Virus record (IMG/VR): IMGVR_UViG_3300022758_000225
Coordinates: 1-22,421 of that record
DNA length: 22,421 nt
Source of the DNA: a virus
Taxonomy: Duplodnaviria; Heunggongvirae; Uroviricota; Caudoviricetes
Reading direction: 5' to 3' (one strand)
Shown here: positions 1-22,421 of the stretch, in pieces
Layout of the letters: each line of letters starts with the position of its first letter
Numbering within the stretch: the stretch's first letter is position 1
Position numbers and translations under genes: made by a program
The notes under the pieces: generated by a model
Seen by the model: only the letters and a program-made list of their open reading frames with translations
The model's database searches: none
Told to the model about the DNA's origin: nothing

Positions 1-73
1 TGATTATTTGCCACCCATGCCCCCCAACGTTCAAGAACCATTTGAATATCACGCATCAACTGTCTCCACAAAA

Positions 74-487
74 TCAGGCCAGCACGCCAGTTGCCAGCGC
101 ACGATCGATAAAACGAAATATCAGCTCCAGCTGGGAGCCATACTTCTCTTCAAATGCCACGATATCCGCATGCAGCTCGTCGTGATGCTTTCTGCACAGA
201 GGCAACACAAAGAGGTCATGCGCTTTTGTACCCATTCCACCCTGACCGTGGCCTATCAGGTGGTGGGGATCATCAGCAGGCTTTCCACAACATGCACACG
301 GCTGCGTCTTAACCCAGCGCGTGTACTTTTCGTTAACCCAGCGGCGACGTTTTGGGCGTAACATAAAAGACTCCGGCGACTCCGGATCCACTTTCAGCGC
401 CAGCACCTTTTTCGCTTTATTCTGGATGATGCTGGTGGCCGGAACCGAAGGAACAAGGTCACTCTCCCGGGGTGACAGACGGCACAA
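74..487 (-). CDS. HNH-like Cys/His-motif protein (DUF968-like); probably the C-terminal part of a split ydfU-like nin-region gene
   Basis: 137-aa ORF with CACCG...HH...LPLCRKHHDELH motif typical of HNH/DUF968 proteins. Track start is TTG at 487. Overlaps upstream ORF 459..1070 by 29 nt in a different frame. Confidence 0.5.
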   Translation of the reverse strand: MCRLSPRESDLVPSVPATSIIQNKAKKVLALKVDPESPESFMLRPKRRRWVNEKYTRWVKTQPCACCGKPADDPHHLIGHGQGGMGTKAHDLFVLPLCRKHHDELHADIVAFEEKYGSQLELIFRFIDRALATGVLA

Positions 488-1070
488 CAGGCTTCGGTAA
501 TCTCAGTGCCTTACGGGCTGCACTTTCAGGTAAGGCATCCGCCAGATCATTACGAACCAGCCACCAGCACAGTTCCGGCATTGTCACAACGTGACTATCA
601 TCAAAACCGAGATCCCGACGCACGACGGACAACACCCAGCGGGCACAGTTATCCGTTGCCATTGATTCCAGCCGTTCCGTGAACTGATCGCGCAGCTGGT
701 TATCGCAGTGCCAGCACAGACGGATTGCGCCCGGCGCGTGACGCATTGTGGTCATGTTCTCGCTGTGCCAGTCGGAATGAGGCCACTGGCAGCCTTTTTC
801 ACGAAGTAACCAGCTTTCAAGACATTCCACGCCACCAGCACGACGGATCACTGCCTCATTGCGGAACACGGCCCGAACGGCAGGATCATCCGCCAGCGGT
901 TGTGATGCCGCCGGAACAGCACCACTGGCGAAAGATGAATAACTTTCCGGCTCAGGCTCCAGCAGGACACGCCCCTGCATAAACAGAGGCATCAGCTCTG
1001 AACCAGGCCTGAACAATACGATCCCCATACGCGGGGCAATTTCAGGGGTCAGTAGTGCTCTCACGGTCAC
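459..1070 (-). CDS. nin-region protein, probable N-terminal part of the same ydfU-like gene
   Basis: 203-aa ORF with GTG start at 1070, directly after the KilA-N gene stop (1072-1074). Family assignment is from recall only. Confidence 0.4.
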   Translation of the reverse strand: MTVRALLTPEIAPRMGIVLFRPGSELMPLFMQGRVLLEPEPESYSSFASGAVPAASQPLADDPAVRAVFRNEAVIRRAGGVECLESWLLREKGCQWPHSDWHSENMTTMRHAPGAIRLCWHCDNQLRDQFTERLESMATDNCARWVLSVVRRDLGFDDSHVVTMPELCWWLVRNDLADALPESAARKALRLPKPVVPSVTPGE

Positions 1071-1071
1071 C

Positions 1072-1881
1072 TCAATGAACGGTATCGAGCAGCTTTAACA
1101 GCTCAGGGAATCGGGATTCGAAGAAATGCGGCTGCGTCTCGCGCGGATTTGCGGGACTAGTGATGTTCTTGCCGAACATGCAGCCTTTCGCGGTCAGCGA
1201 CCAGAATTTTTTGATGTTGTTAATCGCGGTACGGCTGTATCGTTCGCGTTGTTCAACGATCCCCAGCTTCACCATCTGGTGATATGCCTGATTAGCCGTC
1301 AGGCGGATACCATACTGTTTCAGCAGTGCACTCAGTGACAGTGTCGGGCGACTTGAGCCATCGTGTGCATCAGCAGGAGCATCAATGGCATAGCGCGGTG
1401 CCAGATTCGGTAAGCCAACAGCCTCCTGGAGTTTCTGACAGGCACCAAGCACAGATGAGTTAGACAGGTTTAACTCCCGACGCATAAAGTCCAGCAGAAT
1501 CACACCAGCCTGCATCTTGTCAGCAGCCTGTCCGGATAATTTTTCCGGTGCGCTGGTTACCATGTCGAAAGTACGGATCACCTTCAGATGGAATGACGGG
1601 CTGATCCACATTGCATAGGCATACACCAGTTCCTTGCAGACATAAGTTCCCCGTTCATTTCCCCCATGAATCACACTCACCGGGTCAACACCCAAATTCT
1701 GGGTGTTGGTCAATTCATGAACAAGTTCAACAGTTTGTTGGCTGGAAAGAAACTTTCCTGGCTCCTTGGTTCTGGCATTTGCACCAGATGCTACTGCTGC
1801 GCGATGCAGATCGTTCAGGCTGTAACGCCCATAAGCATCACGACGAACTTCAATACCATCAATGACCATCAGATTATTCAT
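1072..1881 (-). CDS. KilA-N domain protein / phage antirepressor-like
   Basis: N-terminus MNNLMVIDGIEVRRDAYGRYSLNDLHRAA is KilA-N-like. ATG at 1881 is preceded by AGGAGA; the track ORF extends to 1914. Confidence 0.7.
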   Translation of the reverse strand: MNNLMVIDGIEVRRDAYGRYSLNDLHRAAVASGANARTKEPGKFLSSQQTVELVHELTNTQNLGVDPVSVIHGGNERGTYVCKELVYAYAMWISPSFHLKVIRTFDMVTSAPEKLSGQAADKMQAGVILLDFMRRELNLSNSSVLGACQKLQEAVGLPNLAPRYAIDAPADAHDGSSRPTLSLSALLKQYGIRLTANQAYHQMVKLGIVEQRERYSRTAINNIKKFWSLTAKGCMFGKNITSPANPRETQPHFFESRFPELLKLLDTVH

Positions 1882-1900
1882 ACTTCGTTTCTCCTCTTGA

Positions 1901-2290
1901 TCAGGCGGCTGCACCCGCCGTTTTCTCGTACTTACTGATGGTGATCTCGACCTTCCCTTTCGGGATAACCGGTCCCCACTCCACCAGCATTCTTTTCACC
2001 TGTCTGTCGTCTTCCCACACACCCGCGTGGGTCAACGCGTCAAACAGCGCCTTGTTATAGTTGTCCAGATCGCGGATCCGGTTATCCGGAGGAAACAACA
2101 CGATCTCCACTGAAGCAGGTGCCGACGTTGGTTTTGGCAGACGACGTAACTGCTCAACTATTGCTGCGCACGCCGCGCTCTGAAATTTTCGCCCCGCCGC
2201 GCTTATCAGGCTCTTACCAGCAAATGCCCCTTTGTTGGGGTGTCGCCAGTACGTGTTCACGCTGGGCGGGAAAGGCAGGATCAGCTTCAT
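1901..2290 (-). CDS. rusA: Holliday-junction resolvase RusA
   Basis: 129 aa with PPSVNTYWRH, DLDNYNKALFDAL and GVWEDDRQV motifs matching E. coli RusA. Start overlaps the upstream stop as ATGA. Confidence 0.85.
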   Translation of the reverse strand: MKLILPFPPSVNTYWRHPNKGAFAGKSLISAAGRKFQSAACAAIVEQLRRLPKPTSAPASVEIVLFPPDNRIRDLDNYNKALFDALTHAGVWEDDRQVKRMLVEWGPVIPKGKVEITISKYEKTAGAAA

Positions 2291-2613
2291 ACTTTCAGGC
2301 CTCTCTCATGTAACCAGTGGGTTGCACGCAGCCTGGCGTTTTCCTCACCGGCAAGCAGTGAGCGGATAATCCCGACCGCCTCGCTGTCGTCGTCCTTCAC
2401 CGCGGTATGAAGAGTGATACCCCGGGCCACGCCACGCTTTATCGTGATGACGCCTTTTTTCTCCAGTGCGCGAAGATGTTCCACCGCTGCATTCACTGAA
2501 CGGTATCCCAGCATGGTTGCCACCTCCTGATTGGTTGGCGGGAAGCCACGTTCTTTCTGGTAAGAAATCAGCATATCCAGCACCTGCTGCTGGCATTGAG
2601 TTAACGTCGTCAT
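2287..2613 (-). CDS. LexA N-terminal DNA-binding-domain protein lacking the S24 peptidase domain
   Basis: 108 aa; QQQVLDML...GFPPTNQEVATMLGYRSVNAAVEHLRALEKKGVI aligns by eye with the LexA winged-HTH domain. No Ala-Gly cleavage site or Ser/Lys dyad. ATGA overlaps at both ends. Confidence 0.7.
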   Translation of the reverse strand: MTTLTQCQQQVLDMLISYQKERGFPPTNQEVATMLGYRSVNAAVEHLRALEKKGVITIKRGVARGITLHTAVKDDDSEAVGIIRSLLAGEENARLRATHWLHERGLKV

Positions 2614-3263
2614 GCCGCCATCTCCCTGACCAGTTTTTCCGCCTGCTGGCGAACCTGCGCCAGAAACGCCTCACCACATGCCTCAAGTTCATCGCGCCCG
2701 ATGTAGCTGATTGCCGGTCCCTTCCAGGTCTTGTCGAAAACAGCAATAGCACCAGCGAAGAAAGCGCCTGTCGGCACCTGCTTCTCGTCCTTCGGTATAA
2801 ACCAGGCAGGCAGTTCAAAACCAATACGCCCGCGAATAAAAGCAATATGATCTGCATCTTCCGGCCACCACACTTCGCTGGTGGCCGCTTTGATCAGGAA
2901 AACATAGCGCCCGCCCTTATCACGCATGGCACTGGCATGTTTCATGATGTAACGCATGCCGGTGATGTATTGCCCCTCATGCTGACTGGCGCGGCTGTAT
3001 GGGGGATTACCAAAGGCAGCACCTTTAAGCTCCGCAAGACGTTCTGACCAGTCATGCGCCAGCGCGTTATCTTCCGCCGTGTAATACGCGGCACATTTGG
3101 CGTTATCACCGTCAGTAAACAGATCCAGAACAAACGGGCCAAACAGAGTGTTAATTCCCCAGAAAATGTTGTCCGGCGTGCGCCACTGATCGCCCACTTC
3201 CTTCAGTTCATGGGCTGGTTTGTTCCGCAGTTCCACCAGTGCCTGACAATATTTATTACTCAT
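2610..3263 (-). CDS. phage N6-adenine DNA methyltransferase (Dam-like orphan methylase)
   Basis: Contains the NPPY motif (FGNPPYS) and a DLFTDGDN region typical of phage N6-adenine methyltransferases. Preferred start is ATG at 3263, overlapping the upstream stop as TAATG; the track gives a GTG at 3296. Confidence 0.8.
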   Translation of the reverse strand: MSNKYCQALVELRNKPAHELKEVGDQWRTPDNIFWGINTLFGPFVLDLFTDGDNAKCAAYYTAEDNALAHDWSERLAELKGAAFGNPPYSRASQHEGQYITGMRYIMKHASAMRDKGGRYVFLIKAATSEVWWPEDADHIAFIRGRIGFELPAWFIPKDEKQVPTGAFFAGAIAVFDKTWKGPAISYIGRDELEACGEAFLAQVRQQAEKLVREMAA

Positions 3264-3745
3264 TAAGCCCCCACGTAATTCCCTGACAGATACCACTCTT
3301 CACCCGATGCTGCGCGCTTGCTGCTTTTCTGTAAGCACTGCTCACGACGCGCCAGAAAATTGTTTCGTTCTGGCTGGGAGTGGCTTTCACGGAATGCCGC
3401 CATCCACACCGTTGCAGCACGACGGTATAAGCCCCTGGACTCCAGTTCTTCAGCCTGGCGAATCACCCGGGGATCGTTAGTGCCGACATAGAAATTGCGC
3501 ACAGGTCTGGTTTCACGAACTGGTTGTGGTTCCGGCTCCTGCGCTCTCTCAGTCAGGCGCGGGAAATGTCTGCGTGTATCTCCTTCACAACGGTGAGCCA
3601 CACGCCCACTCTGACGTAACTTGCTTGCTGACTGCAGAACGCGCTGTCGTGAGTAACCTGCAAAAGCATCCGCAATGTCTCCGAAAGTACACCCCGGATG
3701 GGCTTCAATGAATTTCTGAACTTCATTCAAAAGACTCATGATCAC
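3263..3745 (-). CDS. putative DNA-binding regulator with PerC-like C-terminal region
   Basis: 160-aa ORF in an operon of overlapping genes. The segment RVIRQAEELESRGLYRRAATVWMAAF resembles PerC-family proteins, from recall only. Confidence 0.4.
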   Translation of the reverse strand: MIMSLLNEVQKFIEAHPGCTFGDIADAFAGYSRQRVLQSASKLRQSGRVAHRCEGDTRRHFPRLTERAQEPEPQPVRETRPVRNFYVGTNDPRVIRQAEELESRGLYRRAATVWMAAFRESHSQPERNNFLARREQCLQKSSKRAASGEEWYLSGNYVGA

Positions 3746-4332
3746 CCCCTGAATCCTACCGGGATCTGGCTGTAGTCCACGTTGTCGTAACTGGCTTTGA
3801 AGTACGGGTCTTCACGTTTTTCTGTGTGCGTGCTGACGGACGGCGATAAGCGCAGGGAAAGCTCATCCCATTTTTCCCTCAACTTCGACGGGCTGAGCAC
3901 GTTACGGTACCAGAACGGATCGCGGCTGACGCGGCTGTACATCTCGCAGATTTGTTTGTGAGTACGACCATCCTGCACACACATCAGGCGAATTTCGTTT
4001 GCCCATGCTGTCCAGTTCGGTTCTTTGGGACGAACCACCTCGCCGTCACATTCGGCGGCCTGCTCGTACAGGGCGATGATTTTTTTCCAGAGCCACTGTG
4101 CGCAGGTCAAATCATCCTGCGTTCCCCACTGGCGCTTTTTAGGGCTGAATACAACCGCATCAGGATGGCGAGTTAAAAACTCCTGTTCAGCCGTTTGCGT
4201 GTCCGGTTGCGAAGCGTCCGGACGAGAAGAGGTTTTATTCTCTGTAGTAATCTCTGTTGTATTCTCTGTAAGATCATTGGGCCATTTTGACCCGATGACA
4301 GCGTGTCGTTTTGAACCAATGGATCGTGTCAT
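3742..4332 (-). CDS. replication protein, C-terminal part (O-like linker plus C-terminal domain)
   Basis: 196 aa. N-terminus is low-complexity (TENTTEITTENKTSS) and is encoded by the iteron region. ATG overlaps the stop of the replisome-organizer ORF as ATGA. Function inferred from position and iteron linkage. Confidence 0.5.
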   Translation of the reverse strand: MTRSIGSKRHAVIGSKWPNDLTENTTEITTENKTSSRPDASQPDTQTAEQEFLTRHPDAVVFSPKKRQWGTQDDLTCAQWLWKKIIALYEQAAECDGEVVRPKEPNWTAWANEIRLMCVQDGRTHKQICEMYSRVSRDPFWYRNVLSPSKLREKWDELSLRLSPSVSTHTEKREDPYFKASYDNVDYSQIPVGFRG

Positions 4333-4408
4333 TTGCGCCCATCCATCAGGTCACTTTGACCCGATGGAGAAGTGCATTTTGACCTGATGGATTCGTTCAC
4401 TTTGACCT
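4285..4408. repeat. origin-of-replication iterons (about 5 direct copies of TTTGAC(C/A)YGATGG plus one inverted copy)
   Basis: Direct copies at 4285-4298, 4309-4322, 4355-4367, 4377-4390 and a partial copy at 4400-4408. An inverted copy (ccatcaggtca) lies at 4343-4353. Spacing is 22-24 bp. They sit inside the replication gene, as ori-lambda does inside O. Confidence 0.6.
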
Positions 4409-4733
4409 CTTCTAAAAGCTCACTTTCATAGTTGATCGTGTAGAAGTTGGTCATGTCACGCTTCGATTTATTGAGTTGCTCGCGACGCAAAACCCCAAGT
4501 GATTTCAGGCTTGCAAATGTGCGTTTCAGAGTGGACTCTGACCAGAACGGAAACTGCTCCAGCCACTGTTCTGTCGTGTTATAAACCCAGCGAATTCCGC
4601 CATGCTCAGTGCCTGAATTCGTTTCATTCAGCCAGTAATGAAGCTGCTGCAACACAATTGCCTCATTCAGACCAATACGGCATGCAAGATCACGATTTAT
4701 CACAATGGGCTGGGATGTCATTAACAGGCTCAT
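4329..4733 (-). CDS. phage replisome organizer, N-terminal iteron-binding domain (lambda O-like)
   Basis: 134 aa; the N-terminus [39 protein letters not shown] resembles replisome-organizer N-terminal domains. Its 3' end is encoded by the iterons. Confidence 0.6.
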   Translation of the reverse strand: MSLLMTSQPIVINRDLACRIGLNEAIVLQQLHYWLNETNSGTEHGGIRWVYNTTEQWLEQFPFWSESTLKRTFASLKSLGVLRREQLNKSKRDMTNFYTINYESELLEEVKVNESIRSKCTSPSGQSDLMDGRK

Positions 4734-4902
4734 GACCGACCTCTATTTCCCTGAATTTACGACGAAACTGTTCGAGCGGACTGAAGCATTCATGTTCATA
4801 GCCTTCACGGAGGTAGATAACCCGTTGTGTTTCCGGCTCCCAACGAATGACTCTGACGGGCACTCCGTAGTGATCTTTGAACCAGCGGTTAACTTGTCGC
4901 AA
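4690..4902 (-). CDS. small phage protein (DUF4222-like)
   Basis: 70-aa ORF with TTG start at 4902 preceded by a strong SD (AAGGAGA at 4906-4913 on the minus strand). Motif [12 protein letters not shown]. Its 3' end overlaps the replication gene start by 44 nt. Confidence 0.45.
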
Positions 4903-5081
4903 AGGACTGTCTCCTTCTGCCGGTTGAAATCACCCACAGCCCACTCTGCAAAGCTGTGGGTTACAATTTCCCTGTCACCTGGTACATTCACTGCATAGCA
5001 ATACTCCACCTTCGCTTTTCCACCCGGTACAGGAAGCGCAATCAGTTGCGAGCGACGGTAGTGTGTTGTTAAACTGTTCAT
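4743..5081 (-). CDS. hypothetical protein (gene model uncertain)
   Basis: ATG at 5081 with GGAG about 10 nt upstream. The 3' two-thirds overlaps the DUF4222-like gene in another frame and looks low-complexity, so the true product is probably shorter. Confidence 0.2.
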
Positions 5082-5147
5082 GCGTTAGTTTCTCCACAAC
5101 CAGAAGCAATCGACGCCACGACGCCCGGAGCTGCACACTCGCGGGCG

Positions 5148-5636
5148 TCACTCTTTTCTGGAGCGCAAAAGATTTTGTAGACCAGTGCTGCATGCTCCTG
5201 GAGCTTCGCAAATTGACAGATACAACTCATCATTAATTGCTGTCTGCTCGTGTGGCTCCACTACCCCATCTTCGATTGCCGAACGAATCTGCTTTGAGTA
5301 ACTCCCGATCTGTTCGATGACTTCCAGCAGGCGCTGGTTTATATCGGCGTTCTCTACTTCCTCAATTTCAGGAAGCGATACAAACACCCCACCAGCAGAC
5401 TGTGCGACAGCATCCGCAATGTAGTGAGTGCCAGCCGCGCGCTGTAAAATCATTGCCCATCCCAGCGGGAAAATCTGATCGCCATCTGCACGAAGGCGGT
5501 TGAATAAAGCGTTCTCTGTTACATCCAGCCACTCAGCAGCTTCAGCGTAACCCCCCGGCAACGCCGCGATAGTTTTTCTGACAGCTTTCACGTACCACTC
5601 AGGCTGTTTTTCCACTTTCCAGTGATGATTACCCAC
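5148..5636 (-). CDS. CII-like regulatory protein (CP76 / YdaT-like family)
   Basis: 162 aa with GTG start preceded by AGGAGG. Lies immediately downstream of the cro-like gene, opposite the repressor. Family assignment is from recall only. Confidence 0.5.
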   Translation of the reverse strand: MGNHHWKVEKQPEWYVKAVRKTIAALPGGYAEAAEWLDVTENALFNRLRADGDQIFPLGWAMILQRAAGTHYIADAVAQSAGGVFVSLPEIEEVENADINQRLLEVIEQIGSYSKQIRSAIEDGVVEPHEQTAINDELYLSICEAPGACSTGLQNLLRSRKE

Positions 5637-5732
5637 GGCTTACCTCCTGTTCCTGTGGTTTAAAACCCATTCTGGTTTTGGCTAGATTGAAAACGTGCCG
5701 GATAAAGAATCTGCATTTCGCTGATTTCACCC

Positions 5733-5921
5733 TTAAAAAAATTGGCCAGACGTTCTGCAAGATCGATAGATGGAATTTGTTCCAGTCTTTTCAATACGAC
5801 TCAGCGTCGCTGGATTGACCTGAACGCCAGCAGCAACATGCTGCAAAGTAAATCCGTGCGCCTTACGCACATTTCCGTAATGGTGATTGCATATTACCTC
5901 CACATATTGCGTGATGAGCAT
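5733..5921 (-). CDS. Cro-like HTH (XRE-family) regulator
   Basis: HTH signature LQHVAAGVQVNPATLSRIEKTG. Divergent from the repressor gene. Internal ATG at 5921 chosen because the track's TTG at 6017 would overlap the cI start; no obvious SD, so possibly leaderless. Confidence 0.45.
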   Translation of the reverse strand: MLITQYVEVICNHHYGNVRKAHGFTLQHVAAGVQVNPATLSRIEKTGTNSIYRSCRTSGQFF

Positions 5922-5970
5922 ATTATTTTCACGCAAATATTTTGCGCAAGTTGATTTGCTTAACGCGCAA
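5907..5970. promoter_or_regulatory. OR-like operator cluster and divergent promoters between the cro-like and cI-like genes
   Basis: Three 15-bp palindromic sites centred about 24 bp apart: TTGCgtgatgaGCAt (5907-5921), cGCAAatattTTGCg (5932-5946), TTGCttaacgcGCAA (5956-5970). TTGATT at 5951-5956 and TAATAA at 5982-5987 are candidate promoter hexamers. Confidence 0.5.
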
Positions 5971-5990
5971 TAAAGAAATGTAATAAACGC

Positions 5991-6684
5991 ATGAACATAG
6001 GAAACCGAGTCAGACAACTTCGCCAGGCGAAGAACATGAAAATCGCCGATCTCGCTGAAGCAATAGGAGTGGATGCGGCGAATATCTCACGCCTGGAAAC
6101 AGGTAAGCAGAAACAATTCACTGAACAAGCCCTGAGTAATATTGCCAGGAGCTTAGGTGTTGATATTGCTGATCTCTTTACCTCAGACGTCAAAAGTAAT
6201 ACTGTATGTAAAAACAGTATTAGTGAGGATGTTGCGCAGGTGAAGGATGTATTCCGTATTGAAATGCTGGATGTCAGTGCCAGTGCGGGAAATGGCCTTA
6301 TCCAGGGCGGTGATGTCATTGATGTGATTCATGCCATTGAATACAGAACTGATAATGCTGTATCGATGTTTTGGCGGACGGCCAGCCAATCACATTAAAG
6401 TTATCAACGTTCGTGGGGACAGTATGTGTCCAACCATTGAGCCAGGAGATCTCATCTTCGTTGATGTCAGTATCAATCAGTTTGATGGAGATGGTATCTA
6501 TGTATTTGGTTTTGATGATAAAATTTATGTCAAGCGACTGCAAATGATACCTGACAAACTACTGGTGATTTCTGATAACCAGATTTACCGTGAATGGGGA
6601 ATTACCAGCGAAAATGAACACCGGTTTATGGTCTTTGGAAAGGTCTTAATCAGCCAGTCACAAACCCTTAAGCGACACAATTAA
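5991..6684 (+). pseudogene. cI-like prophage repressor (XRE HTH plus S24 LexA-like peptidase domain) interrupted by a frameshift
   Basis: ORF 5991..6398 carries the HTH (IADLAEAIGVDAANISRLETGKQ) and an Ala-Gly site (SASAGNG). ORF 6331..6684 in the +1 frame carries the S24 motifs GDSMCPTIEPGD and KRL. Removing one T from the T4 run at 6369-6372 joins them as ...NAVSMFGGRPANHIKV.... Confidence 0.7.
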
Positions 6685-6704
6685 CCCTTACCTCCTCATC
6701 AATT

Positions 6705-6726
6705 AGCCACCCAAAGGTGGCTTTTC
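6705..6726 (+). terminator. intrinsic terminator downstream of the cI-like gene
   Basis: Stem agccacc / ggtggct with loop caaa, followed by TTTT, about 20 nt after the cI stop at 6682-6684. Confidence 0.5.
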
Positions 6727-6739
6727 ATTACCCTTTAAA

Positions 6740-6792
6740 TTGCATATCTCGCAACAAAAACACTTGCATAATGCGCAACTTCATTTTATCTT
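6740..6792 (+). promoter_or_regulatory. OL-like operators with candidate PL promoter
   Basis: Two TTGC-N7-GCAA sites (6740-6754 and 6764-6778), 24 bp centre to centre, the same motif as the OR sites. TTGCAT at 6764-6769, a 17-bp spacer and TATCTT at 6787-6792 form a candidate rightward promoter. Confidence 0.4.
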
Positions 6793-7222
6793 TCTTTCCA
6801 GACAAACAAACAAGGTACTAACAAAATTTGGTTGTAACACGGCGTATGGCACATGCGTCGTTAGCGGTCTGGGGACGTTAAAGGGGACAATCCACTCCTT
6901 GCTCGGGCAAACAAACCAGGTAGCCGGAATGTGCAAGTCAATGATGATGCTGATAAGACGCCTAACCAGCGTGGCGGTTCGGTTTGACACCTGGGAAGAG
7001 ACCAGGGTGCAACGATGAGGGCATTTATGGAACCGCGACAAAGTGTGGTGCCGTAACTGGCTAAGTGCTCTCAGCGTTGTGGTGAATGCGCAGGCTGATG
7101 CGCGAAAGACATTGCAGCTATTGCGGAAAAGAGCTGTTCGGCGGGGCAATTAAACGCCCGTGAGAGTCTGAAATAACCGCAAGCCGGAGATCAGCACCGG
7201 TCACCACAACAGCCACTGCTTT

Positions 7223-7270
7223 AGCGGTACCAGTTTGTACACTTGCTTCCGGCTGGTACCGCTCTTTTTT
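7223..7270 (+). terminator. intrinsic terminator in the early-left leader (tL-like)
   Basis: Perfect 11-bp stem agcggtaccag (7223-7233) / ctggtaccgct (7253-7263) with a 19-nt loop, followed by T6 at 7265-7270. Confidence 0.5.
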
Positions 7271-7407
7271 ACAAAACAGAGAAGAGCATCACCGGACGAC
7301 GGGCTCATAACCCAATCCATCCGGGCGGCTGCCACCGCAGGTGTTCTTCTCTGTTTTGTGGAGAAACCAACCGACCTTGCAGGGTCGATATGATGAGGAG
7401 CAGCAAA

Positions 7408-7770
7408 ATGGCTAGCGTACGCAGTACTGATGTGCAGGCATTTATCGGGGAGCTGGACGGCGGCGTATTTGAAACCAAAATCGGCGCTGTTCTCAGTGAA
7501 GTCGCTTCCGGTGTGATGAACACGAAAAACAAAGGTAAGGTCTCGCTCAACCTGGAAATCGAACCATTTGATGAGAACCGTGTGAAAATCAAACACAAAC
7601 TCTCATATGTTCGCCCGACTAACCGCGGGAAAATTTCCGAAGAAGACACCACCGAAACGCCGATGTATGTCAATCGCGGTGGTCGCCTGACTATTCTGCA
7701 GGAAGACCAGGGACAATTACTGACTCTTGCCGGTGAACCTGACGGAAAACTCCGCGCAGCAGGTCATTAA
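7408..7770 (+). CDS. hypothetical early-left protein (first gene after the leader; yfdP-like by position and size)
   Basis: ATG at 7408 preceded by GAGGAG at 7395-7400; 120 aa. No similarity to lambda N. Track ORF 7243..7770 is an upstream extension without an RBS. Confidence 0.5.
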   Translation: MASVRSTDVQAFIGELDGGVFETKIGAVLSEVASGVMNTKNKGKVSLNLEIEPFDENRVKIKHKLSYVRPTNRGKISEEDTTETPMYVNRGGRLTILQEDQGQLLTLAGEPDGKLRAAGH

Positions 7771-7835
7771 TATCGTTCTTAATTAACTGATTATTTATCT
7801 CATCACTGAATATCTTAATATAGTGAGGACTTATT

Positions 7836-8659
7836 ATGTCTCAGAACTTAGACGCAACCGCAATTAATCAAATCCATGCCCTTATTTCTGCTCAGGGTGT
7901 TAATGAAATTATCAGTAAGATTGGTGCCGATGCTGTGGCATTGCCTGAGAATTTCCGCATTCATGATCTGGAAAAATTTAATTTAAATCGCTTCCGTTTC
8001 CGTGGTGCGCTTTCCACTGCCAGCATCGATGACTTTACCCGTTATTCTAAAGATCTTGCAGATGAAGGCACCCGCTGCTTTATCGATGCCGATAATATGC
8101 GAGCCATCAGTGTGCTTAACCTGGGTACTATTGATGAACCAGGTCACGCAGATAACACCGCCACTCTCAACTGAAAAAGACAGCACCGTTCTCTGCCCTG
8201 CTGTCTGTTAATGGCGAGCGTAACTCCCAGAAGTCACTGGCAGAATGGATTGAAGACTGGGCCGACTATCTTGTGGGCTTTGATGCTAATGGTGACGCTA
8301 TTAAGGCAACAAAAGCGGCTGCGGCAGTCCGTAAAATCACGATTGAAGCAAACCAGACCGCTGATTTTGAAGATAATGACTTCAGCGGCAAACGCTCTTT
8401 GATGGAGTCTGTCGAAGCGAAAACCAAAGACATTATGCCAGTAGCATTTGAGTTTAAATGCGTTCCGTTTGAAGGCCTGAAAGAACGTCCGTTTAAATTA
8501 CGCCTCAGCATTATCACTGGTGATCGTCCTGTACTGGTTCTGCGCATTATTCAGCTGGAAGCGGTGCAGGAAGAAATGGCTAACGAATTTCGTGATCTGC
8601 TTGTTGAGAAATTCAAAGACAGCAAAGTAGAAACCTTTATTGGTACTTTCACCGCCTGA
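7836..8659 (+). pseudogene. DUF2303-like (yfdQ-like) gene split by a frameshift
   Basis: N-part 7836..8174 (frame 0) stops at 8172-8174. The C-part frame is open from 8156 and continues to 8659 (track ORF begins at GTG 8273). The two frames overlap in 8156-8172; joined length is about 274 aa. Confidence 0.5.
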
Positions 8660-8786
8660 TTTCATTACTGCAAATGCCCCTGCGGGGGCATTTATGGAAA
8701 CGTAATTGACTCAATAATCGCCAGATGGTGAGGGCTTCCTTTTACCAGAATTCAGCGCGGTGCAGCGCATATACGTGGAGAACAAA

Positions 8787-9323
8787 ATGTCATTTATTAA
8801 AACTTTTTCCGGGAAGCATTTTTATTATGACAGGATAAATAAAGACGACATCGTTATTAACGATATCGCGGTTTCTCTTTCAAATATCTGTCGCTTTGCA
8901 GGACATCTTTCACATTTCTACAGCGTCGCCCAACATGCGGTGCTTTGCAGCCAACTGGTACCGCAGGAATTTGCTTTTGAAGCGTTAATGCATGATGCAA
9001 CAGAAGCGTATTGCCAGGACATCCCGGCGCCACTGAAACGCCTTCTTCCTGACTATAAACGGATGGAAGAAAAAATAGACGCCGTAATCCGTGAGAAATA
9101 CGGGTTACCACCAGTTATGAGTACACCCGTGAAATATGCCGATCTCATCATGCTGGCAACCGAACGTCGCGATCTCGGGCTTGATGATGGCTCTTTCTGG
9201 CCTGTACTGGAAGGCATCCCGGCAACAGAGATGTTCAACGTGATTCCACTGGCTCCGAGCCATGCCTACGGGATGTTTATGGAACGTTTTAACGAGTTAT
9301 CGGAGTTACGCAAATGCGCATGA
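8787..9323 (+). CDS. HD-domain phosphohydrolase (yfdR-like)
   Basis: His-Asp motif in EALMHDATEAYCQDIP plus HLSHFYSVAQH. ATG at 8787 preceded by GGAG gives 178 aa; the track ORF starts at 8760. Confidence 0.65.
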   Translation: MSFIKTFSGKHFYYDRINKDDIVINDIAVSLSNICRFAGHLSHFYSVAQHAVLCSQLVPQEFAFEALMHDATEAYCQDIPAPLKRLLPDYKRMEEKIDAVIREKYGLPPVMSTPVKYADLIMLATERRDLGLDDGSFWPVLEGIPATEMFNVIPLAPSHAYGMFMERFNELSELRKCA

Positions 9324-9730
9324 ATGTTTTCGAAATGGAAGGGTTTCTTCGCGGGAAATGTGTACCACGAGATCTGAAAGTGAATGAAACAAATGCTGAG
9401 TATCTGGTGCGTAAATTTGCTGAAGCGGAGGCCAAGTGCGCGGCGCTGGCGGCGGAGAATGAGCTGGCTCGTAAAGCTGTTCAGGCATTCTGTGAGGTTG
9501 TTGGCGACAACACTGAGATTATCTCCGTGTTGGTTGGGCGAGATGGCGTTCTGGTTATTTTGGAGGCCATGAAGGCAACAGGAAATATGTCAGCCACCGA
9601 CGCTTTCCTGGCTGAAGTACGTGCGCAGGGTGTTGAATTGTTGCGCGAGCATCCTGCTATCCAGATTTGCTCTTTAACGCACGTATGCGACGAGTTCGCC
9701 GCCCAGCTTCGTAAAGGAGGCAACCAGTGA
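9314..9730 (+). CDS. hypothetical protein
   Basis: 138-aa ORF. ATG at 9314 preceded by GGAG; overlaps the HD gene stop by 10 nt. Confidence 0.45.
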   Translation: MRMNVFEMEGFLRGKCVPRDLKVNETNAEYLVRKFAEAEAKCAALAAENELARKAVQAFCEVVGDNTEIISVLVGRDGVLVILEAMKATGNMSATDAFLAEVRAQGVELLREHPAIQICSLTHVCDEFAAQLRKGGNQ

Positions 9731-10026
9731 CTGTATGTCTTATTGATAAACGTCGACGTGGGCAACAAATACCATCTGTTGAAATGCCGAATCACACATG
9801 GTTTTGCGTACTTGATATCGATGGTATGGATACGTTGATCGACACTCGTCATTACTGCGATACCGCAACAGCTACTCCGGCGAAAGCAAAGAAAATGGCT
9901 GCTCTGATAGAAAACTGGACTCCACCTGATGGTTGGTGCAATGGGAATGATCGGGATTGGCATGAAAAAATGAAGAGCTATATCTGCGATTTCTTACGTA
10001 AATGCAACGGATTCAGGGTGATGTGA
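9727..10026 (+). CDS. hypothetical Cys-rich small protein
   Basis: 99 aa. GTG start overlapping the upstream stop as GTGA, preceded by a strong AGGAGG at 9713-9718. Confidence 0.45.
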   Translation: MTVCLIDKRRRGQQIPSVEMPNHTWFCVLDIDGMDTLIDTRHYCDTATATPAKAKKMAALIENWTPPDGWCNGNDRDWHEKMKSYICDFLRKCNGFRVM

Positions 10027-10027
10027 C

Positions 10028-10564
10028 ATGAGCAATATTGACTATCAGGCACTGCGTGAGGCGGCAGAACGTGCAATTCCGGCAATGGAACGCCTGTTAA
10101 TGTTGCCAGCTGATGATGATTTGTTAAGTGAACAGGAACTTAAAGATTACGGTGTGGATATTGATGCGCTCAACGCCTTCAAATTTCTGAACGGACCAGA
10201 AACCGTGCTGGCACTGCTGGATGAACGGGAAAGAAACCAGCAATACATCAAACGCCGTGACCAGGAGAACGAGGATATTGCGCTTACGGTTGGGAAGCTG
10301 CTCGTTGAGCTTGAAGCAGCAAAATCAAAACTCAACGAGCAGCGCGAGTATTACGAGGGAGTTATCTCTGATGGGTGCAAGCGTATTGCTGAACTGGAAG
10401 CGCGGGAAGTTCAATTACCGACTCGCTACGACCTTCGATATGGACACCCGATAAATGCAGATGAGCGACATGTCATGATACCTAAAGAAAATGGCAGTTG
10501 GCTTTACCTGATTGACCTGGAACACGCATTACGCGTCGCTGACATTCGCATCAAAGGAGAGTGA
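10028..10564 (+). CDS. Ead/Ea22-like early protein
   Basis: 178 aa. N-terminus MSNIDYQALREAAERA and a coiled-coil-like middle section resemble Ea22-like proteins of lambdoid early-left regions, from recall only. Confidence 0.45.
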   Translation: MSNIDYQALREAAERAIPAMERLLMLPADDDLLSEQELKDYGVDIDALNAFKFLNGPETVLALLDERERNQQYIKRRDQENEDIALTVGKLLVELEAAKSKLNEQREYYEGVISDGCKRIAELEAREVQLPTRYDLRYGHPINADERHVMIPKENGSWLYLIDLEHALRVADIRIKGE

Positions 10565-10565
10565 T

Positions 10566-10829
10566 ATGGCAACTTTGACAAAAAAAGAACAAGCATGGTT
10601 GAGCGAATTACAGGACGTTCTTGATCGCTGCCCATCACCGAAAAAAATTGGTTTTTACACCATTGGCGATAAAAGCATTTACCTGTATGACCTGCGCCGC
10701 ATGGATGAAATCATGGAGGCTCTTGATAATCGTTCGTCAATGGATTGGTGTGTTGCTGTTCATGATATGAATGCCGGATTTGATGAAAAGATTTTATTCC
10801 CCTCATCAGTTGAAAGTACAGCAGGATAA
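10566..10829 (+). CDS. hypothetical protein
   Basis: ATG at 10566 two nt after the upstream stop, preceded by AAAGGAGAG; 87 aa. The track ORF extends upstream to 10512. Confidence 0.45.
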   Translation: MATLTKKEQAWLSELQDVLDRCPSPKKIGFYTIGDKSIYLYDLRRMDEIMEALDNRSSMDWCVAVHDMNAGFDEKILFPSSVESTAG

Positions 10830-10839
10830 GGACTAACAC

Positions 10840-11412
10840 ATGACCACTATTACCAAAGAGCGACTGCTGACAATCAGGCAGTGGCGCGAAACATACGGAC
10901 CTGGTAGCAACGTTGTACTGCCAGCAGAAGAAGCGGAAGAACTGGCACGAATTGCTCTGGCATCGCTGGAAGCAGAACCTGTAAGCCAAACTTACAACTT
11001 GCCACAAACGCACTTTGAACAGGTTGCTGACCTTTACGAAATGCAATTTGATGACGGACGCACTTGTGCCTTTCATACTGATGCGCAAAAGGCTGCGCAA
11101 TGGCTTCGGGCATGCGACGGAAACAGGGTTCAGGAATACGTGAAACTGGAGCGACTGCAGAACGCGCTATCGGGCAACTCTCCGGTAATTCCGGATAGTT
11201 GGATAAGCTGTAGTGAGCGAATGCCGGAAAAGAATCAGAACGTGCTTATTTCGGTGAATTTCGATAGCTCTCTGGTTGAACCGCTAATATGCTCCGCACG
11301 CTATACCGGAAGCACCTTTCGGCGCGGAGATGCAACGATTAAGCCGGGTAATGGTATTGAGCAGGCAACCCACTGGATGAAATTACCGGAACCACCGCAG
11401 GAGGTGAAGTGA
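10840..11412 (+). CDS. DUF551-domain protein
   Basis: C-terminal WISCSERMP...THWMKLPEPP matches the DUF551 signature common in lambdoid prophages. Confidence 0.6.
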   Translation: MTTITKERLLTIRQWRETYGPGSNVVLPAEEAEELARIALASLEAEPVSQTYNLPQTHFEQVADLYEMQFDDGRTCAFHTDAQKAAQWLRACDGNRVQEYVKLERLQNALSGNSPVIPDSWISCSERMPEKNQNVLISVNFDSSLVEPLICSARYTGSTFRRGDATIKPGNGIEQATHWMKLPEPPQEVK

Positions 11413-11984
11413 TGAACAACTTAATGATCGACCTTGAGACGATGGGGAAAAATAAGGATGCACCGATCGTTTCCATTGGCGCGGTGTTCTTCACTCCAGA
11501 AACCGGAGACATCGGACAAGAATTCTATACGGTTGTTAGCCTGGAAAGTGCTATGGGGCAAGGAGCTACACCTGACGGCGATACCATCCTGTGGTGGTTG
11601 AAACAAAGCCCTGAAGCACGAGCTGCAATCTGTATTGATGATACTTTGTCGATCAGCGATGCTCTCTCAGAACTAAATCATTTCATTAACCGGCACGCAG
11701 CCAATACGAAATATTTAAAAGTCTGGGGTAACGGGGCCACCTTCGACAACGTAATTTTACGTGGAGCTTATGAGCGAGCAGGACAAATCTGCCCGTGGGC
11801 ATACTGGAATGACCACGATGTACGCACGATCGTTACGCTTGGGCGTTCCATCGGATTCGACCCCAAAATGGACATGCCTTTCGATGGCGAACGGCACAAC
11901 GCCCTGGCTGATGCTCGTCATCAGGCAAAATATGTTTCCGCTATCTGGCAGAAATTAATTCCTGCCACCAGCACAGAATTATGA
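11412..11984 (+). CDS. DnaQ-like 3'-5' exonuclease (DEDDh family)
   Basis: MIDLETMG (Exo I motif) and ERHNALADARHQ (Exo III H-x4-D motif). AGGAGG at 11399-11404. Confidence 0.65.
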   Translation: MNNLMIDLETMGKNKDAPIVSIGAVFFTPETGDIGQEFYTVVSLESAMGQGATPDGDTILWWLKQSPEARAAICIDDTLSISDALSELNHFINRHAANTKYLKVWGNGATFDNVILRGAYERAGQICPWAYWNDHDVRTIVTLGRSIGFDPKMDMPFDGERHNALADARHQAKYVSAIWQKLIPATSTEL

Positions 11985-12020
11985 TTTTCCCGGGTGCAGC
12001 CGGTTTTGATGGAGAAAATT

Positions 12021-12302
12021 ATGAACACCTTGTTTTTACTGATGGCTGAATTCAATACCCCTAACATTGAACTCTCAGCAGTTAGCCAAAAGTACTTTGG
12101 CATGAGTCCAGCCACGGCAGAAGCAAAAGCAAACGCTTGTAAGTTGCCCGTTCCAACATATCGCATCGGCACATCACAAAAAGCAAAACGTTGCATCAAT
12201 ATTCAGGATCTTGCGGAATACATAGACAAAAGACGAGAAGAAGGACGTATCGAGTGGGAACAGGTCAGAACAGGCAAACAGAAGGGCAAAGAACATCACT
12301 AA
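12021..12302 (+). CDS. PrtN-family DNA-binding protein (pyocin-activator / excisionase-like)
   Basis: MNTLFLLMAEFN...IQDLAEYIDKRR closely resembles the N-terminus of P. aeruginosa PrtN. ATG at 12021 preceded by GGAG. Confidence 0.6.
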   Translation: MNTLFLLMAEFNTPNIELSAVSQKYFGMSPATAEAKANACKLPVPTYRIGTSQKAKRCINIQDLAEYIDKRREEGRIEWEQVRTGKQKGKEHH

Positions 12303-12304
12303 AG

Positions 12305-12331
12305 AAAAAACCCGCCTAAAGGCGGGTTTTC
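12305..12331. terminator. bidirectional intrinsic terminator
   Basis: aaaaaaCCCGCCtaaaGGCGGGtttt: GC-rich stem flanked by an A-run and a T-run, between convergent genes ending at 12302 and 12350. Confidence 0.6.
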
Positions 12332-12349
12332 AAAAAGCACCAGCTATGA

Positions 12350-12523
12350 TCATGCTGCTTTGCGACGACGAAGCTTACCCTGCTGCTCTTTACCAGAGAC
12401 AGTAGCGTGAGTGAACGCATTAGGAGCAGCCTTCATCAGAACTTCAACAGCAGCACCCATACCTGCGAATGCTTTCATTGTGTCGAACTTAACCTGTGGC
12501 TTGGTTGCTTTTTGATCTTTCAT
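12350..12523 (-). CDS. small lysine-rich hypothetical protein (57 aa; not in the supplied ORF track)
   Basis: Hand translation of the minus strand gives MKDQKATKPQVKFDTMKAFAGMGAAVEVLMKAAPNAFTHATVSGKEQQGKLRRRKAA. ATG at 12523 preceded by GGGAG at a 7-nt spacing. Confidence 0.4.
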   Translation of the reverse strand: MKDQKATKPQVKFDTMKAFAGMGAAVEVLMKAAPNAFTHATVSGKEQQGKLRRRKAA

Positions 12524-12719
12524 AGAAAACTCCCGAGACAGTAAAGGCGTCTCTAACCCTCTCTTTAAAGCTAGCTTGTTTAGCTAACTTATGCCAATCG
12601 ATCATGTCGATTGGTGACATCGTTTCTTAGTAGTTTAAGCACAAAACGACTGCCATAGATGTACCTTTAAGGTAATCTGGACGGGTATCCTACAATTTGT
12701 AGACCCTTCTCGTCTATAC

Positions 12720-13256
12720 CTACTGAGCAAATTTAAGAAAGATATCCTGCAGCTCATCAATGACTGCAGACATCACATAACCGCACTGTTCCATGCGGAA
12801 ACCAAAAGACTCGTAATACTGCACCAGTTCTGGTACTGGCTCTACAATGTGGACAACTTTACATTCAACAGCTTTACAAAATATAAAAGCACTCATAAGA
12901 GTGAGTAAAACCATGCGCCCTTTCAATGGGTGAGATTCATCTTCTCTAGAAAACCTTTCGATCATATGGATACGAAAGATGTTTTCTTCAACCCCATAAA
13001 CACAAATTGCTGCTCCTGATGGTATTCCCTGAACCCGACCTTGCTGAACAAGTTTTATGCAGAACTCATACTTTTCTCTGGAGTTGCCATAGGTGCTTAA
13101 CGCATAGTCCCATTCAAGCTCACCATAGCCACCACACAGAATCTTGTAATCATCATCACTGAGCGGACCAACAGCAAGAGGTAAGCCGACATGATCAATA
13201 ATCAACTGGATATTGTTACGTACAGATTGACCTATCTCGTCTAGGGTAAGCATCAT
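12720..13256 (-). CDS. GNAT-like acetyltransferase-fold protein (moron candidate)
   Basis: 178 aa. KGRMVLLTLMS and ELVQYYESFGF resemble GNAT motifs A and B. Opposite strand to its neighbours and visibly AT-rich. Fold call is tentative. Confidence 0.45.
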   Translation of the reverse strand: MMLTLDEIGQSVRNNIQLIIDHVGLPLAVGPLSDDDYKILCGGYGELEWDYALSTYGNSREKYEFCIKLVQQGRVQGIPSGAAICVYGVEENIFRIHMIERFSREDESHPLKGRMVLLTLMSAFIFCKAVECKVVHIVEPVPELVQYYESFGFRMEQCGYVMSAVIDELQDIFLKFAQ

Positions 13257-13536
13257 AGACTCTCAAGCGGAACACTAAAAATCTCATTATATCTCATTCT
13301 GATGCCCCGCATGGATTACACCTTGAAATGAAAACACCGGGTTCCCAATAGGCTCCCACAAAGTGTATAACTACTTGTTTTTCAAAAACGGTACATCCTA
13401 TCGAGCATAGGAGCAATGCTAAACCGAGAACTCCAGTAAGCGCCAGTTTTTTCAGGCATCACGCTGGTTTGATTAGTTTTCTGTATTTCAGGATTATCGT
13501 GCATTTTTGAACATTTCAGGCTATTTTTCTCGCGTT

Positions 13537-13572
13537 AGGTTCCCGCACAGGTTCCCACGTTTTATGGGAACC
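13537..13572. promoter_or_regulatory. repeated GGTTCCC motifs upstream of the integrase gene (candidate arm-type or regulator binding sites)
   Basis: AGGTTCCC at 13537-13544 and 13549-13556; inverted copy GGGAACC at 13566-13572, forming TTCCCA-N7-TGGGAA. Related GGTTCCCA and GGCTCCCA copies at 13340-13347 and 13351-13358. Confidence 0.35.
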
Positions 13573-13592
13573 CGAAATAACGAGGTCGTGTA

Positions 13593-14690
13593 ATGGCGTA
13601 CTATAACATAGAGAAACGACTAAAATCCGATGGCACACCACGCTATCGCTGTAATGTGATTATCAAAGAAAAAGGTGTTATCACTTACAGGGAAAGCAAA
13701 ACATTCCCTAAACATGCTCATGCCAAAACATGGGGCGCACAGAAAGTGATGGAATTAGATCTATATGGCATTCCATCATCAAATGCTGTTGATGGACTTA
13801 CAGTCCGTGACTTACTACACAAATATTTAAATGACCCAAATGCCGGAGGTAAAGCAGGCCGTACTAAAAGATATGTGCTGGAACTGCTTATGGATAGTGA
13901 CATATCCGCGATCAAACTATCTGAACTGACAGAAAATGACGTAATTGAACATTGCAGGCTAAGAAACAACGCTGGTGCAGGCCCAGCAACAGTCAGCCAC
14001 GATGTTAGTTATCTTGGCAGTGTTCTGGATGCGGCAAAACCTGTATACGGAATCAATTACACATCAAACCCGGCGAAAAGCGCTCGTCCATATCTACTTA
14101 AACTCGGTTTGATTGGTAAATCAAACCGTCGTAATCGTAGACCAGCATCTGATGAACTGGACATGCTCATTGAAGGCCTTCAACAACGATCTACTCATAA
14201 ATGCTCAAAAATTCCGTTCGTTGATATCCTCAAATTTTCTGTGTGGTCCTGTATGCGAATCGGAGAAGTATGCCGGTTACGATGGGAAGATCTCGACCAA
14301 GAACAAAAATCTATACTAGTAAGAGATAGGAAAGATCCACGTAAAAAGGAAGGTAACCATATGAAAGTTGCCTTGCTTGGGGAAGCCTGGGATATCGTCC
14401 AGCGCCAACCCAAAAAATCAGAATTCATTTTTCCATATAACAGCACTTCTGTTACCGCAGGATTTCAGAGGGTAAGAAGCAAATTAGGTATTAAAGATCT
14501 GCGATACCATGATTTGCGTAGAGAAGGGGCAAGTCGCTTATTTGAGGCTGGTTTTAGTATTGAGGAAGTCGCTCAAGTTACAGGGCATCGTTCATTAAAC
14601 GTGCTATGGCAGGTATATACCGAACTGTATCCGAAATCTTTACATAATCGTTTTGAAGAACTCCAAAAGAGCAGAAACAAGACCTCTTGA
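13593..14690 (+). CDS. int: tyrosine site-specific integrase
   Basis: 365 aa with C-terminal catalytic signature YHDLRREGASRLFEAGFSIEEVAQVTGHRSLNVLWQVYTEL (HxxR and Tyr nucleophile). RBS GAGG. Confidence 0.9.
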   Translation: MAYYNIEKRLKSDGTPRYRCNVIIKEKGVITYRESKTFPKHAHAKTWGAQKVMELDLYGIPSSNAVDGLTVRDLLHKYLNDPNAGGKAGRTKRYVLELLMDSDISAIKLSELTENDVIEHCRLRNNAGAGPATVSHDVSYLGSVLDAAKPVYGINYTSNPAKSARPYLLKLGLIGKSNRRNRRPASDELDMLIEGLQQRSTHKCSKIPFVDILKFSVWSCMRIGEVCRLRWEDLDQEQKSILVRDRKDPRKKEGNHMKVALLGEAWDIVQRQPKKSEFIFPYNSTSVTAGFQRVRSKLGIKDLRYHDLRREGASRLFEAGFSIEEVAQVTGHRSLNVLWQVYTELYPKSLHNRFEELQKSRNKTS

Positions 14691-14692
14691 CA

Positions 14693-14736
14693 CTGTTTAT
14701 TTATACAGATAAAAATAACACTGTATACAAACACAG
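14693..14736. promoter_or_regulatory. two tandem LexA (SOS) boxes upstream of the dinI-like gene
   Basis: CTGTttatttatACAG (14693-14708) and CTGTatacaaacACAG (14721-14736); both match CTGT-N8-ACAG exactly and lie 16-60 nt upstream of the ATG at 14752. Confidence 0.7.
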
Positions 14737-14751
14737 TATAGAGGGATTTTT

Positions 14752-15000
14752 ATGCGTATTGAAATCTGCATAGCCAAAGAGAAAATGACTAAAATGCCAA
14801 ACGGTGCTGTGGATGCGTTAAAGGAAGAATTAACTCGGCGCATCAGTAAGCGTTATGACGATGTAGAAGTGATCGTAAAAGCCACCAGCAATGATGGGCT
14901 TTCTGTTACACGCACAGCAGATAAGGATTCTGCAAAAACATTTGTTCAGGAGACTCTGAAAGATACCTGGGAGTCTGCTGACGAGTGGTTTGTTCACTAA
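14752..15000 (+). CDS. DinI-like DNA-damage-inducible protein
   Basis: 82 aa; [11 protein letters not shown]...[16 protein letters not shown] matches the E. coli DinI family along its length. RBS GAGGGA. Confidence 0.85.
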
Positions 15001-15068
15001 TAAACACGTAAAATCGGTAACGGCTGGAAATCATTCAATACCCGCACTATCGAAAGTTCACCAGCCAA

Positions 15069-15112
15069 CCGCAGCACGTCCTGCATACGTCGTGTCTGCG
15101 GTTTTTCTTTTT
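15069..15112 (+). terminator. intrinsic terminator downstream of int and dinI (tI/sib-like position)
   Basis: Stem ccgcagcacg / cgtgtctgcgg with one bulge, followed by TTTTTcTTTTT. Confidence 0.45.
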
Positions 15113-15253
15113 CGCTTACATTGTGTCTGGTTCTTCCGGCCACTCAATATCAGGTGCAGTTGATGTATCAACACGGTTCAGCAACACCCTGCATGCCTTC
15201 CATGCCGCCAGCAATGATGTTTCCTCCTTCGTTGCATATACTGCTCACCTTTT

Positions 15254-15547
15254 TCACCCACGATTAACCAACAGCCAGATCAGCAGACACGCCACCACCG
15301 GCACAGCAAAATCCATCAGACTTGCCATATCCCACACGCGCGGGTCAAAACCACCCCACCACGGCATATTCATACGCTTGCCATGCCCGAACATTTCAAT
15401 CCAGCGATATTCTGCCTGGGTGTGTTCCCGCGCAATGAAGAACGTACAACCGGCTATCGCCCCGTAAGCCCAGTTTCCGGTAAAAAGACCAGCCAGTACC
15501 TGCACCGCTACGGCACAAAGCGCATGAAGTATCGACGTGATATCCAT
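15254..15547 (-). CDS. small hydrophobic (membrane) protein, moron candidate
   Basis: 97 aa with hydrophobic N- and C-terminal segments (LHALCAVAVQVLAGLF and FAVPVVACLLIWLLV). Last gene of the tail operon direction. Confidence 0.45.
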   Translation of the reverse strand: MDITSILHALCAVAVQVLAGLFTGNWAYGAIAGCTFFIAREHTQAEYRWIEMFGHGKRMNMPWWGGFDPRVWDMASLMDFAVPVVACLLIWLLVNRG

Positions 15548-15556
15548 CTGCTATCC

Positions 15557-15835
15557 TTAAAACCACTCCCTGAGCGGGCGCTCTGGTGTAACCACCCACT
15601 CACGGAACACGGAATCATCAAATCCATCGTCAAGAAGACGGATATTAACAAAGTACCCTTCGTTTCGCGTGTATTCTGGTTCTCCGTCATCAGGAACATC
15701 TGTCTCCCTGAACGTAAAACCAATCTCATCAACCAGAACGGCATTCTGCAGCTCTTCGTCCTCTTCCCAGTTAAGTTTCCTGAGAAATGCCCTGAAATCT
15801 GCTTTATCACTGAAACGCAACGTGAAATCTCTCAC
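15557..15835 (-). CDS. hypothetical acidic protein downstream of the tail fibre gene
   Basis: 92 aa. Start overlaps the stf stop as ATGA. No resemblance to lambda Tfa. Confidence 0.45.
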   Translation of the reverse strand: MRDFTLRFSDKADFRAFLRKLNWEEDEELQNAVLVDEIGFTFRETDVPDDGEPEYTRNEGYFVNIRLLDDGFDDSVFREWVVTPERPLREWF

Positions 15836-17895
15836 TCCACAACCTCCCCAAGCTGCGCATCTGTTAGCTCTTTATGCCAGAGACGAAAATTCCTCACATG
15901 CCCAAATAAATGGCGTAATCCTGCTGTAGTTTGTCCACCAATGCGAATGGTTGCTGTACTCCGGATATATTCCCATGTGGTTTTTGTTTCGCTGGATATA
16001 CGCCCGTTACTTACTGCACATGTAGACTGATCTGACTTTACACGCATCCCCATAACCATTTTTTTCAACGATGCGTTTTCGTTAACACGCCTATTTGATC
16101 CACCAATATCGCAATAAGGAAATCCGTCTGGCCCATCTGCCGAAGATCCGAAGCCAAGAATAATAGCCGCTCCGGTTTGATGACCGCCGGTATCAAAAAC
16201 ACGTGGCGCTGCATTTGGCGTTTTATACCAGTTCTTATGTACCTCACAAAGAACCGTAAAAGGAAGATTATAAAGATTATTATTAATTGGAACTGTAACT
16301 ATATCGCTTGCGCGGGTAGCCGCCGTCGTTCCTGAGATAATAAAAGATGATGCACACGAACCATCCTCAACCTGAGGGGTGGCCAGATAAATATAGTCTC
16401 CAGATACGGTTGCTCCGCCCTGATTAGGAGAATACTGTATCTGAGATCCTATTTTTAACTCATCATCAATTGCCAGGATTGTTGCCTCTGCAAAAATCCA
16501 TCCGGTAGCTTCGTCCTTTCTGACTCTCGCTGTAATCCTTGAGGCCGCGCCACCTGTCATATTAATTTCAAGCGTTTGTGTATCAATATATGCATCACCA
16601 AGAAAAGTTGTTGCACTACCGTCATATTTATCAAAGCGGATACGCAACCTTACCTGTCGTTCTGTTTTAAAACGACATGAGGTTGTCACGTACTTGTTAT
16701 CGCCTGAAACATCAACTGACTTTGTAGCAGCAATTGATGCCATATTAATGGCTGACGTTTGCCCAATCAGAGAATCGTTACAAACAAACTTTCCATAAGT
16801 AAAACCAAAACTATCAGTTCCAACCTCAGCGACATTCATATTTGCAGATTTACCCCAAGAAGCTGGAGTTGCTGAATTCAACATGTAGTTGGTTCGCTGA
16901 CCTTCAATCAATAAACCTTCTTTTTCAAATCGTGGCTCATTAATTTCCGCCGTTTTCAGTTCGCCAGATTTGTTGATATATGTTGCCGTTGATGCGCGAC
17001 TGAAATTAACCTGTTTATCACTGGCAACCTGAACCACATTATCACCAATCTTCACTTTTTTATAACCCGGAGAATAGCCCGTAATCATATCCAGCGAATC
17101 ATTAAAGGGTATCCACACATCCGGCAGCGGCTGTAAAACATATCTGTACGGCTCTGCTGTCTGGTTTGCGTATTCTCTGGCAGCATCTTCACTTGCTTTT
17201 GCTGCCGTCTGGCTTGCTGCCGATGCTTTCGCCGAGTTCGCCGCCGCTGTTTCGCTCACCTTTGCGTTGGCTTCACTGTCTTTGGCATTCGTCTCACTGG
17301 TTTTCGCTGCCGTCTGGCTGGATTTTGCGTTTTTTTCGCTGGCCTTTGTGGCTGTCTCGCTATTTTTCGCGCTGGTTTCTGATTTTTTGGCTGCTGTCGC
17401 GGAGTTTGCCGATGCAGTCTGCGAGGCCGCTGCCGCCTGTGCGCTGTTAGCTGCATTCGTTTCTGAGGTTTTCGCCGCATTCTTCGATGAGGCTGCTGCC
17501 GTTTCGGATTTCTTTGCCGCCGCTGCACTCTGTGATGACGCTCCGGCATGACGTGCCACTTCATTCACCATCAGCTCAAAACGGCGCAGTGCCTCCGGAC
17601 GGGCATCATCCTCCGTCATGGCACCGAGAAAATCATTCAGCGTACCTGGTCTGGAACCTTCATAGACGGTAATGGTCCCGGCATGTGAAGGTGGAAAACC
17701 TTCAACCAGCAGGGTGACGCTGTACTGGCCATACTCAACATCCATGCTGTAACGCCCGGCTTCATCCGGATTTTCTGAGGCCACCGTGTTCACCACCACC
17801 GTGGTGCTGTTACGTTTTGCTTTCAGCTGGATTGTGCAGTTCTGTACCGGTTTACCTGCACCGTCTTTCAGTACACCTGAAATCTTTACTGCCAT
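15832..17895 (-). CDS. stf: side tail fibre protein (lambda Stf-like N-terminus, A/S/T-rich repeat stalk, lectin-like C-terminal domain)
   Basis: N-terminus MAVKISGVLKDGAGKPVQNCTIQLKA...GFPPSHAGTITVYE matches lambda Stf. C-terminus GHVRNFRLWHKELTDAQLGEV resembles the end of concanavalin-A/LamG-type domains. ATG at 17895 with a GGGGTGA SD. Confidence 0.8.
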   Translation of the reverse strand: MAVKISGVLKDGAGKPVQNCTIQLKAKRNSTTVVVNTVASENPDEAGRYSMDVEYGQYSVTLLVEGFPPSHAGTITVYEGSRPGTLNDFLGAMTEDDARPEALRRFELMVNEVARHAGASSQSAAAAKKSETAAASSKNAAKTSETNAANSAQAAAASQTASANSATAAKKSETSAKNSETATKASEKNAKSSQTAAKTSETNAKDSEANAKVSETAAANSAKASAASQTAAKASEDAAREYANQTAEPYRYVLQPLPDVWIPFNDSLDMITGYSPGYKKVKIGDNVVQVASDKQVNFSRASTATYINKSGELKTAEINEPRFEKEGLLIEGQRTNYMLNSATPASWGKSANMNVAEVGTDSFGFTYGKFVCNDSLIGQTSAINMASIAATKSVDVSGDNKYVTTSCRFKTERQVRLRIRFDKYDGSATTFLGDAYIDTQTLEINMTGGAASRITARVRKDEATGWIFAEATILAIDDELKIGSQIQYSPNQGGATVSGDYIYLATPQVEDGSCASSFIISGTTAATRASDIVTVPINNNLYNLPFTVLCEVHKNWYKTPNAAPRVFDTGGHQTGAAIILGFGSSADGPDGFPYCDIGGSNRRVNENASLKKMVMGMRVKSDQSTCAVSNGRISSETKTTWEYIRSTATIRIGGQTTAGLRHLFGHVRNFRLWHKELTDAQLGEVVE
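17180..17560. repeat. imperfect tandem repeats encoding the Ala/Ser/Thr/Lys-rich stalk of Stf
   Basis: Repeated gctgccg / ttcgc / ttttcgc units on the plus strand, translating to KxSETxAxNS-type repeats. They generate spurious ORFs on both strands. Confidence 0.5.
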
Positions 17896-17906
17896 ATTCA
17901 CCCCAC

Positions 17907-17932
17907 AAAAAAGCCCGCCTGAACCGGCGGGC
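17907..17932 (-). terminator. intrinsic terminator downstream of lom
   Basis: Minus strand reads GCCCGCC-ggttca-GGCGGGC followed by TTTTTT, ending just upstream of the stf SD. Confidence 0.5.
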
Positions 17933-17959
17933 TGTCATAACACTGTGTTACCTGGCTAA

Positions 17960-18559
17960 TCAGAACTTATAACCGACACCCACGATGAACCCGTCAGTGC
18001 GCCAGTTGCCACTGCCGGAGCCTTCATAAGCGACATCAACGGCCACGGATTCGGTCGGGTTAAACTGCACGCCAGCTCCCCACGCCAGAGAGGTGTTACT
18101 GTGGCGAGCGTCATCACTTCCGGTCAGCACGTCGTGCGTTTTTCCCTTGTTGTCAGTTACGCGGAGATAATCCCCGGAAAAAGTCGACACACGGCTGTAA
18201 GCCACGCCTGCCATCGCATACGCGCTGAACCATTCATTCACGCGTACAGACGGCCCCGCCATCACGCTGAACCAGCGGTTACGCACGGAATCCTCATGCC
18301 AGCGGGTATCGCTGTAATGCGTTTTTTGCTCATCTTCAGCGTTGGCATAACTGAATGACGTAATCAGCCCCAGCGTGTCCGTAAACTCATAACGGTATTT
18401 CACGTTAATCCCGTTCAGATTATCGCTGCCGGGAGCGTTCGTACGGGCATGAAGATACCCTGCGCTCAGTGTGGCCTGCTGCTCAGACGCCCATGCAGGC
18501 GCACCGGATACGGCCAGACAGATGGCTGCGGACAAAATGGCTGCACAAACTTTACGCAT
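17960..18559 (-). CDS. lom: outer-membrane protein Lom (Ail/Lom family)
   Basis: 199 aa with signal peptide; GINVKYRYE and C-terminal AYEGSGSGNWRTDGFIVGVGYKF match lambda Lom. Confidence 0.85.
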   Translation of the reverse strand: MRKVCAAILSAAICLAVSGAPAWASEQQATLSAGYLHARTNAPGSDNLNGINVKYRYEFTDTLGLITSFSYANAEDEQKTHYSDTRWHEDSVRNRWFSVMAGPSVRVNEWFSAYAMAGVAYSRVSTFSGDYLRVTDNKGKTHDVLTGSDDARHSNTSLAWGAGVQFNPTESVAVDVAYEGSGSGNWRTDGFIVGVGYKF

Positions 18560-18583
18560 AATTACCTCTCGCTTTTCTGCAAT

Positions 18584-18607
18584 AAAAAAGGCGCCAGAAA
18601 TGGCGCC
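18584..18607 (-). terminator. intrinsic terminator between J and lom
   Basis: Minus strand reads GGCGCC-atttct-GGCGCC followed by TTTTTT. Consistent with lom being a separately expressed moron. Confidence 0.5.
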
Positions 18608-18627
18608 CGCATATGGGTTATGAAAAT

Positions 18628-21600
18628 TCAGCTAATCGTGATACCTGCTGTGGATTTCTTCATCACCACAACCAGCAAATCACTGATACTGGCTGTGGGA
18701 TACCAGTCATTTACCAGCCACGCTGATACCGAAAACTCCAGCGTCATGTGACCGCGACCAGCAGGCATATCAATAACACCTGTATAAACCAGCGTATTAT
18801 CCAGCGCGGTACGGTTATAAATTTCAGCACCGTTTTTCTTCACTATCAGGCGGCATGACGAATAAATATCGTTATTCTCCCGCTCATGTTTAGCGCCACG
18901 AAACGCCACCGCGGGAATAACAATCTGCCGGTTAAACGGCTGATCGTCATAAACCCTGACGGTAATGGTTCCTGATGGCCAACGCTTCGGTGCACGGGAG
19001 TCACGGGGGAAAGCCTTACCCACTGTTTTAACGAGATCGCCTTCAATCTGGTTTGCAGACAGTTTCCCTCTGATGACACAGTTCTCGTTAATGGTGACAT
19101 TATTGAGCGTGCCGGTATTCGCCGTGATGGCTCCACTGATATCCGCATTGCGGGCTGTCAGCCTGCCATCCGGCGTCAGGGAAAACGTCGGAGGATTGCC
19201 GGATGACGTGATGCTCACCGCAAACAGTCGCTTCAGGAACACGTCGTTCATGAACAGCTGATTCCCCTGCGCCACAAACAGCGGCGTGGTGTTGCCGTTC
19301 TCCGGGGTAATCATCGCAATGCGATCGGCCTGCAGCAGAATGTTACTCAGGGTCTGATCATCAACATCCTCAATCCCCGCGCCAATCCCGGCCACATAGG
19401 GAATACCGTTTTTGTTTCTGCACCTTCAGCATATACATGGCATTCAGCTCATTGCGCGTGTCTGACTGAACCCGCTGGATTTGCTGTATGGTCACGGCCT
19501 GGTCACCCAGCTTTTTATCCGTGGTCGAGGTAATTTCACTCCCTTTTTTATCCACGTACTGGCGGACCTGTGCTATCTGTCGGGCGTTTTCTGACTGCCC
19601 CTGGCTGACAGTCTGTGAGATTTCACTGCTCACCCGGTCCACTTTCTGGCTCACCTGCGCGATGGCCAGTGTCTGGTCCTCATTCTTTTTCGCAACCAGC
19701 TGCGTGAGGCTGTTTTCCGCCTTCCCGATTTTCCGGGTCACTTCTGCGATATCCGTGTCCATCCGCTGACGGATATCTTCTTCCAGTTGCGTGACCTCCG
19801 TACGCAGCGCTGAAGCATCAATGCGCTCTTTCAGTGCCTGACCCAGAAGCGTCTCATCTATCAGCCCCCCGGAAAATTTCCAGATACCCTTCACCATCAT
19901 TGCTGGGCTGCCCGCTGGCTTCCACAAAAGCAGATTTCCCCACCAGGTTGACGCTGCGCACGTAAAACCAGAAATCCGTCCCCGGCTTAATCCGGCTCCC
20001 CTGGACAGTCCACTGACTGCCGGTCCCCAGATAACGGGCAGATTTTCCACCTGTGCTGTGTTCGTGATGCGTTTTTCTGAGAACCAGAATTCAAACTGTA
20101 CCGTCGGGTCATACACCGCAAGACGCGGGACCGCCGTTATCTGAAAATACCCCGGCGTCAGCTCAATCCGAGACGGCGCTGCCGGTGCGGCAATCCGGAA
20201 CGATACCGATGCCGGATCGCCCTGCTGCCCCCACGCATTTACTGCCCGGACTGTCAGCGTGTACCGCCCCAGCGCCAGTTGCGTGAAGCGGTATGTGGTT
20301 TCCGTCGTCCGGGCCGTGCTGACCAGCCGCTCACTGCCGTCATCCGCTGCCACGGTCAGGCGAAGCATAAAGCTCACGCCCTTCACCACCTTCGGCGTGT
20401 CCCAGCGCGCCAGCACCTGATATTCCCCGCTGTCTGCGGTAACTTCGGCGGTCAGGTGCTGCACCGCTGGCGGCGTGACACCATTCACCGTGCCGCTCTG
20501 GTCGCCGTCAAAGTGCGCCCCGTTATCCACGATGGCCTCTTTTGCCGGTACATGCTGTACGGCGGTGATGGCATACGTACCGTCGTCATTCTCACGGATA
20601 CTCACACAGCGGAACAGGCGCTGGCGCAGCGTCGGCAGCTTCAGCCCCCACACGCTGTATCCGGCAACGCCGTCAGGAACACGGCTCACTTTCACCTTCA
20701 CACCGTCGGTGACGGACTGGACCTCCACGCTCACCGGATTACCCTGCCCGTCAACCAGGCTTATCAGCGTGGTGCCGGAGGATGGCAGCGTGATTTCACG
20801 GTCGAGCGTCAGCGTCCGGGTCTGGCTGTTTACCGCCAGCACGCGCCCGCCGGTGCTGATACCGGCATAGTCATCATCGCAGATTTCAATGACATCGCCC
20901 GGTACATGGCGAAGCCCTTCGGCACCCACGCTGAAGTCCACGGTCTGCGTTTCCAGCAGTTCCGTTTTAATCAGCCACAGCCCGGCGCGGTGCGCCTGCC
21001 CCCGGCTGGTACAGCCAAAGGCATCCATCTTCGTGACGTTACGACCGTAACGGGCAATGGCCTGCGTATCTTCAACAAGCTCTGTCGCCGTCTCCCAGCC
21101 GTTATCCGGGTCAATCCAGTTCACCTCAACGGCATTATGGCGGTCCTTCAGGGCGCTGAAGCTGTAGCGGAACGGCGCGCCATCATCCGGCATCACCACA
21201 TTACTGCGGTTATAGGTCCACACCTTATCCGACGGTCGGTCCTGCACGAACGTCAGCGTCTGCCCGTTCCATACCGGCATACAGCGCATCGCCGAGCAGA
21301 AATCGCTGAGAACATCCCACGCCTTACGCTGTGTGGTCAGCCAGGCATTACAGGTGATGCGCGGCTCCGTGCCGCCAAAGCCGTCCGGCACTGACTGGTC
21401 GCAGTACTGGCCGATGACATACAGCGCCCATTTATCCACATCCGCCGCACCAAGACGTTTCCCCATGCCGTAGCGCGGATGGGTCAGCATATCCCACAGA
21501 CACCAGGCCATGTTGTTGCTGTATGCTGGCTTAAACGTTCCGTCCCAGATACCGCTGTATTGCCGCGTCTGCGGGTTATAATTCGACGGCACCTGCAGAA

Positions 21601-22324
21601 TACGCCCGCGAAGATGATAATTACGGCTCACCTGCTGGCTGCCGAACTGTTCCGAGTCCACCTGTACGCCGACCAGTGCCGTGTTCGGGTAGCACTGTTT
21701 CACATCGATGATTTCAGTGTATGACGACCAGAGCGTTTTGTTCTGCAGCTGGTCTGTGGTGCTGTCCGGCGTCATCCTGCGCATCCGGATGTTGAACGGG
21801 CGCGGCGGCAGGTTACCCACCACCACCGAGGCCAGATACTGCGAGGTGGTTTTGCCCTTAATGGTGATGTCTTTTTCCGTCACCCAGCCACCGTTACGCT
21901 GTATCTGAACCAGCAGGCGGACTTCCGACGGATTCCGGTCCCCCTTTGAGGTGGTTTCCACCAGTGCCTGCACACCGAAGGTAAAGCGCAGACGGTCAAT
22001 GTTTGCCGACGTGATGGTCCGGGTGATCGGCGTGTCATATTTCACTTCCGTACCCAGCACCGTCTCGGAGCCGGAGGATTCAAATCCCTCCGGCGGAGTC
22101 TGCTCCTGCTCACCTGCCCGGAACACCACCGTTACGCCGGAGATGTTGGTATTCCCCTCACTGTCCAGCACCGGTGTACTGTTCAGCAGCACGCTTTTTA
22201 AGCCATCCACCGGACCTTCAACCGGCCCTTCACTGATGGCATCGATCACACTCAGCAACTGCGTGGACTTCAGATTGTCCTTCGCTTCGCGCGGGGTATG
22301 CCCCTTACTGCTGCCTTTACCCAT
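18628..22324 (-). pseudogene. J: tail tip / host-specificity protein J, interrupted by single-base frameshifts
   Basis: The first ~800 aa of ORF 19370..22324 are near-identical to lambda J. The segment encoded 20046->19870 is out of frame; the alternative frame gives KSARYLGT...YVRSVN...GKSAFVE...GEGYL, matching J. ORF 18628..19395 carries the J C-terminus. Breaks at T4 20043-20046, C6 19865-19870 and T5 19409-19413. Confidence 0.8.
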
Positions 22325-22384
22325 TCGTCATGCTCCATAAACGACAAAACCGCCCGGAGGCGGTTTCACATAAAATATTTTGCA

Positions 22385-22421
22385 TCATCGACCAATCATC
22401 ACAACCTGACCACCATCCCCA
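22385..22421 (-). CDS. 3' end of the upstream tail gene (I-like position), partial
   Basis: Open minus-strand frame running off the window edge, stopping at 22385-22387 about 60 nt upstream of the J start. Identity not verifiable from 12 codons. Confidence 0.25.
   Translation of the reverse strand, partial: GDGGQVVMIGR

What the first reader, a model, noticed from the sequence alone, without database searches (positions are those of the whole stretch)
1..22421. Unusual density of 1-nt indels at short homopolymers across unrelated genes
The frame breaks in cI (T4), J (T4, C6, T5) and, less certainly, ydfU (C/G run) and the replication gene all sit at short mononucleotide runs; the DUF2303 break lies in a short overlap without an obvious run. 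The breaks are scattered over the whole window rather than clustered. This is the signature either of homopolymer-biased sequencing or assembly error or of a decaying, defective element, and the two readings have very different biological meaning.
Basis: inference. Interest (0 to 1): 0.55.

Follow-up and report, generated by a model that had tools for sequence, protein, structure and literature searches.

The report
Sequencing-error frameshifts in a phage contig
The many broken genes in this E. coli phage contig are almost certainly base-calling or assembly errors at short runs of one base, not a decaying virus, because the contig otherwise matches intact prophages base for base.

Summary
The window is a whole 22,421-nt JGI/IMG contig. 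It holds an mEp460-like lambdoid phage in its excised (attP) form and is the dusA-integrated prophage of ST95 E. coli strains N56 and PMV-1.

Against those genomes it carries 14 single-base indels (9 insertions, 5 deletions). There are no unexplained substitutions. The only base changes are one attP-core base shared with phage mEp460 and a 1.5-kb patch identical to a second prophage of the same strains.

Twelve of the 14 indels sit in runs of at least 3 bases (P = 3e-8). They break seven genes: DUF968/YdfU, the O-like replication initiator, CII-like YmfL, a Cro-like gene (three hits), the CI-like repressor, YfdQ/DUF2303 and J (four hits). Reverting them restores every protein exactly.

No indel state was seen elsewhere: not in the listed best matches among 5,426 complete E. 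coli genomes, and not in 7–121 IMG/VR relatives per left-arm site.

An indel-only, singleton, homopolymer-biased, clustered pattern with no depletion in coding sequence points to consensus error, not decay. Ordinary artefact; low interest.

The parts
74..1064 (-). DUF968/YdfU-like (HNH) gene, split by a +1 insertion in the G run at 469-472 (reference G3, window G4)
   Evidence: Reverting the insertion gives a 329-aa protein identical to the N56 protein. Pfam DUF968, E = 6e-81.
3742..4733 (-). Replication initiation O-like gene (330 aa), split by a 1-nt deletion in the T run at 4332-4334 (reference T4, window T3)
   Evidence: PHROG 391 'replication initiation O-like', E = 5e-100. The exact 196-aa fragment occurs on only one contig among 15 billion proteins.
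5078..5636 (-). YmfL / CII-like activator gene, split by insertion of C at 5209 (the only indel not in a homopolymer)
   Evidence: Pfam Phage_CP76. All 68 IMG/VR relatives spanning the site have the reference length.
5629..5892 (-). Cro-like HTH gene with three +1 insertions: A3 to A4 at 5662-5665, T3 to T4 at 5788-5791, T2 to T3 at 5872-5874. The net change is +3, so the frame is restored downstream.
   Evidence: Pfam HTH_3.
5926..5929 (.). Insertion (T3 to T4) in the cro-cI intergenic (operator/promoter) region
   Evidence: 36 of 36 relatives have the reference length.
5991..6684 (+). CI-like HTH + S24 peptidase repressor gene, split by an insertion at 6369-6372 (T3 to T4)
   Evidence: Pfam Peptidase_S24 + HTH. 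The window state is absent from metagenome contigs.
7265..7270 (.). Insertion (T5 to T6) between cI and yfdP. The site is unannotated in N56/PMV-1. By coordinate mapping it lies where mEp460 annotates the small ORF gp36 (inferred, not aligned at ORF level).
   Evidence: 102 of 102 relatives have the reference length.
7836..8659 (+). YfdQ/DUF2303 gene, split by a deletion at 8169-8170 (A3 to A2)
   Evidence: Pfam DUF2303, E = 1e-91. The window state has 0 matches in IMG/VR and the reference state at least 120.
13395..13417 (.). attP core joining the prophage right arm (1-13402) to the left arm (13404-22421). It is identical to the attP of phage mEp460, including G at 13403.
13593..14690 (+). 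Intact dusA-type tyrosine integrase, 100% identical to the reference
17372..18913 (-). Mosaic patch covering the tail-fibre N-terminus, lom and the J C-terminus. It is 100% identical to a second lambdoid prophage of the same strains and accounts for all 86 substitutions and 4 indel events against the dusA prophage here.
18628..22324 (-). Tail-tip gene J with four 1-nt indels: T5 to T4 at 20043-20046, C5 to C6 at 19865-19870, T4 to T3 at 19415-19417, T6 to T5 at 19409-19413. Between 20043 and 19865, 59 codons are read in the wrong frame without meeting a stop. The ORF ends early at 19370.
   Evidence: Reverting the indels restores a 1232-aa ORF.

Best explanation
The frame breaks are errors in the consensus sequence of a low-quality contig. 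They are miscounts of short mononucleotide runs, of the kind made by flow-based (454/Ion Torrent) or under-polished long-read assemblies. They are concentrated in two stretches that probably had low coverage or poor quality. The underlying phage is an intact mEp460-like, dusA-integrating lambdoid phage of ST95 E. coli, captured in its excised (attP) form.

Shown here: the indels, their homopolymer context, their uniqueness, the lack of accompanying substitutions, and the exact restoration of all proteins on reversion.
Inferred: that they arose during sequencing or assembly, on which platform, and that low coverage explains the clustering.
For: 1. Indel-only divergence. Against N56/PMV-1 the window has 14 single-base indels. 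There are no substitutions other than the attP-core G at 13403, which phage mEp460 shares, and one patch that is 100% identical to a second prophage of the same strains.
   - In mutation-accumulation data for Vibrio, another gammaproteobacterium, indels are at most about 21% of events in wild type and in mutS mutants (PMC5854121). That gives P(at least 14 of 15) of about 5e-9.
   - Natural divergence of this same window from mEp460 is 472 substitutions to 13 other indel events.
2. Homopolymer bias. Twelve of 14 lie in runs of at least 3 bases (P = 3e-8). Eleven of 14 are A/T, matching the published 454 consensus-error profile (PMC3277595).
3. Singletons.
   - The 12 best-listed matches among the 1,033 complete-genome records covering the immunity region all span 1265 nt against the window's 1271. 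The 12 best-listed of the 715 covering the J segment all span 753 nt against 751.
   - All 7-121 IMG/VR relatives spanning each left-arm site have the reference length.
   - Exact scans for the window states find nothing, while the reference state at 8169 has at least 120 hits.
   - The truncated products exist on a single JGI/IMG contig of 22,421 nt.
4. Reverting the 14 indels restores six proteins to 100% identity with the references and restores a 1232-aa J.
5. No sign of selection and implausible multiplicity. Twelve of 14 hits are in CDS, in a window that is about 89% coding. There are three hits in an 86-codon cro-like gene and four in J.
6. Clustering is not explained by homopolymer density (P = 0.0003-0.004).
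7. The contig spans a bona fide attP, with intact integrase and excisionase-like genes.
Against: - No reads, quality values or platform information could be obtained. The source contig itself is not retrievable from the searchable collections.
- Homopolymer slippage is also a genuine mutational route. The per-run hit rate rises with run length (0.8% at length 3 to 6% at length 6), as real slippage would.
- One insertion (5209) is not in a run.
- Co-resident prophages in these strains do exchange segments naturally, so not every oddity of the contig has to be an artefact.
Confidence: 0.93

Rival explanations
1. The indels are real. The element is a decaying, defective phage or prophage that is accumulating frameshifts by replication slippage.
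For: The frame breaks hit seven genes, including the essential replication and tail-tip genes. Slippage at mononucleotide runs is a known mutational mechanism, and the hit rate rises with run length.
Against: - No unexplained substitutions accompany the 14 indels. P is about 5e-9 under measured indel fractions.
- No relative shares any of the states.
- The contig is in the excised attP form, with intact int and xis.
- The indels are tightly clustered.
- Runs of 7 bases are untouched while runs of 2-3 are hit.
Confidence: 0.03
2. The indels are real and were produced in a mismatch-repair-deficient (mutator) host or during error-prone phage replication, which inflates single-base homopolymer indels.
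For: Loss of MMR raises single-nucleotide homopolymer indels more than 300-fold in Vibrio (PMC5854121).
Against: In the same mutS lines, transitions still outnumber indels about 4-11 to 1 (1022:273 and 4313:382), whereas here no transition is seen. Mutator indels concentrate in the longest runs, and they give no reason for two tight clusters next to an 11-kb clean stretch.
Confidence: 0.02
3. Consensus errors caused by collapsing reads from paralogous prophages of the same genome (a chimeric assembly), rather than by base-calling as such.
For: - The contig contains a patch identical to a second resident prophage, and the patch's right junction is found in none of 5,426 complete genomes.
- At 5872 the window's TTTCC is the union of the N56 state TTCC and the mEp460 state TTTC.
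- The immunity region occurs at 3 places in PMV-1 and N56.
Against: The four J indels lie in 19321-20072, exactly the J segment that has no homologue in the second prophage. Most sites are invariant in every relative examined, so mixing paralogues would not create them. This is a variant of the artefact explanation, not a biological rival.
Confidence: 0.15
4. Recoding: programmed ribosomal frameshifts or tolerated truncations in a viable phage.
For: None specific. Lambdoid phages do use one programmed -1 frameshift, in the tail assembly chaperone G/GT, but that gene lies outside this window (general knowledge).
Against: The viable phage mEp460 and every other relative examined encode these genes as single uninterrupted ORFs at each alignable site. 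There are seven genes with both +1 and -1 shifts, and two indels outside annotated CDSs.
Confidence: 0.005

Closest known systems
Homopolymer-length errors in 454/Ion Torrent or unpolished long-read assemblies (e.g. Luo et al. 2012, PMC3277595)
   Same: Single-base insertions and deletions in short A/T-rich runs, no substitution errors, artificial frameshifts in otherwise conserved genes, and a frequency that depends on local coverage.
   Different: About 22% of the genes in the window are affected (7 of roughly 32). That is far more than the 2-3% of genes reported for 454 metagenome contigs, so coverage was very low or the data were draft long reads. The platform is unknown.
Enterobacteria phage mEp460 (NC_019716), a viable lambdoid phage
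   Same: Same gene order across attP: excisionase, two hypothetical genes, attP, int, dinI, tail fibre, lom, J. The attP core is identical. Identity is 96.6% over 69% of the window.
   Different: The replication/Rha module and the accessory genes differ. In mEp460 every shared gene that is broken in the window is intact.
dusA-integrated prophage of ST95 E. coli (PMV-1 NC_022370, N56 NZ_CM165908)
   Same: Base-for-base identical to the window apart from the 14 indels, the att core and one mosaic patch.
   Different: It is integrated (attL/attR) rather than in the attP form. Its lom and J C-terminus are of the other allele. All its genes within the window's span are intact.

Membership tests
Sequencing/assembly artefact (homopolymer miscalls) | Differences from near-identical references are indels, not substitutions | tested here: met
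   14 indels and 0 unexplained substitutions in 22.4 kb.
Sequencing/assembly artefact (homopolymer miscalls) | Indels lie in mononucleotide runs | tested here: met
   13 of 14 lie in runs of at least 2 bases and 12 of 14 in runs of at least 3 (P = 3e-8).
Sequencing/assembly artefact (homopolymer miscalls) | The states are unique to the one assembly and absent from independent sequences | tested here: met
   and 52 against 53.
Sequencing/assembly artefact (homopolymer miscalls) | Reverting the indels restores conserved full-length proteins | tested here: met
Sequencing/assembly artefact (homopolymer miscalls) | Reads or quality values show low support at the sites, and an error-prone platform was used | not testable with these tools
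   The source record and its reads could not be retrieved.
Decaying (pseudogenised) prophage | Inactivating mutations accompanied by neutral substitutions and larger deletions or IS insertions | tested here: not met
   There are no unexplained substitutions and no deletions or IS elements relative to the intact references.
Decaying (pseudogenised) prophage | The lesions are inherited and therefore shared by related genomes | tested here: not met
   No relative shares any lesion.
Decaying (pseudogenised) prophage | The element is fixed in the chromosome (attL/attR, or lost att sites) | tested here: not met
   The contig spans an intact attP junction.
Programmed ribosomal frameshifting / recoding | The frameshift site is conserved in homologues from viable relatives | tested here: not met
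   mEp460 and all other relatives examined have unbroken ORFs.
mEp460-like dusA-integrating lambdoid phage | Synteny and nucleotide identity with mEp460, the same attP core, and a dusA-type integrase | tested here: met
   The prophage copies are flanked by dusA.

The most novel reading that the evidence does not exclude
Some or all of the indels are real. The contig would then represent a phage genome that still excises, and is perhaps packaged, despite frameshifts in its repressor, cro, cII, replication and tail-tip genes. It could be a defective element mobilised by the co-resident second prophage, whose lom/J-end segment it carries.
Probability: 0.03. Interest if true: 0.4.

Novelty: not a real feature. 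Interest (0 to 1): 0.05.

Why it matters
It matters mainly as a data-quality warning. Seven genes on this contig would be miscalled as pseudogenes or split ORFs. The 984-aa 'J' ORF also hides 59 wrong-frame codons that no ORF caller would flag. Any inference of prophage decay, loss of immunity or altered host range from this contig would be spurious. The indel-to-substitution ratio against near-identical references is a simple test, needing no reads, that separates such artefacts from real decay.

Tried and rejected
- Retrieving the source contig, and so its sample and platform. The exact-protein contig look-up found nothing. Exact-pattern scans of IMG/VR and the metagenome contigs found nothing. 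The contig appears to be withheld from the searchable collections. Only one search shows that it is a single JGI/IMG contig of 22,421 nt.
- The genome-contig scan was uninformative. Neither the window state nor the reference state at 5209 was found, so those species-representative genomes lack the exact sequence at this site.
- E. coli mutation-accumulation paper. The PMC id I recalled for Lee et al. 2012 is not held, so I used the Vibrio data as the gammaproteobacterial benchmark.
- Clustering as a side effect of A/T-run density. Rejected: clustering remains significant when placement is weighted by run length.
- Strand asymmetry, with 9 T-run against 2 A-run events on the + strand. Not significant (P = 0.065).
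- The 86 substitutions and 4 indel events in 17372-18913 as divergence or errors. Rejected: they vanish against the second prophage of the same strains.
Full report
**What the window is**

The exact 984-aa J fragment and the exact 196-aa replication-protein fragment encoded here occur, among about 15 billion proteins, on a single JGI/IMG contig of 22,421 nt. The window is therefore that whole contig.

It is an E. coli lambdoid phage.
- Positions 1-13402 are collinear with the right arm of a dusA-integrated prophage of ST95 strains PMV-1 and N56, running from DUF968 to the excisionase-like PrtN gene, two small genes and attR.
- Positions 13404-22421 are collinear with that prophage's left arm: attL, int, dinI, tail fibre, lom, J.

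The two arms meet at a core sequence identical to the attP of the viable phage mEp460, which has the same gene order across the junction. The contig therefore represents the excised or vegetative form, not an integrated remnant.

**Checking the observation**

A base-by-base alignment with N56 and PMV-1, which are identical to each other over the left-arm alignment, shows 10 single-base indels in 1-13417. The only substitutions there lie in the att core.

In 13404-22420 all 86 substitutions and 4 of the 8 indel events fall in 17372-18913. That patch is 100% identical to a second lambdoid prophage of the same strains. Outside it, only four single-base indels remain, all in J.

The full list is:
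- +G at 469
- -T at 4332
- +C at 5209
- +A at 5662
- +T at 5788, 5872, 5926, 6369 and 7265
- -A at 8169
- -T at 19409-19413, at 19415-19417 and at 20043
- +C at 19865

Twelve of 14 lie in reference runs of at least 3 bases, where 17% is expected (P = 3e-8).

- Six lie within 1.2 kb of the immunity region.
- Four lie within 0.63 kb of J.
- An 11.2-kb stretch has none.
- This clustering survives weighting by homopolymer content (P = 0.0003-0.004).

**What it is**

Five observations separate error from decay.

1. The divergence is indel-only: 14 indels against no unexplained substitution.
   - In mutation-accumulation experiments on Vibrio, another gammaproteobacterium, indels make up at most about 21% of events, both in wild type and in mutS mutants (PMC5854121).
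   - That gives about 5e-9 for at least 14 of 15 events being indels.
   - The same window differs from mEp460 by 472 substitutions but only 13 other indel events.
2. Every indel state is a singleton.
   - In the immunity region the 12 best-listed complete-genome matches, out of 1,033 records covering the query, all span 1265 nt against the window's 1271. The best identity is only 99.5%.
   - In the J segment the 12 best-listed, out of 715, all span 753 nt against 751.
   - In 122 IMG/VR loci, all 7-121 relatives spanning each left-arm site have the reference length.
   - Exact scans for the window states return nothing, whereas the reference state at 8169 returns at least 120 contigs.
3. Reverting the 14 indels restores DUF968, the O-like protein, YmfL, Cro-like, CI-like and YfdQ to 100% identity with the reference proteins. 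It also restores a single 1232-aa J.
4. Coding sequence is not depleted of hits: 12 of 14 fall in CDS, in a window that is about 89% coding. Single genes are hit repeatedly, three times in an 86-codon gene and four times in J.
5. The contig carries a genuine attP with intact integrase and excisionase-like genes.

The A/T bias (11 of 14) and the dependence on run length match the published profile of 454 consensus errors, which fall about ten-fold between 2x and 20x coverage (PMC3277595). Local low coverage would explain the clustering, but that step is inferred.

**Rivals**

- Real decay and a mutator origin both fail on the missing substitutions, the singleton status and the clustering.
- Recoding fails because viable relatives have unbroken ORFs at every site.
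- A sub-variant of the artefact explanation is consensus corruption from collapsing paralogous prophages. It may contribute: the patch has a unique right junction, and TTTCC at 5872 is a union of two natural alleles. It cannot explain the J cluster, which lies exactly in the J segment with no paralogue in the second prophage.

**Comparison and novelty**

The phage is a new-to-database but ordinary relative of mEp460. It is essentially the dusA prophage of ST95 E. coli.

What could not be done: reads, coverage and platform could not be examined, because the source record is not retrievable. That is the one decisive test left.

**Verdict**

Sequencing or assembly error, with confidence about 0.93. 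Interest is low.

Noticed in passing
window 13395-13417: The contig spans a bona fide attP identical to that of phage mEp460. Base 13403 is G in the window and in mEp460, but A in both attL and attR of N56 and in the PMV-1 attR arm. Simple excision of an N56-type prophage would therefore not regenerate this attP. The source lineage differs at this core base, or integration heteroduplex repair changed it.
   Followed up: partly
window 17372-18913: The tail-fibre N-terminus, lom and the last ~90 codons of J are 100% identical to a second lambdoid prophage of the same strains (next to ompT in PMV-1), not to the dusA prophage. The right junction (18913/18933) occurs in none of 5,426 complete E. 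coli genomes (best match 96.4%). It is either a real inter-prophage recombinant or an assembly chimera.
   Followed up: partly
window 16250-17000; L003/L005 (N56) vs L008/L007 (PMV-1): The central tail-fibre cassette is swapped between the two co-resident prophages in N56 relative to PMV-1 (0 vs 137 differences, reciprocally). This is natural gene conversion or exchange between resident prophages of ST95 strains.
   Followed up: partly
window 19865-20043 (minus strand, inside ORF 19370-22324): A -1/+1 indel pair makes 59 J codons read in the wrong frame without meeting a stop. The 984-aa ORF therefore looks intact to an ORF caller but is not. Likewise, the three +1 insertions in the cro-like gene sum to +3.
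   Followed up: yes
window 19321-20072: All four J indels fall inside the only J segment that has no homologue in the second prophage's J (the alignment gap). This hints that the error rate tracked copy number or coverage during assembly.
   Followed up: no
window ~10028-10400 and ~15116-15235: Two gene remnants, a partial ead/Ea22-like gene and a partial tail-fibre-assembly gene, are annotated as incomplete in N56 and PMV-1 too. They are genuine, shared truncations unrelated to the homopolymer indels.
   Followed up: partly
L001 8197-9371 (PMV-1 prophage, just beyond window position 1): Downstream of Q, the PMV-1 copy of this prophage carries an ADP-ribosyltransferase gene (scabin-related) and a subtilase-family AB5 toxin binding-subunit gene. 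This is a toxin cargo that the window does not reach.
   Followed up: no
L010 (IMGVR_UViG_2565956711_000003): Another IMG/VR contig, numbered in the style that I take (from memory of IMG numbering) to mean an isolate genome, ends at the same attP junction. It is a 97-99% relative. Free attP forms of this phage group seem to recur in assemblies.
   Followed up: partly

What the first reader, a model, noticed from the sequence alone, without database searches (positions are those of the whole stretch)
4285..4408. Replication origin iterons sit exactly at the junction of two replication ORFs
Five direct copies and one inverted copy of a ~13-bp motif lie where ORF 4329..4733 ends and ORF 3742..4332 begins (ATGA overlap at 4329-4332). 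Three direct copies translate as S-I-G/R-S-K: one in the upstream ORF's frame, two in the downstream ORF's frame. The copy at 4355-4367 matches the downstream frame but is followed directly by TGA. The locus therefore looks like one lambda-O-type initiator gene, with ori in its linker, that is now split or genuinely bipartite. No P-like or DnaC-like helicase loader follows it.
Basis: partly seen in the sequence, partly recalled or inferred. Interest (0 to 1): 0.6.

Follow-up and report, generated by a model that had tools for sequence, protein, structure and literature searches.

The report
Phage origin inside one frameshifted gene
The repeats are a real lambda-style phage replication origin lying inside a single initiator gene, and the apparent split into two genes comes from one missing base that is almost certainly a sequencing error, so the finding is ordinary.

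Summary
A phased array of 23-bp iterons followed by three AT-rich 12-mers lies at 4232-4412 on the minus strand, at the ATGA junction of ORFs 4329..4733 and 3742..4332.

The two ORFs are one gene. Together they give, residue for residue, the 330-aa O-like initiator that is a single ORF in phage mEp460_4F5, in E. coli PMV-1 and in hundreds of other genomes. The split is a 1-nt deletion (A4 to A3) in the core of the fourth iteron.

None of the 161 records (159 of the 5,426 complete E. coli genomes searched) that carry this segment has the deletion. Over 13.4 kb the window differs from four independent genomes by 10 single-base indels and no substitutions. The same kind of indel also breaks the repressor, cro-like, cII-like, DUF968, YfdQ and J genes. 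That is the signature of assembly error, not biology.

The architecture is textbook lambdoid: a winged-helix N domain, a disordered linker that encodes the origin, and a C domain homologous to lambda O. No helicase loader is encoded, which is normal for this family.

One side lead: the protein ends in ...SQIPVGFRG, the same C-terminal tail as host DnaT. Tail-bearing initiators stand alone or sit directly upstream of DnaC-type loaders, never lambda P. This suggests they recruit host DnaB-DnaC.

The parts
3742..4733 (-). One O-like replication initiator gene (330 codons when intact), interrupted here by a 1-nt deletion
   Evidence: It aligns end to end with the intact gene of mEp460_4F5 at 98% identity with a single gap. 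The intact translation equals ORF1+ORF2 with no residue lost. PMV-1 annotates one 993-nt CDS, WP_021038220.1.
4332..4334 (-). A3 run on the coding strand (A4 in all relatives): the site of the 1-nt deletion. It creates TGA (4329-4331) and leaves the in-frame Met codon (4330-4332) as the start of ORF2
   Evidence: All 161 E. coli records (159 genomes) carrying the 81-nt segment have 82 nt here; none matches exactly.
4407..4733 (-). Winged-helix N-terminal DNA-binding domain (residues 1-109), the presumed iteron binder
   Evidence: The AF2 model has pLDDT 80-95 for residues 1-109 and an H-H-b-b-H-H-b-b topology. The best PDB matches are wHTH regulators and RepA_N plasmid initiators, all weak (E >= 4.6e-3). 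PHROG 6493, 11233, 428 and 391 cover the N-terminal part.
4275..4412 (-). Array of six phased 23-bp iterons: 4390-4412, 4367-4389, 4344-4366, 4322-4343 (22 nt here), 4299-4321, 4275-4297. Consensus cATcaGGTCAAAaTGacccgaTc with dyad symmetry
   Evidence: The same six-unit array, with spacing 23, 23, 23, 23, 24, is present in mEp460_4F5 and HannyBb, and a phased array of the same unit in Klebsiella phage Kp4887-3.
4232..4274 (-). AT-rich, purine-skewed segment with three tandem 12-mers (TACAGAGAATAC-like; encodes TENTTEITTENK). It is the presumed DNA-unwinding element
   Evidence: It is 70% A+T against 50% for the gene and the window. The three 12-mers are conserved in mEp460_4F5, HannyBb and Kp4887-3. 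Its position after the iterons matches the lambda ori layout.
3847..4200 (-). Helical C-terminal domain homologous to the lambda O C-terminal domain
   Evidence: BLASTP against lambda O gives 34% identity, E=4e-27. tblastn of lambda O hits 4188-3853, E=3e-22. The AF2 helical core has pLDDT 81-88.
3745..3822 (-). Flexible C-terminal tail EKREDPYFKASYDNVDYSQIPVGFRG. The last 9 residues match the extreme C-terminus of E. coli DnaT, and the last codons carry the Shine-Dalgarno sequence of the next gene
   Evidence: The tail is predicted to be disordered.
3263..3745 (-). Downstream PerC/YfdN-like gene. It occupies the position of lambda P and is not a helicase loader
   Evidence: Pfam PerC E=8.5e-9; PHROG 1324 'transcriptional activator'; PGAP annotation in PMV-1.

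Best explanation
Positions 3742-4733 (minus strand) hold a single gene for a lambdoid O-like replication initiator that carries its own origin.

**Architecture.**
- An N-terminal winged-helix domain.
- A disordered linker whose DNA is the origin: six phased 23-bp dyad-symmetric iterons followed by an AT-rich block of three 12-mers.
- A helical domain homologous to the lambda O C-terminal domain.
- A flexible tail.

**Inferred mechanism, by analogy with lambda.** Initiator molecules bind the iterons through the winged helix and wrap the DNA. The adjacent AT-rich block melts, and the C-terminal part brings in the host helicase.

**The split.** The two-ORF appearance comes from loss of one A from an A4 run inside iteron 4. 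In the intact gene an in-frame Met codon follows that run, so the deletion produces AAATGA and two ORFs that together keep every residue. The deletion is private to this sequence. It is one of many single-base homopolymer indels in the window, so it is most probably a sequencing or assembly error, not a biological split.

**Helicase loading.** No phage loader is encoded. The initiator ends in a DnaT-like tail (...SQIPVGFRG-COOH). I infer that this tail recruits the host DnaB-DnaC complex.
For: **One gene.**
- PHROG 391 is split across the two ORFs.
- The alignment with mEp460_4F5 has a single 1-nt gap, and the intact 330-aa translation equals ORF1+ORF2.
- PMV-1, N56, 2022E04-002 and ST95-32 all annotate one 993-nt CDS.
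- Nearly all of the 120 listed homologues of ORF2 that cover it fully are 321-330 aa, apart from a few partial records.
- In 44 phage records one tblastn place covers at least 80% of the intact protein, and every listed row is a single aligned piece.

**Artefact.**
- The window differs from four independent genomes over 13.4 kb by 10 private 1-nt indels and 0 private substitutions. Most of the indels change the length of a short run of one base.
- More such indels lie in gene J, which reads 984 aa here against 1232 aa.
- They also break the DUF968, YmfL/cII-like, cro-like, cI-like and YfdQ genes.
- None of the 161 E. coli records carrying the junction segment has A3.
- The few public contigs with A3 mostly come from assemblies full of other single-base deletions, some recurring at identical positions.

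**Origin.**
- The motif is enriched and phased.
- The array and the 12-mers are conserved down to 50% protein identity in a Klebsiella phage.
- SfIV has a different N domain and different iterons.
- The layout parallels the annotated lambda ori.
- The linker is predicted to be disordered.

**C domain.** It is homologous to lambda O.

**No loader.**

**Tail.**, with gene contexts.
Against: - I cannot see the reads behind this window, so a real private frameshift is not excluded.
- One public contig with the A3 allele (L015, ERR12767404) has no other indel in 1.3 kb.
- Eight of the window's 10 private indels are insertions, whereas the junction change is one of only two deletions.
- Iteron binding, origin function and the role of the tail are inferred, not shown.
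- The N-domain fold matches are weak (best E=4.6e-3).
Confidence: 0.85

Rival explanations
1. The 1-nt deletion is a real mutation in this phage. The initiator would then be made as two polypeptides: the N-terminal iteron binder, and the C-terminal domain reinitiated at the overlapping ATGA. This gives either a replication-defective phage or a functional two-piece initiator.
For: The ATGA overlap keeps every residue and would allow translational coupling. Six public contigs carry the same A3 allele, and one of them is otherwise clean.
Against: The 10:0 ratio of indels to substitutions against four genomes cannot be reconciled with real divergence. The repressor, cro-like, cII-like, J and other genes would all be broken at once. 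None of 161 records from complete genomes has the allele. Contigs were retrieved by exact match to the 134-aa product, which selects for this change. Most of those contigs show platform-type deletions. Separating the origin-binding domain from the recruiting domain would uncouple the two activities.
Confidence: 0.1
2. This is a genuinely bipartite initiator: a conserved two-gene arrangement with the origin placed at the gene junction.
For: Only the appearance of this window supports it.
Against: Homologues from E. coli, Citrobacter, Salmonella, E. albertii and Klebsiella are single ORFs. The short N-terminal proteins in the database are heterogeneous truncations at different positions.
Confidence: 0.01
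3. Programmed recoding (ribosomal frameshift or transcriptional slippage) at the A run restores the full-length protein from the split template.
For: The junction lies in a short A run next to a stop codon.
Against: There is no X XXY YYZ slippery heptamer. Three A residues are far too few for transcriptional slippage (established knowledge of recoding sites). All relatives encode the protein in one frame.
Confidence: 0.01

Closest known systems
Phage lambda O protein and ori-lambda
   Same: The origin lies inside the initiator gene, in the part that encodes the interdomain linker. Both have a phased array of dyad-symmetric iterons with spacing of about 20-24 bp, followed by an AT-rich purine-skewed block. 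The C-terminal domain is homologous: 34% identity, E=4e-27.
   Different: The N-terminal DNA-binding domain is unrelated at the sequence level. There are six 23-bp units instead of four 18-bp annotated iterons. No P gene follows. A C-terminal DnaT-like tail is present that lambda O lacks.
Loader-less lambdoid replication modules of SfV, SfII, SfIV, ST64B, cdtI, mEp460 and CPS-53 type. I recall these being called 'initiator-solo' modules in Weigel & Seitz 2006, but I could not find that term in the library.
   Same: A single initiator gene is followed by PerC/YfdN-like, Dam, LexA-like and RusA genes, with no helicase or loader gene. The C-terminal tail is the same. mEp460_4F5 is 98% identical across the locus.
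   Different: SfV-type and SfIV-type initiators have other N domains (HTH_36) and other iterons. Only the C domain and/or the tail are shared, as expected for mosaic modules.
E. coli primosomal protein DnaT and the dnaT-dnaC operon
   Same: The extreme C-terminus is shared: SQIPPGFRG in DnaT and SQIPVGFRG here, 8 of 9 residues against the mEp460_4F5 variant SQIPAGFRG. The relative HannyBb matches 14 of 20 residues, E=9e-8. In both cases the tail is flexible (Windgassen et al. 2018, PMC5778457). In both, the tail codons are followed within a few bases by the next gene's ATG.
   Different: No DnaT N-terminal trimerisation/PriB-binding domain was detected. The body shows no significant similarity to the DnaT three-helix bundle. 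The gene that follows is perC-like, not dnaC.

Membership tests
Lambda O-type initiator with internal origin | N-terminal iteron-binding domain of the lambda O family (Pfam PF04492, Phage_rep_O) | tested here: not met
   Pfam finds no hit at E <= 0.1. BLASTP against lambda O finds no N-terminal similarity. The domain is a different winged helix.
Lambda O-type initiator with internal origin | Iteron array inside the initiator's own coding sequence, in the interdomain linker | tested here: met
   Six phased 23-bp units lie at 4275-4412. They encode residues of about 108-153, which are predicted to be disordered.
Lambda O-type initiator with internal origin | AT-rich unwinding region directly after the iterons | tested here: met
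   Positions 4232-4274 are 70% A+T and hold three tandem 12-mers, conserved in three lineages. Unwinding itself was not tested.
Lambda O-type initiator with internal origin | C-terminal domain homologous to the lambda O C-terminal (P-binding) domain | tested here: met
   BLASTP gives 34% identity over 148 residues, E=4e-27. tblastn gives E=3e-22.
Lambda O-type initiator with internal origin | Partner helicase-loader gene (P) immediately downstream | tested here: not met
   The downstream gene is PerC-like. tblastn of lambda P, DnaC, YdaV and the Gifsy-2 DnaC-like protein against the window finds nothing at E < 1.
Lambda O-type initiator with internal origin | Specific binding of the N domain to the iterons, and origin activity | not testable with these tools
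   This needs EMSA or footprinting and a replication assay.
Loader-less ('solo') lambdoid replication module | One initiator gene, with no helicase or helicase-loader gene in the early operon | tested here: met
   Gene content of the identical PMV-1 region. The same holds in mEp460_4F5, SfIV, SfV, ST64B, cdtI, mEp390 and HannyBb.
DnaT (primosomal protein I) | N-terminal trimerisation/PriB-binding domain and C-terminal three-helix bundle | tested here: not met
DnaT (primosomal protein I) | Flexible C-terminal tail ending IPPGFRG | tested here: met
   The tail SQIPVGFRG sits at the extreme C-terminus. Relatives are closer to DnaT: HannyBb matches 14 of 20 residues, E=9e-8.
Split or bipartite initiator | Two separate genes conserved in relatives | tested here: not met

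The most novel reading that the evidence does not exclude
Loader-less lambdoid initiators, including this one, may load the helicase by molecular mimicry of host DnaT. A short C-terminal motif (...[SQ/TE]-I-P-x-G-F-R-G-COOH) is shared by several proteins:
- DnaT;
- at least three unrelated initiator bodies: O-C type, SfV type and DnaT-C type (SPN1S gp46 is 63% identical to DnaT 86-179);
- initiators that sit directly upstream of DnaC-like loader genes (Rac YdaU, Gifsy-2 O, POCJ13 gp16).

The motif would dock the initiator to the DnaC-DnaB complex. It would also mark dnaT-dnaC as a domesticated phage initiator-loader module. The motif string does not occur in any paper of the searchable library.
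Probability: 0.4. Interest if true: 0.55.

Novelty: new member of a known kind. Interest (0 to 1): 0.2.

Why it matters
For the finding as written, very little: it is a standard lambdoid origin inside an O-like gene, and the intriguing split is best explained as a base-calling error. The practical lesson is that this window carries many homopolymer indels, so any 'split gene' or 'overlap' seen in it should be distrusted.

The origin of this initiator type (six 23-bp units plus three 12-mers) is not annotated in the phage and genome records I opened. It can now be annotated by homology in many E. coli, Citrobacter, Salmonella and Klebsiella prophages.

The side observation could matter more. 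If the DnaT-like tail is what lets P-less phages capture DnaB-DnaC, it would explain how a large class of temperate enterobacterial phages replicate. It would also assign a function to the so far uncharacterised flexible tail of DnaT.

Tried and rejected
- **Family and structure searches by sequence.** Pfam, NCBIfam and PDB sequence searches of the halves and of the intact protein gave nothing usable. Only PHROGs and direct BLASTP against lambda O were informative.
- **Literature.** Searches for 'initiator-solo' modules, for SfV replication and for a function of the DnaT tail found nothing specific. The SfIV paper only lists the module. Brezellec 2017 notes a DnaT-C domain in DopC, but not the tail.
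- **Public contigs with the same allele.** Looking up the exact 134-aa product returned 9 contigs, which at first suggested an independent allele. Three of them simply end in the A4 run, and five of the six A3 contigs are full of other indels. One search timed out after three contigs.
- **Bipartite gene and programmed frameshifting.** I considered and rejected both (see the rival explanations).
- **Tail conservation as hitch-hiking.** I considered that the tail is conserved only because it travels with the downstream perC-like gene or its Shine-Dalgarno sequence. I rejected this as the sole cause, because mEp390, cdtI, HannyBb, SPN1S and Kp4887-3 have other downstream genes and DnaT shares the residues.

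Full report
**1. What is in the sequence**

On the minus strand, ORF 4329..4733 (134 aa) ends in TGA and overlaps the ATG of ORF 3742..4332 (196 aa) in the tetranucleotide ATGA.

The junction is embedded in repeats.
- The pattern CATCRGGTCAAAR occurs 8 times at up to 2 mismatches in the 22.4-kb window, against 1.8 expected. None of 100 shuffles reached 8.
- Four of those matches, three of them exact, lie on the same strand within 4285-4389.
- The repeat finder reports a 23-nt family at 4275, 4299, 4344 and 4367, a partial copy at 4391, a perfect 13-nt inverted pair, and three tandem 12-mers at 4236-4271.

**2. The two ORFs are one gene**

- PHROG 391 ('replication initiation O-like', 298 positions) is matched at positions 1-114 by ORF1 and 132-298 by ORF2.
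- Phage mEp460_4F5 matches 1301 nt around the locus at 98% identity. It differs in length by one base, GCGCAAAATGACACG against GCGCAAATGACACG here.
- Its single ORF translates to 330 aa...DLMDGRK-MTRSIGSK.... This is exactly ORF1 followed by ORF2 with no residue lost.
- In the intact gene a Met codon follows the A4 run. Deleting one A therefore gives AAA-TGA and leaves ATG-A in the resumed frame. That explains the neat ATGA overlap without any design.
- E. coli PMV-1, N56, 2022E04-002 and ST95-32 all annotate one 993-nt CDS here.
- ORF2 has 716 database homologues. Nearly all of the 120 listed that cover it fully are 321-330 aa proteins from E. coli, Citrobacter, Salmonella and E. albertii, apart from a few partial records.
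- In 44 phage records one tblastn place covers at least 80% of the intact protein, and every listed row is a single aligned piece.
- The short N-terminal proteins in the database are heterogeneous truncations at different positions, not a conserved form.

**3. The split is almost certainly an assembly error**

- An 81-nt query across the junction finds 161 records in 159 of 5,426 complete E. coli genomes. None is an exact match. The best places all span 82 nt, which is the A4 form.
- Over window 1-13417, the alignment with four independent complete genomes shows 10 differences private to the window. All 10 are single-base indels (469, 4331, 5209, 5662, 5788, 5872, 5926, 6369, 7265, 8168). Most of them change the length of a short run of one base.
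- There are no private substitutions, and the four genomes agree with each other at all ten sites.
- Real divergence is dominated by substitutions, so ten indels out of ten events is not credible as biology.
- By position, these indels also break other genes that are intact in the relatives: DUF968, the YmfL/cII-like gene, the cro-like gene, the cI-like repressor and YfdQ.
- In the second part of the window, single-base run-length differences occur again in gene J, which reads 984 aa here against 1232 aa in strain N56.
- Looking up the exact 134-aa product returned nine public contigs.
  - Three of them merely end inside an A4 run.
  - Six do carry A3, but five of those six contain many other single-base gaps.
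  - Of the two A3 contigs that overlap those sites (L010, L012), neither shares the window's other private indels.
  - Two of the contigs share deletions at identical positions, as expected from platform-specific errors (partial).
  - One contig (L015) has only this one gap in 1.3 kb, so a rare real allele cannot be excluded.

**4. Anatomy of the origin**

In the intact relatives the repeats resolve into six units of 23 bp with start-to-start spacing 23, 23, 23, 23, 24 (mEp460_4F5 and HannyBb). Klebsiella phage Kp4887-3, at only 50% protein identity, carries a phased array of the same 23-bp unit.

- The consensus of 18 units is cATcaGGTCAAAaTGacccgaTc. The core C-A-A-A ... G is invariant or nearly so, and the unit has dyad symmetry (CATCGGGTCA-AAG-TGACCTGATG in unit 3).
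- The window's units are 4390-4412, 4367-4389, 4344-4366, 4322-4343, 4299-4321 and 4275-4297.
- The missing base lies in the conserved CAAAATG core of the degenerate fourth unit. It shortens that unit to 22 bp.
- Directly after the array come three 12-mers (TACAGAGAATAC-like) in a 43-bp block of 70% A+T with purine skew. These are conserved in all three lineages.
- SfIV shares the C-terminal part but has a different N domain, and it has a different iteron set with 15-nt spacing. This is as expected if the iterons co-vary with the DNA-binding domain.
- The layout parallels the annotated lambda origin: four iterons at O codons of about 117-145, then an A-rich block.

**5. The protein**

- AlphaFold models give a confident winged-helix fold for residues 1-109, disorder for residues 110-134 of ORF1, and disorder for the first 44 residues or so of ORF2. 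The origin-encoding part is therefore an unstructured linker.
- After the linker come a helical core and then a disordered tail of about 34 residues.
- The best structural neighbours of the N domain are winged-helix regulators and RepA_N plasmid initiators, including a Rep-iteron DNA complex. All are weak, with best E=4.6e-3.
- The C half is homologous to the lambda O C-terminal domain: 34% identity, E=4e-27.
- Pfam, NCBIfam and PDB sequence searches gave nothing.
- The N domain is not of the lambda O family.

**6. No helicase loader, and a lead on how the helicase is recruited**

The gene in the position of lambda P is PerC/YfdN-like. The whole early region of the identical PMV-1 prophage has no P, DnaC or DnaB homologue. 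tblastn with lambda P, DnaC, YdaV and the Gifsy-2 DnaC-like protein finds nothing in the window.

The protein ends ...DYSQIPVGFRG. E. coli DnaT ends ...PDSQIPPGFRG. That is 8 of 9 residues (compared with the mEp460_4F5 variant SQIPAGFRG), and both motifs sit at the extreme C-terminus.

Relatives tighten the link.
- The HannyBb O-like protein ends RCVNHISEPDTEIPPGFRG, which is 14 of 20 identical to DnaT 160-179, E=9e-8.
- SPN1S gp46 carries the whole DnaT C domain plus tail: 63% identity, E=3e-41.

The tail occurs on initiators with at least three different bodies. In the contexts I examined, tail-bearing initiators fall into two groups.
- Solo initiators: mEp460_4F5, SfIV, SfV, ST64B, Stx2a_WGPS2, Ayreon, mEp390, 118970_sal3, cdtI, HannyBb, SPN1S and Kp4887-3.
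- Initiators directly upstream of a DnaC-like gene: Rac YdaU-YdaV, Gifsy-2 and POCJ13, just as host dnaT precedes dnaC.

Lambda O works with P and has no such tail. The lambda-type matches stop at residue 294-297.

The DnaT tail is described as a highly flexible 20-residue segment, and the review assigns it no function (Windgassen et al. 2018, PMC5778457). The motif string appears in no paper of the library.

I infer, but have not shown, that the tail docks these initiators to DnaC-type loaders. In this phage that would be the host DnaB-DnaC complex.

One caveat: the last codons (GGATTCAGGGGGTGA) also provide the Shine-Dalgarno sequence of the next gene, here and in dnaT-dnaC. Part of the DNA-level conservation therefore has a second cause.

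**7. Verdict**

The iterons are real and are the origin of an ordinary lambdoid initiator gene with an internal origin. The initiator belongs to a mosaic type with a non-lambda N domain, a lambda-O-like C domain and a DnaT-like tail.

The split that made the locus look unusual is a single-base homopolymer deletion. It is private to this sequence and accompanied by many others of the same kind, so it should be treated as an artefact. Interest in the finding itself is low. The tail observation is the only part that might repay further work.

Noticed in passing
window 469, 5209, 5662, 5788, 5872, 5926, 6369, 7265, 8168; about 19413, 19865, 20042: There are private single-base indels relative to otherwise identical genomes, most of them changing the length of a short run of one base. 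By position they split or truncate the DUF968, YmfL/cII-like, cro-like, cI-like repressor, YfdQ and J genes. Every 'split gene' in this window should be treated as suspect.
   Followed up: yes
window ~13390-13510: The end of the early-left region, identical to the right end of the PMV-1/N56 prophage up to 13402, is joined directly to about 100 nt of dusA 5' coding sequence plus the integrase. In strain N56 that sequence lies at the left prophage end, next to dusA. The window therefore has the attP (excised, circular or virion) gene order of a dusA-integrating phage, not an integrated prophage.
   Followed up: partly
window 3745-3771 (-), and L020 2979-3005 (-): The initiator and host DnaT share the terminal SQIPxGFRG motif. 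In both, the tail codons GGATTCAG(A/G)GGGT(A/G)A are followed two bases later by the ATG of the next gene (perC-like here, dnaC in the host). Rac YdaU, Gifsy-2 O and POCJ13 gp16 have the same tail followed by a DnaC-like gene beginning MKN.
   Followed up: partly
window 4690-5081 (-): Two overlapping ORFs in different frames lie just upstream of the initiator, and each has family support. One is a 112-aa ORF (4743..5081; PHROG 1170, E=1e-69; annotated in mEp460_4F5). The other is a 70-aa DUF4222 ORF (4690..4902; annotated by PGAP in PMV-1), which also overlaps the initiator start. One public contig (L013) has a fused 129-aa DUF4222 protein. This could be annotation conflict, overprinting or frameshifting; it is unresolved.
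   Followed up: no
window 17400-19400: About 85 of the 91 substitutions against strain N56 in the tail-fibre/Lom/J part cluster in this 2-kb patch. The flanks are essentially identical, so this looks like a recombination patch in the tail-fibre region.
   Followed up: no
L013, L017, L018 (public contigs): Three independent short-read contigs end exactly in or just after the A4 run of iteron 4. This suggests an assembly-graph branch at that point in those samples, from run-length heterogeneity in the reads or from a mosaic junction.
   Followed up: no
L032 1778-2593 (Salmonella phage SPN1S gp46): The C-terminal 94 residues of a loader-less phage initiator are 63% identical to DnaT 86-179, E=3e-41. 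This fits dnaT-dnaC having arisen from a phage initiator-loader module.
   Followed up: partly

What the first reader, a model, noticed from the sequence alone, without database searches (positions are those of the whole stretch)
5907..6778. One operator motif repeated at the cI/cro boundary and again downstream of cI
The 15-bp palindrome TTGC-N7-GCAA occurs at 5907-5921 (7 of 8 half-site positions), 5956-5970, 6740-6754 and 6764-6778. A related inverted palindrome cGCAAatattTTGCg sits at 5932-5946. Centre-to-centre spacing is 24-25 bp within each cluster, as for lambda OR and OL. Both the cI-like and cro-like genes lack convincing SD sequences next to promoter-like hexamers, suggesting leaderless transcripts.
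Basis: seen in the sequence. Interest (0 to 1): 0.5.

Follow-up and report, generated by a model that had tools for sequence, protein, structure and literature searches.

The report
Prophage repressor operators flanking cI

Summary
The window matches the E. coli PMV-1 prophage and carries the immunity region shared with phages mEp460 and phi1720a-02: a cro-like gene, a cI-like repressor (HTH plus S24 peptidase domains), and an early-left promoter. All five motifs are at the stated coordinates.

**Supported.** Four motifs are real operator candidates. A weight matrix built only from relatives with 84% or lower cI identity ranks 6764, 6740, 5956 and 5907 among the window's top five hits. About 25 distinct homologous loci from many Enterobacterales genera keep the same 15-bp site, TTGCG-N5-CGCA(A/T), on both sides of cI. 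Phages with unrelated repressors carry different palindromes at the same two places. A 2025 preprint on phi1720a-02 predicts Cro binding at what corresponds to site 5956-5970.

**Not supported.**
- The "inverted palindrome" at 5932-5946 is not a site (-36.9 bits), and its left arm is not conserved.
- The 25-bp spacing comes from an extra T at 5926 found only in this window.
- cro has a strong GGAGG ribosome-binding site and is not leaderless.

A leaderless cI transcript is plausible. This is an ordinary lambdoid architecture with a new operator sequence, so interest is low.

Separately, the promoter next to these operators (PL) leads into an unannotated, conserved RNA-like element that sits next to tRNA genes in other phages. 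It deserves its own study.

The parts
5629..5892 (-). cro-like gene (86 aa in relatives, HTH_3 domain). In the window it is broken by extra bases at 5662, 5788 and 5872.
   Evidence: annotated as Cro or HTH regulator in mEp460, SfII and PMV-1.
5897..5901 (-). Ribosome-binding site GGAGG of cro, 4 nt before the ATG.
   Evidence: CCTCC or CCCCC is conserved at this column in most family loci.
5907..5921 (.). Operator site A (equivalent to lambda OR1), TTGCGTGATGAGCAT. It is a degenerate copy of the family consensus TTGCGTATTACGCAT and overlaps the -10/+1 region of PR.
   Evidence: 13.6 bits here; family median 20.3 bits, 25 of 25 loci at or above 8 bits. The preprint predicts Cro binding at the phiNP counterpart.
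5920..5925 (-). Predicted PR -10 hexamer, TAATAT.
   Evidence: TAAYAT is conserved at this column, 17 bp from TTGCGC in relatives and 18 bp in the window. Inferred, not mapped.
5935..5949 (.). Weak or half operator B, AAATATTTTGCGCAA. Its right half, CGCAA, lies in the near-invariant TTGCGCAA block and overlaps the predicted PR -35 (TTGCGC, minus strand, 5944-5949).
   Evidence: Third peak of the family score profile: median 9.4 bits, 14 of 25 loci at or above 8 bits, but -0.4 bits in this lineage. Conservation profile.
5956..5970 (.). Operator site C (equivalent to lambda OR3), TTGCTTAACGCGCAA. Its left half is the predicted -35 of the cI promoter.
   Evidence: 15.6 bits; family median 19.0 bits, 25 of 25 loci. 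It lies within the stretch 20-39 nt upstream of cI where the preprint models phi1720a-02 Cro.
5979..5984 (+). Predicted -10 hexamer TGTAAT of the cI promoter (PRM-like), 17 bp from TTGCTT and 6 nt before the cI ATG.
   Evidence: Conserved in most family loci. Implies a leaderless cI mRNA. Inferred.
5991..6684 (+). cI-like repressor (230 aa in relatives; HTH_3 plus Peptidase_S24; Ala99-Gly100, Ser144 and Lys181 invariant). In the window it is frameshifted by an extra T at 6369.
6705..6726 (+). Intrinsic terminator after cI.
   Evidence: annotated as a terminator in SfII.
6740..6754 (.). Operator OL2, TTGCATATCTCGCAA.
   Evidence: 20.3 bits; a distal OL site is present in most relatives.
6764..6778 (.). 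Operator OL1, TTGCATAATGCGCAA. Its left half is the predicted PL -35 (TTGCAT, 6764-6769).
   Evidence: 20.8 bits; same geometry in relatives.
6787..6792 (+). Predicted PL -10 hexamer TATCTT, 17 bp from TTGCAT. Predicted start near 6799.
   Evidence: TTATCT is conserved in most relatives. Inferred.
6810..6820 (.). Right-hand mosaic junction of the immunity module.
   Evidence: Phages 2H10 and Stx2c have a different repressor gene and different operator-like palindromes but share the sequence from about 6820 onward.

Best explanation
The four TTGC-N7-GCAA sites are the operators of a lambdoid immunity module. The family consensus is TTGC(G/A)YWWWWCGCA(A/T), with an A/T-rich centre.

**Repression in the lysogen.** The cI-like repressor has an N-terminal XRE-type helix-turn-helix with a near-invariant recognition helix, N-I/V-S-R-L/V-E-T-G-K-Q-K. 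Its C-terminal domain is a LexA-like S24 self-cleaving domain. It is proposed to bind these sites as a dimer.
- OL1 (6764) covers -35 to -21 of the early-left promoter PL. OL2 (6740), 24 bp away, would allow pairwise cooperative binding.
- Site A (5907) covers the -10/+1 region of PR, the cro promoter.
- Site C (5956) covers -35 to -21 of the cI promoter, so cI would repress its own synthesis at high occupancy.
- A weak half-site in the near-invariant TTGCGCAA block overlaps the PR -35.

**Induction.** RecA-stimulated self-cleavage at Ala99-Gly100 would remove the repressor. Cro has a similar S-R-x-E recognition helix and would then bind the same sites, preferring site C, to shut off cI.

**Transcripts.** cI mRNA probably starts at its own AUG (leaderless). 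cro mRNA has a leader of about 20 nt with a strong ribosome-binding site.

**Shown versus inferred.**
- Shown here: the sites, their conservation, their co-variation with repressor type, and the domain content of the proteins.
- Inferred: binding, the promoter assignments, cooperativity and the direction of autoregulation.
For: - **Identity of the region.** Searches identify it as the mEp460 / SfII / Stx2a / phi1720a-02 immunity type. One search gives the domain content of cI and Cro.
- **Conservation.** In about 30 loci with 40-98% cI identity, the control region aligns without gaps in most. Sites A and C are 48 bp apart in all 25 distinct aligned ORs. Most have two (sometimes three) sites right after the cI terminator.
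- **Independent matrix.** A matrix from relatives with 84% or lower identity recovers the window's four sites. Clustering this tight occurred in 4 of 2000 random sequences or fewer.
- **Repressor-specific palindromes.** e14 YmfK, phage 2H10 and Stx2c phages carry GTAC-type palindromes at both positions. An Acinetobacter relative with a different HTH carries TTTAAACC-type palindromes at both.
- **Linkage to cI.** The OL sites travel with cI, not with the downstream leader. SfII, F1055, phiNP and Eeyore have different leaders, and the mosaic junction lies at about 6815.
- **Literature.** bioRxiv 10.1101/2025.01.01.630987 covers phi1720a-02, which has an almost identical control region and a Cro with the same N-terminal DNA-binding part.
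  - AlphaFold3 places its Cro on a 20-bp site 20-39 nt upstream of cI, which is site C.
  - It also places that Cro on the phiNP site 12 nt upstream of cro, which is site A.
  - A lux reporter carrying the phiNP control region gave lower expression in the phi1720a-02 lysogen.
Against: - There are no binding or transcription-start data for this element.
- The proposed promoters are weak matches to consensus (3 of 6 in each -35), and the generic promoter scan does not call them.
- The third OR site is ambiguous and essentially absent in this lineage (-0.4 bits).
- The 48-bp A-C distance is not an integral number of helical turns, so lambda-style cooperativity across OR is doubtful.
- Sites A and C in this window are the weakest or near-weakest of their columns in the family.
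- In the window itself, cI and cro are frameshifted. If those indels are real, the switch is dead here.
Confidence: 0.85

Rival explanations
1. The TTGC elements are simply -35-like promoter hexamers in an A/T-rich intergenic region, and their palindromic partners are coincidental. No dedicated repressor binds them.
For: Three of the sites start with a hexamer that also serves as the predicted -35. One stray exact match exists at 4476. The one-mismatch pattern is not enriched.
Against: - The GCAA arm is kept at a fixed 7-nt distance in about 25 distinct loci while the centre drifts.
- OL2 and site A are not at a -35 position.
- The palindrome changes when the repressor changes.
- Clustering reached this level in 4 of 2000 simulations or fewer.
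Confidence: 0.04
2. The sites are used mainly by a regulator other than CI. Candidates are Cro alone, the neighbouring CII-like protein (CP76 family, ymfL), or a host factor, for example through lambda-CII-style TTGC repeats.
For: The only published modelling is for Cro, not CI. Lambda CII recognises TTGC-N6-TTGC (from memory). A CP76-type CII gene lies next to cro.
Against: - The repeats are inverted with N7, not direct with N6.
- They flank cI at the PR and PL positions, not at a PRE-like position inside or beyond cro.
- The CI and Cro recognition helices both carry S-R-x-E.
- The palindrome type tracks the cI gene across mosaic phages.
Confidence: 0.07
3. One reading: OR is a lambda-like triplet at 24-25 bp spacing, with the everted palindrome 5932-5946 as the middle operator.
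For: - The palindrome exists and sits exactly midway between A and C, 24 bp from each in relatives.
- Within the closest clade (93% cI identity or higher), ACGCAA is retained although the neighbouring bases differ.
Against: - The half-sites are in swapped orientation, so the same dimer cannot read them.
- The score is -36.9 bits.
- The left arm is absent in F1055, Kp4878-1, phiNP, Eeyore, Kluyvera, Pantoea, Proteus and Serratia relatives, whose recognition helix is almost the same.
Confidence: 0.1

Closest known systems
Phage lambda CI/Cro switch with OR and OL operators
   Same: - Divergent cI and cro genes across a roughly 100-bp control region.
- A repressor made of an HTH domain plus an S24 self-cleaving domain.
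- Partly palindromic operators overlapping PR and the cI promoter, with a second cluster at PL on the far side of cI.
- A 24-bp OL pair.
- A probable leaderless cI mRNA, as for lambda PRM (from memory).
   Different: - The site is 15 bp, TTGC-N7-GCAA, not lambda's 17-mer.
- There are two canonical sites per cluster, not three.
- The OR sites are 48 bp apart with only a weak half-site between them.
- No canonical site is centred near -42 of the cI promoter, so OR2-type activation is not evident.
- A strong site sits on the cI -35.
- There is no N or rex gene, and the CII-like gene belongs to the CP76 family.
Control regions of Stx phage phi1720a-02 and Citrobacter phage phiNP (bioRxiv 10.1101/2025.01.01.630987)
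   Same: - phi1720a-02 has an almost identical control region (one substitution in site A) and a Cro with the same N-terminal DNA-binding part.
- The predicted 20-bp Cro sites coincide with site C in phi1720a-02 and site A in phiNP.
   Different: - The preprint models one Cro site per phage with AlphaFold3 and supports it with a reporter.
- It does not define a consensus, the OL sites, CI binding or the promoters.
Phage 434 and P22 repressor operators (from memory)
   Same: - Short conserved outer half-sites, as in 434's ACAA-N6-TTGT, around an A/T-rich centre that is not contacted.
- The nearest solved sequence relatives of the cI HTH include a 434-derived domain, but only weakly (E about 2e-4).
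- The preprint finds Cro similar in fold to P22 Cro.
   Different: Different half-site sequence and length. There is no significant sequence relationship that would carry over specificity.
Stx phage 933W operators (from memory: three OR sites, two OL sites)
   Same: Only two OL sites.
   Different: Unrelated repressor specificity and operator sequence. Not compared here with tools.

Membership tests
Lambdoid CI/Cro immunity switch (OR/OL operators) | Divergently transcribed repressor and cro genes separated by a short control region. | tested here: met
   cro ATG at 5892 (minus strand) and cI ATG at 5991 (plus strand). The gap is 98 bp here and 97 bp in relatives.
Lambdoid CI/Cro immunity switch (OR/OL operators) | Repressor with an N-terminal HTH and a C-terminal LexA-like S24 domain carrying an Ala-Gly cleavage site and a Ser/Lys dyad. 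| tested here: met
   Pfam HTH_3 and Peptidase_S24. A99, G100, S144 and K181 are invariant in six homologues. The window copy has a +1 frameshift at 6369.
Lambdoid CI/Cro immunity switch (OR/OL operators) | Repeated, partly palindromic operators overlapping PR and the repressor promoter. | tested here: met
   Sites A and C are conserved in 25 of 25 distinct control regions and overlap conserved hexamers. The promoters themselves are inferred.
Lambdoid CI/Cro immunity switch (OR/OL operators) | Three OR sites with roughly two-turn spacing that allows cooperative binding. | tested here: inconclusive
   Only two canonical sites, 48 bp apart. The third register (5935-5949) has a family median of 9.4 bits but scores -0.4 here.
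Lambdoid CI/Cro immunity switch (OR/OL operators) | A second operator cluster at PL on the other side of the repressor gene. | tested here: met
   Sites at 6740 and 6764 (20.3 and 20.8 bits), just after the cI terminator and overlapping a -35/-10 pair. Present in most relatives.
Lambdoid CI/Cro immunity switch (OR/OL operators) | Operator sequence is specific to the repressor and moves with it as one module. | tested here: met
   Different palindromes occur with the e14/2H10/Stx2c repressor and with the Acinetobacter repressor. The mosaic junction is at about 6815.
Lambdoid CI/Cro immunity switch (OR/OL operators) | Direct, specific binding of CI and Cro to the operators. | not testable with these tools
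   The only evidence is an AlphaFold3 model plus a lux reporter result for Cro in a preprint.
Lambdoid CI/Cro immunity switch (OR/OL operators) | Positive autoregulation of the cI promoter by repressor bound next to its -35. | not testable with these tools
   The geometry argues against it. A strong site covers -35 to -21, and the weak site is centred near -49.
Lambda CII-type activator sites (TTGC-N6-TTGC direct repeats) | Direct TTGC repeats 10 bp apart straddling a -35 at a PRE-like promoter. | tested here: not met
   The repeats are inverted with N7 and lie at the PR and PL positions. The CII-like gene here belongs to the CP76 family.
PurR/LacI-type box (considered for 5932-5946) | Even-length GCAA..TTGC palindrome with a central CG step. 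| tested here: not met
   The element is 15 bp with an ATATT centre, and it is not conserved in relatives. The PurR consensus is recalled from memory.

The most novel reading that the evidence does not exclude
This widespread immunity family may not work as a lambda-type three-site cooperative switch.

- It has two strong operators locked 48 bp apart, and each directly occludes one of the two divergent promoters.
- A near-invariant TTGCGCAA half-site lies between them.
- The cI promoter's -35 sits inside a strong operator. This would mean pure negative autoregulation, with no activation of the kind lambda's OR2 provides.
- The OL/PL pair controls a conserved, unannotated structured RNA instead of an N gene.
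  - In other phages that RNA is linked to tRNA genes.
  - Here it is followed by the cloverleaf-like sRNA-17 and a strong terminator.
- Early-left expression in these N-less phages could therefore depend on an RNA-based mechanism.
Probability: 0.3. Interest if true: 0.45.

Novelty: new member of a known kind. Interest (0 to 1): 0.2.

Why it matters
This immunity type is common. About 670 of 5426 complete E. coli genomes carry most of the region, including ExPEC K1 strains and several Stx2a and Stx2k phages.

A defined operator consensus and site map would help in three ways:
- predicting which co-resident prophages cross-repress each other, as the 2025 preprint proposes for phi1720a-02 Cro acting on phiNP;
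- predicting superinfection immunity groups;
- designing reporters for Stx-phage induction.

Mechanistically it adds little beyond the lambda paradigm, unless the two-site, autorepressing layout of OR proves real.

Tried and rejected
Rejected as an operator: wrong half-site orientation, -36.9 bits, left arm not conserved.
- **Alternative middle register 5942-5956 (TTGCGCAAGTTGATT).** It is canonical only in the Citrobacter amalonaticus relative. It scores 1.0 bit here, the family median is 1.0, and it overlaps site C by 1 bp.
- **Exact match at 4476.** Lies in a coding region, has a GC-rich centre and scores 5.7 bits; one stray match is expected by chance.
- **Hit at 42-56 (14.0 bits).** Equals the mean best score of random sequence.
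- **e14 YmfK as a homologue.** Only the S24 domain aligns and the HTH differs, so e14 serves as a negative control rather than a relative.
- **Lambda CII-type and PurR-type readings.** Rejected on geometry.
- **Generic promoter scan.** Does not call PR, PL or the cI promoter; these rest on conservation only.
- **Rfam.** At gathering and at permissive thresholds it finds nothing in the window. ARAGORN finds no tRNA or tmRNA.
- **Literature.** Searches for operators of mEp460, SfII or YmfK found no mapping. The SfIV paper only notes that N, cII and cIII are absent.
- **RS218 record.** Not in the collection.
Full report
**What the region is**

Window 5600-7300 matches lambdoid phages mEp460, PhiR63_1, phiSTEC1575-Stx2k, 1720a-02, Stx2a_1447 and Stx2a_WGPS2 at 96-98.5% identity, and SfII at about 91%. 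About 670 of 5426 complete E. coli genomes carry most of it.

The window has no substitutions against the E. coli PMV-1 prophage over 13.3 kb. It differs by ten single-base indels, mostly in short homopolymer runs.

Annotation in mEp460, PMV-1 and SfII, plus Pfam, gives this layout:

| Feature | Window coordinates | Strand | Notes |
|---|---|---|---|
| CP76-type CII-like gene (ymfL) | about 5078-5636 | minus | |
| cro-like HTH_3 gene | 5629-5892 | minus | |
| cI-like gene | 5991-6684 | plus | HTH_3 plus Peptidase_S24 |
| Terminator | 6705-6726 | plus | |
| No annotated gene | about 6685-7408 | | roughly 720 nt |
| yfdP, yfdQ, yfdR | from about 7408 | plus | |

Ala99-Gly100, Ser144 and Lys181 of cI are invariant in six homologues. 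The window's copies of cI (extra T at 6369) and cro (extra bases at 5662, 5788 and 5872) are frameshifted. Removing the extra T restores a full 230-aa cI; removing the two extra bases at 5788 and 5872 restores the Cro reading frame up to the third indel at 5662.

**Checking the observation**

- Exact TTGC-N7-GCAA occurs four times against 0.86 expected. The fourth copy, at 4476 inside a gene, was not mentioned.
- With one mismatch the pattern is not enriched, 16 found against 16.2 expected. The 7-of-8 site at 5907 needs outside support.
- The 25-bp spacing between 5914 and 5939 comes from an extra T at 5926. That T is absent from PMV-1, mEp460, 25 distinct family control regions and 46 IMG/VR loci with an identical cI.

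**Comparative evidence**

I collected cI homologues at 40-98% amino-acid identity from two sources:
- phages F1055, Kp4878-1, phiNP, SfII and Eeyore;
- one genome per species, covering Citrobacter, Kluyvera, Klebsiella, Buttiauxella, Trabulsiella, Pantoea, Mixta, Rosenbergiella, Dryocola, Proteus, Serratia and Phaseolibacter.

Their recognition helix, N-I/V-S-R-L/V-E-T-G-K-Q-K, is nearly invariant. Most control regions align without a single gap. The order of features is:
1. cro ATG;
2. CCTCC, the complement of the cro ribosome-binding site;
3. site A (15 bp);
4. 19 nt, whose first four bases complete the PR -10;
5. the near-invariant block TTGCGCAAGTTG(A/C)T;
6. site C (15 bp);
7. about 14 nt;
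8. TGTAAT;
9. 6 nt;
10. cI ATG.

Information content peaks on TTGCG and CGCAT of site A, on TGCGCAAGT, on TTGC and CGCAA of site C, and on TGTAAT.

Downstream of cI, most loci have two sites 22-24 bp apart just after the terminator. Pantoea relatives have a third site.

**Independent scoring of the window**

I built a weight matrix from 60 distinct sites taken only from relatives with 84% or lower cI identity. Its consensus is TTGCGTATTACGCAA. The scores in the window were:

| Site | Score (bits) | Comment |
|---|---|---|
| 6764 | 20.8 | OL1 |
| 6740 | 20.3 | OL2 |
| 5956 | 15.6 | site C |
| 42-56 | 14.0 | chance level |
| 5907 | 13.6 | site A |
| 4476 | 5.7 | chance level |
| 5942-5956 | 1.0 | alternative middle register |

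In 2000 first-order Markov simulations, 4 contained any pair of hits at or above 13.5 bits within 60 bp. The window has two such pairs. None of the simulations had two hits at or above 20 bits.

**The palindrome tracks the repressor**

- e14's YmfK shares only the S24 domain with this cI. It has GTAC-type palindromes both in its OR and after its repressor gene.
- The Acinetobacter relative (32% identity, different HTH) has TTTAAACC-type palindromes at both places.
- Phages 2H10 and Stx2c_JNE082642 carry a different repressor gene and GTAC-type palindromes like those of e14. They become homologous to the window from about 6820 onward. The immunity module therefore ends about 20 nt past the predicted PL start.
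- SfII, F1055, phiNP and Eeyore keep the OL sites but have different leaders.

The sites belong to cI, not to the neighbouring DNA.

**Promoters and transcripts (inferred from conservation)**

| Promoter | -35 | Spacer | -10 | Predicted start |
|---|---|---|---|---|
| PR (minus strand) | TTGCGC, 5949-5944 | 17 bp in relatives, 18 bp here | TAATAT, 5925-5920 | near 5913, inside site A |
| cI promoter | TTGCTT, 5956-5961, left half of site C | 17 bp | TGTAAT, 5979-5984 | 6 nt before the ATG |
| PL | TTGCAT, 6764-6769, left half of OL1 | 17 bp | TATCTT, 6787-6792 | near 6799 |

- cro then has a leader of about 20 nt with GGAGG at 5901-5897.
- cI has no ribosome-binding site. The first 15 residues are conserved and belong to the HTH domain, so the ATG at 5991 is the real start.
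- These hexamers are weak matches to consensus, and the generic scan misses them.

**The third OR site**

Its left arm is also absent in most relatives.
- The family-wide score profile shows a third, weaker peak at register 5935-5949 (N5-N5-CGCAA). The median is 9.4 bits, the maximum 15.4, and 14 of 25 loci reach 8 bits.
- That register is 21 bp from C and 27 bp from A, and it overlaps the PR -35.
- In this lineage only the CGCAA half remains (-0.4 bits).
- I regard the middle site as unresolved.

**Literature**

A 2025 preprint (10.1101/2025.01.01.630987) studied phi1720a-02. Its control region differs from the window's by one base in site A, and its Cro has the same N-terminal DNA-binding part.

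- AlphaFold3 placed a Cro dimer on a 20-bp site 20-39 nt upstream of cI, which is site C.
- It placed the same Cro on the phiNP site 12 nt upstream of cro, which is site A. Arg32 contacts guanines in the model.
- A lux reporter carrying the phiNP control region gave lower expression in the phi1720a-02 lysogen.
- CI Arg34 aligns with Cro Arg32 within S-R-x-E.
- I found no published operator consensus, OL sites or CI binding data for this immunity type.

**Verdict**

This is an ordinary lambdoid OR/OL arrangement with its own 15-bp operator.

- Wrong: the middle site, the cro ribosome-binding-site claim and the 25-bp spacing.
- Real differences from lambda:
  - two canonical sites per cluster;
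  - a fixed 48-bp A-C distance;
  - a strong site over the cI -35, which suggests autorepression without lambda-style activation;
  - no N gene.

**Beyond the finding: what PL transcribes**

- sRNA-17 of E. coli K1 RS218 (PMC7719688) maps to window 7075-7268 by its published primers.
- It folds into a cloverleaf-like four-way junction followed by a strong terminator.
- Upstream of it, 6826 to about 7082 is an unannotated element.
  - Its 22-mer CCAGGTAGCCGGAATGTGCAAG occurs in at least 120 viral contigs, in 88 distinct versions.
  - In P1 the element follows a tRNA(CAT) gene and precedes ban.
  - In phiV10-like phages it directly precedes tRNA-Arg(TCT).
  - Two hairpins show compensatory changes: 35 double-change cells against 12.2 in shuffles, 0 of 500 shuffles as high. 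Slid controls are 22-43% paired against 99% for the proposed structure. The rest of the proposed structure is nearly invariant and so carries little covariation evidence.
- The element is not in Rfam, and its sequence appears in no searchable paper.
- Its function is unknown.

Noticed in passing
window 6826-7082 (+): An unannotated, highly conserved element lies right after the predicted PL start.
- Its 22-mer at 6916-6937 occurs in at least 120 IMG/VR contigs, in 88 versions and four subfamilies (lambdoid, phiV10/epsilon15-like, P1-like and one more).
- In P1 it sits between a tRNA(CAT) gene and ban. In phiV10-like phages it directly precedes tRNA-Arg(TCT).
- Two hairpins show compensatory changes, and many G-U pairs point to a plus-strand RNA.
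- It is not in Rfam and has no match in paper texts.
   Followed up: partly
window 7075-7268 (+): This is sRNA-17 of E. coli K1 RS218 (PMC7719688), mapped by its published primers.
- It folds as a cloverleaf-like four-way junction: closing stem GCGUUGUGGUGA/UCACCACAAC, a D-like hairpin, a T-like hairpin and a long central arm, followed by a terminator.
- It occupies the slot where related phages have a tRNA gene or a different cassette.
- ARAGORN calls no tRNA here.
- It contains a 25-aa open reading frame with a CxxC motif at 7086-7163.
   Followed up: partly
window 469, 4331, 5209, 5662, 5788, 5872, 5926, 6369, 7265, 8168: Ten single-base indels against E. coli PMV-1, with zero substitutions over 13.3 kb.
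- Seven of them fall in 5209-7265.
- They break ymfL, cro (three times) and cI, and add 1 bp inside OR.
- Most are in short homopolymer runs, so they are probably sequencing errors. If real, the immunity switch here is inactivated.
   Followed up: partly
window 7225-7270 (+): A strong intrinsic terminator (about an 11-bp stem followed by T6) lies between PL and yfdP/yfdQ/yfdR. No N-like gene is annotated, and the SfIV paper notes that this phage group lacks N. How early-left transcription passes this terminator is open.
   Followed up: no
window 42-56: TTGAATATCACGCAT scores 14.0 bits with the operator matrix and ends on the start codon of the Q antiterminator gene (minus strand). The score equals the mean best score of random sequence, so this is probably chance.
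   Followed up: partly
window 5907-5936: A long-spaced inverted repeat, TTGCGTGA-N14-TCACGCAA, is present. Within the closest clade (cI identity 93% or higher), ACGCAA at 5931-5936 is kept although the flanking bases differ. This suggests a lineage-specific constraint that is not explained by the canonical operator model.
   Followed up: partly
L088 (e14), L083, L085, L087, L093, L096, L098: leaders after PL: A second, different PL-leader type (…ACAGGCAGGACGCCCACGAAGTAGCCGCC…GATGATTCG…) is shared by e14, F1055, phiNP, Eeyore and several prophages despite their different repressors. It is another conserved non-coding leader module.
   Followed up: no
window 7064-7106: A roughly 40-nt piece (CTAAGTGCTCTCAGCGTTGTGGTGAATGCGCAGGCTGATGCGC) recurs at 88-95% identity in many otherwise unrelated Klebsiella, Erwinia, Cronobacter, Salmonella and E. 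coli phages. In phiV10-like phages its GTTGTGG part runs into the acceptor stem of tRNA-Arg.
   Followed up: partly

What the first reader, a model, noticed from the sequence alone, without database searches (positions are those of the whole stretch)
6331..6398. Immunity repressor is frameshifted between its HTH domain and its LexA-like peptidase domain
Removing one T from the T4 run at 6369-6372 gives a continuous ~230-aa CI/LexA-type repressor (...NAVSMFGGRPANHIKVINVRGDSMCPTIEPGD...). As written, the N-terminal product ends 11 residues after the switch and lacks the catalytic and dimerisation domain. That product would be non-cleavable by RecA and probably a weak repressor. The alternative is a homopolymer sequencing error.
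Basis: seen in the sequence. Interest (0 to 1): 0.6.

Follow-up and report, generated by a model that had tools for sequence, protein, structure and literature searches.

The report
Phage repressor split by sequencing-type indel
The repressor gene of this lambda-like E. coli phage really is broken by one extra T in the sequence as written, but the break is one of 14 single-base length errors found in no related genome, so it is almost certainly a sequencing artefact and not biology.

Summary
ORF 5991-6398 (135 aa, Cro/C1 HTH) and ORF 6331-6684 (117 aa, Peptidase_S24) fuse into one 230-aa protein if one T is removed from TTTT 6369-6372. That protein is 100% identical to WP_001020632.1, the cI-type repressor of mEp460-like lambdoid phages that integrate at dusA.

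The biological reading (a truncated, non-inducible repressor) is not supported. The T4 allele occurs in none of 625 matching complete E. coli records. An exact T4 30-mer search found nothing in IMG/VR, GTDB genomes or JGI metagenomes. Neither truncated product exists among about 15 billion proteins. The T3 allele and the intact protein occur in 87 IMG/VR contigs and on at least 1000 contigs.

Against its nearest relatives the window has no substitutions outside the att junction, over about 17 kb. It has 14 single-base indels, 13 of them in homopolymer runs. Besides cI, these split cro (three times), cII/YmfL, the replication protein, DUF968, YfdQ and the tail protein J. Yet the DNA is in the excised, attP-joined phage order.

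Homologues from 99.6% down to about 27% identity are single continuous ORFs. This is an ordinary, known repressor with a homopolymer length error. Interest is low.

The parts
5991..6684 (+). cI-type immunity repressor gene. It is 694 nt as written and 693 nt (230 aa) after removing one T. It has an N-terminal Cro/C1 HTH, a linker with a conserved S-A-G motif (residues 98-100), and a C-terminal S24 autopeptidase domain with Ser144 and Lys181.
   Evidence: 100% identical to WP_001020632.1; Ser144 and Lys181 invariant, including LexA and lambda cI.
5991..6398 (+). ORF1 as written, 135 aa. Residues 1-127 are native (HTH, linker and the start of the S24 domain). Eight out-of-frame residues (WRTASQSH) and a stop follow.
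6331..6684 (+). ORF2 as written, 117 aa. Only 6373-6684 (cI residues 128-230) is native coding sequence. The first 14 codons, from the ATG at 6331, are an out-of-frame reading of cI codons 114-127.
6369..6372 (+). TTTT run. Every related sequence examined has TTT here. This is the frameshift site.
   Evidence: one-base gap against PMV-1; none of 625 E. coli records is identical across the site.
5629..5892 (-). Divergently transcribed cro-like HTH gene (86 aa in relatives). In the window it carries three +1 insertions (5665, 5791, 5874) and stops after 9 codons.
   Evidence: and direct reading.
5078..5636 (-). cII-position gene ymfL (185 aa in relatives). It is frameshifted by an extra C at 5209.
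   Evidence: (annotated cII in SfII and Stx2a phages).
5907..5970 (.). cI/cro intergenic control region. It holds TTGC-N7-GCAA palindromes at 5907-5921 (1 mismatch) and 5956-5970 (exact), which are candidate OR operators. An extra T at 5929 lies between them.
   Evidence: The operator role is inferred and was not tested.
6705..6778 (.). Terminator-like hairpin just after cI (6705-6722), followed by two exact TTGC-N7-GCAA palindromes (6740-6754, 6764-6778). These are candidate OL operators.
   Evidence: Inferred.

Best explanation
The gene is the ordinary, already catalogued cI-type repressor of an mEp460/SfII-immunity lambdoid phage that integrates at dusA. It has an N-terminal HTH that binds operators flanking the gene. 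Its C-terminal S24 Ser-Lys autopeptidase and dimerisation domain would self-cleave, probably at Ala99-Gly100, when RecA* is present, and that would induce the prophage.

The extra T at 6369-6372 is a base-calling or assembly length error in a homopolymer. It is one of 14 such errors in this stretch. The real phage almost certainly encodes the intact 230-aa protein.

What is shown:
- the domain content;
- the identity to the intact protein;
- the uniqueness of the T4 allele;
- the indel-only difference pattern.

What is inferred:
- that the cause is sequencing error (no reads were available);
- the cleavage site;
- the operator assignment.
For: 1. Identity. The corrected protein is 230/230 identical to WP_001020632.1. 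That exact protein sits in a 1451-member cluster seen on at least 1000 contigs.

2. Uniqueness.
- None of 625 matching complete E. coli records is identical across the site; the best differ by the single gap.
- The T4 30-mer has 0 hits in IMG/VR, GTDB genomes and JGI metagenomes.
- The T3 30-mer has 87 hits in IMG/VR, and 79 of those carry the complete 230-aa ORF.
- Neither truncated product is on record.

3. Error signature.
- Window 1-13417 against the PMV-1 prophage shows 10 one-base gaps. The only mismatches are 3 at the att junction.
- The J-gene part (18914-22420) against strain N56 shows 4 one-base gaps and no substitutions.
- 13 of the 14 indels are in homopolymer runs, although only 16.8% of bases lie in runs of 3 or more.
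- Each window allele is absent from all 92 related loci, while the corrected alleles occur in up to 90.
- From general knowledge, not tested here: base substitutions outnumber indels about ten to one among spontaneous E. coli mutations. An indel-only spectrum is therefore not an evolutionary one.

4. Viability. The indels split J, the replication protein, cro (three times), cII, DUF968 and YfdQ. Each piece is about 100% identical to the reference protein. Yet the window is in the excised, attP-joined phage gene order, like mEp460. A phage lacking all of these could not have been propagated.

5. Selection on the corrected frame.
- MF(G/D)GR around the site, Ser144 and Lys181 are conserved in homologues of 39-84% identity.
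- 167 of 198 phage homologues are one continuous reading frame across both domains.
Against: - No reads or quality values could be inspected, so the error is inferred from comparison only.
- Real slippage mutations also favour homopolymers.
- Six of the 14 indels, all insertions, cluster in 1164 bp covering cII, cro, OR and cI (scan-statistic P about 0.012). Homopolymer density is not higher there. A uniform error process does not predict this. I attribute it to a locally poor or low-coverage patch of the assembly, which is an assumption.
- A phage found in excised form is also what a clear-plaque cI mutant would look like.
Confidence: 0.88

Rival explanations
1. This is a genuine +1 slippage mutation in cI, giving a clear-plaque or immunity-defective variant. 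The phage would make only residues 1-127 plus 8 aberrant residues. That product keeps the HTH and the Ala-Gly site. It lacks the Ser144/Lys181 dyad and the dimerisation surface. It would therefore repress weakly, could not self-cleave, and lysogeny would be unstable.
For: The frameshift is really in the sequence. T runs are slippage-prone. The window is in excised phage order, which fits lytic growth of a cI mutant. cI-null clear-plaque mutants arise readily in lambdoid phages (general knowledge).
Against: The allele is unique among thousands of relatives. It is accompanied by 13 other indels with no substitutions outside the att junction. At least the ones in J, cro and the replication gene cannot be real in a propagating phage. 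Nothing distinguishes the cI indel from those.
Confidence: 0.08
2. All 14 indels are real. The element would be a decaying or mutagenised phage whose lysis-lysogeny switch (cII, cro, OR, cI) and structural genes have been knocked out by an indel-specific process.
For: Six insertions cluster in the 1.16-kb immunity module (P about 0.012). There is an insertion-versus-deletion bias inside versus outside the cluster (Fisher P about 0.03).
Against: No substitutions accompany the 14 indels over about 17 kb outside the att junction. The attP-joined configuration argues against an old resident remnant. No related locus shares any of the indels. No known natural process yields only +/-1 changes in short runs of 2-6 bases.
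Confidence: 0.03
3. This is programmed +1 ribosomal frameshifting on A-UGU-UUU-GGC: tRNA-Phe would slip from U1U2U3 to U2U3U4. The phage would then make both an HTH-only and a full-length repressor from one gene.
For: The four-U run makes a +1 re-pairing of tRNA-Phe geometrically possible, and the +1 frame continues as the native GGRPANH... (direct reading).
Against: No homologue conserves the site; all have T3 and a single ORF. No stop or rare codon sits in the A site (it is UGG). No Shine-Dalgarno-like stimulator lies upstream. A run of 4 is too short for transcriptional slippage (general knowledge).
Confidence: 0.01

Closest known systems
WP_001020632.1, the 'XRE family transcriptional regulator' / prophage repressor of mEp460-like phages (mEp460 gp038, PhiR63_1 cI, Stx2a_1447 CI, SfII CI; ST64B Sb38 at 83.5%)
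   Same: The corrected window protein is 100% identical to WP_001020632.1 and 99.6% identical to the mEp460 repressor. The neighbours are also the same: divergent cro, cII/ymfL, then the yfdP-yfdQ-yfdR side.
   Different: The only difference is the extra T at 6369-6372, which splits the ORF in this sequence.
Lambda cI / E. coli LexA (S24 self-cleaving repressors)
   Same: It has an N-terminal DNA-binding HTH and a C-terminal Peptidase_S24 domain. The G-x-S-M serine and the V/F-K-R/K-L lysine align with LexA Ser119/Lys156 and lambda cI Ser149/Lys192. An Ala-Gly sits in the linker.
   Different: Identity to LexA and lambda cI is only 19-22%. The HTH is Cro/C1 (XRE) type, whereas LexA has a winged helix. 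The Ala-Gly alignment to the LexA and cI cleavage sites is ambiguous. Self-cleavage was not tested.
Homopolymer-length errors of pyrosequencing, semiconductor or long-read assemblies
   Same: The differences are single-base insertions and deletions. 13 of 14 lie in mononucleotide runs. No substitutions accompany them outside the att junction. Many ORFs are split into pieces that each match the reference perfectly.
   Different: The platform and coverage of the source are unknown. One indel (5209, +C) is not in a run. Six indels cluster in 1.16 kb.

Membership tests
cI/LexA-type self-cleaving repressors (HTH + Peptidase S24) | N-terminal helix-turn-helix DNA-binding domain | tested here: met
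   HTH_26, HTH_31 and HTH_3 match residues 3-64 at E 1e-11 to 1e-10.
cI/LexA-type self-cleaving repressors (HTH + Peptidase S24) | C-terminal Peptidase_S24 domain on the same polypeptide | tested here: inconclusive
   As written, the domain is on a second ORF. After removing one T it is contiguous (PF00717, residues 104-218, E 6e-19) and identical to the intact protein in relatives. Whether the real DNA carries T3 cannot be decided without reads.
cI/LexA-type self-cleaving repressors (HTH + Peptidase S24) | Ser-Lys catalytic dyad | tested here: met
   Ser144 (GDSM) and Lys181 (VKRL) are invariant columns in alignments that include E. coli LexA and lambda cI. Both lie downstream of the frameshift.
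cI/LexA-type self-cleaving repressors (HTH + Peptidase S24) | Ala-Gly (or Cys-Gly) scissile bond in the linker | tested here: inconclusive
   S-A-G at residues 98-100 is conserved in all six phage homologues aligned. MAFFT, however, places the LexA and lambda Ala-Gly opposite Q105-G107, so the correspondence is not settled.
cI/LexA-type self-cleaving repressors (HTH + Peptidase S24) | RecA*-stimulated autocleavage and operator binding | not testable with these tools
   This needs biochemistry or an induction assay. The candidate operators (TTGC-N7-GCAA at 5956, 6740 and 6764) are pattern matches only.
Programmed ribosomal frameshift sites | Slippery site and two-frame layout conserved among homologues | tested here: not met
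   No relative has the T4 run or a split ORF: 0 of 625 E. coli records, 0 of 87 IMG/VR loci, and none of the 198 phage homologues examined.
Sequencing/assembly homopolymer indel artefacts | Indel-only differences from near-identical references, concentrated in mononucleotide runs and unique to one record | tested here: met
   There are 14 one-base indels. No substitutions occur outside the att junction over about 17 kb. 13 of the 14 are in runs. None of the 14 window alleles occurs in the 92 related loci.
Sequencing/assembly homopolymer indel artefacts | Read evidence contradicting the consensus call | not testable with these tools
   No reads, quality values or platform information are available for the window.

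The most novel reading that the evidence does not exclude
The cI frameshift, and the other five +1 insertions packed into the 1.16-kb immunity module (cII, cro three times, OR, cI), are real. The phage's whole lysis-lysogeny switch would then have been taken out by a localised, insertion-only slippage process. cI would survive only as an HTH-only, non-cleavable fragment.
Probability: 0.03. Interest if true: 0.5.

Novelty: not a real feature. Interest (0 to 1): 0.06.

Why it matters
It matters mainly as quality control. This stretch carries at least 14 homopolymer-type length errors that split seven genes. Any 'pseudogene', 'split gene' or 'frameshift' call in this window should be distrusted until it is checked against reads or against the intact relatives (the PMV-1 and N56 prophages, mEp460).

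If the frameshift were real, it would be a routine clear-plaque-type cI mutation and not a new regulatory design.

Tried and rejected
- Programmed +1 frameshift or transcriptional slippage: rejected. The T4 site and the two-ORF layout are absent from every homologue, and no stimulatory elements are visible.
- Separate expression of the S24 domain from the ATG at 6331: rejected. Those 14 codons are an out-of-frame reading of cI, and the 117-aa product exists nowhere else.
- Rfam scan of the whole window: no family reached its gathering score.
- Finding the source record or any assembly sharing the allele: nothing found.
  - The exact 30-mer gave no hits in IMG/VR, GTDB genomes or JGI metagenomes.
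  - An exact-protein look-up of the 135-aa product among gene positions found nothing, and neither truncated product is in the protein clusters.
- Explaining the clustering of indels in the immunity region by homopolymer density or GC content: it does not work. Run density is flat along the window, so the clustering (P about 0.012) remains unexplained.
- Fetching E. coli RS218 to place sRNA-17: the record is not in the collection. I used the paper's supplementary alignment instead.
- Operator motif enrichment window-wide: TTGC-N7-GCAA with up to 1 mismatch is not enriched overall (16 observed against 16.2 expected). Only the placement of three of the four exact copies next to cI is suggestive.

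Full report
**What is in the sequence**

On the + strand, ORF 5991-6398 (135 aa) overlaps ORF 6331-6684 (117 aa) in a different frame.
- The first ORF matches the Cro/C1-type HTH families HTH_26, HTH_31 and HTH_3 at E about 1e-11.
- The second matches Peptidase_S24 at E 1e-18.
- Removing one T from the TTTT run at 6369-6372 yields a 230-aa protein with both domains.
- That protein is 230/230 identical to WP_001020632.1, annotated as a 693-bp CDS in E. coli PMV-1 and many other strains.

- The aberrant tail is 8 residues (WRTASQSH), not 11.
- The break lies inside the S24 domain, not between the domains. The Pfam match starts at residue 104 and the conserved S-A-G is at residues 98-100. The shift is at codon 128, which is 16 residues before Ser144.

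**Context**

The window is a lambdoid phage read from Q towards J on the reverse of the usual map. The gene order is:
- Q, DUF968, KilA-N, RusA, a small S24 protein, a methyltransferase, PerC and a replication protein;
- cII (ymfL) and cro, then, divergently, cI;
- yfdP/Q/R, an exonuclease and PrtN;
- attP at about 13400-13417 and an integrase (13593-14690);
- tail fibre, lom and J.

In E. coli PMV-1 and N56 the same element is a prophage inserted at the 5' end of dusA. In the window the two prophage ends are joined, as in the mEp460 virion genome, which is 98.1% identical across the junction. The immunity region is shared with mEp460, PhiR63_1, phiSTEC1575-Stx2k, Stx2a_1447, 1720a-02 and, at 90.7%, SfII. 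Those records annotate cI, cII and cro there.

**Is the frameshift shared by anything else?**

No.
- An 81-bp query centred on the site matched 625 complete E. coli records. None was 99% identical or better, and the best differ by exactly the one-base gap.
- The exact 30-mer with T4 has 0 hits in IMG/VR, in the 185,579-species GTDB genome set and in the JGI metagenome contigs.
- The T3 version has 87 hits in IMG/VR alone. Of those, 79 contain the complete 230-aa ORF, three have an open 239-codon stretch without the MNIGN start, and five are cut by contig ends.
- The intact protein belongs to a 1451-member cluster seen on at least 1000 contigs. Neither the 135-aa nor the 117-aa product exists among about 15 billion proteins or the indexed gene positions.
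- By tblastn against 50,697 phage genomes, 167 of 198 homologous records cover at least 80% of the protein. Every listed homologue is one continuous piece, from 99.6% down to about 27% identity.

**The frameshift is not alone**

Window 1-13417 aligned to the PMV-1 prophage shows 10 one-base gaps. The only mismatches are 3 at the att junction. The gaps are:

| Position | Change |
|---|---|
| 472 | +G |
| 4334 | -T |
| 5209 | +C |
| 5665 | +A |
| 5791 | +T |
| 5874 | +T |
| 5929 | +T |
| 6372 | +T |
| 7270 | +T |
| 8170 | -A |

In the J gene (18914-22420), which has no substitutions against strain N56, there are four more: 19413 -T, 19414 -T, 19865 +C and 20042 -T.

- Thirteen of the 14 lie in mononucleotide runs, although only 16.8% of bases are in runs of 3 or more.
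The corrected allele is present in up to 90.
- By tblastn, J, DUF968, the replication protein, cII/YmfL, cro (three frames), cI and YfdQ are each split across reading frames. The pieces are about 100% identical to the reference proteins.

**Interpretation**

An evolutionary history that yields 14 indels and no substitution outside the att junction in about 17 kb is not credible. From general knowledge, not tested here, spontaneous substitutions outnumber indels about tenfold in E. coli, and they still outnumber them in mismatch-repair mutants.

A phage that had simultaneously lost J, its replication protein and cro could not be propagated. Yet the DNA is in excised phage configuration.

The corrected frame is also the one under selection. 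MF(G/D)GR around the site, Ser144 (GDSM) and Lys181 (VKRL) are conserved in homologues of 39-84% identity. The two catalytic residues also align with those of LexA and lambda cI.

The simplest account is that the window comes from an error-prone sequence with homopolymer length miscalls, and that the real phage encodes the intact 230-aa repressor. I give this a confidence of 0.88. It is an inference from comparison, because no reads could be seen.

**How the real thing most likely works** (inferred from family knowledge, not tested)

- The repressor binds, through its HTH, to operators flanking its gene. Three of the four exact TTGC-N7-GCAA palindromes in the window lie at 5956-5970 (cI/cro intergenic) and at 6740-6754 and 6764-6778 (just after the cI terminator-like hairpin at 6705-6722). 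A one-mismatch copy lies at 5907-5921.
- The S24 domain provides dimerisation and RecA*-stimulated self-cleavage, probably at Ala99-Gly100. That would induce the prophage.
- Had the truncation been real, the product would keep the HTH and the Ala-Gly site. It would lack the Ser-Lys dyad and the dimerisation surface.

**Rivals**

1. A genuine cI slippage mutant of the clear-plaque type (0.08). This is possible in principle and compatible with the excised form. Nothing, however, separates this indel from the 13 others.
2. All indels real (0.03). The only point in its favour is clustering. Six indels, all insertions, fall within 1164 bp covering cII, cro, OR and cI (scan-statistic P about 0.012). 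The insertion-versus-deletion contrast with the rest of the window has Fisher P about 0.03. Homopolymer density does not explain the clustering. I attribute it to a locally poor patch of the assembly, but it remains formally unexplained.
3. Programmed +1 frameshifting on UUU-U (0.01). The site is not conserved and no stimulators are visible.

**Comparison with what is known, and novelty**

The gene is a known protein (WP_001020632.1; the mEp460 'prophage repressor'; 83.5% identical to ST64B Sb38). It is a standard member of the cI/LexA HTH + S24 class.
- HTH: met.
- S24 domain: met after correction.
- Ser-Lys dyad: met.
- Ala-Gly site: present, but its alignment to the LexA and cI sites is ambiguous.
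- Cleavage and operator binding: not testable here.

The frameshift itself is best classed as not a real feature, and interest is low. Its practical value is as a warning that every split gene in this window needs checking against reads.

Noticed in passing
window 472, 4334, 5209, 5665, 5791, 5874, 5929, 7270, 8170, 19413, 19414, 19865, 20042: There are thirteen further single-base indels relative to near-identical prophages (PMV-1, N56). They come with no substitutions outside the att junction. They split DUF968, the replication protein, cII/ymfL, cro (three times), yfdQ and J. None is shared by any of the 92 related loci.
   Followed up: yes
window 5209-6372: Six of the 14 indels, all +1 insertions, cluster in the 1.16-kb immunity module (scan-statistic P about 0.012). 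Homopolymer density and GC content are not unusual there. T runs are hit 9 times against 2 for A runs on the + strand (P about 0.07). This is unexplained and may reflect a low-coverage or single-strand-read patch.
   Followed up: partly
window about 7076-7268, - strand: The published ArcA-modulated sRNA-17 of E. coli K1 RS218 maps here, in the non-coding gap between cI and yfdP. It is 193 nt and lies in an mEp460-like prophage (PMC7719688). A 39-nt stretch near its 5' end, taken from the paper's supplementary alignment, matches window 7224-7262 on the - strand exactly. The 3' limit is extrapolated from the 193-nt length. The indel at 7270 lies at the sRNA's 5' edge. Rfam has no family for it.
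   Followed up: partly
window 5907-5921, 5956-5970, 6740-6754, 6764-6778: TTGC-N7-GCAA palindromes flank cI on both sides. Three of the four exact copies in the window lie here, so they are candidate OR and OL operators. The motif is not enriched window-wide when one mismatch is allowed.
   Followed up: partly
window about 13400-13417 and 13593-14690 (+): This is an attP-type junction. Left of it the window matches one end of the PMV-1 prophage (next to zur). Right of it the window matches the other end (integrase next to dusA in N56). The window is therefore an excised or virion-order phage genome that integrates into the 5' end of dusA.
   Followed up: partly
window 2287-2613 (-): A stand-alone 108-aa ORF in the nin-like region corresponds to WP_000210170.1. 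That protein is annotated 'LexA family transcriptional regulator' in PMV-1, which suggests a free-standing LexA/S24-like protein with no HTH in the same phage. I did not scan its domains, and its role was not examined.
   Followed up: no
L003 24238-25001 (E. coli PMV-1, just outside the window beyond Q): The PMV-1 copy of this prophage carries, directly downstream of Q, a subtilase-family AB5 toxin binding subunit and a scabin-related ADP-ribosyltransferase. This looks like a pertussis-like AB5 toxin cargo. It is not contained in the window.
   Followed up: no
L094 (Klebsiella phage 1 LV-2017, KY271401.1): The cI homologue (71% identical) is one continuous 230-codon frame by tblastn. The record, however, annotates only the last 86 codons as 'CI repressor'. 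This is an annotation quirk, not a split gene.
   Followed up: partly

What the first reader, a model, noticed from the sequence alone, without database searches (positions are those of the whole stretch)
6793..7407. ~620-bp untranslated structured leader with terminator and 15-bp inverted repeat, and no N-like gene
Between the PL-like promoter and the first early-left gene there is no credible ORF. The region contains a strong terminator (7223-7270) whose T tract forms GCTCTTTTTTACAA, resembling the rrn boxA GCTCTTTAACAA. Directly after it, a perfect 15-bp inverted repeat (ACAAAACAGAGAAGA at 7271-7285, its complement at 7345-7359) encloses a 59-nt GC-rich loop, ending 36 nt before GAGGAG-ATG. 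Early-left expression must pass this terminator, so the leader may encode an RNA-based (put-like) or host-factor antitermination element, or a small RNA.
Basis: partly seen in the sequence, partly recalled or inferred. Interest (0 to 1): 0.6.

Follow-up and report, generated by a model that had tools for sequence, protein, structure and literature searches.

The report
Modular structured-RNA leader of prophage early-left operon
The 620-base gap after the prophage's early-left promoter encodes no protein; it is a chain of conserved, independently shuffled folded-RNA modules, none in the RNA family database Rfam 15, one of which recurs with a near-invariant core in phages and bacteria of several phyla.

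Summary
In detail: 6793-7407 has no conserved ORF, and holds a strong hairpin plus T-run (7223-7270) and a perfect 15-bp inverted repeat (7271-7285 / 7345-7359).

The interval is structured non-coding RNA, but it is a mosaic of separate modules, each supported by compensatory base changes:
- A (6840-7006): five helices, two of them pseudoknotted (one of those two never varies).
- S (7010-7079): a long stem carrying a variable cargo.
- K (7075-7212): a four-helix junction with two complementary loops.
- A terminator whose stem covaries between phages.
- M (7271-7359): a three-way junction. One arm matches, as I recall it, the E. coli initiator-tRNA anticodon stem-loop.

A, S and K recur beside tRNA genes in P1, epsilon15-like, T1-like and Vi1-like phages. 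A tRNA can sit exactly where K sits. K's 20-nt core occurs unchanged in many bacterial classes. Rfam 15 has none of these modules. The boxA resemblance is not conserved, and put membership fails.

My best reading (about 0.45) is a tRNA-operon-like RNA-gene cassette inserted between PL and an ancestral terminator-plus-M leader. The main rival (about 0.25) is RNA-mediated antitermination. Function is untested.

The parts
6705..6722 (+). Terminator-like hairpin closing the cI-like repressor gene, upstream of the leader.
   Evidence: Consensus scan: 7-bp stem followed by TTTT.
6740..6792 (+). OL/PL-like region. Two operator repeats TTGCATnnnnnGCAA (6740-6754 and 6764-6778), -35 TTGCAT 6764-6769, 17-nt spacer, -10 TATCTT 6787-6792. 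Transcription probably starts near 6800.
   Evidence: Direct repeat D2. A related operator lies at 5956 in the cro/cI intergenic region. The hexamers were read by eye and were not flagged by the scan. Similarity to relatives with other immunity regions begins about 6820.
6840..7006 (+). Module A.
- H1: 6840-6860.
- Loop GCAC (6849-6852), which may pair with GUGC (6931-6934).
- H2: GUCUGG 6867-6872 with CCAGGU 6916-6921.
- Invariant GGUAGCCGGAAUGUGCAAG 6919-6937.
- H4: 6958-6972, whose loop AACC (6964-6967) pairs with GGUU (6981-6984).
- H5: 6990-7006.
   Evidence: 27 distinct copies: 96.2% of cells paired, against 26-46% when partners are slid. 11 pairs have changes on both sides, and 0 of 500 shuffles reach the observed value on four of five measures. 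The same module lies after tRNA-Ile upstream of ban in P1, and between a promoter-like sequence (read by eye) and tRNA-Arg in phiV10.
7010..7079 (+). Module S. A long stem, CAACGAUGAGGGCAUUU with AAGUGCUCUCAGCGUUG, encloses a variable cargo. Its GUUG overlaps the 5' arm of K's closing stem.
   Evidence: Fold -28.7 kcal/mol, z = -2.9. The same stem family, with T-arm-like or other cargo, occurs in P1, RCS47, Magnus, swi2, EPP-1 and phage 6991. Pair types covary in a scripted survey.
7075..7212 (+). Module K, a four-helix junction.
- Closing stem P1: 7076-7084 with 7202-7210.
- Hairpin L1: 7088-7103 (GCGCA-GGCUGA-UGCGC).
- Variable arm: 7104-7182.
- Hairpin L2: 7183-7201 (GCCGG-AGAUCAGCA-CCGGU).
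- Loops complementary: GCUGA with UCAGC.
   Evidence: Covariance model R1 scores 86.9 bits, E = 2e-21, and finds one copy in the window. In 41 copies, 95.5% of cells are paired, 12 pairs have changes on both sides, and 0 of 500 shuffles reach the observed value. P1 arms differ completely between copies yet stay complementary. One copy has a compensatory GCUAA/UUAGC change in the two loops.
7223..7270 (+). Intrinsic-terminator-like hairpin, here called tL0. An 11-13-bp stem, a 19-nt loop, then CUCUUUUUU.
   Evidence: A T-run sits directly upstream of M in 105 of 107 distinct related leaders. The stem sequences differ but stay complementary: GGCGGUACCAG, GUCGGCGUC, GGCGGUUAUCCA.
7271..7359 (+). 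It is a three-way junction.
- A closing stem of about 19-23 bp.
- An arm CCGGA...UCCGG ending in GGGCUCAUAACCC (7301-7313).
- A short variable arm (7325-7338).
   Evidence: Fold -48.3 kcal/mol, z = -7.3. In 21 distinct copies, 33 consensus pairs were predicted and 8 have compensatory changes, for example G-C 11 against C-G 10 at one position. The CGGGCUCAUAACCC string matches the anticodon stem-loop of E. coli tRNA-fMet as I recall that sequence; this was not checked against a database here.
7360..7407 (+). GGAGAAAC spacer, a small hairpin at 7372-7387, a Shine-Dalgarno sequence GAGGAG at 7396-7401, then the yfdP ATG at 7408.
   Evidence: GGAGAAAC and a following hairpin are present in most sampled M-containing leaders, upstream of different first genes. 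The hairpin alone is not better than shuffles (z = -0.1).

Best explanation
Shown:
- The interval is a non-coding leader, on the strand that PL would transcribe, made of at least five separable RNA elements: A, S, K, a terminator hairpin and M.
- Each is conserved and keeps its base pairs through compensatory changes.

Inferred from comparison:
- The ancestral leader of this phage group is PL, then terminator tL0, then M, then the first early-left gene.
- A, S and K form a cassette of RNA genes inserted between PL and tL0. They use the repressor-controlled promoter and the pre-existing terminator as their own expression signals.
- The same cassette parts accompany or replace tRNA genes in unrelated phages.

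Inferred mechanism (my commitment, about 0.45):
- On derepression of PL, most transcripts end at tL0. This gives a discrete, highly folded RNA of about 470 nt. Host RNases that process tRNA and rRNA operons (RNase III at the long S and M duplexes, RNase P or RNase E at the cloverleaf-shaped K) probably cut it into stable pieces.
- A fraction of transcripts reads through tL0 into M and yfdP, so tL0 acts as an attenuator that sets the ratio of RNA products to early-left mRNA.
- M is the 5'-UTR element of the first gene. It is a likely processing or translation-control site, comparable to the RNase III hairpin in the lambda N leader.

What the released K and A RNAs do in trans is unknown. Their tRNA-like features and tRNA neighbours make interference with, or mimicry of, tRNA-handling machinery the most natural guess.
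For: Non-coding status.

Strand: invariant G-U pairs would be A-C mismatches on the other strand, for example U-G and G-U in 27 of 27 copies of A. G-U pairs also occur in K and M.

Modularity:
- Different stretches of the leader match different phages.
- About 88%-identical leaders keep A, S, the closing stem, the terminator and M, but hold a different cargo in place of K.
- Among 107 distinct M-containing leaders, the upstream modules are A or B, combined with K1, K2, K3 or none.
- Some leaders are simply PL, about 70 nt, terminator, M (L261), or PL directly followed by M (L295).

Link to tRNA genes:
- P1: tRNA-Ile, then A, then ban. S- and K-type modules follow tRNA-Thr.
- RCS47: K lies about 80 nt after tRNA-Thr, behind an S-type stem.
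- phiV10: a promoter-like sequence (read by eye), A, S, tRNA-Arg, then the same type of terminator.
- K and tRNA-Arg start at the same offset (164 nt) from A's invariant motif.
- Among 132 distinct K copies, same-strand tRNAs lie nearby in 23 and opposite-strand tRNAs in 1.
- K's variable arm and the S cargo often hold T-arm-like hairpins.

Terminator: conserved in position, with covarying stems.
Against: - No expression, end-mapping or processing data were available, so a discrete terminated RNA and RNase cleavage are pure inference.
- The near-invariance of K's two loops across bacterial phyla is more than a shape-recognised processing signal would need.
- The loops could covary but almost never do.
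- Only 23 of 132 K copies lie near a tRNA.
- Only 29% of K copies are followed within 200 nt by a terminator-like hairpin, against 15-18% in controls.
- K is not recognised as a tRNA by ARAGORN or by the Rfam tRNA model.
Confidence: 0.45

Rival explanations
1. RNA-mediated processive antitermination, working like put. The nascent K (or A) RNA binds the transcribing RNA polymerase and lets it pass tL0 and later terminators. It would also protect the long untranslated transcript from Rho, replacing the missing N protein.
For: - The phage has no N gene but has a conserved terminator in the leader.
- A or K lies promoter-proximal and upstream of tL0 (L112 is PL, K, terminator, M).
- K's 20-nt core is unchanged from enterobacterial phages to alpha-, beta- and delta-proteobacterial genomes, as expected for contact with a universally conserved enzyme.
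- K often lies downstream of an S24-type repressor gene on the same strand: 25 of 75 viral loci and 11 of 71 genomic loci with enough flank. It lies upstream of RecT-like genes in 15 loci (RecT assignment by eye, not searched).
- Terminator-like hairpins are about twofold enriched downstream of K.
- Hairpin H1 of A shares the arms ACGGCG and UGCGUCG with stem I of HK022 and HK639 putL.
Against: - There is no homology or shared architecture with put.
- Leaders exist that have the terminator but no A, B or K-type module upstream by my patterns: 9 of 107, for example L261. Read-through there cannot depend on these modules.
- In P1, A sits after a tRNA with no terminator before ban.
- K also occurs in virulent T1-like and Vi1-like phages, beside tRNAs or tRNA-like sequence.
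Confidence: 0.25
2. K is a ligand- or factor-sensing aptamer (a riboswitch-like 'tuning fork': closing stem, two kissing hairpins, conserved junction). It would control formation of the terminator 12 nt downstream.
For: - The architecture and the strictly conserved junction and loop nucleotides.
- The terminator begins 12 nt after K's closing stem in the window.
- Part of the L2 3' arm (CCGGUCACC) could pair imperfectly with the terminator 5' arm; this is by eye only.
Against: - The terminator-plus-M unit occurs with any upstream module or with none.
- Only 29% of K copies have a terminator-like hairpin within 200 nt downstream.
- Many K copies are followed by tRNAs or other RNA modules rather than by an expression platform.
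Confidence: 0.08
3. K is a self-cleaving ribozyme that cuts polycistronic RNA and tRNA precursors.
For: - Cross-phylum invariance of unpaired nucleotides and a compact multi-helix junction with a loop-loop contact.
- Co-orientation with tRNA genes.
- Phage tRNA-associated ribozymes are known: the theta ribozymes (PMC10879173, found).
Against: - No match to any ribozyme family in Rfam at E up to 10. The only hit is a 14.5-bit partial hairpin-ribozyme match elsewhere in the leader.
- No cleavage data.
- No recognisable catalytic core motif.
Confidence: 0.07
4. The interval encodes one or more small or unannotated proteins, or acts as a DNA-level site such as a recombination or replication site.
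For: - ORFs are annotated here in mEp460 and other phage records.
- phrog_3651 matches the antisense ORF 7201-7596.
- A 29-codon ORF is open in six close homologues.
Against: - The ORFs are broken in relatives, and the small ORF varies in length and frame.
- Compensatory changes and invariant G-U pairs point to RNA of the + strand.
- No Pfam families match.
Confidence: 0.03

Closest known systems
put RNAs of phages HK022 and HK639 (cis-acting antiterminator RNAs)
   Same: Both are non-coding RNA elements just downstream of the early promoter of N-less lambdoid phages, with terminators downstream. Hairpin H1 of module A has arms ACGGCG and UGCGUCG, like put stem I.
   Different: put is about 70 nt with two stem-loops. 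A is about 170 nt with five helices, two of them pseudoknotted, and K is a four-helix junction with kissing loops. No significant sequence similarity was found, and K is absent from HK022 and HK639. Function is untested here.
Lambda N leader (nutL followed by an RNase III processing hairpin before N), and the E. coli metY-nusA-infB leader (tRNA, terminators, RNase III site, ORFs). Both are cited from my own knowledge.
   Same: The order promoter, RNA element(s), terminator or processing hairpin, first ORF. M's long perfect duplex is RNase III-like.
   Different: No boxA/boxB and no N gene. M carries an initiator-tRNA-like anticodon arm rather than being a plain hairpin. Processing was not tested.
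Large phage-associated structured RNAs that lie beside tRNA genes (ROOL, GOLLD), and tRNA-like Y RNAs (YrlA)
   Same: Ornate, multi-helix non-coding RNAs in phages and prophages, with loop-loop contacts. They are often adjacent to tRNAs or contain tRNA-like parts (YrlA paper PMC4201824 was listed but not read).
   Different: No Rfam model matches at the gathering threshold in any source scanned, or at E up to 10 in the window interval. These modules are smaller (about 100-190 nt) and independently shuffled. The hosts sampled are mainly Proteobacteria.
tRNA
   Same: K has cloverleaf topology. Its closing stem abuts the L2 arm without a spacer, there are 3 nt before the L1 arm, a variable third arm, and the L1 and L2 loops touch like D and T loops. 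This is an inference. K occupies the slot a tRNA occupies in relatives. M holds an anticodon-arm look-alike.
   Different: K is not detected by ARAGORN or by the Rfam tRNA model. The elbow would be a 5-bp Watson-Crick kissing contact. There is no free CCA end and no anticodon arm of fixed size.

Membership tests
put antiterminator RNA (HK022/HK639) | Lies just downstream of the early promoter, on the transcribed strand. | tested here: met
   Module A begins about 40 nt after the inferred start site. In several relatives A starts within about 10-20 nt of an operator/promoter-like sequence.
put antiterminator RNA (HK022/HK639) | About 70 nt, two stem-loops, with sequence similarity to known put sites. 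| tested here: not met
   blastn of the leader against the HK022 early region gave only chance-level matches. The structures of A and K differ from put. The resemblance is limited to the two arms of one hairpin.
put antiterminator RNA (HK022/HK639) | Terminator read-through in cis that depends on the beta-prime zinc-binding domain. | not testable with these tools
   Needs in vitro transcription or rpoC mutants.
Lambda-type nut site with N | A conserved boxA (CGCUCUUA-like) followed by a boxB hairpin. | tested here: not met
   The GCTCTTT of the window reads GTCC, GCCC or GACC in SfV, phiNP, ST64B and Kp4866-6 and in many IMG/VR relatives. It is simply the 3' arm and T-run of the terminator.
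Lambda-type nut site with N | An N-like gene as the first early-left gene. | tested here: not met
   The first gene is yfdP, which has no Pfam match and matches phrog_204 of unknown function. No N-like product is annotated in the near-identical PMV-1 prophage.
Intrinsic (Rho-independent) terminator | A G+C-rich hairpin immediately followed by a U-run. | tested here: met
   Stem of 11-13 bp, -21.2 kcal/mol, z = -4.5, then five or six U. The position is conserved and the stems covary. The 19-nt loop is atypical. Efficiency was not measured.
Any Rfam 15 family (4227 models, including tRNA, C4, DicF, AgvB, AsxR, ROOL, GOLLD, YrlA and the ribozymes) | A match at the family's gathering score. | tested here: not met
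   No hit in the whole window. Only five chance-level hits at E up to 10 in 6650-7500. In seven related loci only true tRNA genes were found.
tRNA | A cloverleaf with D, anticodon and T arms detectable by tRNA finders. | tested here: not met
   ARAGORN finds 0 genes in the window. There is no Rfam tRNA hit at E up to 10.
Transcriptional riboswitch | A conserved aptamer consistently coupled to an overlapping expression platform. | tested here: inconclusive
   A terminator-like hairpin lies within 200 nt downstream in 48 of 163 K copies, against 24-29 of 163 in controls. The terminator in this phage group also occurs without K.

The most novel reading that the evidence does not exclude
Module K would be a previously unrecognised, very widespread class of structured RNA. 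It is cloverleaf-shaped, with its two hairpin loops (GGCUGA and AGAUCAGCA) and its junction nearly invariant from enterobacterial phages to alpha-, beta- and delta-proteobacterial genomes, and possibly other phyla. It would act through base-specific contact with a universally conserved machine, for example as a general RNA-based antiterminator or anti-Rho device for phage early operons and RNA operons, or as a new ribozyme or tRNA mimic. Module M would add a second new element: an initiator-tRNA anticodon-arm mimic placed before the first early-left gene.
Probability: 0.3. Interest if true: 0.9.

Novelty: new variant of a known kind. Interest (0 to 1): 0.7.

Why it matters
- N-less lambdoid phages of the SfV/ST64B/mEp460/cdtI/Stx2c group are common. 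2664 of 5426 complete E. coli genomes match part of this leader, and 798 match at least 80% of it. How their early-left operon is expressed past a conserved terminator is not explained by known N or put mechanisms.
- The leader exposes a set of mobile RNA modules shared by temperate and virulent phages and linked to phage tRNA genes. These modules are missing from Rfam and from phage annotations, where spurious ORFs are called over them.
- One module, K, is conserved at the sequence level across bacterial classes. That usually marks an RNA with a specific molecular partner.
- Identifying that partner would open a directly testable question about how phages control transcription or handle host tRNA machinery.

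Tried and rejected
- Rfam at gathering and relaxed thresholds found nothing relevant.
- ARAGORN found no tRNA or tmRNA in the window. The 'tmRNA' it called in swi2 ends at a true tRNA-Met and looks spurious.
- put homology: the HK022 and HK639 early regions were fetched and compared. No similarity appeared beyond one hairpin's arms, and no K is present.
- The King 2011 paper on put-like RNAs could not be read. The put alignment in the Hwang 2022 supplement is an image.
- Known prophage sRNAs (AgvB, AsxR, Pas, STnc100) lie in other regions or are Rfam families that do not match.
- Full-text search for the conserved strings of A and K found no paper.
- E. coli K-12 CPS-53 has yfdP but lacks this leader.
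- Hairpin ribozyme: the string AAACAGAGAAG in the inverted repeat resembles the ribozyme's 5' end, but the repeat is a perfect duplex without loop A (and by eye).
- Hammerhead: CUGAUG...GAAA in K is not conserved in other copies.
- Extra covariation test of the kissing loops: scans for L1-loop variants returned almost only chance matches. Two real C-to-U variants keep a wobble pair. Including one compensatory copy seen earlier, the pairing is consistent but rests on few events.
- Neighbour-gene clustering around K in 120 genomic loci found only repressor-like and RecT-like early genes in a minority of loci. No constant protein partner emerged.
Full report
**Context.** The window is a lambdoid prophage of the SfV/mEp460/cdtI type. 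The leader query (6685-7410) is 99.9% identical to a prophage of E. coli PMV-1 and 97.8% identical to phage mEp460. In PMV-1 the gene order is Q antiterminator ... cro-like HTH on one strand. On the other strand come the cI-like repressor, a 722-bp gene-free gap, then yfdP, yfdQ, yfdR and further early-left genes. No N-like product is annotated. Part of the leader matches 2664 of 5426 complete E. coli genomes, and 798 genomes match at least 80% of it.

**Check of the observation.**
- The repressor gene ends at 6684 and is followed by a small terminator at 6705-6722.
- Two operator-like repeats, TTGCATnnnnnGCAA, sit at 6740 and 6764. They resemble TTGCTTAACGCGCAA at 5956 between the cro-like and cI-like genes. 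I read a promoter as TTGCAT (6764-6769), 17 nt, TATCTT (6787-6792). The consensus scan did not flag it.
- The hairpin 7223-7233 / 7253-7263 is 100% complementary and is followed by a T-run. It folds at -21.2 kcal/mol, z = -4.5.
- The 15-bp inverted repeat is perfect and extends further.
- The ATG of yfdP is at 7408.

**The interval does not code for protein.**
- The four longer window ORFs gain stops or frameshifts in homologous leaders of 72-88% identity.
- The three tested have no Pfam match.
- phrog_3651 matches the antisense ORF 7201-7596. That ORF is broken in two relatives and overlaps yfdP on the opposite strand.
- A 29-codon ORF inside module A stays open in close relatives. Across 76 distinct A copies, however, its length ranges from 5 to 96 codons and the conserved block is read in all three frames.

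**The leader is a mosaic.** A blastn search of phage genomes with the leader gave matches to different sub-segments in different phages.
- 6826-7003 matches phage P1 at 71010-71194. There it is unannotated DNA between tRNA-Ile and ban.
- About 6839-7082 matches epsilon15-like phages such as phiV10. There it lies directly upstream of a tRNA-Arg gene that ARAGORN finds but the record does not annotate.
- 7063-7211 matches the P1-like phage RCS47 about 80 nt after tRNA-Thr.
- A 40-nt core (7064-7104) is about 90% identical in Vi1-like, T1-like, Edwardsiella, Cronobacter and Erwinia phages.
- 7221-7410 matches SfV and SfIV. Parts of it match ST64B, phiNP and Klebsiella phages.

Reading these loci side by side defined five elements.

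**Module K (7075-7212).**
- Its consensus is a closing stem P1, then (G/A)UGAAU, then hairpin L1 (GCGCA-GGCUGA-UGCGC). A variable arm of about 20-200 nt follows, then (C)AA, then hairpin L2 (GCCGG-AGAUCAGCA-CCGGC), which runs directly into the 3' arm of P1.
- In more than 100 IMG/VR loci the P1 arms differ completely yet remain complementary. Examples are GUUGUGGUG/CACCACAAC, GAUUGGAUG/CAUCCAAUC and GAGCGGUCUG/CAGACCGCUC.
- On 41 diverse copies, 95.5% of cells form standard pairs, against 26-48% when partners are slid. Twelve pairs show changes on both sides, and no shuffle of 500 reaches the observed values.
- The loops are complementary (GCUGA with UCAGC). That pairing holds in 99% of cells, including wobble variants.
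- One divergent copy carries GCUAA with UUAGC. Two C-to-U variants keep a U-G wobble.
- Otherwise the loops almost never change. They therefore seem constrained beyond pairing.
- A covariance model finds one K in the window (86.9 bits). It finds K copies in P1, RCS47, Magnus, swi2, EPP-1 and phage 6991, and none in HK022 or HK639.
- The exact 20-mer GAATGCGCAGGCTGATGCGC occurs in genomes of Enterobacterales, Pseudomonas, Xanthomonadales, Burkholderiales, Rhizobiales and Desulfobacterota. It also occurs in MAG contigs labelled Flavobacterium, Coriobacteriia and Phycisphaerales.
- In 85 of those 120 loci an L2-like hairpin was also found within 400 nt. In most of the rows printed the flanking arms are complementary.

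**Module A (6840-7006).** On 27 distinct copies my structure has these elements:
- H1.
- H2.
- H4.
- A pseudoknot between the H4 loop and downstream GGUG.
- H5.
- A possible second pseudoknot between the H1 loop GCAC and GUGC in the invariant stretch.

It has 96.2% of cells paired, against 26-46% when slid. Eleven pairs have changes on both sides, and no shuffle reaches the observed value on four of five measures. The GCAC/GUGC contact never varies, so it is neither supported nor contradicted. RNAalifold proposed a long-range alternative for the 5' part. The covarying pair at alignment columns 12 and 24 (G-C 16, A-U 11) favours the local hairpin H1.

A lies immediately after operator/promoter-like sequences in many prophages. 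It lies after tRNA-Ile in P1, and between a promoter-like sequence (read by eye) and tRNA-Arg in phiV10-like phages.

**Module S (7010-7079) and its family.** Long stems of the form CAAC-A-G-G-U-AAGAGCA...UGCUCUU-...-GUUG enclose variable cargo. The cargo is often a hairpin with a T-loop-like sequence such as GGUUCGAAUCC.

The GUUG at the 3' end of S is also the start of K's closing stem, so the two helices compete for it. In phiV10-like phages a genuine tRNA-Arg starts at the same offset (164 nt from A's invariant motif) at which K starts in the window. K and a tRNA are thus alternative cargo at one position.

**The terminator and module M.** Leaders of SfV, ST64B, phiNP and Klebsiella phage Kp4866-6 were aligned with the window. 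IMG/VR was then scanned for the M core.
- Among 107 distinct leaders, 105 have a T-run directly upstream of M.
- In the leaders read, the hairpin before the T-run differs in sequence but keeps its pairing. Examples are GGCGGUACCAG/CUGGUACCGCC, GUCGGCGUC/GACGCCGAC and GGCGGUUAUCCA/UGGAUAACCGCC.
- The sixth T is one of ten homopolymer indels that separate the window from PMV-1.

M is a three-way junction. It has a closing stem of about 19 bp with compensatory changes at several positions, one of them G-C in 11 copies and C-G in 10. It has an arm CCGGR...YCCGG whose closing pair switches between G-C and A-U, and a short variable arm.

The tip of the conserved arm is GGGCUCAUAACCC. With its 5' C, it equals the anticodon stem-loop of E. 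coli initiator tRNA, including the three G-C pairs, as I remember that sequence. I did not check this against a database. In relatives the loop is CUCAUAA, CUCAUUA or GUCAUAA.

M is followed by GGAGAAAC, a hairpin and the ribosome-binding site of whatever gene comes first: yfdP/sb37-like or several unrelated ORFs.

**Which parts are ancestral.**
- A few leaders consist only of a promoter, about 70 nt, the terminator and M (L261). In others the promoter is followed directly by M (L295).
- Upstream of the terminator the other leaders carry A (35) or a different module B (51: SfV, ST64B, phiNP). These are combined with K, a K variant (K2), an unrelated cargo in the same closing stem (K3), or nothing.
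- In L112 the promoter is followed directly by K.

This pattern is what insertion and exchange of RNA cassettes between PL and a pre-existing terminator-plus-M leader would give.

**Strand and molecule.**
- Several invariant pairs are G-U or U-G. These would be mismatches on the opposite strand or in duplex DNA. The selected structure is therefore RNA of the + strand, the strand PL transcribes.
- The whole 608-nt leader folds better than shuffles (z = -3.6, 20 shuffles). The minimum-free-energy fold recovers H1, H5, S, L1, the terminator and M, though it does not form K's P1 or L2.

**How it most likely works.** I commit, with about 0.45 confidence, to the cassette reading.
- PL drives an early, abundant, heavily folded RNA that mostly ends at tL0. 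It is probably processed like a tRNA or rRNA operon, with a fraction reading through into M and the early-left genes.
- The steps shown are non-coding status, module structures, modular exchange, tRNA linkage and terminator conservation.
- The steps inferred are termination efficiency, processing, and any trans function.
- The main rival, at about 0.25, is that K or A acts like put. Its best support is K's cross-phylum sequence invariance and its frequent position downstream of repressor genes.
- Against that rival stand the lack of any put-like architecture, leaders with the terminator but none of these modules, and K's presence in virulent phages beside tRNAs.
- Riboswitch, ribozyme and coding or DNA-site readings are less likely, for the reasons given under rivals.

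**Comparison with known systems and novelty.**
- None of the modules matches any of the 4227 Rfam 15 models, in the window or in seven related phage loci. There only the true tRNAs score.
- No paper in the searchable library contains the conserved strings.
- Large-scale surveys of candidate structured RNAs in IMG/VR exist (PMC10690425) and may include unnamed versions. I could not check this.
- I therefore rate the finding as a new variant of a known kind: structured phage leader or tRNA-associated RNAs. I give about a 0.3 chance that K is a new RNA class with its own mechanism.

**Limits.**
- All functional statements are inference from sequence comparison.
- The shuffle control does not correct for relatedness of the sequences, although the slid-partner control does.
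- The IMG/VR and genome scans were seeded with conserved strings. The invariance of those strings within the retrieved sets is therefore partly by construction.
- The independent check is the low yield of the loop-variant scans, together with the K copies found by the covariance model in loci retrieved through module A.

Noticed in passing
window 469, 4332, 5209, 5662, 5788, 5872, 5926, 6369, 7265, 8169: Over 13.4 kb the window differs from the E. coli PMV-1 prophage by ten single-base indels, most in short homopolymer runs. The only substitutions are three in the last 15 nt of the alignment. The extra T at 6369 splits the cI-like repressor into an HTH ORF (5991-6398) and an S24-peptidase ORF (6331-6684). 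The missing A at 8169 splits yfdQ. This pattern looks like sequencing or assembly error rather than gene decay.
   Followed up: partly
L003 (phage P1) 1463-2032, and L004 (RCS47) 3056-3667: The annotated P1 genes plp and upl lie on the strand opposite to the ban operon. They sit exactly over S- and K-type RNA modules, whose structure is on the ban strand. These ORFs may be annotation artefacts.
   Followed up: no
L241 (SfV) about 395-470, L242 (ST64B) about 640-710, L243 (phiNP) about 530-600: In these relatives the promoter-proximal module is not A. It is a different element of about 70 nt, 'B': CAGGCAGGACGCCCACGAAGUAGCCGCC, a covarying hairpin, then GGAUGAUUCG. B shares the strings GAAC..GGC and GGAUGA with HK022 and HK639 put at similar spacing. 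It is present in 51 of 107 M-containing leaders and could be a put relative.
   Followed up: partly
window 7301-7313: GGGCUCAUAACCC in module M is identical to the anticodon stem-loop of E. coli initiator tRNA-fMet, as recalled from memory. It lies about 95 nt upstream of the yfdP start codon and is conserved in more than 100 related leaders, with minor loop variants.
   Followed up: partly
L172, L174, L188, L234, L200 (leaders 72-88% identical to the window): The same closing stem GUUGUGG...CCACAAC holds, instead of K, a different cargo (CCGCGAAAUGGCGCGGCGGUAAGUAUG...). By eye this resembles the start of the P1 ban leader just upstream of its 'dicF-like region'.
   Followed up: no
L300, about 260 nt upstream of M: A tRNA-like sequence sits in the K slot between GUUGUGG and CCACAAC. 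It has a D-arm, a CAU anticodon loop, a T-arm and a large insertion.
   Followed up: no
window 6803-6817 and 6908-6922: A direct repeat, CAAACAAACAAGGTA and CAAACAAACCAGGTA, 105 nt apart. The second copy supplies the 3' strand of helix H2 of module A. The first lies at the very 5' end of the transcript. Its meaning is unknown.
   Followed up: no
L354, L361, L396 (MAG contigs labelled Flavobacterium, Coriobacteriia, Phycisphaerales): K's exact 20-nt core occurs on these contigs. L354 and L361 also have a recognisable L2; L396 was not among the rows printed. This could be true spread beyond Proteobacteria or mis-binned phage contigs.
   Followed up: no
window 7201-7596 (- strand): phrog_3651 (unknown function) matches this ORF at E = 7e-71. 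The ORF is antisense to yfdP and to module M, and is interrupted in diverged relatives. The family may be built on spurious ORF calls.
   Followed up: partly

What the first reader, a model, noticed from the sequence alone, without database searches (positions are those of the whole stretch)
7408..10026. Early-left block of small genes mirrors the E. coli CPS-53 yfdP-T cluster
Where lambda carries N and its recombination and host-takeover genes, this phage has five consecutive genes whose order and sizes match what I recall of yfdP-yfdQ-yfdR-yfdS-yfdT (here about 120, ~274 split, 178, 138 and 99 aa). Only the HD-domain protein has an inferable activity (metal-dependent phosphohydrolase). An HD hydrolase in a tightly coupled operon directly after the immunity region is the kind of position occupied by superinfection-exclusion, anti-defence or nucleotide-signal-degrading functions.
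Basis: inference. Interest (0 to 1): 0.55.

Follow-up and report, generated by a model that had tools for sequence, protein, structure and literature searches.

The report
Known yfdP-yfdQ-yfdR phage early module
This block is the already described yfdP-yfdQ-yfdR early gene module of lambda-like phages, whose HD enzyme is reported to bind the host replication initiator DnaA, so it is ordinary; the unannotated structured RNA just upstream of it is the more interesting thing here.

Summary
Genes 1-3 (7408-9323) are true orthologues of E. coli K-12 CPS-53 YfdP, YfdQ and YfdR, at 97.5%, 98.5% and 98.3% amino-acid identity over full length. Gene 4 shares only its first ~50 residues with YfdS. Gene 5, a DUF7739 protein, is unrelated to YfdT and matches it only in size. 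The "split" yfdQ comes from one missing A at 8169. It is one of seven single-base homopolymer differences unique to this window, which also break cro and cI, so it is most likely sequencing error.

YfdR is an HD phosphohydrolase, but its function is not merely inferable. K-12 YfdR is a published weak 5'-deoxynucleotidase that binds DnaA domain I. Multicopy yfdQ + yfdR + (yfdS or yfdT) blocks oriC initiation. [quoted passage not shown] I found no support for exclusion, anti-defence or signal degradation. A YfdQ homologue has a deposited structure (PDB 9o7m, 36 chains).

Noticed in passing: the 690-nt leader carries a ~135-nt structured RNA (7076-7210). It shows strong covariation, is widespread in phages, and is absent from Rfam.

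The parts
6705..6722 (+). Terminator-like hairpin directly after the cI stop codon (6684)
   Evidence: 7-bp stem AGCCACC/GGTGGCT followed by TTTTCATT.
7066..7074 (+). boxA-like sequence TGCTCTCAG, directly upstream of the structured RNA
   Evidence: Sequence. In relatives the same position reads TGCTCTTTC in 12 elements. A boxA-like 9-mer is present in 21 of 127 elements, against 0 in a control window. Its function is inferred only.
7076..7210 (+). Conserved structured RNA in the operon leader. Closing helix P1 is 7076-7084 paired with 7202-7210. Hairpin PA is 7088-7103. The variable arm is 7104-7182. Hairpin PB is 7183-7201. The PA loop GCUGA is complementary to the PB loop UCAGC.
   Evidence: 94.4% of cells are paired, against 81.6% in shuffles (0 of 500 shuffles as high). 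All 9 P1 pairs show double changes. Model R1 scores 94 bits at 7074-7212. No Rfam match.
7223..7270 (+). Intrinsic-terminator-like hairpin (AGCGGTACCAG ... CTGGTACCGCT) followed by C and T6, between the RNA element and yfdP
   Evidence: Sequence and MFE fold. The T run is one base longer than in all 83 related loci held.
7408..7770 (+). yfdP, 120 aa, function unknown. The model shows a long helix, a three-stranded sheet, and a conserved but disordered C-terminal tail.
   Evidence: 97.5% identical to K-12 YfdP. PHROG 204. Homologues carry PF27127. AF2 model has pLDDT 69. No fold match.
7836..8659 (+). yfdQ (DUF2303), reading frame broken by a missing A at 8169. The intact form is 274 aa.
   Evidence: Pfam PF10065 at E = 1.4e-91 on the intact allele. 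Homologue solved as PDB 9o7m 'YfdQ Protein', 36 chains.
8672..8693 (+). GC-rich hairpin AAATGCCCC-TGCG-GGGGCATTT in the yfdQ-yfdR spacer, with no T tract
   Evidence: Sequence. Not called as a terminator. Role unknown.
8787..9323 (+). yfdR, 178 aa, HD-domain 5'-deoxynucleotidase and DnaA-binding protein
   Evidence: 98.3% identical to K-12 YfdR. HD residues aligned to 2gz4. PHROG 318. RefSeq name. Function from PMC4776307.
9314..9730 (+). Gene 4, 138 aa. A chimera of the YfdS N-terminal module (~50 aa) and an unrelated C-terminal part shared with some Ead/Ea22-type proteins.
   Evidence: 86% identity over residues 1-51 only. (PHROGs 614, 492, 583, and 368 at residues 34-138). No Pfam domain. 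The window-type C-terminus occurs in 2 of 80 related loci.
9727..10026 (+). Gene 5, 99 aa, DUF7739 protein. Not a YfdT homologue.
   Evidence: PF24881 at E = 3.9e-21. PHROG 1239. No similarity to YfdT.
10028..12302 (+). Rest of the early-left operon: Ead/Ea22-like (10028-10564), an 87-aa ORF (10566-10829), a DUF551 protein whose N-terminus weakly resembles YfdT (10840-11412), an Rv2179c-like 3'-5' exonuclease (11409-11984), and a PrtN-type excisionase (11994-12302)
   Evidence: the DUF551 protein vs YfdT residues 1-42 at E = 0.044, and vs the YfdS C-terminus at E = 0.015.

Best explanation
The block is the conserved yfdP-yfdQ-yfdR module of the early-left (PL) operon of lambdoid phages. The same module sits in the K-12 cryptic prophage CPS-53, in Shigella phage SfV and in phage mEp460. 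Here it is followed by two mosaic accessory genes that are not the K-12 yfdS and yfdT.

Shown: the identity of the three genes, their invariant order, and the intact HD catalytic residues.

Taken from published work on the 98%-identical K-12 proteins: YfdR is a weak 5'-deoxynucleotidase. It binds DnaA domain I at Phe46 and competes with DiaA and DnaB. Together with YfdQ and a third small protein, it blocks initiation at oriC.

Inferred: in a live phage the module is transcribed early from PL and acts as a host-takeover function. It would shut off new rounds of host chromosome replication and free replication resources for the phage.

The split yfdQ in this window is most likely a homopolymer sequencing error rather than biology.
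For: - Identity: full-length BLASTP at 97.5%, 98.5% and 98.3% to K-12 YfdP, YfdQ and YfdR. RefSeq annotation of near-identical prophages. mEp460 gp35-gp33.
- Order: yfdP > yfdQ > yfdR in 80 of 80 related IMG/VR loci.
- Families: DUF2303 at E = 1.4e-91 and YfbR-like/HD hits. PHROG 318 at E = 8e-110. HD residues aligned with Atu1052.
- Function: PMC4776307. PMC12315714 places the cluster in early-left operons of lambdoid phages.
- Position: the block lies downstream of cI and its terminator, upstream of Ea22, xis and int, on the same strand.
- Frameshift as artefact: seven +/-1 homopolymer differences at 5662-8169 are each unique to the window, against 10-79 related loci. They also break cro and cI.
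Against: - The replication-inhibition phenotype was seen only on multicopy plasmids. Deleting yfdQRST had no effect, and the authors themselves allow that it may be an overexpression artefact.
- The K-12 effect needed YfdS or YfdT. This window has only the first ~50 residues of YfdS and no YfdT.
- Nothing has been tested in a propagating phage.
- YfdP was dispensable for the phenotype yet is invariably linked, so part of the module's role is unexplained.
- If the frameshift is real, yfdQ is dead here.
Confidence: 0.55

Rival explanations
1. The module acts on nucleotide pools. YfdR's real role would be its 5'-deoxynucleotidase activity, for example removing dNMPs or modified dNMPs, or rebalancing precursors during early phage development. 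DnaA binding would be incidental.
For: The HD catalytic residues are conserved. The YfbR-like family and PHROG 'deoxyribonucleoside 5' monophosphate phosphatase' match. The published in vitro activity is cited.
Against: [quoted passage not shown] This does not explain the invariant linkage with YfdP and YfdQ. DnaA binding is specific to Phe46.
Confidence: 0.2
2. The HD protein and its neighbours would form a superinfection-exclusion or anti-defence unit, for example one that hydrolyses cyclic-nucleotide immune signals.
For: The block occupies the early-left position where accessory genes accumulate. HD domains can hydrolyse many phosphoesters (general knowledge). Nothing here excludes the idea.
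Against: - There are no matches to defence-related profiles.
- The closest families are dNMP phosphatases, not cyclic-nucleotide phosphodiesterases.
- No supporting paper turned up in the yfdR, yfdQ or DUF2303 searches.
- A different activity is already documented.
Confidence: 0.08
3. YfdP and YfdQ are an unrecognised recombination or DNA-transaction pair that stands in for the missing Red/Erf module in this phage.
For: - The phage has no recognisable recombination module.
- The pair sits where such modules sit.
- K-12 yfdQ mutants are mildly MMS- and H2O2-sensitive.
- A YfdQ homologue forms a large assembly in PDB 9o7m (36 chains).
Against: - Zheng et al. note that the cluster also occurs in phages with a complete Rec module, and they judge a recombination role unlikely.
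- The YfdQ and YfdP models have no fold similarity to annealing proteins, SSBs or nucleases.
- The window is Chi-rich (8 sites against 0.74 expected), which fits reliance on host RecBCD.
Confidence: 0.07
4. In this particular genome the block is decaying. The yfdQ frameshift is real, and the region is part of a defective prophage.
For: yfdQ, cI and cro are all out of frame in the window.
Against: - Seven homopolymer indels with almost no substitutions across 2.5 kb is the signature of base-calling error, not of decay.
- The remaining ~5 kb up to 13400 is identical to the relatives.
- The window keeps a free-phage gene order, with int next to the tail-fibre genes.
Confidence: 0.1

Closest known systems
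E. coli K-12 cryptic prophage CPS-53 (KpLE1) yfdP-yfdQ-yfdR-yfdS-yfdT (b2359-b2363)
   Same: yfdP, yfdQ and yfdR are 97.5-98.5% identical at protein level, in the same order and on the same strand. Gene 4 has the same first ~50 residues and the same 10-nt overlap with yfdR.
   Different: Gene 4 lacks the DUF551 domain of YfdS. Gene 5 (DUF7739) is unrelated to YfdT. CPS-53 has lost the immunity region and the leader RNA element. Here yfdQ is frameshifted.
Phage mEp460 gp35-gp32 and Shigella phage SfV orf32-29, the same module in plaque-forming lambdoid phages
   Same: The module has the same position between cI and the Ea22/xis/int genes. The whole window is 96.6% identical to mEp460 over 69% of its length. 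mEp460 carries the identical leader RNA element.
   Different: mEp460 has the YfdS-type 120-aa fourth gene, followed by different small genes.
The 'no Rec module, high Chi' class of lambdoid phages (phage LLS, ST64B, phiNP; Zheng et al. 2025, PMC12315714)
   Same: The early-left operon has the yfdP / yfdQ / yfbR-like triad and no exo, bet, gam or erf. The window has 8 Chi sites in 22.4 kb.
   Different: LLS proteins are only 76-90% identical to their ST64B counterparts, and LLS has a different replication module. Membership of this window's phage in that class is inferred from a partial genome only.
E. coli YfbR (5'-deoxynucleotidase) and Agrobacterium Atu1052 (PDB 2gz4), HD-domain phosphohydrolases
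   Same: They share the HD metal-binding motif and overall domain. Atu1052 aligns over residues 19-175 at E = 4.5e-14.
   Different: YfdR scores below the Pfam and NCBIfam cut-offs for the YfbR family: 24.4 vs 25.9 bits, and 19.9 vs 122 bits. It has much lower nucleotide affinity and an added DnaA-binding activity.
Lambda P protein and B. subtilis SirA, proteins that bind DnaA and block host initiation
   Same: The proposed outcome is the same: inhibition of DnaA-dependent initiation. SirA and YfdR both use the domain I Phe46/Phe49 surface.
   Different: There is no sequence relationship. Lambda P binds domain III. The YfdR effect needs YfdQ and a third protein.
For the leader RNA: lambda nutL (boxA + boxB) and HK022 putL
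   Same: The position is the same, in the untranslated leader just downstream of the early-left promoter region and ahead of a terminator. A boxA-like sequence sits directly 5' of a structured RNA.
   Different: There is no N gene and no boxB-type hairpin. The covariance model finds nothing at HK022 putL or putR. The element also occurs next to tRNA genes, downstream of Q, and in P1 and T1-like phages. Only one copy is present in the window.

Membership tests
CPS-53 yfdP-T cluster | A YfdP orthologue as the first gene | tested here: met
   97.5% identity over 120/120 residues. RefSeq names the identical gene 'protein YfdP'.
CPS-53 yfdP-T cluster | A YfdQ orthologue (DUF2303, 274 aa) as the second gene | tested here: met
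   98.5% identity over 274/274 residues after restoring one A at 8169. PF10065 at E = 1.4e-91 on the intact allele. As written in the window, the frame is broken.
CPS-53 yfdP-T cluster | A YfdR orthologue (HD domain, 178 aa) as the third gene | tested here: met
   98.3% identity over 178/178 residues.
CPS-53 yfdP-T cluster | A YfdS orthologue (N-terminal module plus DUF551 domain) as the fourth gene | tested here: not met
   Only residues 1-51 align. Gene 4 has no DUF551 hit. DUF551 is carried by a separate gene at 10840-11412.
CPS-53 yfdP-T cluster | A YfdT orthologue as the fifth gene | tested here: not met
   No similarity (best E = 2.7). Gene 5 is DUF7739.
HD-domain metal-dependent phosphohydrolases | The H...HD...D metal-binding residues | tested here: met
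   H50, H69-D70 and D119 align with the corresponding residues of Atu1052 (PDB 2gz4). The roles of these residues come from general knowledge of the family.
YfbR-type 5'-deoxynucleotidase (Pfam PF12917, NCBIfam NF003009) | A score above the curated family cut-off | tested here: not met
   24.4 bits against a cut-off of 25.9, and 19.9 against 122. YfdR is a relative of the YfbR equivalog, not a member. The RefSeq name rests on the K-12 protein's assayed activity.
YfdQRS/T inhibitor of oriC initiation (Noguchi & Katayama 2016) | YfdR binds DnaA, and the gene set suppresses over-initiation | not testable with these tools
   Expected from 98% identity to the tested proteins. It needs pull-down and flow-cytometry assays. 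The required third component (YfdS or YfdT) is not conserved here.
Known anti-phage defence or exclusion systems | A match to a PADLOC defence-protein profile | tested here: not met
   No hits for genes 1-5 at E <= 0.01. PADLOC does not cover anti-defence proteins, so that part of the idea is untested.
Lambdoid recombination (Rec) module | The presence of an exonuclease, annealing protein, SSB or RecBCD inhibitor of a known family in the early-left operon | tested here: not met
   No such Pfam or PHROG hits among the ten early-left ORFs. The only nuclease is a DnaQ-like Rv2179c-type 3'-5' exonuclease next to xis, a type that Zheng et al. do not count as Rec module.
HK022 put RNA (for the leader element) | Sequence and structure similarity to putL or putR | tested here: not met
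   Model R1 finds no match near HK022 PL or PR. The best hit is 15 bits, in the nin region.
Any Rfam 15 family (for the leader element) | A covariance-model match | tested here: not met
   No match at gathering score over the whole window. No match at E <= 1 in 6650-7450. No match overlapping the element in 11 other loci.

The most novel reading that the evidence does not exclude
The yfdPQR block may be the payload of an N-independent, RNA-controlled early operon.

The unannotated structured RNA at 7076-7210 has a boxA-like sequence, a covarying closing helix, and two invariant hairpins with complementary loops. It would act in cis on RNA polymerase or on Rho/Nus factors. Transcription from the early-left promoter could then pass the terminator at 7223-7270 and the long untranslated leader into yfdP-yfdQ-yfdR. 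The products of those genes, with YfdQ as a large homo-oligomer, would then shut down DnaA-dependent host initiation.

The same RNA would protect tRNA clusters and late operons in unrelated phages.
Probability: 0.12. Interest if true: 0.75.

Novelty: already known. Interest (0 to 1): 0.18.

Why it matters
For the finding as given, little is at stake. It re-identifies a named, partly characterised gene cluster that is present in most E. coli genomes.

Its remaining value is as a reminder of an open question. The natural role of a module that is invariant in order (P-Q-R) and very common in temperate coliphages has never been tested in a live phage. A deposited 36-chain YfdQ structure suggests someone is now working on it.

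The leader RNA matters more. It is a strongly covarying, highly conserved RNA shared by lambdoid, P1-like, T1-like and other phages. It is present in about 16% of complete E. coli genomes, is annotated nowhere, and is absent from Rfam. It is a concrete new object for phage RNA biology.

Tried and rejected
- **NCBIfam and PADLOC scans.** No family-level hits for genes 1, 2, 4 and 5.
- **A paper for PDB 9o7m.** None in the library.
- **An N-like ORF in the 6685-7407 leader.** Only implausible ORFs are present, a 92-aa TTG ORF and a 122-aa minus-strand TTG ORF of odd composition. RefSeq annotates nothing there.
- **The leader element as a tRNA or tmRNA.** ARAGORN found none.
- **The leader element as an Rfam family.** No matches.
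- **The leader element as HK022 put.** No match.
- **A classical riboswitch.** I considered this and set it aside. The P1 3' strand does not overlap the downstream terminator stem, and terminators are not consistently present downstream: 43 of 127 elements, against 33 of 127 in the reverse-complement control.
- **A literature search by sequence words of the element.** It found nothing.
- **A technical failure.** The first Python comparison failed because the K-12 locus was not exported to the sandbox. I redid it with typed-in translations.
Full report
**Context**

The window is part of a lambdoid phage genome drawn in the reverse of the usual lambda orientation.
- Q, the nin-type genes and the replication genes lie on the minus strand (1-5900).
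- A cI-like repressor lies on the plus strand (5991-6684).
- A plus-strand early-left operon runs to an excisionase (11994-12302) and an integrase (13593-14690).
- Tail-fibre, Lom and J genes follow on the minus strand.

The window is 96.6% identical to phage mEp460 over 69% of its length. Positions 1-13417 are 99.9% identical to prophages in several E. coli genomes.

**The observation**

I fetched K-12 CPS-53, translated yfdP-T and compared them by BLASTP.

| Window gene | K-12 protein | Result |
|---|---|---|
| Gene 1 | YfdP | 97.5% over 120/120 |
| Gene 2 (one base restored) | YfdQ | 98.5% over 274/274 |
| Gene 3 | YfdR | 98.3% over 178/178 |
| Gene 4 | YfdS | 86% over residues 1-51 only |
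| Gene 5 | YfdT | no similarity (E = 2.7) |

The K-12 C-terminal DUF551 domain is absent from gene 4. Its place is taken by a segment that PHROGs link to the C-terminal part of some Ead/Ea22-type proteins. Gene 5 is a DUF7739 protein.

The DUF551 domain, and a weak YfdT-like N-terminus, are found instead in a separate gene at 10840-11412. So the resemblance is genuine orthology for P, Q and R, domain-level mosaicism for gene 4, and a coincidence of size for gene 5.

In 80 IMG/VR loci with an E. coli-type YfdQ:
- The order yfdP > yfdQ > yfdR is invariant (80 of 80).
- What follows varies. A YfdS-type C-terminus occurs in about 51, a YfdT type in about 36, and the window's gene 4 C-terminus in only 2.

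**The split yfdQ**

Alignment with a near-identical prophage shows a single missing A in CTCAAACTG at 8169. Across 5068-13417 the window differs from that prophage in three ways:
- a cluster of substitutions and small indels at 5099-5302;
- scattered point differences at 6534 and 13403-13412;
- seven single-base homopolymer length changes at 5662, 5788, 5872, 5926, 6369, 7265 and 8169.

Together they break cro into three frames, cI into two and yfdQ into two. This pattern points to homopolymer base-calling error rather than biology. I treat yfdQ as intact in the real phage and flag the alternative.

**What is known about the block**

RefSeq already names these genes 'protein YfdP', 'YfdQ family protein' and 'yfdR: 5'-deoxynucleotidase'. 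The 2.9-kb block has matches in 3537 of 5426 complete E. coli genomes.

Noguchi and Katayama (PMC4776307) isolated yfdQRST as a multicopy suppressor of hda-185. They reported the following:
[quoted passage not shown] - Extracts containing YfdQRST inhibit oriC replication in vitro.
- YfdR is a structural homologue of YfbR with much lower nucleotide affinity.
- The module may have served an ancestral phage by suppressing host initiation.
- The effect could be an overexpression artefact, and a deletion has no phenotype.

Zheng et al. (PMC12315714) describe the triad as fairly common in early-left operons of lambdoid phages. It occurs in, but is not limited to, the class with no recombination module. 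They consider a recombination role unlikely, and they give no known function for YfdP and YfdQ.

The window fits that class. None of the ten early-left ORFs belongs to a known Rec family. The window has 8 Chi sites against 0.74 expected by chance.

**What I could add on the proteins**

YfdR keeps the HD residues H50, H69-D70 and D119, by alignment to Atu1052 (2gz4, E = 4.5e-14). It falls just under the Pfam YfbR-like cut-off and far under the NCBIfam equivalog cut-off, so it is a relative of YfbR rather than a member.

The YfdQ model (pLDDT 76) has no informative fold neighbour. A sequence search of the PDB finds entry 9o7m, 'YfdQ Protein', 274 residues, with 36 chains of one sequence (E = 4e-44 for a single sequence and 5e-57 for the profile). 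It is too recent for the structural libraries, and no paper is in the searchable library. It suggests a large homo-oligomer, and I cannot go further than that.

YfdP (pLDDT 69) is predicted as a long helix plus a three-stranded sheet. Its C-terminal tail is disordered yet among its most conserved stretches, which is what a partner-binding peptide would look like. It has no fold match. No gene in the block matches a defence profile.

**Mechanism and confidence**

The identity of the module is essentially certain. The best-supported mechanism is early, PL-driven expression of a DnaA-targeting host-takeover function centred on YfdR, with YfdQ as an obligatory partner. I put this at about one half, for three reasons:
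- The phenotype rests on multicopy expression.
- The third component is not conserved here.
- No propagating phage has been tested.

I list each with its refuting experiment.

**Upstream of the finding**

cI ends at 6684 and is followed by a terminator-like hairpin (6705-6722). A 690-nt stretch with no credible ORF then precedes yfdP, and RefSeq annotates nothing there. Parts of this leader recur in very different phages.

The segment at about 7064-7211 is found in 184 phage records. These include lambdoid phages, P1, T1-like Klebsiella and Salmonella siphophages, Ackermannviridae and N4-like phages. It is also in 854 of 5426 complete E. coli genomes, never annotated.

Its anatomy, from the alignments:
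- a nearly invariant 5' part (GAAUGCGCAGGCUGAUGCGC);
- a nearly invariant 3' part (AAGCCGGAGAUCAGCACCGGC);
- between them, a variable arm whose unaligned middle spans 16-135 nt across the distinct elements;
- all of it enclosed by a helix whose sequence differs from phage to phage but stays complementary.

Evidence for the structure:
- In 97 distinct elements from IMG/VR, the first seven closing pairs are formed in 91-95 cases, with 48 different 9-mers.
- On a 44-sequence alignment, 94.4% of cells pair, against 81.6% in shuffles and 29-45% in slid controls.
- All nine closing pairs, three of five PA pairs and two of five PB pairs show double changes.
- G-U pairs outnumber A-C mismatches 17 to 4, so the plus strand is the RNA.
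- The two hairpin loops carry invariant complementary pentamers (GCUGA and UCAGC). This suggests a kissing interaction, which covariation cannot test.

Context of the element:
- It is co-oriented with neighbouring genes.
- It lies downstream of a cI-type repressor in 12 of 95 contexts, and upstream of yfdP in 8.
- It lies between Q and the lysis genes in 5-6 contexts.
- It lies beside tRNA genes on the same strand in P1, in KP591P1 and in about 9 of 60 IMG/VR loci.
- A boxA-like TGCTCTTTC directly precedes it in a subset: 21 of 127, against 0 in a control window.

In the window it is followed by a terminator-like hairpin with a T run (7223-7270), and then by a long hairpin before yfdP.

It is not a tRNA or tmRNA. 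It matches no Rfam 15 family. It is not an HK022 put homologue. It occurs once in the window. I found no paper that describes it, but the library is incomplete, so I cannot claim that it is undescribed.

My leading guess is a cis-acting element that protects long untranslated or terminator-containing transcripts, through processive antitermination or Rho protection. A stable tRNA-like or decoy RNA is the main alternative. Neither has been shown.

**Verdict**

The finding itself is an accurate but incomplete re-identification of a known, named and partly characterised module. Its novelty is 'already known' and its interest is low.

Noticed in passing
window 7066-7210 (+), with a terminator-like hairpin at 7223-7270: A ~135-nt structured RNA sits in the leader between cI and yfdP. 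It has a covarying closing helix, two nearly invariant hairpins whose loops are complementary (GCUGA/UCAGC), a variable arm, and in some relatives a boxA-like sequence just upstream. It is present in 184 phage records of very different types and in 854 of 5426 complete E. coli genomes, never annotated. It has no Rfam match and is not an HK022 put homologue. It is often found at the start of early-left or late operons, or beside tRNA genes.
   Followed up: yes
window 5662, 5788, 5872, 5926, 6369, 7265, 8169: Seven single-base homopolymer length differences are unique to this window, when compared with 10-79 related loci each. They put cro (three frames), cI (two frames) and yfdQ (two frames) out of frame. 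This is most likely sequencing error, so any ORF-level reading of 5600-8200 should allow for it.
   Followed up: yes
window, whole (431, 561, 832, 1981, 2877, 5389, 11965, 14882): There are eight Chi sites (GCTGGTGG) in 22.4 kb, against 0.74 expected from shuffles. There is no recognisable recombination module in the early-left operon. This fits the 'no Rec module, high Chi' class of lambdoid phages described by Zheng et al. 2025. I did not analyse the orientation of the sites.
   Followed up: partly
PDB 9o7m (homologue of window 7836-8659): A deposited structure named 'YfdQ Protein' (274 aa) has 36 chains of one sequence and matches the DUF2303 profile at E = 5e-57. It is newer than the structural search libraries, and no paper is in the searchable library. 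It hints that YfdQ forms a large homo-oligomer.
   Followed up: partly
window 6826-7003 and 7195-7407: Other pieces of the same non-coding leader are separately conserved. 6826-7003 is ~79-82% identical to non-coding DNA in P1-like phages, phiV10 and TL-2011b. The ~200 nt before yfdP, which include a ~20-bp-stem hairpin at 7271-7359, are shared with SfIV and mEp460_4F5. The whole 623-nt leader folds with z = -3.85 (20 shuffles).
   Followed up: partly
window 10840-11412 and K-12 yfdS/yfdT: The DUF551 protein downstream of the block has an N-terminus weakly like YfdT (34% over 47 aligned residues, E = 0.044) and a C-terminus like the DUF551 part of YfdS (E = 0.015). This suggests that K-12 yfdS and yfdT are recombinant pieces of the same pool of modular Ea22/DUF551 genes.
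   Followed up: partly
window 13417-13593: Identity to the integrated E. coli prophages stops at 13417, where those genomes continue into zur. That is ~175 nt before the integrase gene, so the attachment site lies between the excisionase-side genes and int. In the prophage, int would end up at the far (tail-fibre) end.
   Followed up: no
window 8672-8693: A GC-rich 9-bp hairpin (AAATGCCCC/GGGGCATTT) without a T tract sits in the 127-nt spacer between yfdQ and yfdR. It may be a processing or stability element.
   Followed up: no

What the first reader, a model, noticed from the sequence alone, without database searches (positions are those of the whole stretch)
8156..8174. DUF2303 (yfdQ-like) gene is split by a frameshift
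The N-terminal ORF stops at 8172-8174, while the frame of the C-terminal ORF is already open from 8156. A single-base indel inside the 8156-8172 overlap would fuse them into a ~274-aa protein, the size I recall for YfdQ-type proteins. This is a further gene in the window with a 1-nt frame break.
Basis: partly seen in the sequence, partly recalled or inferred. Interest (0 to 1): 0.4.

Follow-up and report, generated by a model that had tools for sequence, protein, structure and literature searches.

The report
One-base sequencing error splits yfdQ
The prophage gene yfdQ really is cut in two in this sequence by one missing A, but the break looks like a homopolymer-length error in a metagenome contig, one of 14 such errors here, and not like biology.

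Summary
ORF 7836-8174 (112 aa) and the frame open from 8156 to 8659 are the two halves of one DUF2303/YfdQ gene (Pfam profile positions 2-107 and 108-269). The break is a single missing A: the window has CTCAACTG at 8166-8173 where intact genes have CTCAAACTG. Restoring that A gives the 274-aa protein WP_001673539.1 exactly.

It is most likely not a biological feature. Over window 1-13400 the only differences from E. coli PMV-1 are 10 one-base indels, with no substitutions. Four more such indels lie in gpJ. Twelve of the 14 change the length of a run of 3 or more bases. They break seven genes, including the cI-like and cro-like regulators and tail protein J, while 23 other compared proteins are 100% identical.

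The deletion allele was found in none of the 2501 complete E. coli genomes that carry the gene, nor in any other collection searched. Its 112-aa product is on record from one contig only, a 22,421-bp JGI/IMG contig that is this window.

No usable slippery site lies in the overlap, and no conserved split homologues exist.

Verdict: sequencing or assembly artefact (about 0.88); genuine private frameshift about 0.10; recoding about 0.01. Low interest.

The parts
7836..8174 (+). N-terminal fragment of yfdQ (112 aa, ends TGA 8172-8174). Residues 1-111 equal residues 1-111 of the intact 274-aa protein; residue 112 is N instead of K.
8156..8659 (+). C-terminal reading frame of yfdQ, shifted by -1 relative to the N-terminal frame. 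It is open from 8156, just after TAA 8153-8155. From 8171 (CTG) onward it encodes residues 113-274 of the intact protein.
8169..8170 (+). Site of the lesion: AA where every compared intact gene has AAA (codon Lys112). This is a one-base deletion in a 3-base homopolymer.
7836..8659 (+). The whole yfdQ gene as it would read with the missing A restored (825 nt, 274 aa). It lies in the conserved order yfdP (7408-7770), yfdQ, yfdR (8787-9323) in the early-left operon of a lambdoid phage that integrates at dusA.

Best explanation
The split is a consensus error in homopolymer length (AAA read as AA) in a metagenome-assembled contig of a lambdoid E. coli phage related to mEp460. The real phage almost certainly carries an intact 274-aa yfdQ. 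Shown: the exact lesion, its uniqueness, and the contig-wide pattern of indels without substitutions. Inferred: that this pattern comes from the sequencing chemistry or assembly (454, Ion Torrent or unpolished long reads at low coverage) and not from mutation.
For: (1) Window 1-13400 differs from E. coli PMV-1 only by 10 single-base indels and no substitutions. Three further genomes give the same or nearly the same score.
(2) In 13401-22421, outside a recombinant patch at 17372-18913, there are 4 more single-base indels and 2 substitutions.
(3) Twelve of the 14 indels change a run that is 3 or more bases long in the reference, although such runs cover only 16.8% of the window (binomial P = 3e-8).
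(4) Twelve of the 14 fall in coding sequence. They break seven genes: DUF968, a 330-aa hypothetical, ymfL, the cro-like HTH gene (3 insertions), the cI-like XRE repressor, yfdQ and gpJ. Twenty-three other compared proteins are 100% identical, and Stf and Lom differ only by substitutions in the recombinant patch. So frameshifts show no sign of being selected against, and there is no other sign of decay.
(5) The deletion allele is absent elsewhere. Among the 2501 complete E. coli genomes with the gene, the best match is 101/102 with one gap. There are 0 hits in viral contigs and 0 in metagenome contigs. All 4 hits among species-representative genomes carry AAA.
(6) The 112-aa product is on record from exactly one contig, JGI/IMG, 22,421 bp, which is this window. 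The intact protein is on 783 contigs.
(7) The contig crosses an attP junction, so it is the excised or virion form of the phage. That sits poorly with a phage whose repressor, cro and tail-tip J genes are all dead.
(8) Homopolymer indels are a documented main source of false frameshifts in 454-type E. coli assemblies and fall as coverage rises (PMC3045373). [quoted passage not shown]
Against: No reads are available, so the error cannot be shown directly. Most affected runs are short (2-3 bases), whereas in well-covered 454 data about 90% of such errors fall in runs of 5 or more. The platform is therefore unknown, and low coverage or long-read chemistry has to be assumed. Real slipped-strand mutations also prefer homopolymers. 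Even on a contig full of errors, any single indel could be real.
Confidence: 0.88

Rival explanations
1. A genuine, very recent one-base deletion by replication slippage has inactivated yfdQ in this phage lineage, making a young pseudogene or truncated product.
For: The lesion sits in a short homopolymer, where slippage occurs. yfdQ is dispensable in E. coli K-12 under standard growth conditions (deleting yfdQRST gave no phenotype; PMC4776307). Sporadic frameshifted yfdQ fragments do occur in public assemblies.
Against: It would have to be one of 14 indels that arose with essentially no substitutions, while also destroying cI, cro, J and other genes in a phage found in attP form. By my own recollection, not checked here, natural E. 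coli divergence and mutation-accumulation spectra are dominated by substitutions. If indels made up as much as 20% of differences, 10 of 10 being indels has P = 1e-7. No other genome or contig shares the allele.
Confidence: 0.1
2. Programmed recoding: a -1 ribosomal frameshift or transcriptional slippage joins the two frames, so that both a 112-aa and a 274-aa product are made.
For: The two frames overlap by 17 nt, and an A5 run follows (8174-8178).
Against: There is no in-phase X_XXY_YYZ heptamer inside the 8156-8174 overlap. The only one in the ORF (TTTAAAT, 7982) lies 170 nt upstream of the point where the -1 frame opens. The A5 run begins with the A of the TGA stop, so slippage there cannot bypass the stop, and 5 bases is below the 8 or more usually needed (PMC3711429). 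The split is not conserved: near-identical genes are uninterrupted in about 2500 genomes.
Confidence: 0.01
3. The two ORFs are genuinely separate genes, a natural split of DUF2303 into proteins of about 112 and about 160 aa.
For: Databases hold many short DUF2303 entries, including several of exactly 112 aa.
Against: Those entries have scattered lengths (63-188 aa). Most are on a single contig, or are labelled 'partial' by the source. The four other 112-aa entries I read (P0053, P0066, P0073, P0085) shift frame at four different upstream positions and all end ...PLSN at the same out-of-frame TGA. None ends ...TATLN as here. The Pfam model (269 positions), PHROG 210 (274 positions) and the PDB chain (274 aa) are all single full-length units. 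In frame, the C-terminal piece has no ATG, GTG or TTG start before GTG 8273, 34 codons into the conserved region.
Confidence: 0.01

Closest known systems
YfdQ family protein WP_001673539.1 (274 aa; E. coli PMV-1, CEA601S and many others); the family of CPS-53 prophage YfdQ of E. coli K-12; Pfam PF10065 DUF2303; PHROG 210
   Same: The DNA is identical across the 901-nt region 7800-8700 except for the one missing A (99.9%). The gene neighbourhood is the same: yfdP, yfdQ, yfdR. The Pfam match is full-length once the two halves are joined.
   Different: As written in the window the gene is in two frames. Family function is still poorly defined. In K-12, yfdQ is needed together with yfdR and yfdS or yfdT for multicopy inhibition of replication initiation, but its own role is unknown (PMC4776307).
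Homopolymer-length errors in pyrosequencing, semiconductor or unpolished long-read assemblies, which create false frameshifts
   Same: Single-base insertions and deletions in mononucleotide runs, no accompanying substitutions, indifference to coding sequence, and many genes broken on one contig (PMC3045373).
   Different: The platform and coverage of this contig are unknown. The affected runs are shorter than is typical of well-covered 454 data.
dnaX-type programmed -1 ribosomal frameshifting
   Same: Only the superficial geometry: two overlapping frames and the sequence A AAA AG nearby.
   Different: No slippery heptamer in phase before the stop, and the split is not conserved in homologues.

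Membership tests
DUF2303 / YfdQ family (PF10065) | Match to the Pfam model above its gathering score (26.6 bits) | tested here: met
   124 and 167.4 bits for the two halves, on profile positions 2-107 and 108-269
DUF2303 / YfdQ family (PF10065) | A single polypeptide of about 270 aa covering the whole model | tested here: not met
   Not met as the window is written (112 aa plus a second frame). Met exactly (274 aa, identical to WP_001673539.1) once one A is restored.
DUF2303 / YfdQ family (PF10065) | Prophage early-operon context yfdP, yfdQ, yfdR | tested here: met
   yfdP 7408-7770 and yfdR 8787-9323 flank the gene and are 100% identical to the PMV-1 proteins
Programmed -1 ribosomal frameshift site | An in-phase slippery heptamer X_XXY_YYZ inside the frame overlap | tested here: not met
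   None in 8156-8174. The only heptamer, at 7982, lies upstream of a closed -1 frame.
Programmed -1 ribosomal frameshift site | Frame break conserved among homologues | tested here: not met
   None of the 2501 E. coli genomes with the gene has the break. All 4 species-representative hits are intact.
Genuine frameshift pseudogene | Lesion supported by the underlying reads or by an independent sequence | not testable with these tools
   No reads are available. No second sequence carries the allele.
Genuine frameshift pseudogene | Mutational spectrum of the surrounding DNA compatible with natural divergence (substitutions outnumbering indels) | tested here: not met
   10 indels and 0 substitutions in 13.4 kb; 14 indels and 2 substitutions outside the mosaic patch
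Homopolymer sequencing or assembly error | Single-base length changes concentrated in mononucleotide runs, spread over the contig regardless of coding | tested here: met
   12 of 14 in runs of 3 or more (P = 3e-8); 12 of 14 in coding sequence; seven genes broken

The most novel reading that the evidence does not exclude
The indels are real. This excised phage population would then have passed through an indel-specific mutational process (for example an intercalating frameshift mutagen, or a slippage-prone polymerase acting without mismatch repair) that riddled it with +1/-1 homopolymer changes and no substitutions. It would be a dead phage genome that still excises to the attP form.
Probability: 0.03. 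Interest if true: 0.3.

Novelty: not a real feature. Interest (0 to 1): 0.05.

Why it matters
The value is mainly quality control. This contig should not be used to call pseudogenes, truncated proteins or recoding events, because at least seven of its genes are broken by probable homopolymer errors. Any other one-base frame break reported from this window should be read the same way. Nothing here changes what is known about YfdQ.

Tried and rejected
- Exact-pattern scans for the deletion allele found nothing in viral contigs or metagenome contigs. A scan of species-representative genomes that tolerated either allele found only intact copies.
- An exact look-up of where the 112-aa product is encoded found nothing on record. 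The protein collection does list it, once, on a 22,421-bp JGI/IMG contig. I could not recover the sample or the sequencing platform.
- I considered programmed -1 frameshifting and transcriptional slippage and rejected both on sequence and on lack of conservation.
- I considered a natural two-gene split and rejected it after reading four other 112-aa database entries, which are unrelated frameshifts ending at a shared out-of-frame stop.
- The homologue search with the N-terminal fragment returned only short entries and no full-length proteins. It is useful for the split-gene test but gives no length distribution for the family; for that I relied.
- A search for a paper on PDB entry 9o7m (YfdQ) found none.

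Full report
**1. The observation**

The + strand ORF 7836..8174 encodes 112 aa and stops at TGA 8172-8174. The frame shifted by -1 has a TAA at 8153-8155 and is then open from 8156 to the stop at 8657-8659.

Both pieces match Pfam PF10065 (DUF2303), and they abut on the profile. The N-terminal piece covers positions 2-107 of 269 (124 bits, E 8e-36). The C-terminal piece covers positions 108-269 (167 bits, E 5e-49).

**2. The exact lesion**

The 901-nt region 7800-8700 matches 2505 records from complete E. coli genomes at 80% coverage or more. The best matches are 99.9% identical and span 902 nt, one base more than the query. All listed hits are annotated 'YfdQ family protein'.

Alignment with E. 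coli PMV-1 and CEA601S shows a single difference. The window reads CTC-AACTG where both genomes read CTCAAACTG. One A is missing from the AAA that encodes Lys112, at window 8169-8170.

The intact gene is 825 nt and 274 aa (WP_001673539.1). The window's two frames reproduce that protein apart from the junction residue. The neighbours are the conserved yfdP (7408-7770) and yfdR (8787-9323), both 100% identical to the PMV-1 proteins.

**3. The context that decides what it is**

- **First half.** I aligned window 1-13417 with the PMV-1 prophage. Up to the prophage end at about 13400 there are no substitutions and ten single-base indels:
  - +G at 469 and -T at 4331;
  - +C at 5209 and +A at 5662;
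  - +T at 5788, 5872, 5926, 6369 and 7265;
  - -A at 8169-8170, the yfdQ lesion.

  Three more genomes (N56, 2022E04-002, ST95-32) give the same or nearly the same score as PMV-1.
- **Second half.** I compared 13401-22421 with E. coli N56. Of the 91 substitutions, 89 lie in a mosaic patch at 17372-18913. Outside that patch there are two substitutions and four more single-base changes, all in T or C runs of gpJ: two at about 19413, +C at 19865 and -T at 20042.
- **Run lengths.** Twelve of the 14 events change a run that is 3 or more bases long in the reference. Such runs cover 16.8% of the window (binomial P = 3e-8).
- **Genes hit.** Twelve of the 14 lie in coding sequence. A tblastn of the reference proteins shows seven genes switching frame: DUF968, a 330-aa hypothetical, ymfL, the cro-like HTH gene (three insertions), the cI-like XRE repressor, yfdQ and gpJ. 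Twenty-three other compared proteins are 100% identical. Stf and Lom differ only by substitutions in the mosaic patch.

**4. Uniqueness of the allele**

- A 101-nt query centred on the deletion finds the gene in 2501 complete E. coli genomes. The best match anywhere is 101/102 with one gap, so none of them has the AA allele.
- Exact-pattern scans find no copies in viral contigs or metagenome contigs.
- All four hits among species-representative genomes have the 33-nt AAA form.
- In the 15-billion-protein collection, the 112-aa product is held from one contig only. Its source is JGI/IMG and its length is 22,421 bp, which is exactly this window. The intact 274-aa protein is on 783 contigs, and its 90% cluster has 10,812 members.

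The window is therefore a complete metagenome contig, and the truncated protein has never been seen elsewhere.

**5. The contig is in phage form**

Left of about 13403 the window follows the attR side of the PMV-1 prophage. Right of it the window follows the attL side of the N56 prophage, next to dusA. The two sides share a short common core (positions). In phage records such as mEp460 the same stretch is colinear.

The contig therefore represents excised or virion DNA of a lambdoid phage that integrates at dusA. A phage recovered in that form is unlikely to have lost its repressor, cro and tail-tip J genes to frameshifts while showing no point mutations at all. This last step is inference.

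**6. Interpretation**

An indel-only difference spectrum, biased to homopolymers and blind to coding sequence, marks run-length miscalling in the consensus.

- In 454 sequencing of E. coli, one-base gaps and insertions in homopolymers were a major class of false polymorphisms and fell as coverage rose (PMC3045373).
- If indels made up as much as 20% of true differences, ten indels out of ten differences has P = 1e-7.

I put the artefact explanation at 0.88.

Two caveats remain. I have no reads. And the affected runs are mostly short, which is less typical of well-covered 454 data. That suggests low coverage or a long-read platform, neither of which I can verify.

Seven of the 14 events fall in the 2.2-kb immunity region 5209-7265 (P = 1.6e-4). 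Homopolymer density there is no higher than in most of the contig. A possible reason is lower read depth, because this region is specific to this phage among co-occurring lambdoid relatives. I could not test that.

**7. Rivals**

- **Genuine recent frameshift (0.10).** This is possible for any single site. yfdQ is dispensable in K-12 under standard conditions. But the explanation has to cover the 13 other events and the absence of substitutions.
- **Programmed recoding (0.01).** The overlap has no in-phase slippery heptamer. The only one in the ORF (TTTAAAT at 7982) is 170 nt upstream of where the -1 frame opens. The A5 run at 8174-8178 starts with the last base of the stop codon, so slippage there cannot bypass the stop. 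The break is not conserved.
- **Natural split gene (0.01).**
  - Short DUF2303 entries range from 63 to 188 aa. Most are on a single contig, or are labelled 'partial' by the source.
  - The four other 112-aa entries I read (P0053, P0066, P0073, P0085) shift frame at four different upstream points. All end ...PLSN at the TGA that lies out of frame in the intact sequence AAACTGA. None shares this window's ...TATLN end.
  - The Pfam model, PHROG 210 and the PDB chain are all full-length units of 269-274 positions.

**8. What the gene is**

YfdQ belongs to DUF2303, and PHROG 210 lists its function as unknown.

- In E. coli K-12 CPS-53, multicopy yfdQ with yfdR and yfdS or yfdT inhibits initiation at oriC and suppresses hda-185. 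YfdR binds DnaA.
- YfdQ's own role is unresolved, and deleting yfdQRST gave no phenotype under normal growth (PMC4776307).
- A solved structure of a 274-aa 'YfdQ protein' exists (PDB 9o7m, 36 chains; E 1.6e-44 to the intact protein). I found no paper for it.

None of this bears on the frame break.

**9. Verdict**

The feature is most likely an assembly artefact, so novelty is 'not a real feature' and interest is low (0.05). The practical consequence is that every one-base frame break on this contig should be treated as suspect until reads are checked.

Noticed in passing
window 466-469, 4329-4331, 5209, 5659-5662, 5785-5788, 5870-5872, 5923-5926, 6366-6369, 7260-7265, ~19408-19417, 19860-19865, 20039-20042: There are 13 further single-base indels relative to the nearest genomes (PMV-1 and N56), nearly all in mononucleotide runs. 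They break DUF968, a 330-aa hypothetical, ymfL, the cro-like HTH gene (3 insertions), the cI-like repressor and gpJ. Two are intergenic.
   Followed up: yes
window 5209-7265: Seven of the 14 indels cluster in the 2.2-kb immunity region (P = 1.6e-4), and five of them are +T on the + strand. Homopolymer density there is no higher than in most of the contig. Locally low coverage is a guess and was not tested.
   Followed up: partly
window ~13401-13417 (junction) and 13401-13504: The contig crosses an attP junction. To the left is the attR side of the PMV-1 prophage; to the right is the attL side of the N56 prophage, overlapping about 100 bp of the annotated end of dusA. The contig is therefore phage-form DNA of a lambdoid phage that integrates at dusA. 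At 13403 the window has G where both attL and attR have A.
   Followed up: partly
window 17372-18913: A mosaic patch holds 89 of the 91 substitutions and a 3-nt indel relative to N56. It covers the start of the side tail fibre gene, lom and the end of gpJ. This looks like ordinary recombinational exchange of host-range genes, in contrast to the substitution-free remainder.
   Followed up: partly
window 19865-20042 (- strand, gpJ): A -1 change at 20042 and a +1 change at 19865 compensate for each other. About 59 codons of gpJ are left out of frame without meeting a stop, so the 984-aa ORF looks intact although its sequence is corrupted.
   Followed up: partly
proteins P0053, P0066, P0073, P0085 (public DUF2303 fragments): Four unrelated frameshifted yfdQ fragments are each exactly 112 aa, because any shift into that frame ends at the TGA hidden in AAACTGA. 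A shared length of 112 aa is therefore not evidence of a conserved short gene.
   Followed up: yes
PDB 9o7m (homologue of the gene at 7836-8659): A solved structure named 'YfdQ Protein' exists, 274 aa with 36 chains in one entry, which suggests a large homo-oligomer. No paper for it was found in the library.
   Followed up: partly
L001 2405-3579 (E. coli PMV-1 prophage, outside the window): The PMV-1 copy of this prophage carries a scabin-related ADP-ribosyltransferase gene and a subtilase-family AB5 toxin binding-subunit gene between Q and the lysis genes. The window ends inside Q, so whether this phage carries them is unknown.
   Followed up: no
PHROG phrog_18285 against YfdQ residues 190-274: A separate 85-position PHROG family matches only the C-terminal 85 residues of YfdQ (E 1e-53). 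It was probably built from truncated or split annotations in phage genomes.
   Followed up: no

What the first reader, a model, noticed from the sequence alone, without database searches (positions are those of the whole stretch)
12350..13256. AT-rich inserted module: GNAT-like gene plus a 57-aa gene flanked by palindromes
Two minus-strand genes sit between the early operon and int, in the opposite orientation and with visibly lower GC than their neighbours. The 57-aa gene has a good RBS but is below the ORF-track threshold. The intergenic region holds a 21-bp perfect palindrome CCAATCGAtcatgTCGATTGG (12594-12614), an AGCTAGCT palindrome (12569-12576) and CTACAAtTTGTAG (12690-12702). A GNAT-fold enzyme with a small partner and operator-like palindromes could be an acetyltransferase toxin-antitoxin pair, a lysogenic-conversion gene or an anti-defence gene.
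Basis: partly seen in the sequence, partly recalled or inferred. Interest (0 to 1): 0.6.

Follow-up and report, generated by a model that had tools for sequence, protein, structure and literature searches.

The report
Mobile prophage GNAT enzyme–mini-protein cassette
Between the excisionase and the attachment site of an mEp460-like E. coli phage sits a self-contained, horizontally mobile two-gene cassette, a very divergent acetyltransferase-fold enzyme plus a 57-residue basic partner protein that depends on it, which looks like an uncharacterised toxin–antidote or phage-defence module, though its function has not been tested.

Summary
Two minus-strand genes (178/177 aa and 57 aa) lie between a PrtN-type xis and the dusA-type attP/int of an mEp460-like phage, and all three palindromes are at the stated coordinates.

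The larger protein matches no Pfam, NCBIfam or PADLOC model. Its AlphaFold2 model is confident (pLDDT 93.6), and every top structural match is a GNAT acyltransferase.

The 57-aa ORF is a real gene (dN/dS 0.05–0.2). A recognisable copy follows the GNAT-like gene in 105 of 105 related loci.

The pair moves as a unit with its own −10 element and terminator. It occupies classic moron or defence slots: xis–attP, Q–holin, tail modules, the P2 tin/old slot, and a site beside cas3.

In 205 E. coli genomes a Panacea toxin–antitoxin pair has replaced the GNAT gene, and the leftover small gene drifts there (9 nonsynonymous versus 2 synonymous variants). So the small protein depends on the enzyme.

The 8-bp-arm dyad is sequence-conserved in seven lineages and overlaps a candidate internal promoter.

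My best reading (confidence about 0.45) is a toxin–antitoxin-like or defence cassette, with the GNAT as effector and the labile mini-protein as antidote. It is not a canonical GNAT/DUF1778 system. Toxicity, substrate and acyl-CoA use are untested.

The parts
12306..12331 (-). Intrinsic terminator (11-bp stem followed by a T-run) that ends the cassette. It is bidirectional and also follows xis on the + strand.
   Evidence: Found by the terminator scan. The same TAGCTGGTGCTTTTTGAAAACCCGCC...GGCGGGTTTTTT element follows the small gene in the Q-holin, tail-module, colicin-island and Xenorhabdus contexts, so it belongs to the cassette.
12350..12523 (-). Gene for the 57-aa basic (pI 10.5), mostly disordered partner protein (phrog_2741). 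Its invariant features are the N-terminal MK, G23, L29, A32, P34, E46, G49 and a C-terminal Ala-Ala.
   Evidence: dN/dS is 0.05-0.2. AlphaFold2 gives pLDDT 60 with helices at 15-19 and 22-32 only. pI is.
12530..12553 (-). Shine-Dalgarno sequence GGGAG (12530-12534) preceded by a GAGAC...GTCTC hairpin (12535-12553) in the leader of the small gene.
   Evidence: Read from the sequence. The GAGAC/GTCTC stem next to the Shine-Dalgarno sequence is conserved in 7 enterobacterial lineages. Analogous hairpins occur in the Edwardsiella and Xenorhabdus spacers.
12568..12597 (-). Candidate internal sigma-70 promoter for the small gene: -35 TTGGCA (12592-12597), an 18-nt spacer, and -10 TAGCTT (12568-12573). 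This is inferred, not shown.
   Evidence: My reading. The arrangement TTGG(C/T)A, 17-18 nt, TA-n-C-n-T recurs in all 7 aligned lineages. The strict consensus scan did not report it.
12594..12614 (.). Inverted repeat CCAATCGA-N5-TCGATTGG. It is operator-like, and its right arm overlaps the candidate -35.
   Evidence: P=0.027. The arms are sequence-conserved with a variable spacer in 7 lineages, and one symmetric A:T to G:C change preserves the dyad. It extends to 10-14-bp arms in relatives.
12662..12674 (.). Second dyad, TACCTTaAAGGTA. It carries the TTACC/GGTAA half-site that is iterated 5-6 times in the spacers of relatives.
12690..12702 (.). Inverted repeat CTACAAtTTGTAG just after the GNAT stop codon. 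It forms a weak hairpin with no T-run.
   Evidence: The TGTAGGAT block is conserved.
12720..13256 (-). Gene for the 178-aa (177 aa from the second ATG) acidic GNAT-fold protein (phrog_4350). Conserved residues include W49, H97, E100, H109-P110-L111-x-G113, E139, Y148 and G152-F153.
13286..13291 (-). Perfect -10 hexamer TATAAT about 30 nt upstream of the GNAT start codon. It is the candidate promoter of the cassette, and the -35 is poor.
   Evidence: Sequence. A TAnAAT element at the same distance from the start codon is present in every genomic context, including the most divergent loci.
13382..13504 (-). Context: the phage-borne 5' fragment of dusA, marking the attP region. In lysogens the native dusA promoter and this stub sit directly upstream of the cassette in the same orientation.
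   Evidence: RefSeq annotates a partial DusA here. Lysogen junctions are seen in L008 and L111. Integration into dusA follows PMC4482086.

Best explanation
Shown:
- The region is an autonomous, horizontally mobile two-gene moron.
- It consists of a -10 promoter element, a very divergent acidic GNAT-fold acyltransferase gene, a structured spacer, a gene for a 57-aa basic and largely disordered protein, and an intrinsic terminator.
- The two genes are an obligate pair, and the small gene loses selective constraint when the enzyme gene is replaced.

Inferred mechanism:
- The cassette works like a toxin-antitoxin or abortive-infection module expressed from the prophage.
- The GNAT enzyme is the effector. 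It probably acylates an amino group on a basic protein or a polycation, rather than on tRNA.
- The mini-protein is its cognate antidote or regulator. It binds the acidic enzyme directly, possibly as a pseudo-substrate.
- The mini-protein is made in excess from an internal promoter whose -35 overlaps the conserved dyad.
- It is kept short-lived by its conserved C-terminal Ala-Ala, which resembles an ssrA/ClpX tag. That resemblance rests on my own knowledge and was not tested.
- Loss or titration of the mini-protein, for example during infection by another phage or after loss of the element, would free the enzyme.
For: Fold:
- The AlphaFold2 model has pLDDT 93.6 and pTM 0.90.
- The alpha-4 motif YYESFGF aligns with the catalytic-Tyr motif of solved GNATs.

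Obligate pairing:
- All 105 loci with a GNAT-like gene at 42-100% identity have the recognisable small gene downstream.
- Remoter relatives (L105-L109, L121) also have a small downstream ORF, which is basic in three of the four kinds seen (pI 9.0-12.0; the L109 one is 6.8).

Mobility as a unit through moron and defence slots:
- The pair is found in the xis-attP slot (window), the Q-holin slot (L092, L019), between tail tube and tape measure (L103), in a Photorhabdus baseplate module (L011), in the P2-like gpA-portal slot (L013), beside cas3 (L024) and beside a colicin (L016).
- The -10 element and the terminator travel with it.

Dependence and asymmetry:
- 562 E. coli genomes have the small gene but only 358 have the GNAT gene.
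- The other 205 carry Panacea plus a 128/139-aa gene in place of the GNAT gene.
- In that arrangement the small gene shows 9 nonsynonymous and 2 synonymous variants, against 3 and 9 when the GNAT gene is present (Fisher p=0.012), plus indels and truncations.
- The enzyme was never seen without the partner. Orphan antidotes are tolerated, whereas orphan toxins are not.

Other support:
- Complementary charge: enzyme pI 4.3-5.4 and partner pI 9.6-10.8 in all 34 unique pairs.
- The dyad and promoter-like element in the spacer are conserved.
- The spacer folds more stably than shuffles (z=-3.4).
Against: - There are no toxicity, binding or expression data.
- Gene order (enzyme first), the 77-196-nt spacer and the lack of any RHH or DUF1778 domain differ from every characterised GNAT toxin-antitoxin system.
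- The partner is much more conserved than the enzyme, the opposite of the usual toxin-over-antitoxin pattern.
- The enzyme is acidic, unlike tRNA-binding GNAT toxins.
- GNAT motif A (Q/RxxGxG/A) is replaced by HPLxG[RK]M, so acyl-CoA binding is unproven.
- No model in PADLOC matches.
- The small protein has no predicted DNA-binding fold, so what would bind the dyad is unknown.
- The internal promoter is only a consensus-level inference, and the strict scan missed it.
- An enzyme-substrate pair would also explain the obligate pairing and the decay of the orphan small gene.
Confidence: 0.45

Rival explanations
1. Enzyme-substrate pair. The GNAT enzyme acetylates (or otherwise acylates) its own mini-protein, at the conserved Met-Lys N-terminus or at a conserved lysine. 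The modified mini-protein is then the active product, for example a superinfection-exclusion factor or a regulator that acts on a conserved host target.
For: - Many of the best structural matches are N-terminal acetyltransferases with single dedicated substrates, such as NatD, Naa20/50/60 and RimI.
- The partner's N-terminal MK and its core are invariant and more conserved than the enzyme, as expected for a molecule that must fit a conserved host target.
- Opposite charges suit an enzyme-substrate fit.
- The orphan small gene decays without the enzyme.
Against: - This reading gives no reason for a separate, dyad-controlled promoter for the substrate gene or for a degron-like C-terminus.
- It does not explain why the enzyme is never found alone while the small gene is.
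- Defence-hotspot contexts (P2 tin/old slot, beside cas3) fit a toxin-antitoxin or defence module at least as well.
Confidence: 0.2
2. Reversed toxin-antitoxin polarity. The conserved basic mini-protein is the toxin or effector, and the acidic GNAT protein is its antitoxin. The GNAT protein would neutralise it by direct binding or, in the manner of type VII systems, by acetylating it.
For: - The gene order (upstream acidic protein, downstream basic protein) and the charge polarity match the usual antitoxin-then-toxin layout.
- The small protein is the more conserved partner.
- In the alternative arrangement the small gene sits behind a Panacea antitoxin pair. All seven chromosomal loci and metagenome contigs of that arrangement whose small protein I translated carry K2E at an otherwise invariant residue, which could be an inactivating change; the two phage records (L122, L123) classify with them by the same ME start.
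Against: - The small gene persists without the GNAT gene in 205 genomes and in viable phages (Lys8385Vzw, SKA5). That is hard to reconcile with a toxin unless K2E killed it first.
- It has no transmembrane segment and no recognisable toxin fold.
- A degron-like C-terminus and a dedicated extra promoter are antitoxin traits, not toxin traits.
Confidence: 0.12
3. A host- or defence-modifying enzyme rather than a toxin. The GNAT enzyme would acetylate a host small molecule (a polyamine or antibiotic) or a defence protein (anti-defence, as AcrVA5 does). The mini-protein would be a specificity factor or regulator.
For: - SpeG spermidine acetyltransferases are prominent among the Foldseek matches, and the enzyme is acidic like SpeG.
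- Phage-borne GNATs with anti-CRISPR activity are known (PMC10799925).
- The cassette's position at the prophage end, behind the host dusA promoter, suits lysogenic conversion.
Against: - Anti-defence genes are normally early lytic genes, not terminator-bounded morons oriented against the early operon.
- The cassette also sits in non-phage chromosomal sites and beside cas3.
- Structural similarity to all GNAT subfamilies is equally remote (TM 0.5-0.6), so no substrate can be inferred.
- The strict need for the mini-protein is unexplained.
Confidence: 0.13
4. Chance neighbours. The 57-aa ORF is not a real gene, and the palindromes are noise or merely a processing signal or terminator of the GNAT gene.
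For: - Neither protein matches a curated family.
- The palindrome shows no covariation beyond one symmetric change.
Against: - The small gene has dN/dS of 0.05-0.2, is conserved down to 28% identity, and co-occurs with the GNAT gene in 105 of 105 loci across at least 7 unrelated genomic contexts.
- The dyad is conserved in sequence across lineages whose flanking genes are only 66-72% identical.
Confidence: 0.03

Closest known systems
GNAT/DUF1778 (RHH) type II toxin-antitoxin systems: TacAT, AtaRT, KacAT, ItaRT
   Same: Both are two-gene modules on mobile elements that pair a GNAT-fold enzyme of about 170-180 aa with a small, partly disordered partner. TacT3, AtaT and KacT are among the structural matches. 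Both have palindromic DNA near a promoter. The orphan-partner asymmetry is typical of toxin-antitoxin systems.
   Different: - There is no sequence homology to these toxins or to any Pfam GNAT model.
- The partner lies downstream rather than upstream, behind a 77-196-nt spacer. It has no DUF1778 or RHH domain and no predicted DNA-binding fold.
- The enzyme is acidic (pI 4.3-5.4) rather than a basic tRNA binder.
- The partner is more conserved than the enzyme.
Phage morons (autonomous promoter-gene-terminator insertions, as defined for lambdoid phages by Juhala, Hendrix and colleagues; from my own knowledge)
   Same: The cassette has its own -10 element and terminator. In this window it is oriented against the neighbouring operon. 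It appears between different backbone genes in unrelated phages, and its GC content is lower than that of the early operon.
   Different: 'Moron' describes the architecture, not the function. This one has two genes with an internal regulatory spacer.
PanA/PanT (Panacea-domain antitoxin) systems, PMC8832971 and PMC10440598
   Same: A Panacea pair occupies exactly the same slot, upstream of the same small gene, in 205 E. coli genomes. This shows that the slot is exchanged between toxin-antitoxin-type cargos, the kind of partner or cargo swapping those papers describe.
   Different: The window's cassette contains no Panacea domain. The accession numbers of these proteins are absent from the supplementary tables of both papers.
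N-terminal acetyltransferases with dedicated substrates (NatD/Naa40, RimI)
   Different: Sequence identity is 10-14%, and the hhalign probability against RimI is only 2.7%. Motif A is not canonical. No substrate is known.

Membership tests
GNAT (GCN5-related N-acetyltransferase) superfamily | Mixed alpha/beta GNAT fold | tested here: met
GNAT (GCN5-related N-acetyltransferase) superfamily | Sequence match to a curated GNAT model (Pfam Acetyltransf_1/_7/_10 and similar) | tested here: not met
   No Pfam hit at E of 1 or below for the window protein, and no GNAT model among the hits of any of its 46 relatives. No NCBIfam hit. A profile search against PDB sequences gave only sub-threshold alpha-4 matches (E 0.4-1).
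GNAT (GCN5-related N-acetyltransferase) superfamily | Motif A, Q/R-x-x-G-x-G/A, the pyrophosphate-binding loop for acyl-CoA | tested here: inconclusive
   The beta4-alpha3 loop reads H109-P110-L111-K-G113-R-M115. It is invariant among close relatives but keeps only one Gly of the motif. Model coordinates could not be inspected and no ligand could be docked.
GNAT (GCN5-related N-acetyltransferase) superfamily | Motif B / alpha-4 with the catalytic Tyr (…Y-x-x-x-G-F) | tested here: met
   Y148 and F153 are conserved in at least 90% of 47 family members. They align with the LYESLGF / FYSQFGF motifs of RimI and GNA1, but the alignment scores are weak.
GNAT/DUF1778 type II toxin-antitoxin systems (TacAT, AtaRT, KacAT) | Antitoxin with an RHH/DUF1778 domain encoded immediately upstream of the toxin (PMC9177977 abstract) | tested here: not met
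   The partner is downstream, has no Pfam hit at E of 1 or below, and AlphaFold2 shows two short helices and no beta-strand. The spacer is 196 nt.
GNAT/DUF1778 type II toxin-antitoxin systems (TacAT, AtaRT, KacAT) | Toxin homologous to tRNA-acetylating GNAT toxins, with a basic surface for aminoacyl-tRNA | tested here: not met
   No AtaT, TacT or KacT sequence was hit by the family profile at E of 10 or below. pI is 4.3-5.4 in all 34 unique pairs. The similarity is at the fold level only.
GNAT/DUF1778 type II toxin-antitoxin systems (TacAT, AtaRT, KacAT) | Toxin arrests growth and the cognate antitoxin neutralises it | not testable with these tools
   This needs expression experiments. The only indirect evidence is that the enzyme is never found without the partner, while the partner occurs without the enzyme.
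Phage moron | Own promoter and terminator, and presence or absence between otherwise collinear backbone genes in different phages | tested here: met
   The -10 element and terminator travel with the cassette into at least 7 contexts. Related dusA phages carry a different cargo in the same slot. Promoter activity itself is not shown.
Catalogued anti-phage defence systems (PADLOC-DB v2.0.0) | Match to a model of a known or candidate defence protein | tested here: not met
   No PADLOC hit for either protein at E of 1 or below.

The most novel reading that the evidence does not exclude
This is a previously undescribed class of two-component toxin-antidote or abortive-infection system. An orphan, acidic GNAT acyltransferase that does not target tRNA is held in check by a 57-residue basic, intrinsically disordered, protease-labile pseudo-substrate protein. 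The pair spreads as a promoter-to-terminator cassette through the cargo hotspots of lambdoid, P2-like and myovirus prophages, and is present in about 6.6% of complete E. coli genomes, including O157:H7.
Probability: 0.3. Interest if true: 0.7.

Novelty: new variant of a known kind. Interest (0 to 1): 0.55.

Why it matters
If the reading is right, a gene pair present in roughly one in fifteen complete E. coli genomes (358 of 5426, including O157:H7 and O111 strains), and in Salmonella, Enterobacter, Cronobacter, Photorhabdus, Edwardsiella and Shewanella prophages, is an uncatalogued toxin-antidote or defence module. Its effector is a GNAT enzyme whose chemistry and target differ from the known tRNA-acetylating toxins.

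It would add a new partner type to GNAT toxin-antitoxin biology: a tiny, non-RHH, downstream, degron-tagged protein.

It also offers a clean natural experiment. The enzyme has been replaced by a Panacea toxin-antitoxin pair, leaving the partner to decay, which shows how cargo is exchanged in the xis-attP slot of dusA-integrating phages.

Both proteins are short and the predictions are simple to test at the bench.

Tried and rejected
No complex model exists.
- The afdb50 fold library was unavailable.
- The search for related loci with alignments of distant relatives (A2, A5, A6) failed for lack of conserved stretches. Single-protein scans with P0118 and P0100 found nothing in viral contigs.
- Literature searches for the RefSeq accessions and PHROG ids returned nothing. 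Searches for GNAT defence or toxin-antitoxin systems found only the DUF1778-type systems. The accessions are absent from the supplements of the Panacea and NetFlax papers. The accessory-gene screen paper does not mention this gene.
- Rfam gave only sub-threshold hits on the terminator hairpin and nothing in the spacer.
- RNAalifold on the spacer gave a covariation term of about zero, so a conserved RNA structure is neither supported nor excluded.
- A profile search of the small protein against PDB hit only designed repeat proteins, which is spurious.
- I considered an HTH or RHH reading of the small protein and rejected it. There is no beta-strand, the 'recognition helix' AAVEVLMKAA is apolar, and there is no Pfam hit.
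- I considered the 43-aa ORF at 12489-12620 as a gene and rejected it. It is truncated to 9 codons in 5 of 7 lineages and has no Shine-Dalgarno sequence.
- One divergent small-protein cluster (P0062) comes from a fragmented metagenome contig and may be an assembly error. I did not rely on it.
Full report
**What the window is.** The region is 98.5% identical to Enterobacteria phage mEp460. There the two genes are gp23 and gp24, both annotated 'hypothetical protein'. It is also up to 99.4% identical to DNA held in many E. coli genomes. The + strand early operon ends with a 3'-5' exonuclease and a PrtN-family excisionase at 11994-12302. A tyrosine integrase follows at 13593-14690. Between them, on the minus strand, RefSeq annotates a partial DusA N-terminus at about 13382-13504. 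This is therefore a dusA-integrating phage of the kind described by Farrugia et al. (PMC4482086), seen here in its attP form.

**Checking the observation.** Both minus-strand ORFs exist at the stated coordinates.
- The 57-aa ORF has a GGGAG Shine-Dalgarno sequence 6 nt before its ATG.
The '21-bp perfect palindrome' is an 8-bp-arm inverted repeat around a 5-nt spacer, and a fourth dyad (TACCTTaAAGGTA, 12662-12674) was missed.
- Against shuffles of the 196-nt spacer, the 8-bp-arm repeat has P=0.027. The count of repeats with arms of at least 6 bp has P=0.008.
- The cassette is 42.7% GC against 48.0% for the early operon, but int is 41.9%. The compositional contrast is therefore one-sided.

**The large protein.** It has no hit in Pfam, NCBIfam or PADLOC at E of 1 or below and belongs to phrog_4350, function unknown.
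- The family is small: 54 cluster representatives among 1.84 billion proteins. None of 47 members hits a Pfam GNAT model.
- An AlphaFold2 model built on 31 homologues is confident (pLDDT 93.6, pTM 0.90).
- The conserved residues sit at canonical GNAT positions. These are beta-4 (I96-H97-x-x-E100), the beta4-alpha3 loop (H109-P110-L111-x-G113), beta-5 (E139) and alpha-4 (Y148, G152-F153). The alpha-4 motif aligns with the catalytic-Tyr motif of solved GNATs, though with weak scores.
- Motif A is not canonical, so acyl-CoA binding remains unproven.

**The small protein.** It belongs to phrog_2741 and is clearly a real gene.
- dN/dS against the window copy is 0.05-0.2 in eleven lineages.
- Homologues down to 28% identity keep the N-terminal MK, G23, L29, A32, P34, E46, G49 and the C-terminal Ala.
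- AlphaFold2 predicts only two short helices (15-19 and 22-32) at pLDDT 60. This fits a protein that folds on a partner.
- It is basic (pI 9.6-10.8) while the enzyme is acidic (pI 4.3-5.4) in all 34 unique pairs.

**The two genes form a unit.** In all 105 loci that encode a GNAT-like protein at 42-100% identity, the recognisable small gene lies downstream on the same strand. Remoter relatives also have a small downstream ORF, which is basic in three of the four kinds seen (the L109 one has pI 6.8). In L121 it is still recognisably homologous and ends in Ala-Ala. In GC-rich bacteria it overlaps the enzyme's stop codon. The pair occurs in quite different settings:
- the xis-attP slot, in the window and in Salmonella;
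- between antiterminator Q and holin (L092, L019);
- between tail tube/DUF6246 and the tape measure (L103);
- inside a Photorhabdus myovirus baseplate module (L011);
- between gpA and the portal in a P2-like Edwardsiella prophage (L013), which is the tin/old position (my own knowledge of P2);
- at a Shewanella prophage end (L010);
- beside a colicin (L016) and beside cas3 (L024).

A TAnAAT -10 element about 30-40 nt before the enzyme's start codon, and the terminator after the small gene, accompany the pair in these contexts. This is the architecture of a phage moron.

**A natural experiment.** In complete E. coli genomes the small gene occurs in 562 genomes, but the GNAT gene occurs in only 358, even with sensitive blastn.
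- The remaining 205 genomes carry, in the same dusA slot, a SocA/Panacea-domain protein and a translationally coupled 128/139-aa protein. The small gene follows after only 39 nt. Phages Lys8385Vzw and SKA5 have this version.
- The seven of these nine loci whose small protein I translated carry K2E at an otherwise invariant residue; the two phage records classify with them by the same ME start. Across the nine loci the small gene shows 9 nonsynonymous and 2 synonymous variants.
- In 78 loci that keep the GNAT gene, the figures are 3 nonsynonymous and 9 synonymous (Fisher p=0.012).
- Database clusters with the 'ME' start also show indels and truncations. One such cluster, P0059, was confirmed to lie in the Panacea context.
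- So the small gene loses constraint when the enzyme is gone, and its function depends on the enzyme. The enzyme was never seen without the small gene. That asymmetry is what is expected if the enzyme is harmful on its own and the mini-protein is its antidote. An enzyme-substrate pair would also produce it.

**The spacer.** Seven enterobacterial lineages were aligned whose flanking genes are only 66-72% identical.
- The spacer keeps discrete blocks: the dyad CCAATCG-N5-CGATTGG with a variable spacer, a TACC...GGTA dyad, GCTAsCTTTAA, and a GAGAC...GTCTC hairpin next to the Shine-Dalgarno sequence.
- One symmetric A:T to G:C change keeps the dyad. Two lineages break the stem asymmetrically, and RNAalifold finds no covariation.
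- Relatives extend the dyad to 10-14-bp arms. They carry 5-6 copies of the TTACC/GGTAA half-site where 0.4 are expected, while the window has only one exact copy.
- The right arm, TTGG(C/T)A, followed by 17-18 nt and TA-n-C-n-T, reads as a sigma-70 promoter in all seven lineages (my reading; the strict scan missed it).
- The spacer RNA also folds better than shuffles (z=-3.4).
- A protein-bound operator overlapping an internal promoter for the small gene is the most economical reading, but it is an inference. The small protein has no predicted DNA-binding fold.
- The Photorhabdus, Edwardsiella and Shewanella spacers are unrelated in sequence and lack a significant dyad.

**Mechanism.**
- Shown: the GNAT fold, the obligate pairing, mobility as a promoter-to-terminator unit, dependence of the small gene on the enzyme, complementary charge, and the conserved dyad.
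- Inferred: the enzyme is an effector that acylates an amine on a basic protein or polycation. tRNA is an unlikely target given the enzyme's acidity. The mini-protein binds and restrains it. Extra mini-protein comes from the internal promoter. The conserved C-terminal Ala-Ala makes it a ClpXP-type substrate (an ssrA-like or MuA-like tag, from my own knowledge), so that it must be resynthesised continuously.
- This is how a toxin-antitoxin or abortive-infection module works, and the cassette's homes are the slots where prophages keep such cargo. I put this at about 0.45.
- The rivals are an enzyme-substrate pair (0.20), reversed polarity with the mini-protein as toxin (0.12), a host-modifying or anti-defence enzyme (0.13), and chance neighbours (0.03).

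**Comparison with known systems.** It works like a GNAT toxin-antitoxin pair, but it is not a member of the GNAT/DUF1778 family (PMC9177977).
- It has no sequence homology to that family.
- Its partner is downstream and has no RHH domain.
- It has a long regulated spacer.
- Its enzyme is acidic.
- Its partner is more conserved than the enzyme.
- It matches nothing in PADLOC, and I found no paper describing it.

I therefore rate it a new variant of a known kind, with interest 0.55. It is widespread, cleanly delimited and easy to test, but its function is still a hypothesis.

Noticed in passing
window 13340-13572: All four copies of GGTTCCC in the 22-kb window cluster around the dusA' fragment and the int promoter region (13340, 13538 and 13550 on the + strand; 13566 on the - strand). 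They are candidate arm-type binding sites for the DusA-family integrase in attP.
   Followed up: partly
window 13257-13507; lysogen junctions L008:3954-4569 and L111:3414-4027: In lysogens the native dusA promoter and a stub of about 40 dusA codons sit directly upstream of the GNAT gene on the same strand. No terminator is predicted in between, so the cassette could be transcribed by read-through from a host housekeeping promoter.
   Followed up: partly
L110:2512-3713; also L112-L115, L117, L118, L122 (phage Lys8385Vzw) and L123 (phage SKA5): There is an alternative cargo in the same xis-attP slot in 205 E. coli genomes. It consists of a SocA/Panacea-domain protein (190 aa), a translationally coupled 128/139-aa protein of unknown family, and a drifting copy of the 57-aa gene carrying K2E. 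It is probably an uncharacterised PanA/PanT pair.
   Followed up: partly
L110:1338-2372, L117/L118:2813-3847, L006:4381-4848: Further single-gene insertions occur between the small gene's terminator and xis: a CoiA-like nuclease-domain protein (344 aa) in some E. coli, and an HTH_31 plus 2TM protein (155 aa) in one Salmonella. The slot is therefore a multi-cargo hotspot.
   Followed up: no
window 12489-12620 (minus strand); alignment A4 columns 118-147: An ATG inside an invariant GATG opens a mini-ORF across the dyad. It has 9 codons (M-x-P/L-I-x-x-x-D/N-W-stop) in 5 of 7 lineages and 43 codons in the window and Salmonella. No Shine-Dalgarno sequence is visible. It is probably non-coding, but the invariant GATG is unexplained.
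   Followed up: partly
L016, L017, L019, L023 spacers (between the GNAT stop and the small-gene start): The pentamer TTACC/GGTAA occurs 5-6 times per spacer where 0.4 are expected. L017 has a 14-bp-arm inverted repeat built from the same half-site. The E. coli and Salmonella version is degenerate, with one exact copy.
   Followed up: partly
L105-L108 (GC-rich metagenome-assembled genomes) and L109: The most distant family members are chromosomal, not obviously in phages, and basic (pI 9.2-9.8). A 61-71-aa ORF overlaps or abuts their stop codon. The charge polarity of the pair is therefore not universal across the wider family.
   Followed up: no
window 14752-15000: A DinI-like gene lies just downstream of int, as in mEp460 gp21. 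It is another small accessory gene at the prophage end.
   Followed up: no

What the first reader, a model, noticed from the sequence alone, without database searches (positions are those of the whole stretch)
13339..13572. GGTTCCC repeat array in front of int, and an int-to-tail-fibre adjacency that places attP in this window
Four direct GG(T/C)TCCC(A) copies and one inverted copy cluster between -255 and -20 of the int start, like integrase arm-type or excisionase sites. Int lies about 1 kb from the end of the J-lom-stf operon, which is the phage-form arrangement. attP must therefore be either in 13257-13592 or in 15001-15253, the latter beyond the dinI-like gene and a sib-like terminator.
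Basis: partly seen in the sequence, partly recalled or inferred. Interest (0 to 1): 0.5.

Follow-up and report, generated by a model that had tools for sequence, protein, structure and literature searches.

The report
Integrase arm sites flanking dusA attP
The GGTTCCC repeats are real and are most likely the accessory ("arm-type") docking sites of this phage's integrase, placed on both sides of the crossover point where the phage inserts into the host dusA gene; this is an ordinary kind of feature, but it has apparently not been described for this integrase family.

Summary
All four exact GGTTCCC words in the 22.4-kb window, plus one GGCTCCC, lie in 13340-13572, and no simulation came close to this clustering. 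The window is the excised (attP) form of an mEp460-like lambdoid phage. Lysogens match it exactly from 13401 rightwards and place it in the 5' end of dusA. The crossover lies in GAGCAT (13403-13408), inside the inverted repeat TCCTAT-CGAGC-ATAGGA. Two repeats lie about 50-65 bp to its left. Two direct and one inverted copy lie about 135-165 bp to its right, between a phage-borne substitute dusA 5' end and int. The same layout recurs across the dusA-integrase family with more than 20 different repeat words. Each element's word is shared by its two arms and tracks residues of the integrase N-terminal domain. The best reading is lambda-style arm-type Int sites. The argument used was wrong, because the int-tail-fibre adjacency also exists in prophages. 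The second interval and the "sib-like" and tRNA ideas are refuted. The dusA target and the PrtN-type excisionase (RdfN) were already published, but I found no description of the arm sites.

The parts
13339..13347 (+). L1, left-arm arm-type site gGGTTCCCA (about -64 from the crossover)
   Evidence: The equivalent pair carries the element's own word in every attP-form relative examined. It sits at attR in lysogen N56.
13350..13358 (+). L2, left-arm arm-type site aGGCTCCCA, 11 bp after L1
13368..13380 (-). IHF-like site AAACAAGTAGTTA (one mismatch to WATCAANNNNTTR) between L2 and the core
   Evidence: It is the only such match in 13300-13600. The same position (-225/-226 from the int ATG) and strand are used in YeP1 and EKP1. 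Binding is inferred.
13396..13412 (.). attP core: inverted repeat TCCTAT-CGAGC-ATAGGA, with the crossover inside GAGCAT (13403-13408)
   Evidence: Comparison of attP, attL and attR. attL variants keep host bases through 13405 and phage bases from 13409. This agrees with the published 7-base core of the near-identical phage 1720a-02.
13382..13504 (-). Phage-borne substitute dusA 5' end (ATG at 13504). After integration it fuses in frame at the core to host dusA. In the phage form it is a 40-codon ORF.
   Evidence: translation MHDNPEIQKTNQTSVMPEKTGAYWSSRFSIAPMLD.... In lysogen N56 the annotated dusA starts at the position equivalent to 13504.
13476..13530 (+). Phased T-tract / (C/T)ATTT(T/C) motifs about 10-11 bp apart, on the core side of R1. 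They may be RdfN or bending-protein sites, or an intrinsic bend.
   Evidence: Read. The family-wide conservation profile shows T-tracts at fixed positions. ATTTCAGG copies are listed. The function is not resolved.
13537..13545 (+). R1, right-arm arm-type site aGGTTCCCg (+134 from the core)
13549..13557 (+). R2, right-arm arm-type site aGGTTCCCa, 12 bp after R1
13565..13573 (-). R3, inverted arm-type site (GGGTTCCCA on the minus strand), ending 20 bp before the int ATG
   Evidence: An inverted copy lies at about -27 to -41 in 32 of 97 relatives, almost all of the enterobacterial and viral ones.
13593..14690 (+). int: dusA-specific tyrosine integrase, 365 aa. Predicted N-terminal beta-beta-beta-alpha domain (residues 1-60), helical core-binding domain, catalytic domain.
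   Evidence: PF00589 at 1e-20. R222, K247, H306, R309, H332 and Y342 are invariant. AF2 models. Fold matches to Tn1549 and lambda Int.
11994..12302 (+). rdfN homologue: PrtN-family excisionase (recombination directionality factor), across attP from int
   Evidence: PF11112 at 4e-23. PHROG 1300 'excisionase' at 8e-40. RdfN is the proven RDF of a dusA element (PMC8409611).

Best explanation
The five GG(T/C)TCCC(A) words are the arm-type sites of the attP of an mEp460-like, dusA-integrating lambdoid phage.

Shown: the window is the excised form, and the crossover with the host lies in GAGCAT (13403-13408) inside a TCCTAT/ATAGGA inverted repeat. Two words lie 50-65 bp to the left and three lie 134-165 bp to the right.

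Inferred: the integrase is heterobivalent. Its catalytic and core-binding domains hold the dusA-like core. Its small N-terminal beta-sheet domain (residues 1-60) holds the GGTTCCCA words. DNA bending brings the arm-bound N-domains to the core to form the intasome. The candidate bends are the IHF-like site at 13368-13380 in the short arm and the phased T-tracts, possibly with RdfN, in the long arm.

Integration puts L1-L2 at the attR end (towards zur). It leaves R1-R3, int and a phage-supplied dusA 5' end and promoter region at attL, so dusA is rebuilt. Excision additionally needs the PrtN-family RdfN encoded at 11994-12302. Because R1-R3 fill most of the 88 bp between the divergent dusA' and int start codons, Int occupancy may also modulate those two promoters. 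That last point is speculative.
For: - Clustering far beyond chance.
- The att site is defined by comparing attP, attL and attR. Lysogens match 100% from 13401 rightwards, and the N56 prophage's other end matches window 1-13417 at 99.9%.
- The architecture is conserved while the sequence changes in concert. YeP1 uses AGCACCCC, EKP1 GTACACC, Marinobacter AS1 GGTGCTCC, BcepIL02 and GP4 TTGCTAC, Haddon GTGGTAAA and Rhizobium Y3_1 GTACGAC. Each has a left pair spaced 11-12 bp (11 in most), and a right cluster whose direct copies, where there are two or more, are spaced 11-12 bp, with one or two inverted copies.
- In a cross-matrix, each element's word hits its own arms (2 left, 2-5 right; BcepIL02's second left copy falls outside the one-mismatch limit) and almost never the arms of other elements.
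- Distances to the core differ only by about one or two helical turns: -64/-53 or -84/-73 on the left, +134/+146 or +144/+156 on the right.
- In 79 loci with a dusA core, mostly one genome per species, the 8-mers at core+135 and 11-12 bp further on agree at 7 or 8 of 8 positions in 52 loci. In 316 control registers none reached 7.
- The word tracks the Int N-domain. Residue 7 is E with base 5 = C in 24 of 28 cases, V with A in 5 of 5, K with G in 2 of 2 and Q with G in 4 of 7. It does not track RdfN similarity.
- The N-domain model (pLDDT 85) is a three-stranded sheet plus helix.
- Full-length lambda Int chains align over 354-371 columns, against 289-297 for lambda Int(75-356). This implies that the N-domains co-align.
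- RdfN and Int suffice for excision of a dusA element (PMC8409611). Int is required for excision of the near-identical phage 1720a-02 (PMC6328086).
Against: - No binding data exist.
- The N-terminal 70 residues match no Pfam family and no PDB sequence. They do not align significantly with lambda Int by hhalign.
- The residue-to-base associations are not corrected for shared ancestry.
- int and rdfN flank attP and are inherited as one module, so covariation alone cannot fully separate the two proteins.
- The consensus scan found no sigma-70 promoter between 13505 and 13592, so the autoregulation idea has no direct support.
Confidence: 0.82

Rival explanations
1. The words are binding sites for the PrtN-family excisionase RdfN (or another accessory protein) rather than for Int. 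They would steer directionality, not build the basic intasome.
For: RdfN is the proven directionality factor of dusA elements. A homologue is encoded at 11994-12302. In YeP1 and EKP1 the gene lies immediately next to attP. rdfN and int are co-inherited across attP, so covariation with Int could partly reflect linkage.
Against: - The words lie on both arms. From established knowledge of lambda, HP1, P2 and L5, RDF sites normally occupy one arm next to Int arm sites.
- The RdfN proteins of YeP1 and EKP1 are 76% identical, yet their words differ. YeP1 and Kp4884-1 share the word with only 55% identical RdfN, no closer than pairs with different words.
- Specific Int N-domain residues track word bases.
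- A second set of phased motifs, conserved in position and largely in sequence across elements whose arm words differ (T-tracts / CATTTT, ATTTCAGG), is available in the long arm as RDF candidates.
Confidence: 0.08
2. The words are only operators of a transcription regulator for the divergent int and dusA' promoters, with no role in recombination.
For: R1-R3 occupy 13537-13573 of the 88-bp gap between the dusA' ATG (13504) and the int ATG (13593). A related element was shown to provide a promoter for dusA and a constitutive Pint.
Against: - Two further copies lie 200 bp away on the far side of the crossover point. In the lysogen they end up about 40 kb away at attR.
- Across the family the sites keep a fixed register relative to the crossover point. 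The distance from the core to int varies from -158 to -217, while R1 stays at +134 to +145.
- No consensus promoter was detected here.
- A regulatory role in addition to recombination is not excluded.
Confidence: 0.05
3. The cluster is a chance or compositional artefact.
For: The word is short (7 nt), and GGYTCCC as a whole is not significantly over-represented in the window (8 found, 4.1 expected; 7 of 100 shuffles reach 8).
Against: None of 3000 simulations placed more than 3 copies in 233 bp, against 5 observed. The same layout with other words recurs in dozens of independent relatives.
Confidence: 0.01

Closest known systems
dusA-associated integrase (DAI) elements: Farrugia et al. 2015 (PMC4482086); phage 1720a-02 / Phi-stx2dact (PMC6328086); IMEVchUSA3 and RdfN (PMC8409611); phage mEp460 (JQ182728)
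   Same: - The integrase is the same: 98-99.7% amino-acid identity to mEp460-type phages, and about 96% DNA identity to 1720a-02.
- Insertion is about 100 bp into dusA at the semi-conserved 21-bp site, with a 7-base crossover core.
- The element brings a new dusA 5' end and promoter.
- A PrtN-family RDF lies across attP from int.
   Different: Those papers define only the core-type repeat at attL and attR. The word 'arm' does not occur in the Farrugia or Durand texts. Searches combining dusA with 'arm-type', 'arm', 'arm-binding', 'EMSA' or 'footprinting' found no description. The 2+3 arm-site layout, its conserved register and its diversification into many words appear to be additions. The library searched is incomplete.
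Bacteriophage lambda Int / attP (arm sites P1, P2, P'1-P'3; IHF, Xis, Fis)
   Same: The following comes from my own knowledge of lambda, set against the results here.
- An attP of about 235-240 bp.
- Two arm sites on one side of the core and three on the other.
- Arm words unrelated to the core sequence.
- An IHF-type site between arm sites and core.
- A small separate RDF.
- A three-domain integrase whose full-length model aligns end to end with full-length lambda Int.
   Different: - int lies on the other side of attP and is transcribed away from it, so int and the RDF are separated by integration.
- The terminator after int-dinI stays linked to int, so sib-type retroregulation is impossible.
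- Four of the five words are in direct orientation.
- The target is a protein-coding 5' end that the phage replaces.
- The RDF belongs to the PrtN family.
- The N-domain has no detectable sequence similarity to that of lambda Int.
Tn916 / Tn1549 integrases (N-terminal three-stranded-sheet arm-binding domain; AP2/GCC-box fold class)
   Different: The Tn1549 crystal constructs lack the arm-binding domain, so they say nothing about residues 1-60. The AP2 hits are weak and sit among unrelated folds.
ICE SXT at prfC
   Same: [quoted passage not shown]
   Different: A different integrase family and a different target. This is only an analogy for the gene-repair aspect.

Membership tests
dusA-associated integrase (DAI) elements | Tyrosine recombinase with the catalytic R-K-H-R-H-Y set | tested here: met
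   PF00589 at E = 1e-20, residues 189-346. R222, K247, H306, R309, H332 and Y342 are invariant among five relatives down to 34% identity.
dusA-associated integrase (DAI) elements | In the integrated state, int lies next to dusA and is transcribed divergently from it | tested here: met
   In lysogen N56, dusA (minus strand) starts 88 bp from int (plus strand). The same holds in the other lysogens listed.
dusA-associated integrase (DAI) elements | Insertion at the semi-conserved site in the 5' end of dusA, giving imperfect direct repeats at attL and attR | tested here: met
   attP cctatcGAGCATAGGAGCAAT; attL ccagtcAAGCATAGGAGCAAT; attR cctatcAAGCATCGGGGCAAT. 27 of 28 integrated relatives sit at this site and one sits at a secondary site.
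dusA-associated integrase (DAI) elements | The element carries a replacement dusA 5' end in frame | tested here: met
   The ORF on the minus strand from 13504 fuses at the core to host dusA. The lysogen's DusA begins MHDNPEIQKTNQTSVMPEKTGAYWSSRFSIAPMLDWTDRH.
dusA-associated integrase (DAI) elements | PrtN-family RDF (RdfN) across attP from int | tested here: met
   PF11112 at 4e-23 and PHROG excisionase at 8e-40 for 11994-12302. Activity was not tested.
Lambda-type heterobivalent integrase / complex attP | Arm-type sites on both sides of the core, with a sequence different from the core sites | tested here: met
   2 + 3 words flank the core. The layout is conserved with co-varying words in relatives.
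Lambda-type heterobivalent integrase / complex attP | A separate N-terminal arm-binding domain in Int | tested here: inconclusive
   A confident beta-beta-beta-alpha domain is predicted at residues 2-58, and it co-aligns with full-length lambda Int. However, there is no Pfam hit, no PDB sequence hit and no significant hhalign match, and the fold hits for the isolated domain are weak.
Lambda-type heterobivalent integrase / complex attP | Int physically binds the arm sites, and they are required for recombination | not testable with these tools
   This needs EMSA or footprinting and attP mutagenesis. Indirect support comes from the association between Int residues and word bases.
Lambda-type heterobivalent integrase / complex attP | A site for a DNA-bending protein (IHF) between the arm sites and the core | tested here: inconclusive
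   There is a single one-mismatch IHF consensus at 13368-13380, at the same position and on the same strand in YeP1 and EKP1. About 0.2 such matches per 300 bp are expected by chance (my estimate).
Lambda sib retroregulation | The terminator / processing site lies across attP from int, so integration uncouples it from int | tested here: not met
   The hairpin at 15067-15103 lies on the same side of attP as int and stays contiguous with int in lysogens.
tRNA-gene attachment sites | The att core coincides with part of a tRNA gene | tested here: not met
   There is no tRNA or tmRNA gene in the window. The core lies in the dusA coding sequence.

The most novel reading that the evidence does not exclude
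The N-terminal 60 residues of dusA-specific integrases form an uncatalogued arm-binding domain family with no Pfam model. Its DNA specificity has diversified into more than 20 words on a fixed scaffold (G-N4-CC(A)). The read-out is simple: for example, residue 7 E, V/T or Q/K goes with word base 5 C, A or G. This would give a natural library of orthogonal Int/arm-site pairs that all share one core target. In addition, R1-R3 would double as operators of the divergent int and rebuilt-dusA promoters, so that Int occupancy tunes a host tRNA-modification gene in lysogens.
Probability: 0.3. Interest if true: 0.55.

Novelty: new member of a known kind. Interest (0 to 1): 0.35.

Why it matters
The result turns a bare "21-bp att repeat" description of a very widespread integrase family into a full attP map: core, two arms, a candidate bend site and the RDF gene. 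The family occurs in hundreds of Proteobacteria and includes Stx-converting phages and resistance islands. The map gives the minimal DNA (about 13338-13574) needed to build dusA-targeting integration vectors or to assay excision. The family-wide change of arm word, together with particular N-domain residues and against a constant core target, is a ready-made natural experiment. It shows how arm-binding specificity evolves, and it could guide the design of orthogonal integrases. Nothing here overturns current understanding of site-specific recombination.

Tried and rejected
- attP in 15001-15253: rejected. That stretch is continuous in lysogens.
- 'sib-like' terminator: it is a real hairpin plus U-run, but it is on the wrong side of attP to act like sib.
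- tRNA target: no tRNA gene is present.
- Exact search for the N56-type attB in K-12: it failed, because the K-12 dusA 5' end has a different, phage-like sequence. I reconstructed attB from attL and attR instead.
- Pfam on residues 1-175 at E up to 10: only a weak PF24624 hit for residues 72-165, and nothing for 1-70.
- Sigma-70 consensus scan: no promoter called between the dusA' and int start codons, so I could not place Pint or the dusA' promoter.
- First automatic word-finder (most frequent 8-mer with one mismatch): it picked AT-rich words or ATTTCAGG in several loci. I replaced it with a spaced-pair search and then a fixed-register comparison.
- Whether the G/A difference at 13403 between this attP and both N56 junctions reflects heteroduplex repair in the overlap or strain polymorphism: not decided.

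Full report
**1. The observation**

GGYTCCC occurs eight times in the 22,421-base window. Five of these are in 13340-13572. Four are direct: 13340, 13351 (GGCTCCC), 13538 and 13550. One is inverted, at 13566-13572. All four exact GGTTCCC copies in the window are in this stretch. In 3000 first-order Markov simulations, no 233-bp span ever held more than three matches. The repeat finder independently returns the two-site unit on both sides, and it also returns the perfect 10-nt inverted pair CGGGTTCCCA / TGGGAACCCG.

**2. What the window is**

- The region 12700-15600 matches the virion genome of phage mEp460 and its relatives contiguously, at about 96.5%.
- E. coli lysogens (N56, PMV-1 and others) match at 100%, but only from 13401/13404 rightwards. 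In them the annotated dusA gene abuts the match.
- Window 1-13417 is 99.9% identical to the other end of the N56 prophage, next to zur. Window 13401-19596 matches the dusA end.
- The window is therefore the excised or phage form, and attP is at about 13401-13417.
- In the prophage the order is dusA-attL-int-dinI-tfa-stf-lom-J ... Q ... exo-rdfN-orf-attR-zur.
- The second candidate interval (15001-15253) is uninterrupted in lysogens. Its hairpin (15067-15103 plus a U-run) is the terminator after dinI. It cannot work like lambda sib, because integration does not separate it from int.
- No tRNA gene is present.

**3. The core**

- attP reads cctatcGAGCATAGGAGCAATgc.
- attL in N56 reads ccagtcAAGCATAGGAGCAATgc.
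- attR in N56 reads cctatcAAGCATCGGGGCAATcg.
- Among 28 integrated close relatives, the bases at 13403-13405 follow the host (G, A or TAA), while CATAGGAGC follows the phage.
- The exchange therefore lies in or beside GAGCAT (13403-13408). This sits in the middle of the perfect inverted repeat TCCTAT-CGAGC-ATAGGA (13396-13412).
- This agrees with the seven-base core determined experimentally for the near-identical phage 1720a-02, whose excision needs Int (PMC6328086). It also agrees with the 21-bp semi-conserved site of the dusA-associated integrase family (PMC4482086).
- On the minus strand, an ORF starting at 13504 encodes MHDNPEIQKTNQTSVMPEKTGAYWSSRFSIAPMLD. After integration it is fused in frame to host dusA. 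This is the known 'replacement 5' end'.

**4. Where the repeats sit**

- L1 (13339-13347) and L2 (13350-13358) lie 64 and 53 bp to the left of the core.
- R1 (13537-13545), R2 (13549-13557) and the inverted R3 (13565-13573) lie 134-165 bp to its right.
- R1-R3 fall inside the 88 bp between the dusA' start codon and the int start codon.
- In the lysogen, L1-L2 go to attR (visible), and R1-R3 stay with int at attL.
- The layout is two sites on one arm, three on the other, and a total span of about 235 bp. From my own knowledge of lambda, that is the classical layout of a complex attP.

**5. Comparative test**

Integrase relatives were collected from phage records, IMG/VR and one genome per species.

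- Every attP-form relative examined has the same layout with its own word:
  - YeP1 (69% Int identity): AGCACCCC
  - 'EKP1': GTACACC
  - Marinobacter AS1 (about 35%): GGTGCTCC
  - Burkholderia BcepIL02 and Ralstonia GP4: TTGCTAC
  - Pseudomonas Haddon: GTGGTAAA
  - Rhizobium Y3_1: GTACGAC
  - Klebsiella Kp4884-1, which uses a non-dusA site (record ends joined): (A/G)(G/C)ACCCCA
- In a cross-matrix, each word hits its own left arm twice (BcepIL02's second left copy falls outside the one-mismatch limit) and its own right arm 2-5 times. It almost never hits the arms of other elements.
- Positions relative to the core are -64/-53 or -84/-73 on the left, and +134/+146 or +144/+156 on the right. They differ by one or two helical turns.
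- In 79 loci with a dusA core, the 8-mers at core+135 and 11-12 bp further on agree at 7 or 8 of 8 positions in 52 loci, and at 6 or more in 62. In 316 control registers within the same arm none reached 7.
- More than 20 different words occur, on a loose scaffold G-N4-CC(A).
- The word follows particular residues of the Int N-terminal domain. For example, residue 7 is E with word base 5 = C in 24 of 28 cases, V with A in 5 of 5, K with G in 2 of 2 and Q with G in 4 of 7. These counts are not corrected for phylogeny.
- The word does not follow RdfN similarity. The RdfN proteins of YeP1 and EKP1 are 76% identical but their words differ. YeP1 and Kp4884-1 share a word with 55% identical RdfN.

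**6. The protein**

- Int (13593-14690) has the catalytic domain PF00589 and an invariant R222, K247, H306, R309, H332, Y342 set.
- AlphaFold models built on a 36-sequence alignment give a confident N-terminal domain: strands 2-10, 16-26 and 29-38, and a helix at 41-58. Then come a helical core-binding domain and the catalytic domain.
- The full-length model's best PDB matches are Tn1549 Int and lambda Int. Alignments to full-length lambda Int chains span 354-371 columns, against 289-297 for the lambda Int(75-356) constructs, so the N-domains are co-aligned.
- The N-domain has no Pfam hit, no PDB sequence hit and no significant hhalign match.
- Homology of this domain to the known arm-binding domains is therefore not shown.

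**7. Accessory elements**

- The only IHF-consensus match in 13300-13600 (one mismatch) is at 13368-13380, between L2 and the core. It is at the same position and on the same strand in YeP1 and EKP1.
- On the long arm, phased T-tracts and CATTT(T/C) motifs (13476-13530) are conserved in position across the family. In two relatives, three GAATTGCC repeats occupy that position.
- Five ATTTCAGG-like copies lie in 13322-13578.
- These motifs are candidates for RdfN or bending-protein sites, or for an intrinsic bend. I could not decide between these.
- The PrtN-family gene at 11994-12302 corresponds to RdfN. Together with Int, RdfN suffices for excision of a dusA element (PMC8409611).

**8. Mechanism and status of the steps**

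- Shown by sequence comparison: the attP position, the crossover region, the dusA target, the replacement 5' end, the location of the repeats on both arms, and family-wide conservation of the layout with co-varying words.
- Inferred:
  - the Int N-domain binds the words;
  - IHF or intrinsic bends fold the arms onto the core;
  - RdfN acts on the long arm to favour excision;
  - Int bound at R1-R3 may also affect the divergent int and dusA' promoters. No consensus promoter was detected there, although a related element was shown to supply a dusA promoter and a constitutive Pint.
- Confidence that these are Int arm-type sites is about 0.8.

**9. Novelty**

The dusA target, the core, the replacement 5' end and RdfN are all published. 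I found no description of arm-type sites for this family. The word 'arm' is absent from both key papers, and combined searches found nothing relevant. The library is incomplete, however. As a kind of feature this is textbook, so I rate it a new member of a known kind. It is of modest interest, and somewhat more if the residue-to-base pattern proves to be a usable specificity code.

Noticed in passing
window 13322-13578 (13322-, 13449+, 13485+, 13513+, 13571-): There is a second repeated word, ATTTCAGG (one mismatch allowed): five copies in 257 bp, against 37 in the whole window. The two outer copies are inverted and abut L1 and R3. The copies at 13449 and 13485 overlap the Pro-Glu codons (CCTGAA) of the dusA' ORF (MPEK, NPEI). 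It is a possible RDF or accessory-protein motif, or it may be partly coding-driven.
   Followed up: partly
window 13476-13530; same register in loci L005, L006, L042, L052, L067, L075 and others: T-tracts and CATTT(T/C) motifs are phased at about 10-11 bp between the dusA' start codon and R1. They are conserved in position across the family even where the arm words differ. L067 and L075 carry three GAATTGCC repeats there instead.
   Followed up: partly
window 14687-14735: Two LexA-box-like sequences of the form CTGT-N8-ACAG (14692-14707 and 14720-14735) overlap a TTGACA-18-AAAAAT promoter-like site just upstream of the dinI-like gene. This suggests SOS control of the phage dinI.
   Followed up: no
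locus L004 (E. coli K-12, dusA region 6470-6800) compared with window 13401-13504: The annotated K-12 DusA N-terminus (MHGNSEMQKINQTSAMPEKTDVHWSGRFSVAPMLD) resembles the phage-borne dusA' (MHDNPEIQKTNQTSVMPEKTGAYWSSRFSIAPMLD). It does not resemble the displaced native 5' end left at attR in N56 (MPAESHTVYPAYRFSIAPMLD). K-12 also has yjbL and yjbM between zur and dusA. The K-12 dusA 5' end may be a relic of an old dusA-integrated element.
   Followed up: partly
window 13403, compared with L001 4002 and L003 15829: This attP has G at 13403, as does mEp460, whereas both attL and attR of the otherwise 99.9%-identical N56 prophage have A, the host base. Close relatives show G, A or TAA here according to the host. 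This fits a position inside the strand-exchange overlap, but strain polymorphism is not excluded.
   Followed up: partly
one of the IMG/VR loci L009-L039 (the single variant row): One close relative of this integrase is inserted at a non-dusA site, with the junction gcccagccaCGCATAGGAGC. Only GCAT is shared with the normal core, so this is a secondary attachment site.
   Followed up: no
window 12720-13256 (-), 12350-12523 (-) and 13281-13298: Two minus-strand ORFs of unknown function (PHROG 4350 and PHROG 2741) lie between rdfN and attP, opposite in direction to the early-left genes. In the prophage they sit at the attR end. A tandem ATCTCATT repeat (spacing 10) lies just upstream of the larger ORF, between it and L1.
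   Followed up: no
loci L068, L079, L081, L092+L093 (Klebsiella phage Kp4884-1), L109-L112, L117, L119, L126, L136, L145: A sub-branch of the same integrase family (about 50-60% identity) keeps the AGCACCCC-type arm words but has no dusA-like core upstream of int. It has switched target site while keeping its arm specificity.
   Followed up: partly
locus L003 630-1804 (N56 prophage, outside the window): The N56 copy of this prophage carries a subtilase-family AB5 toxin B subunit gene and a scabin-related ADP-ribosyltransferase gene downstream of Q.
   Followed up: no
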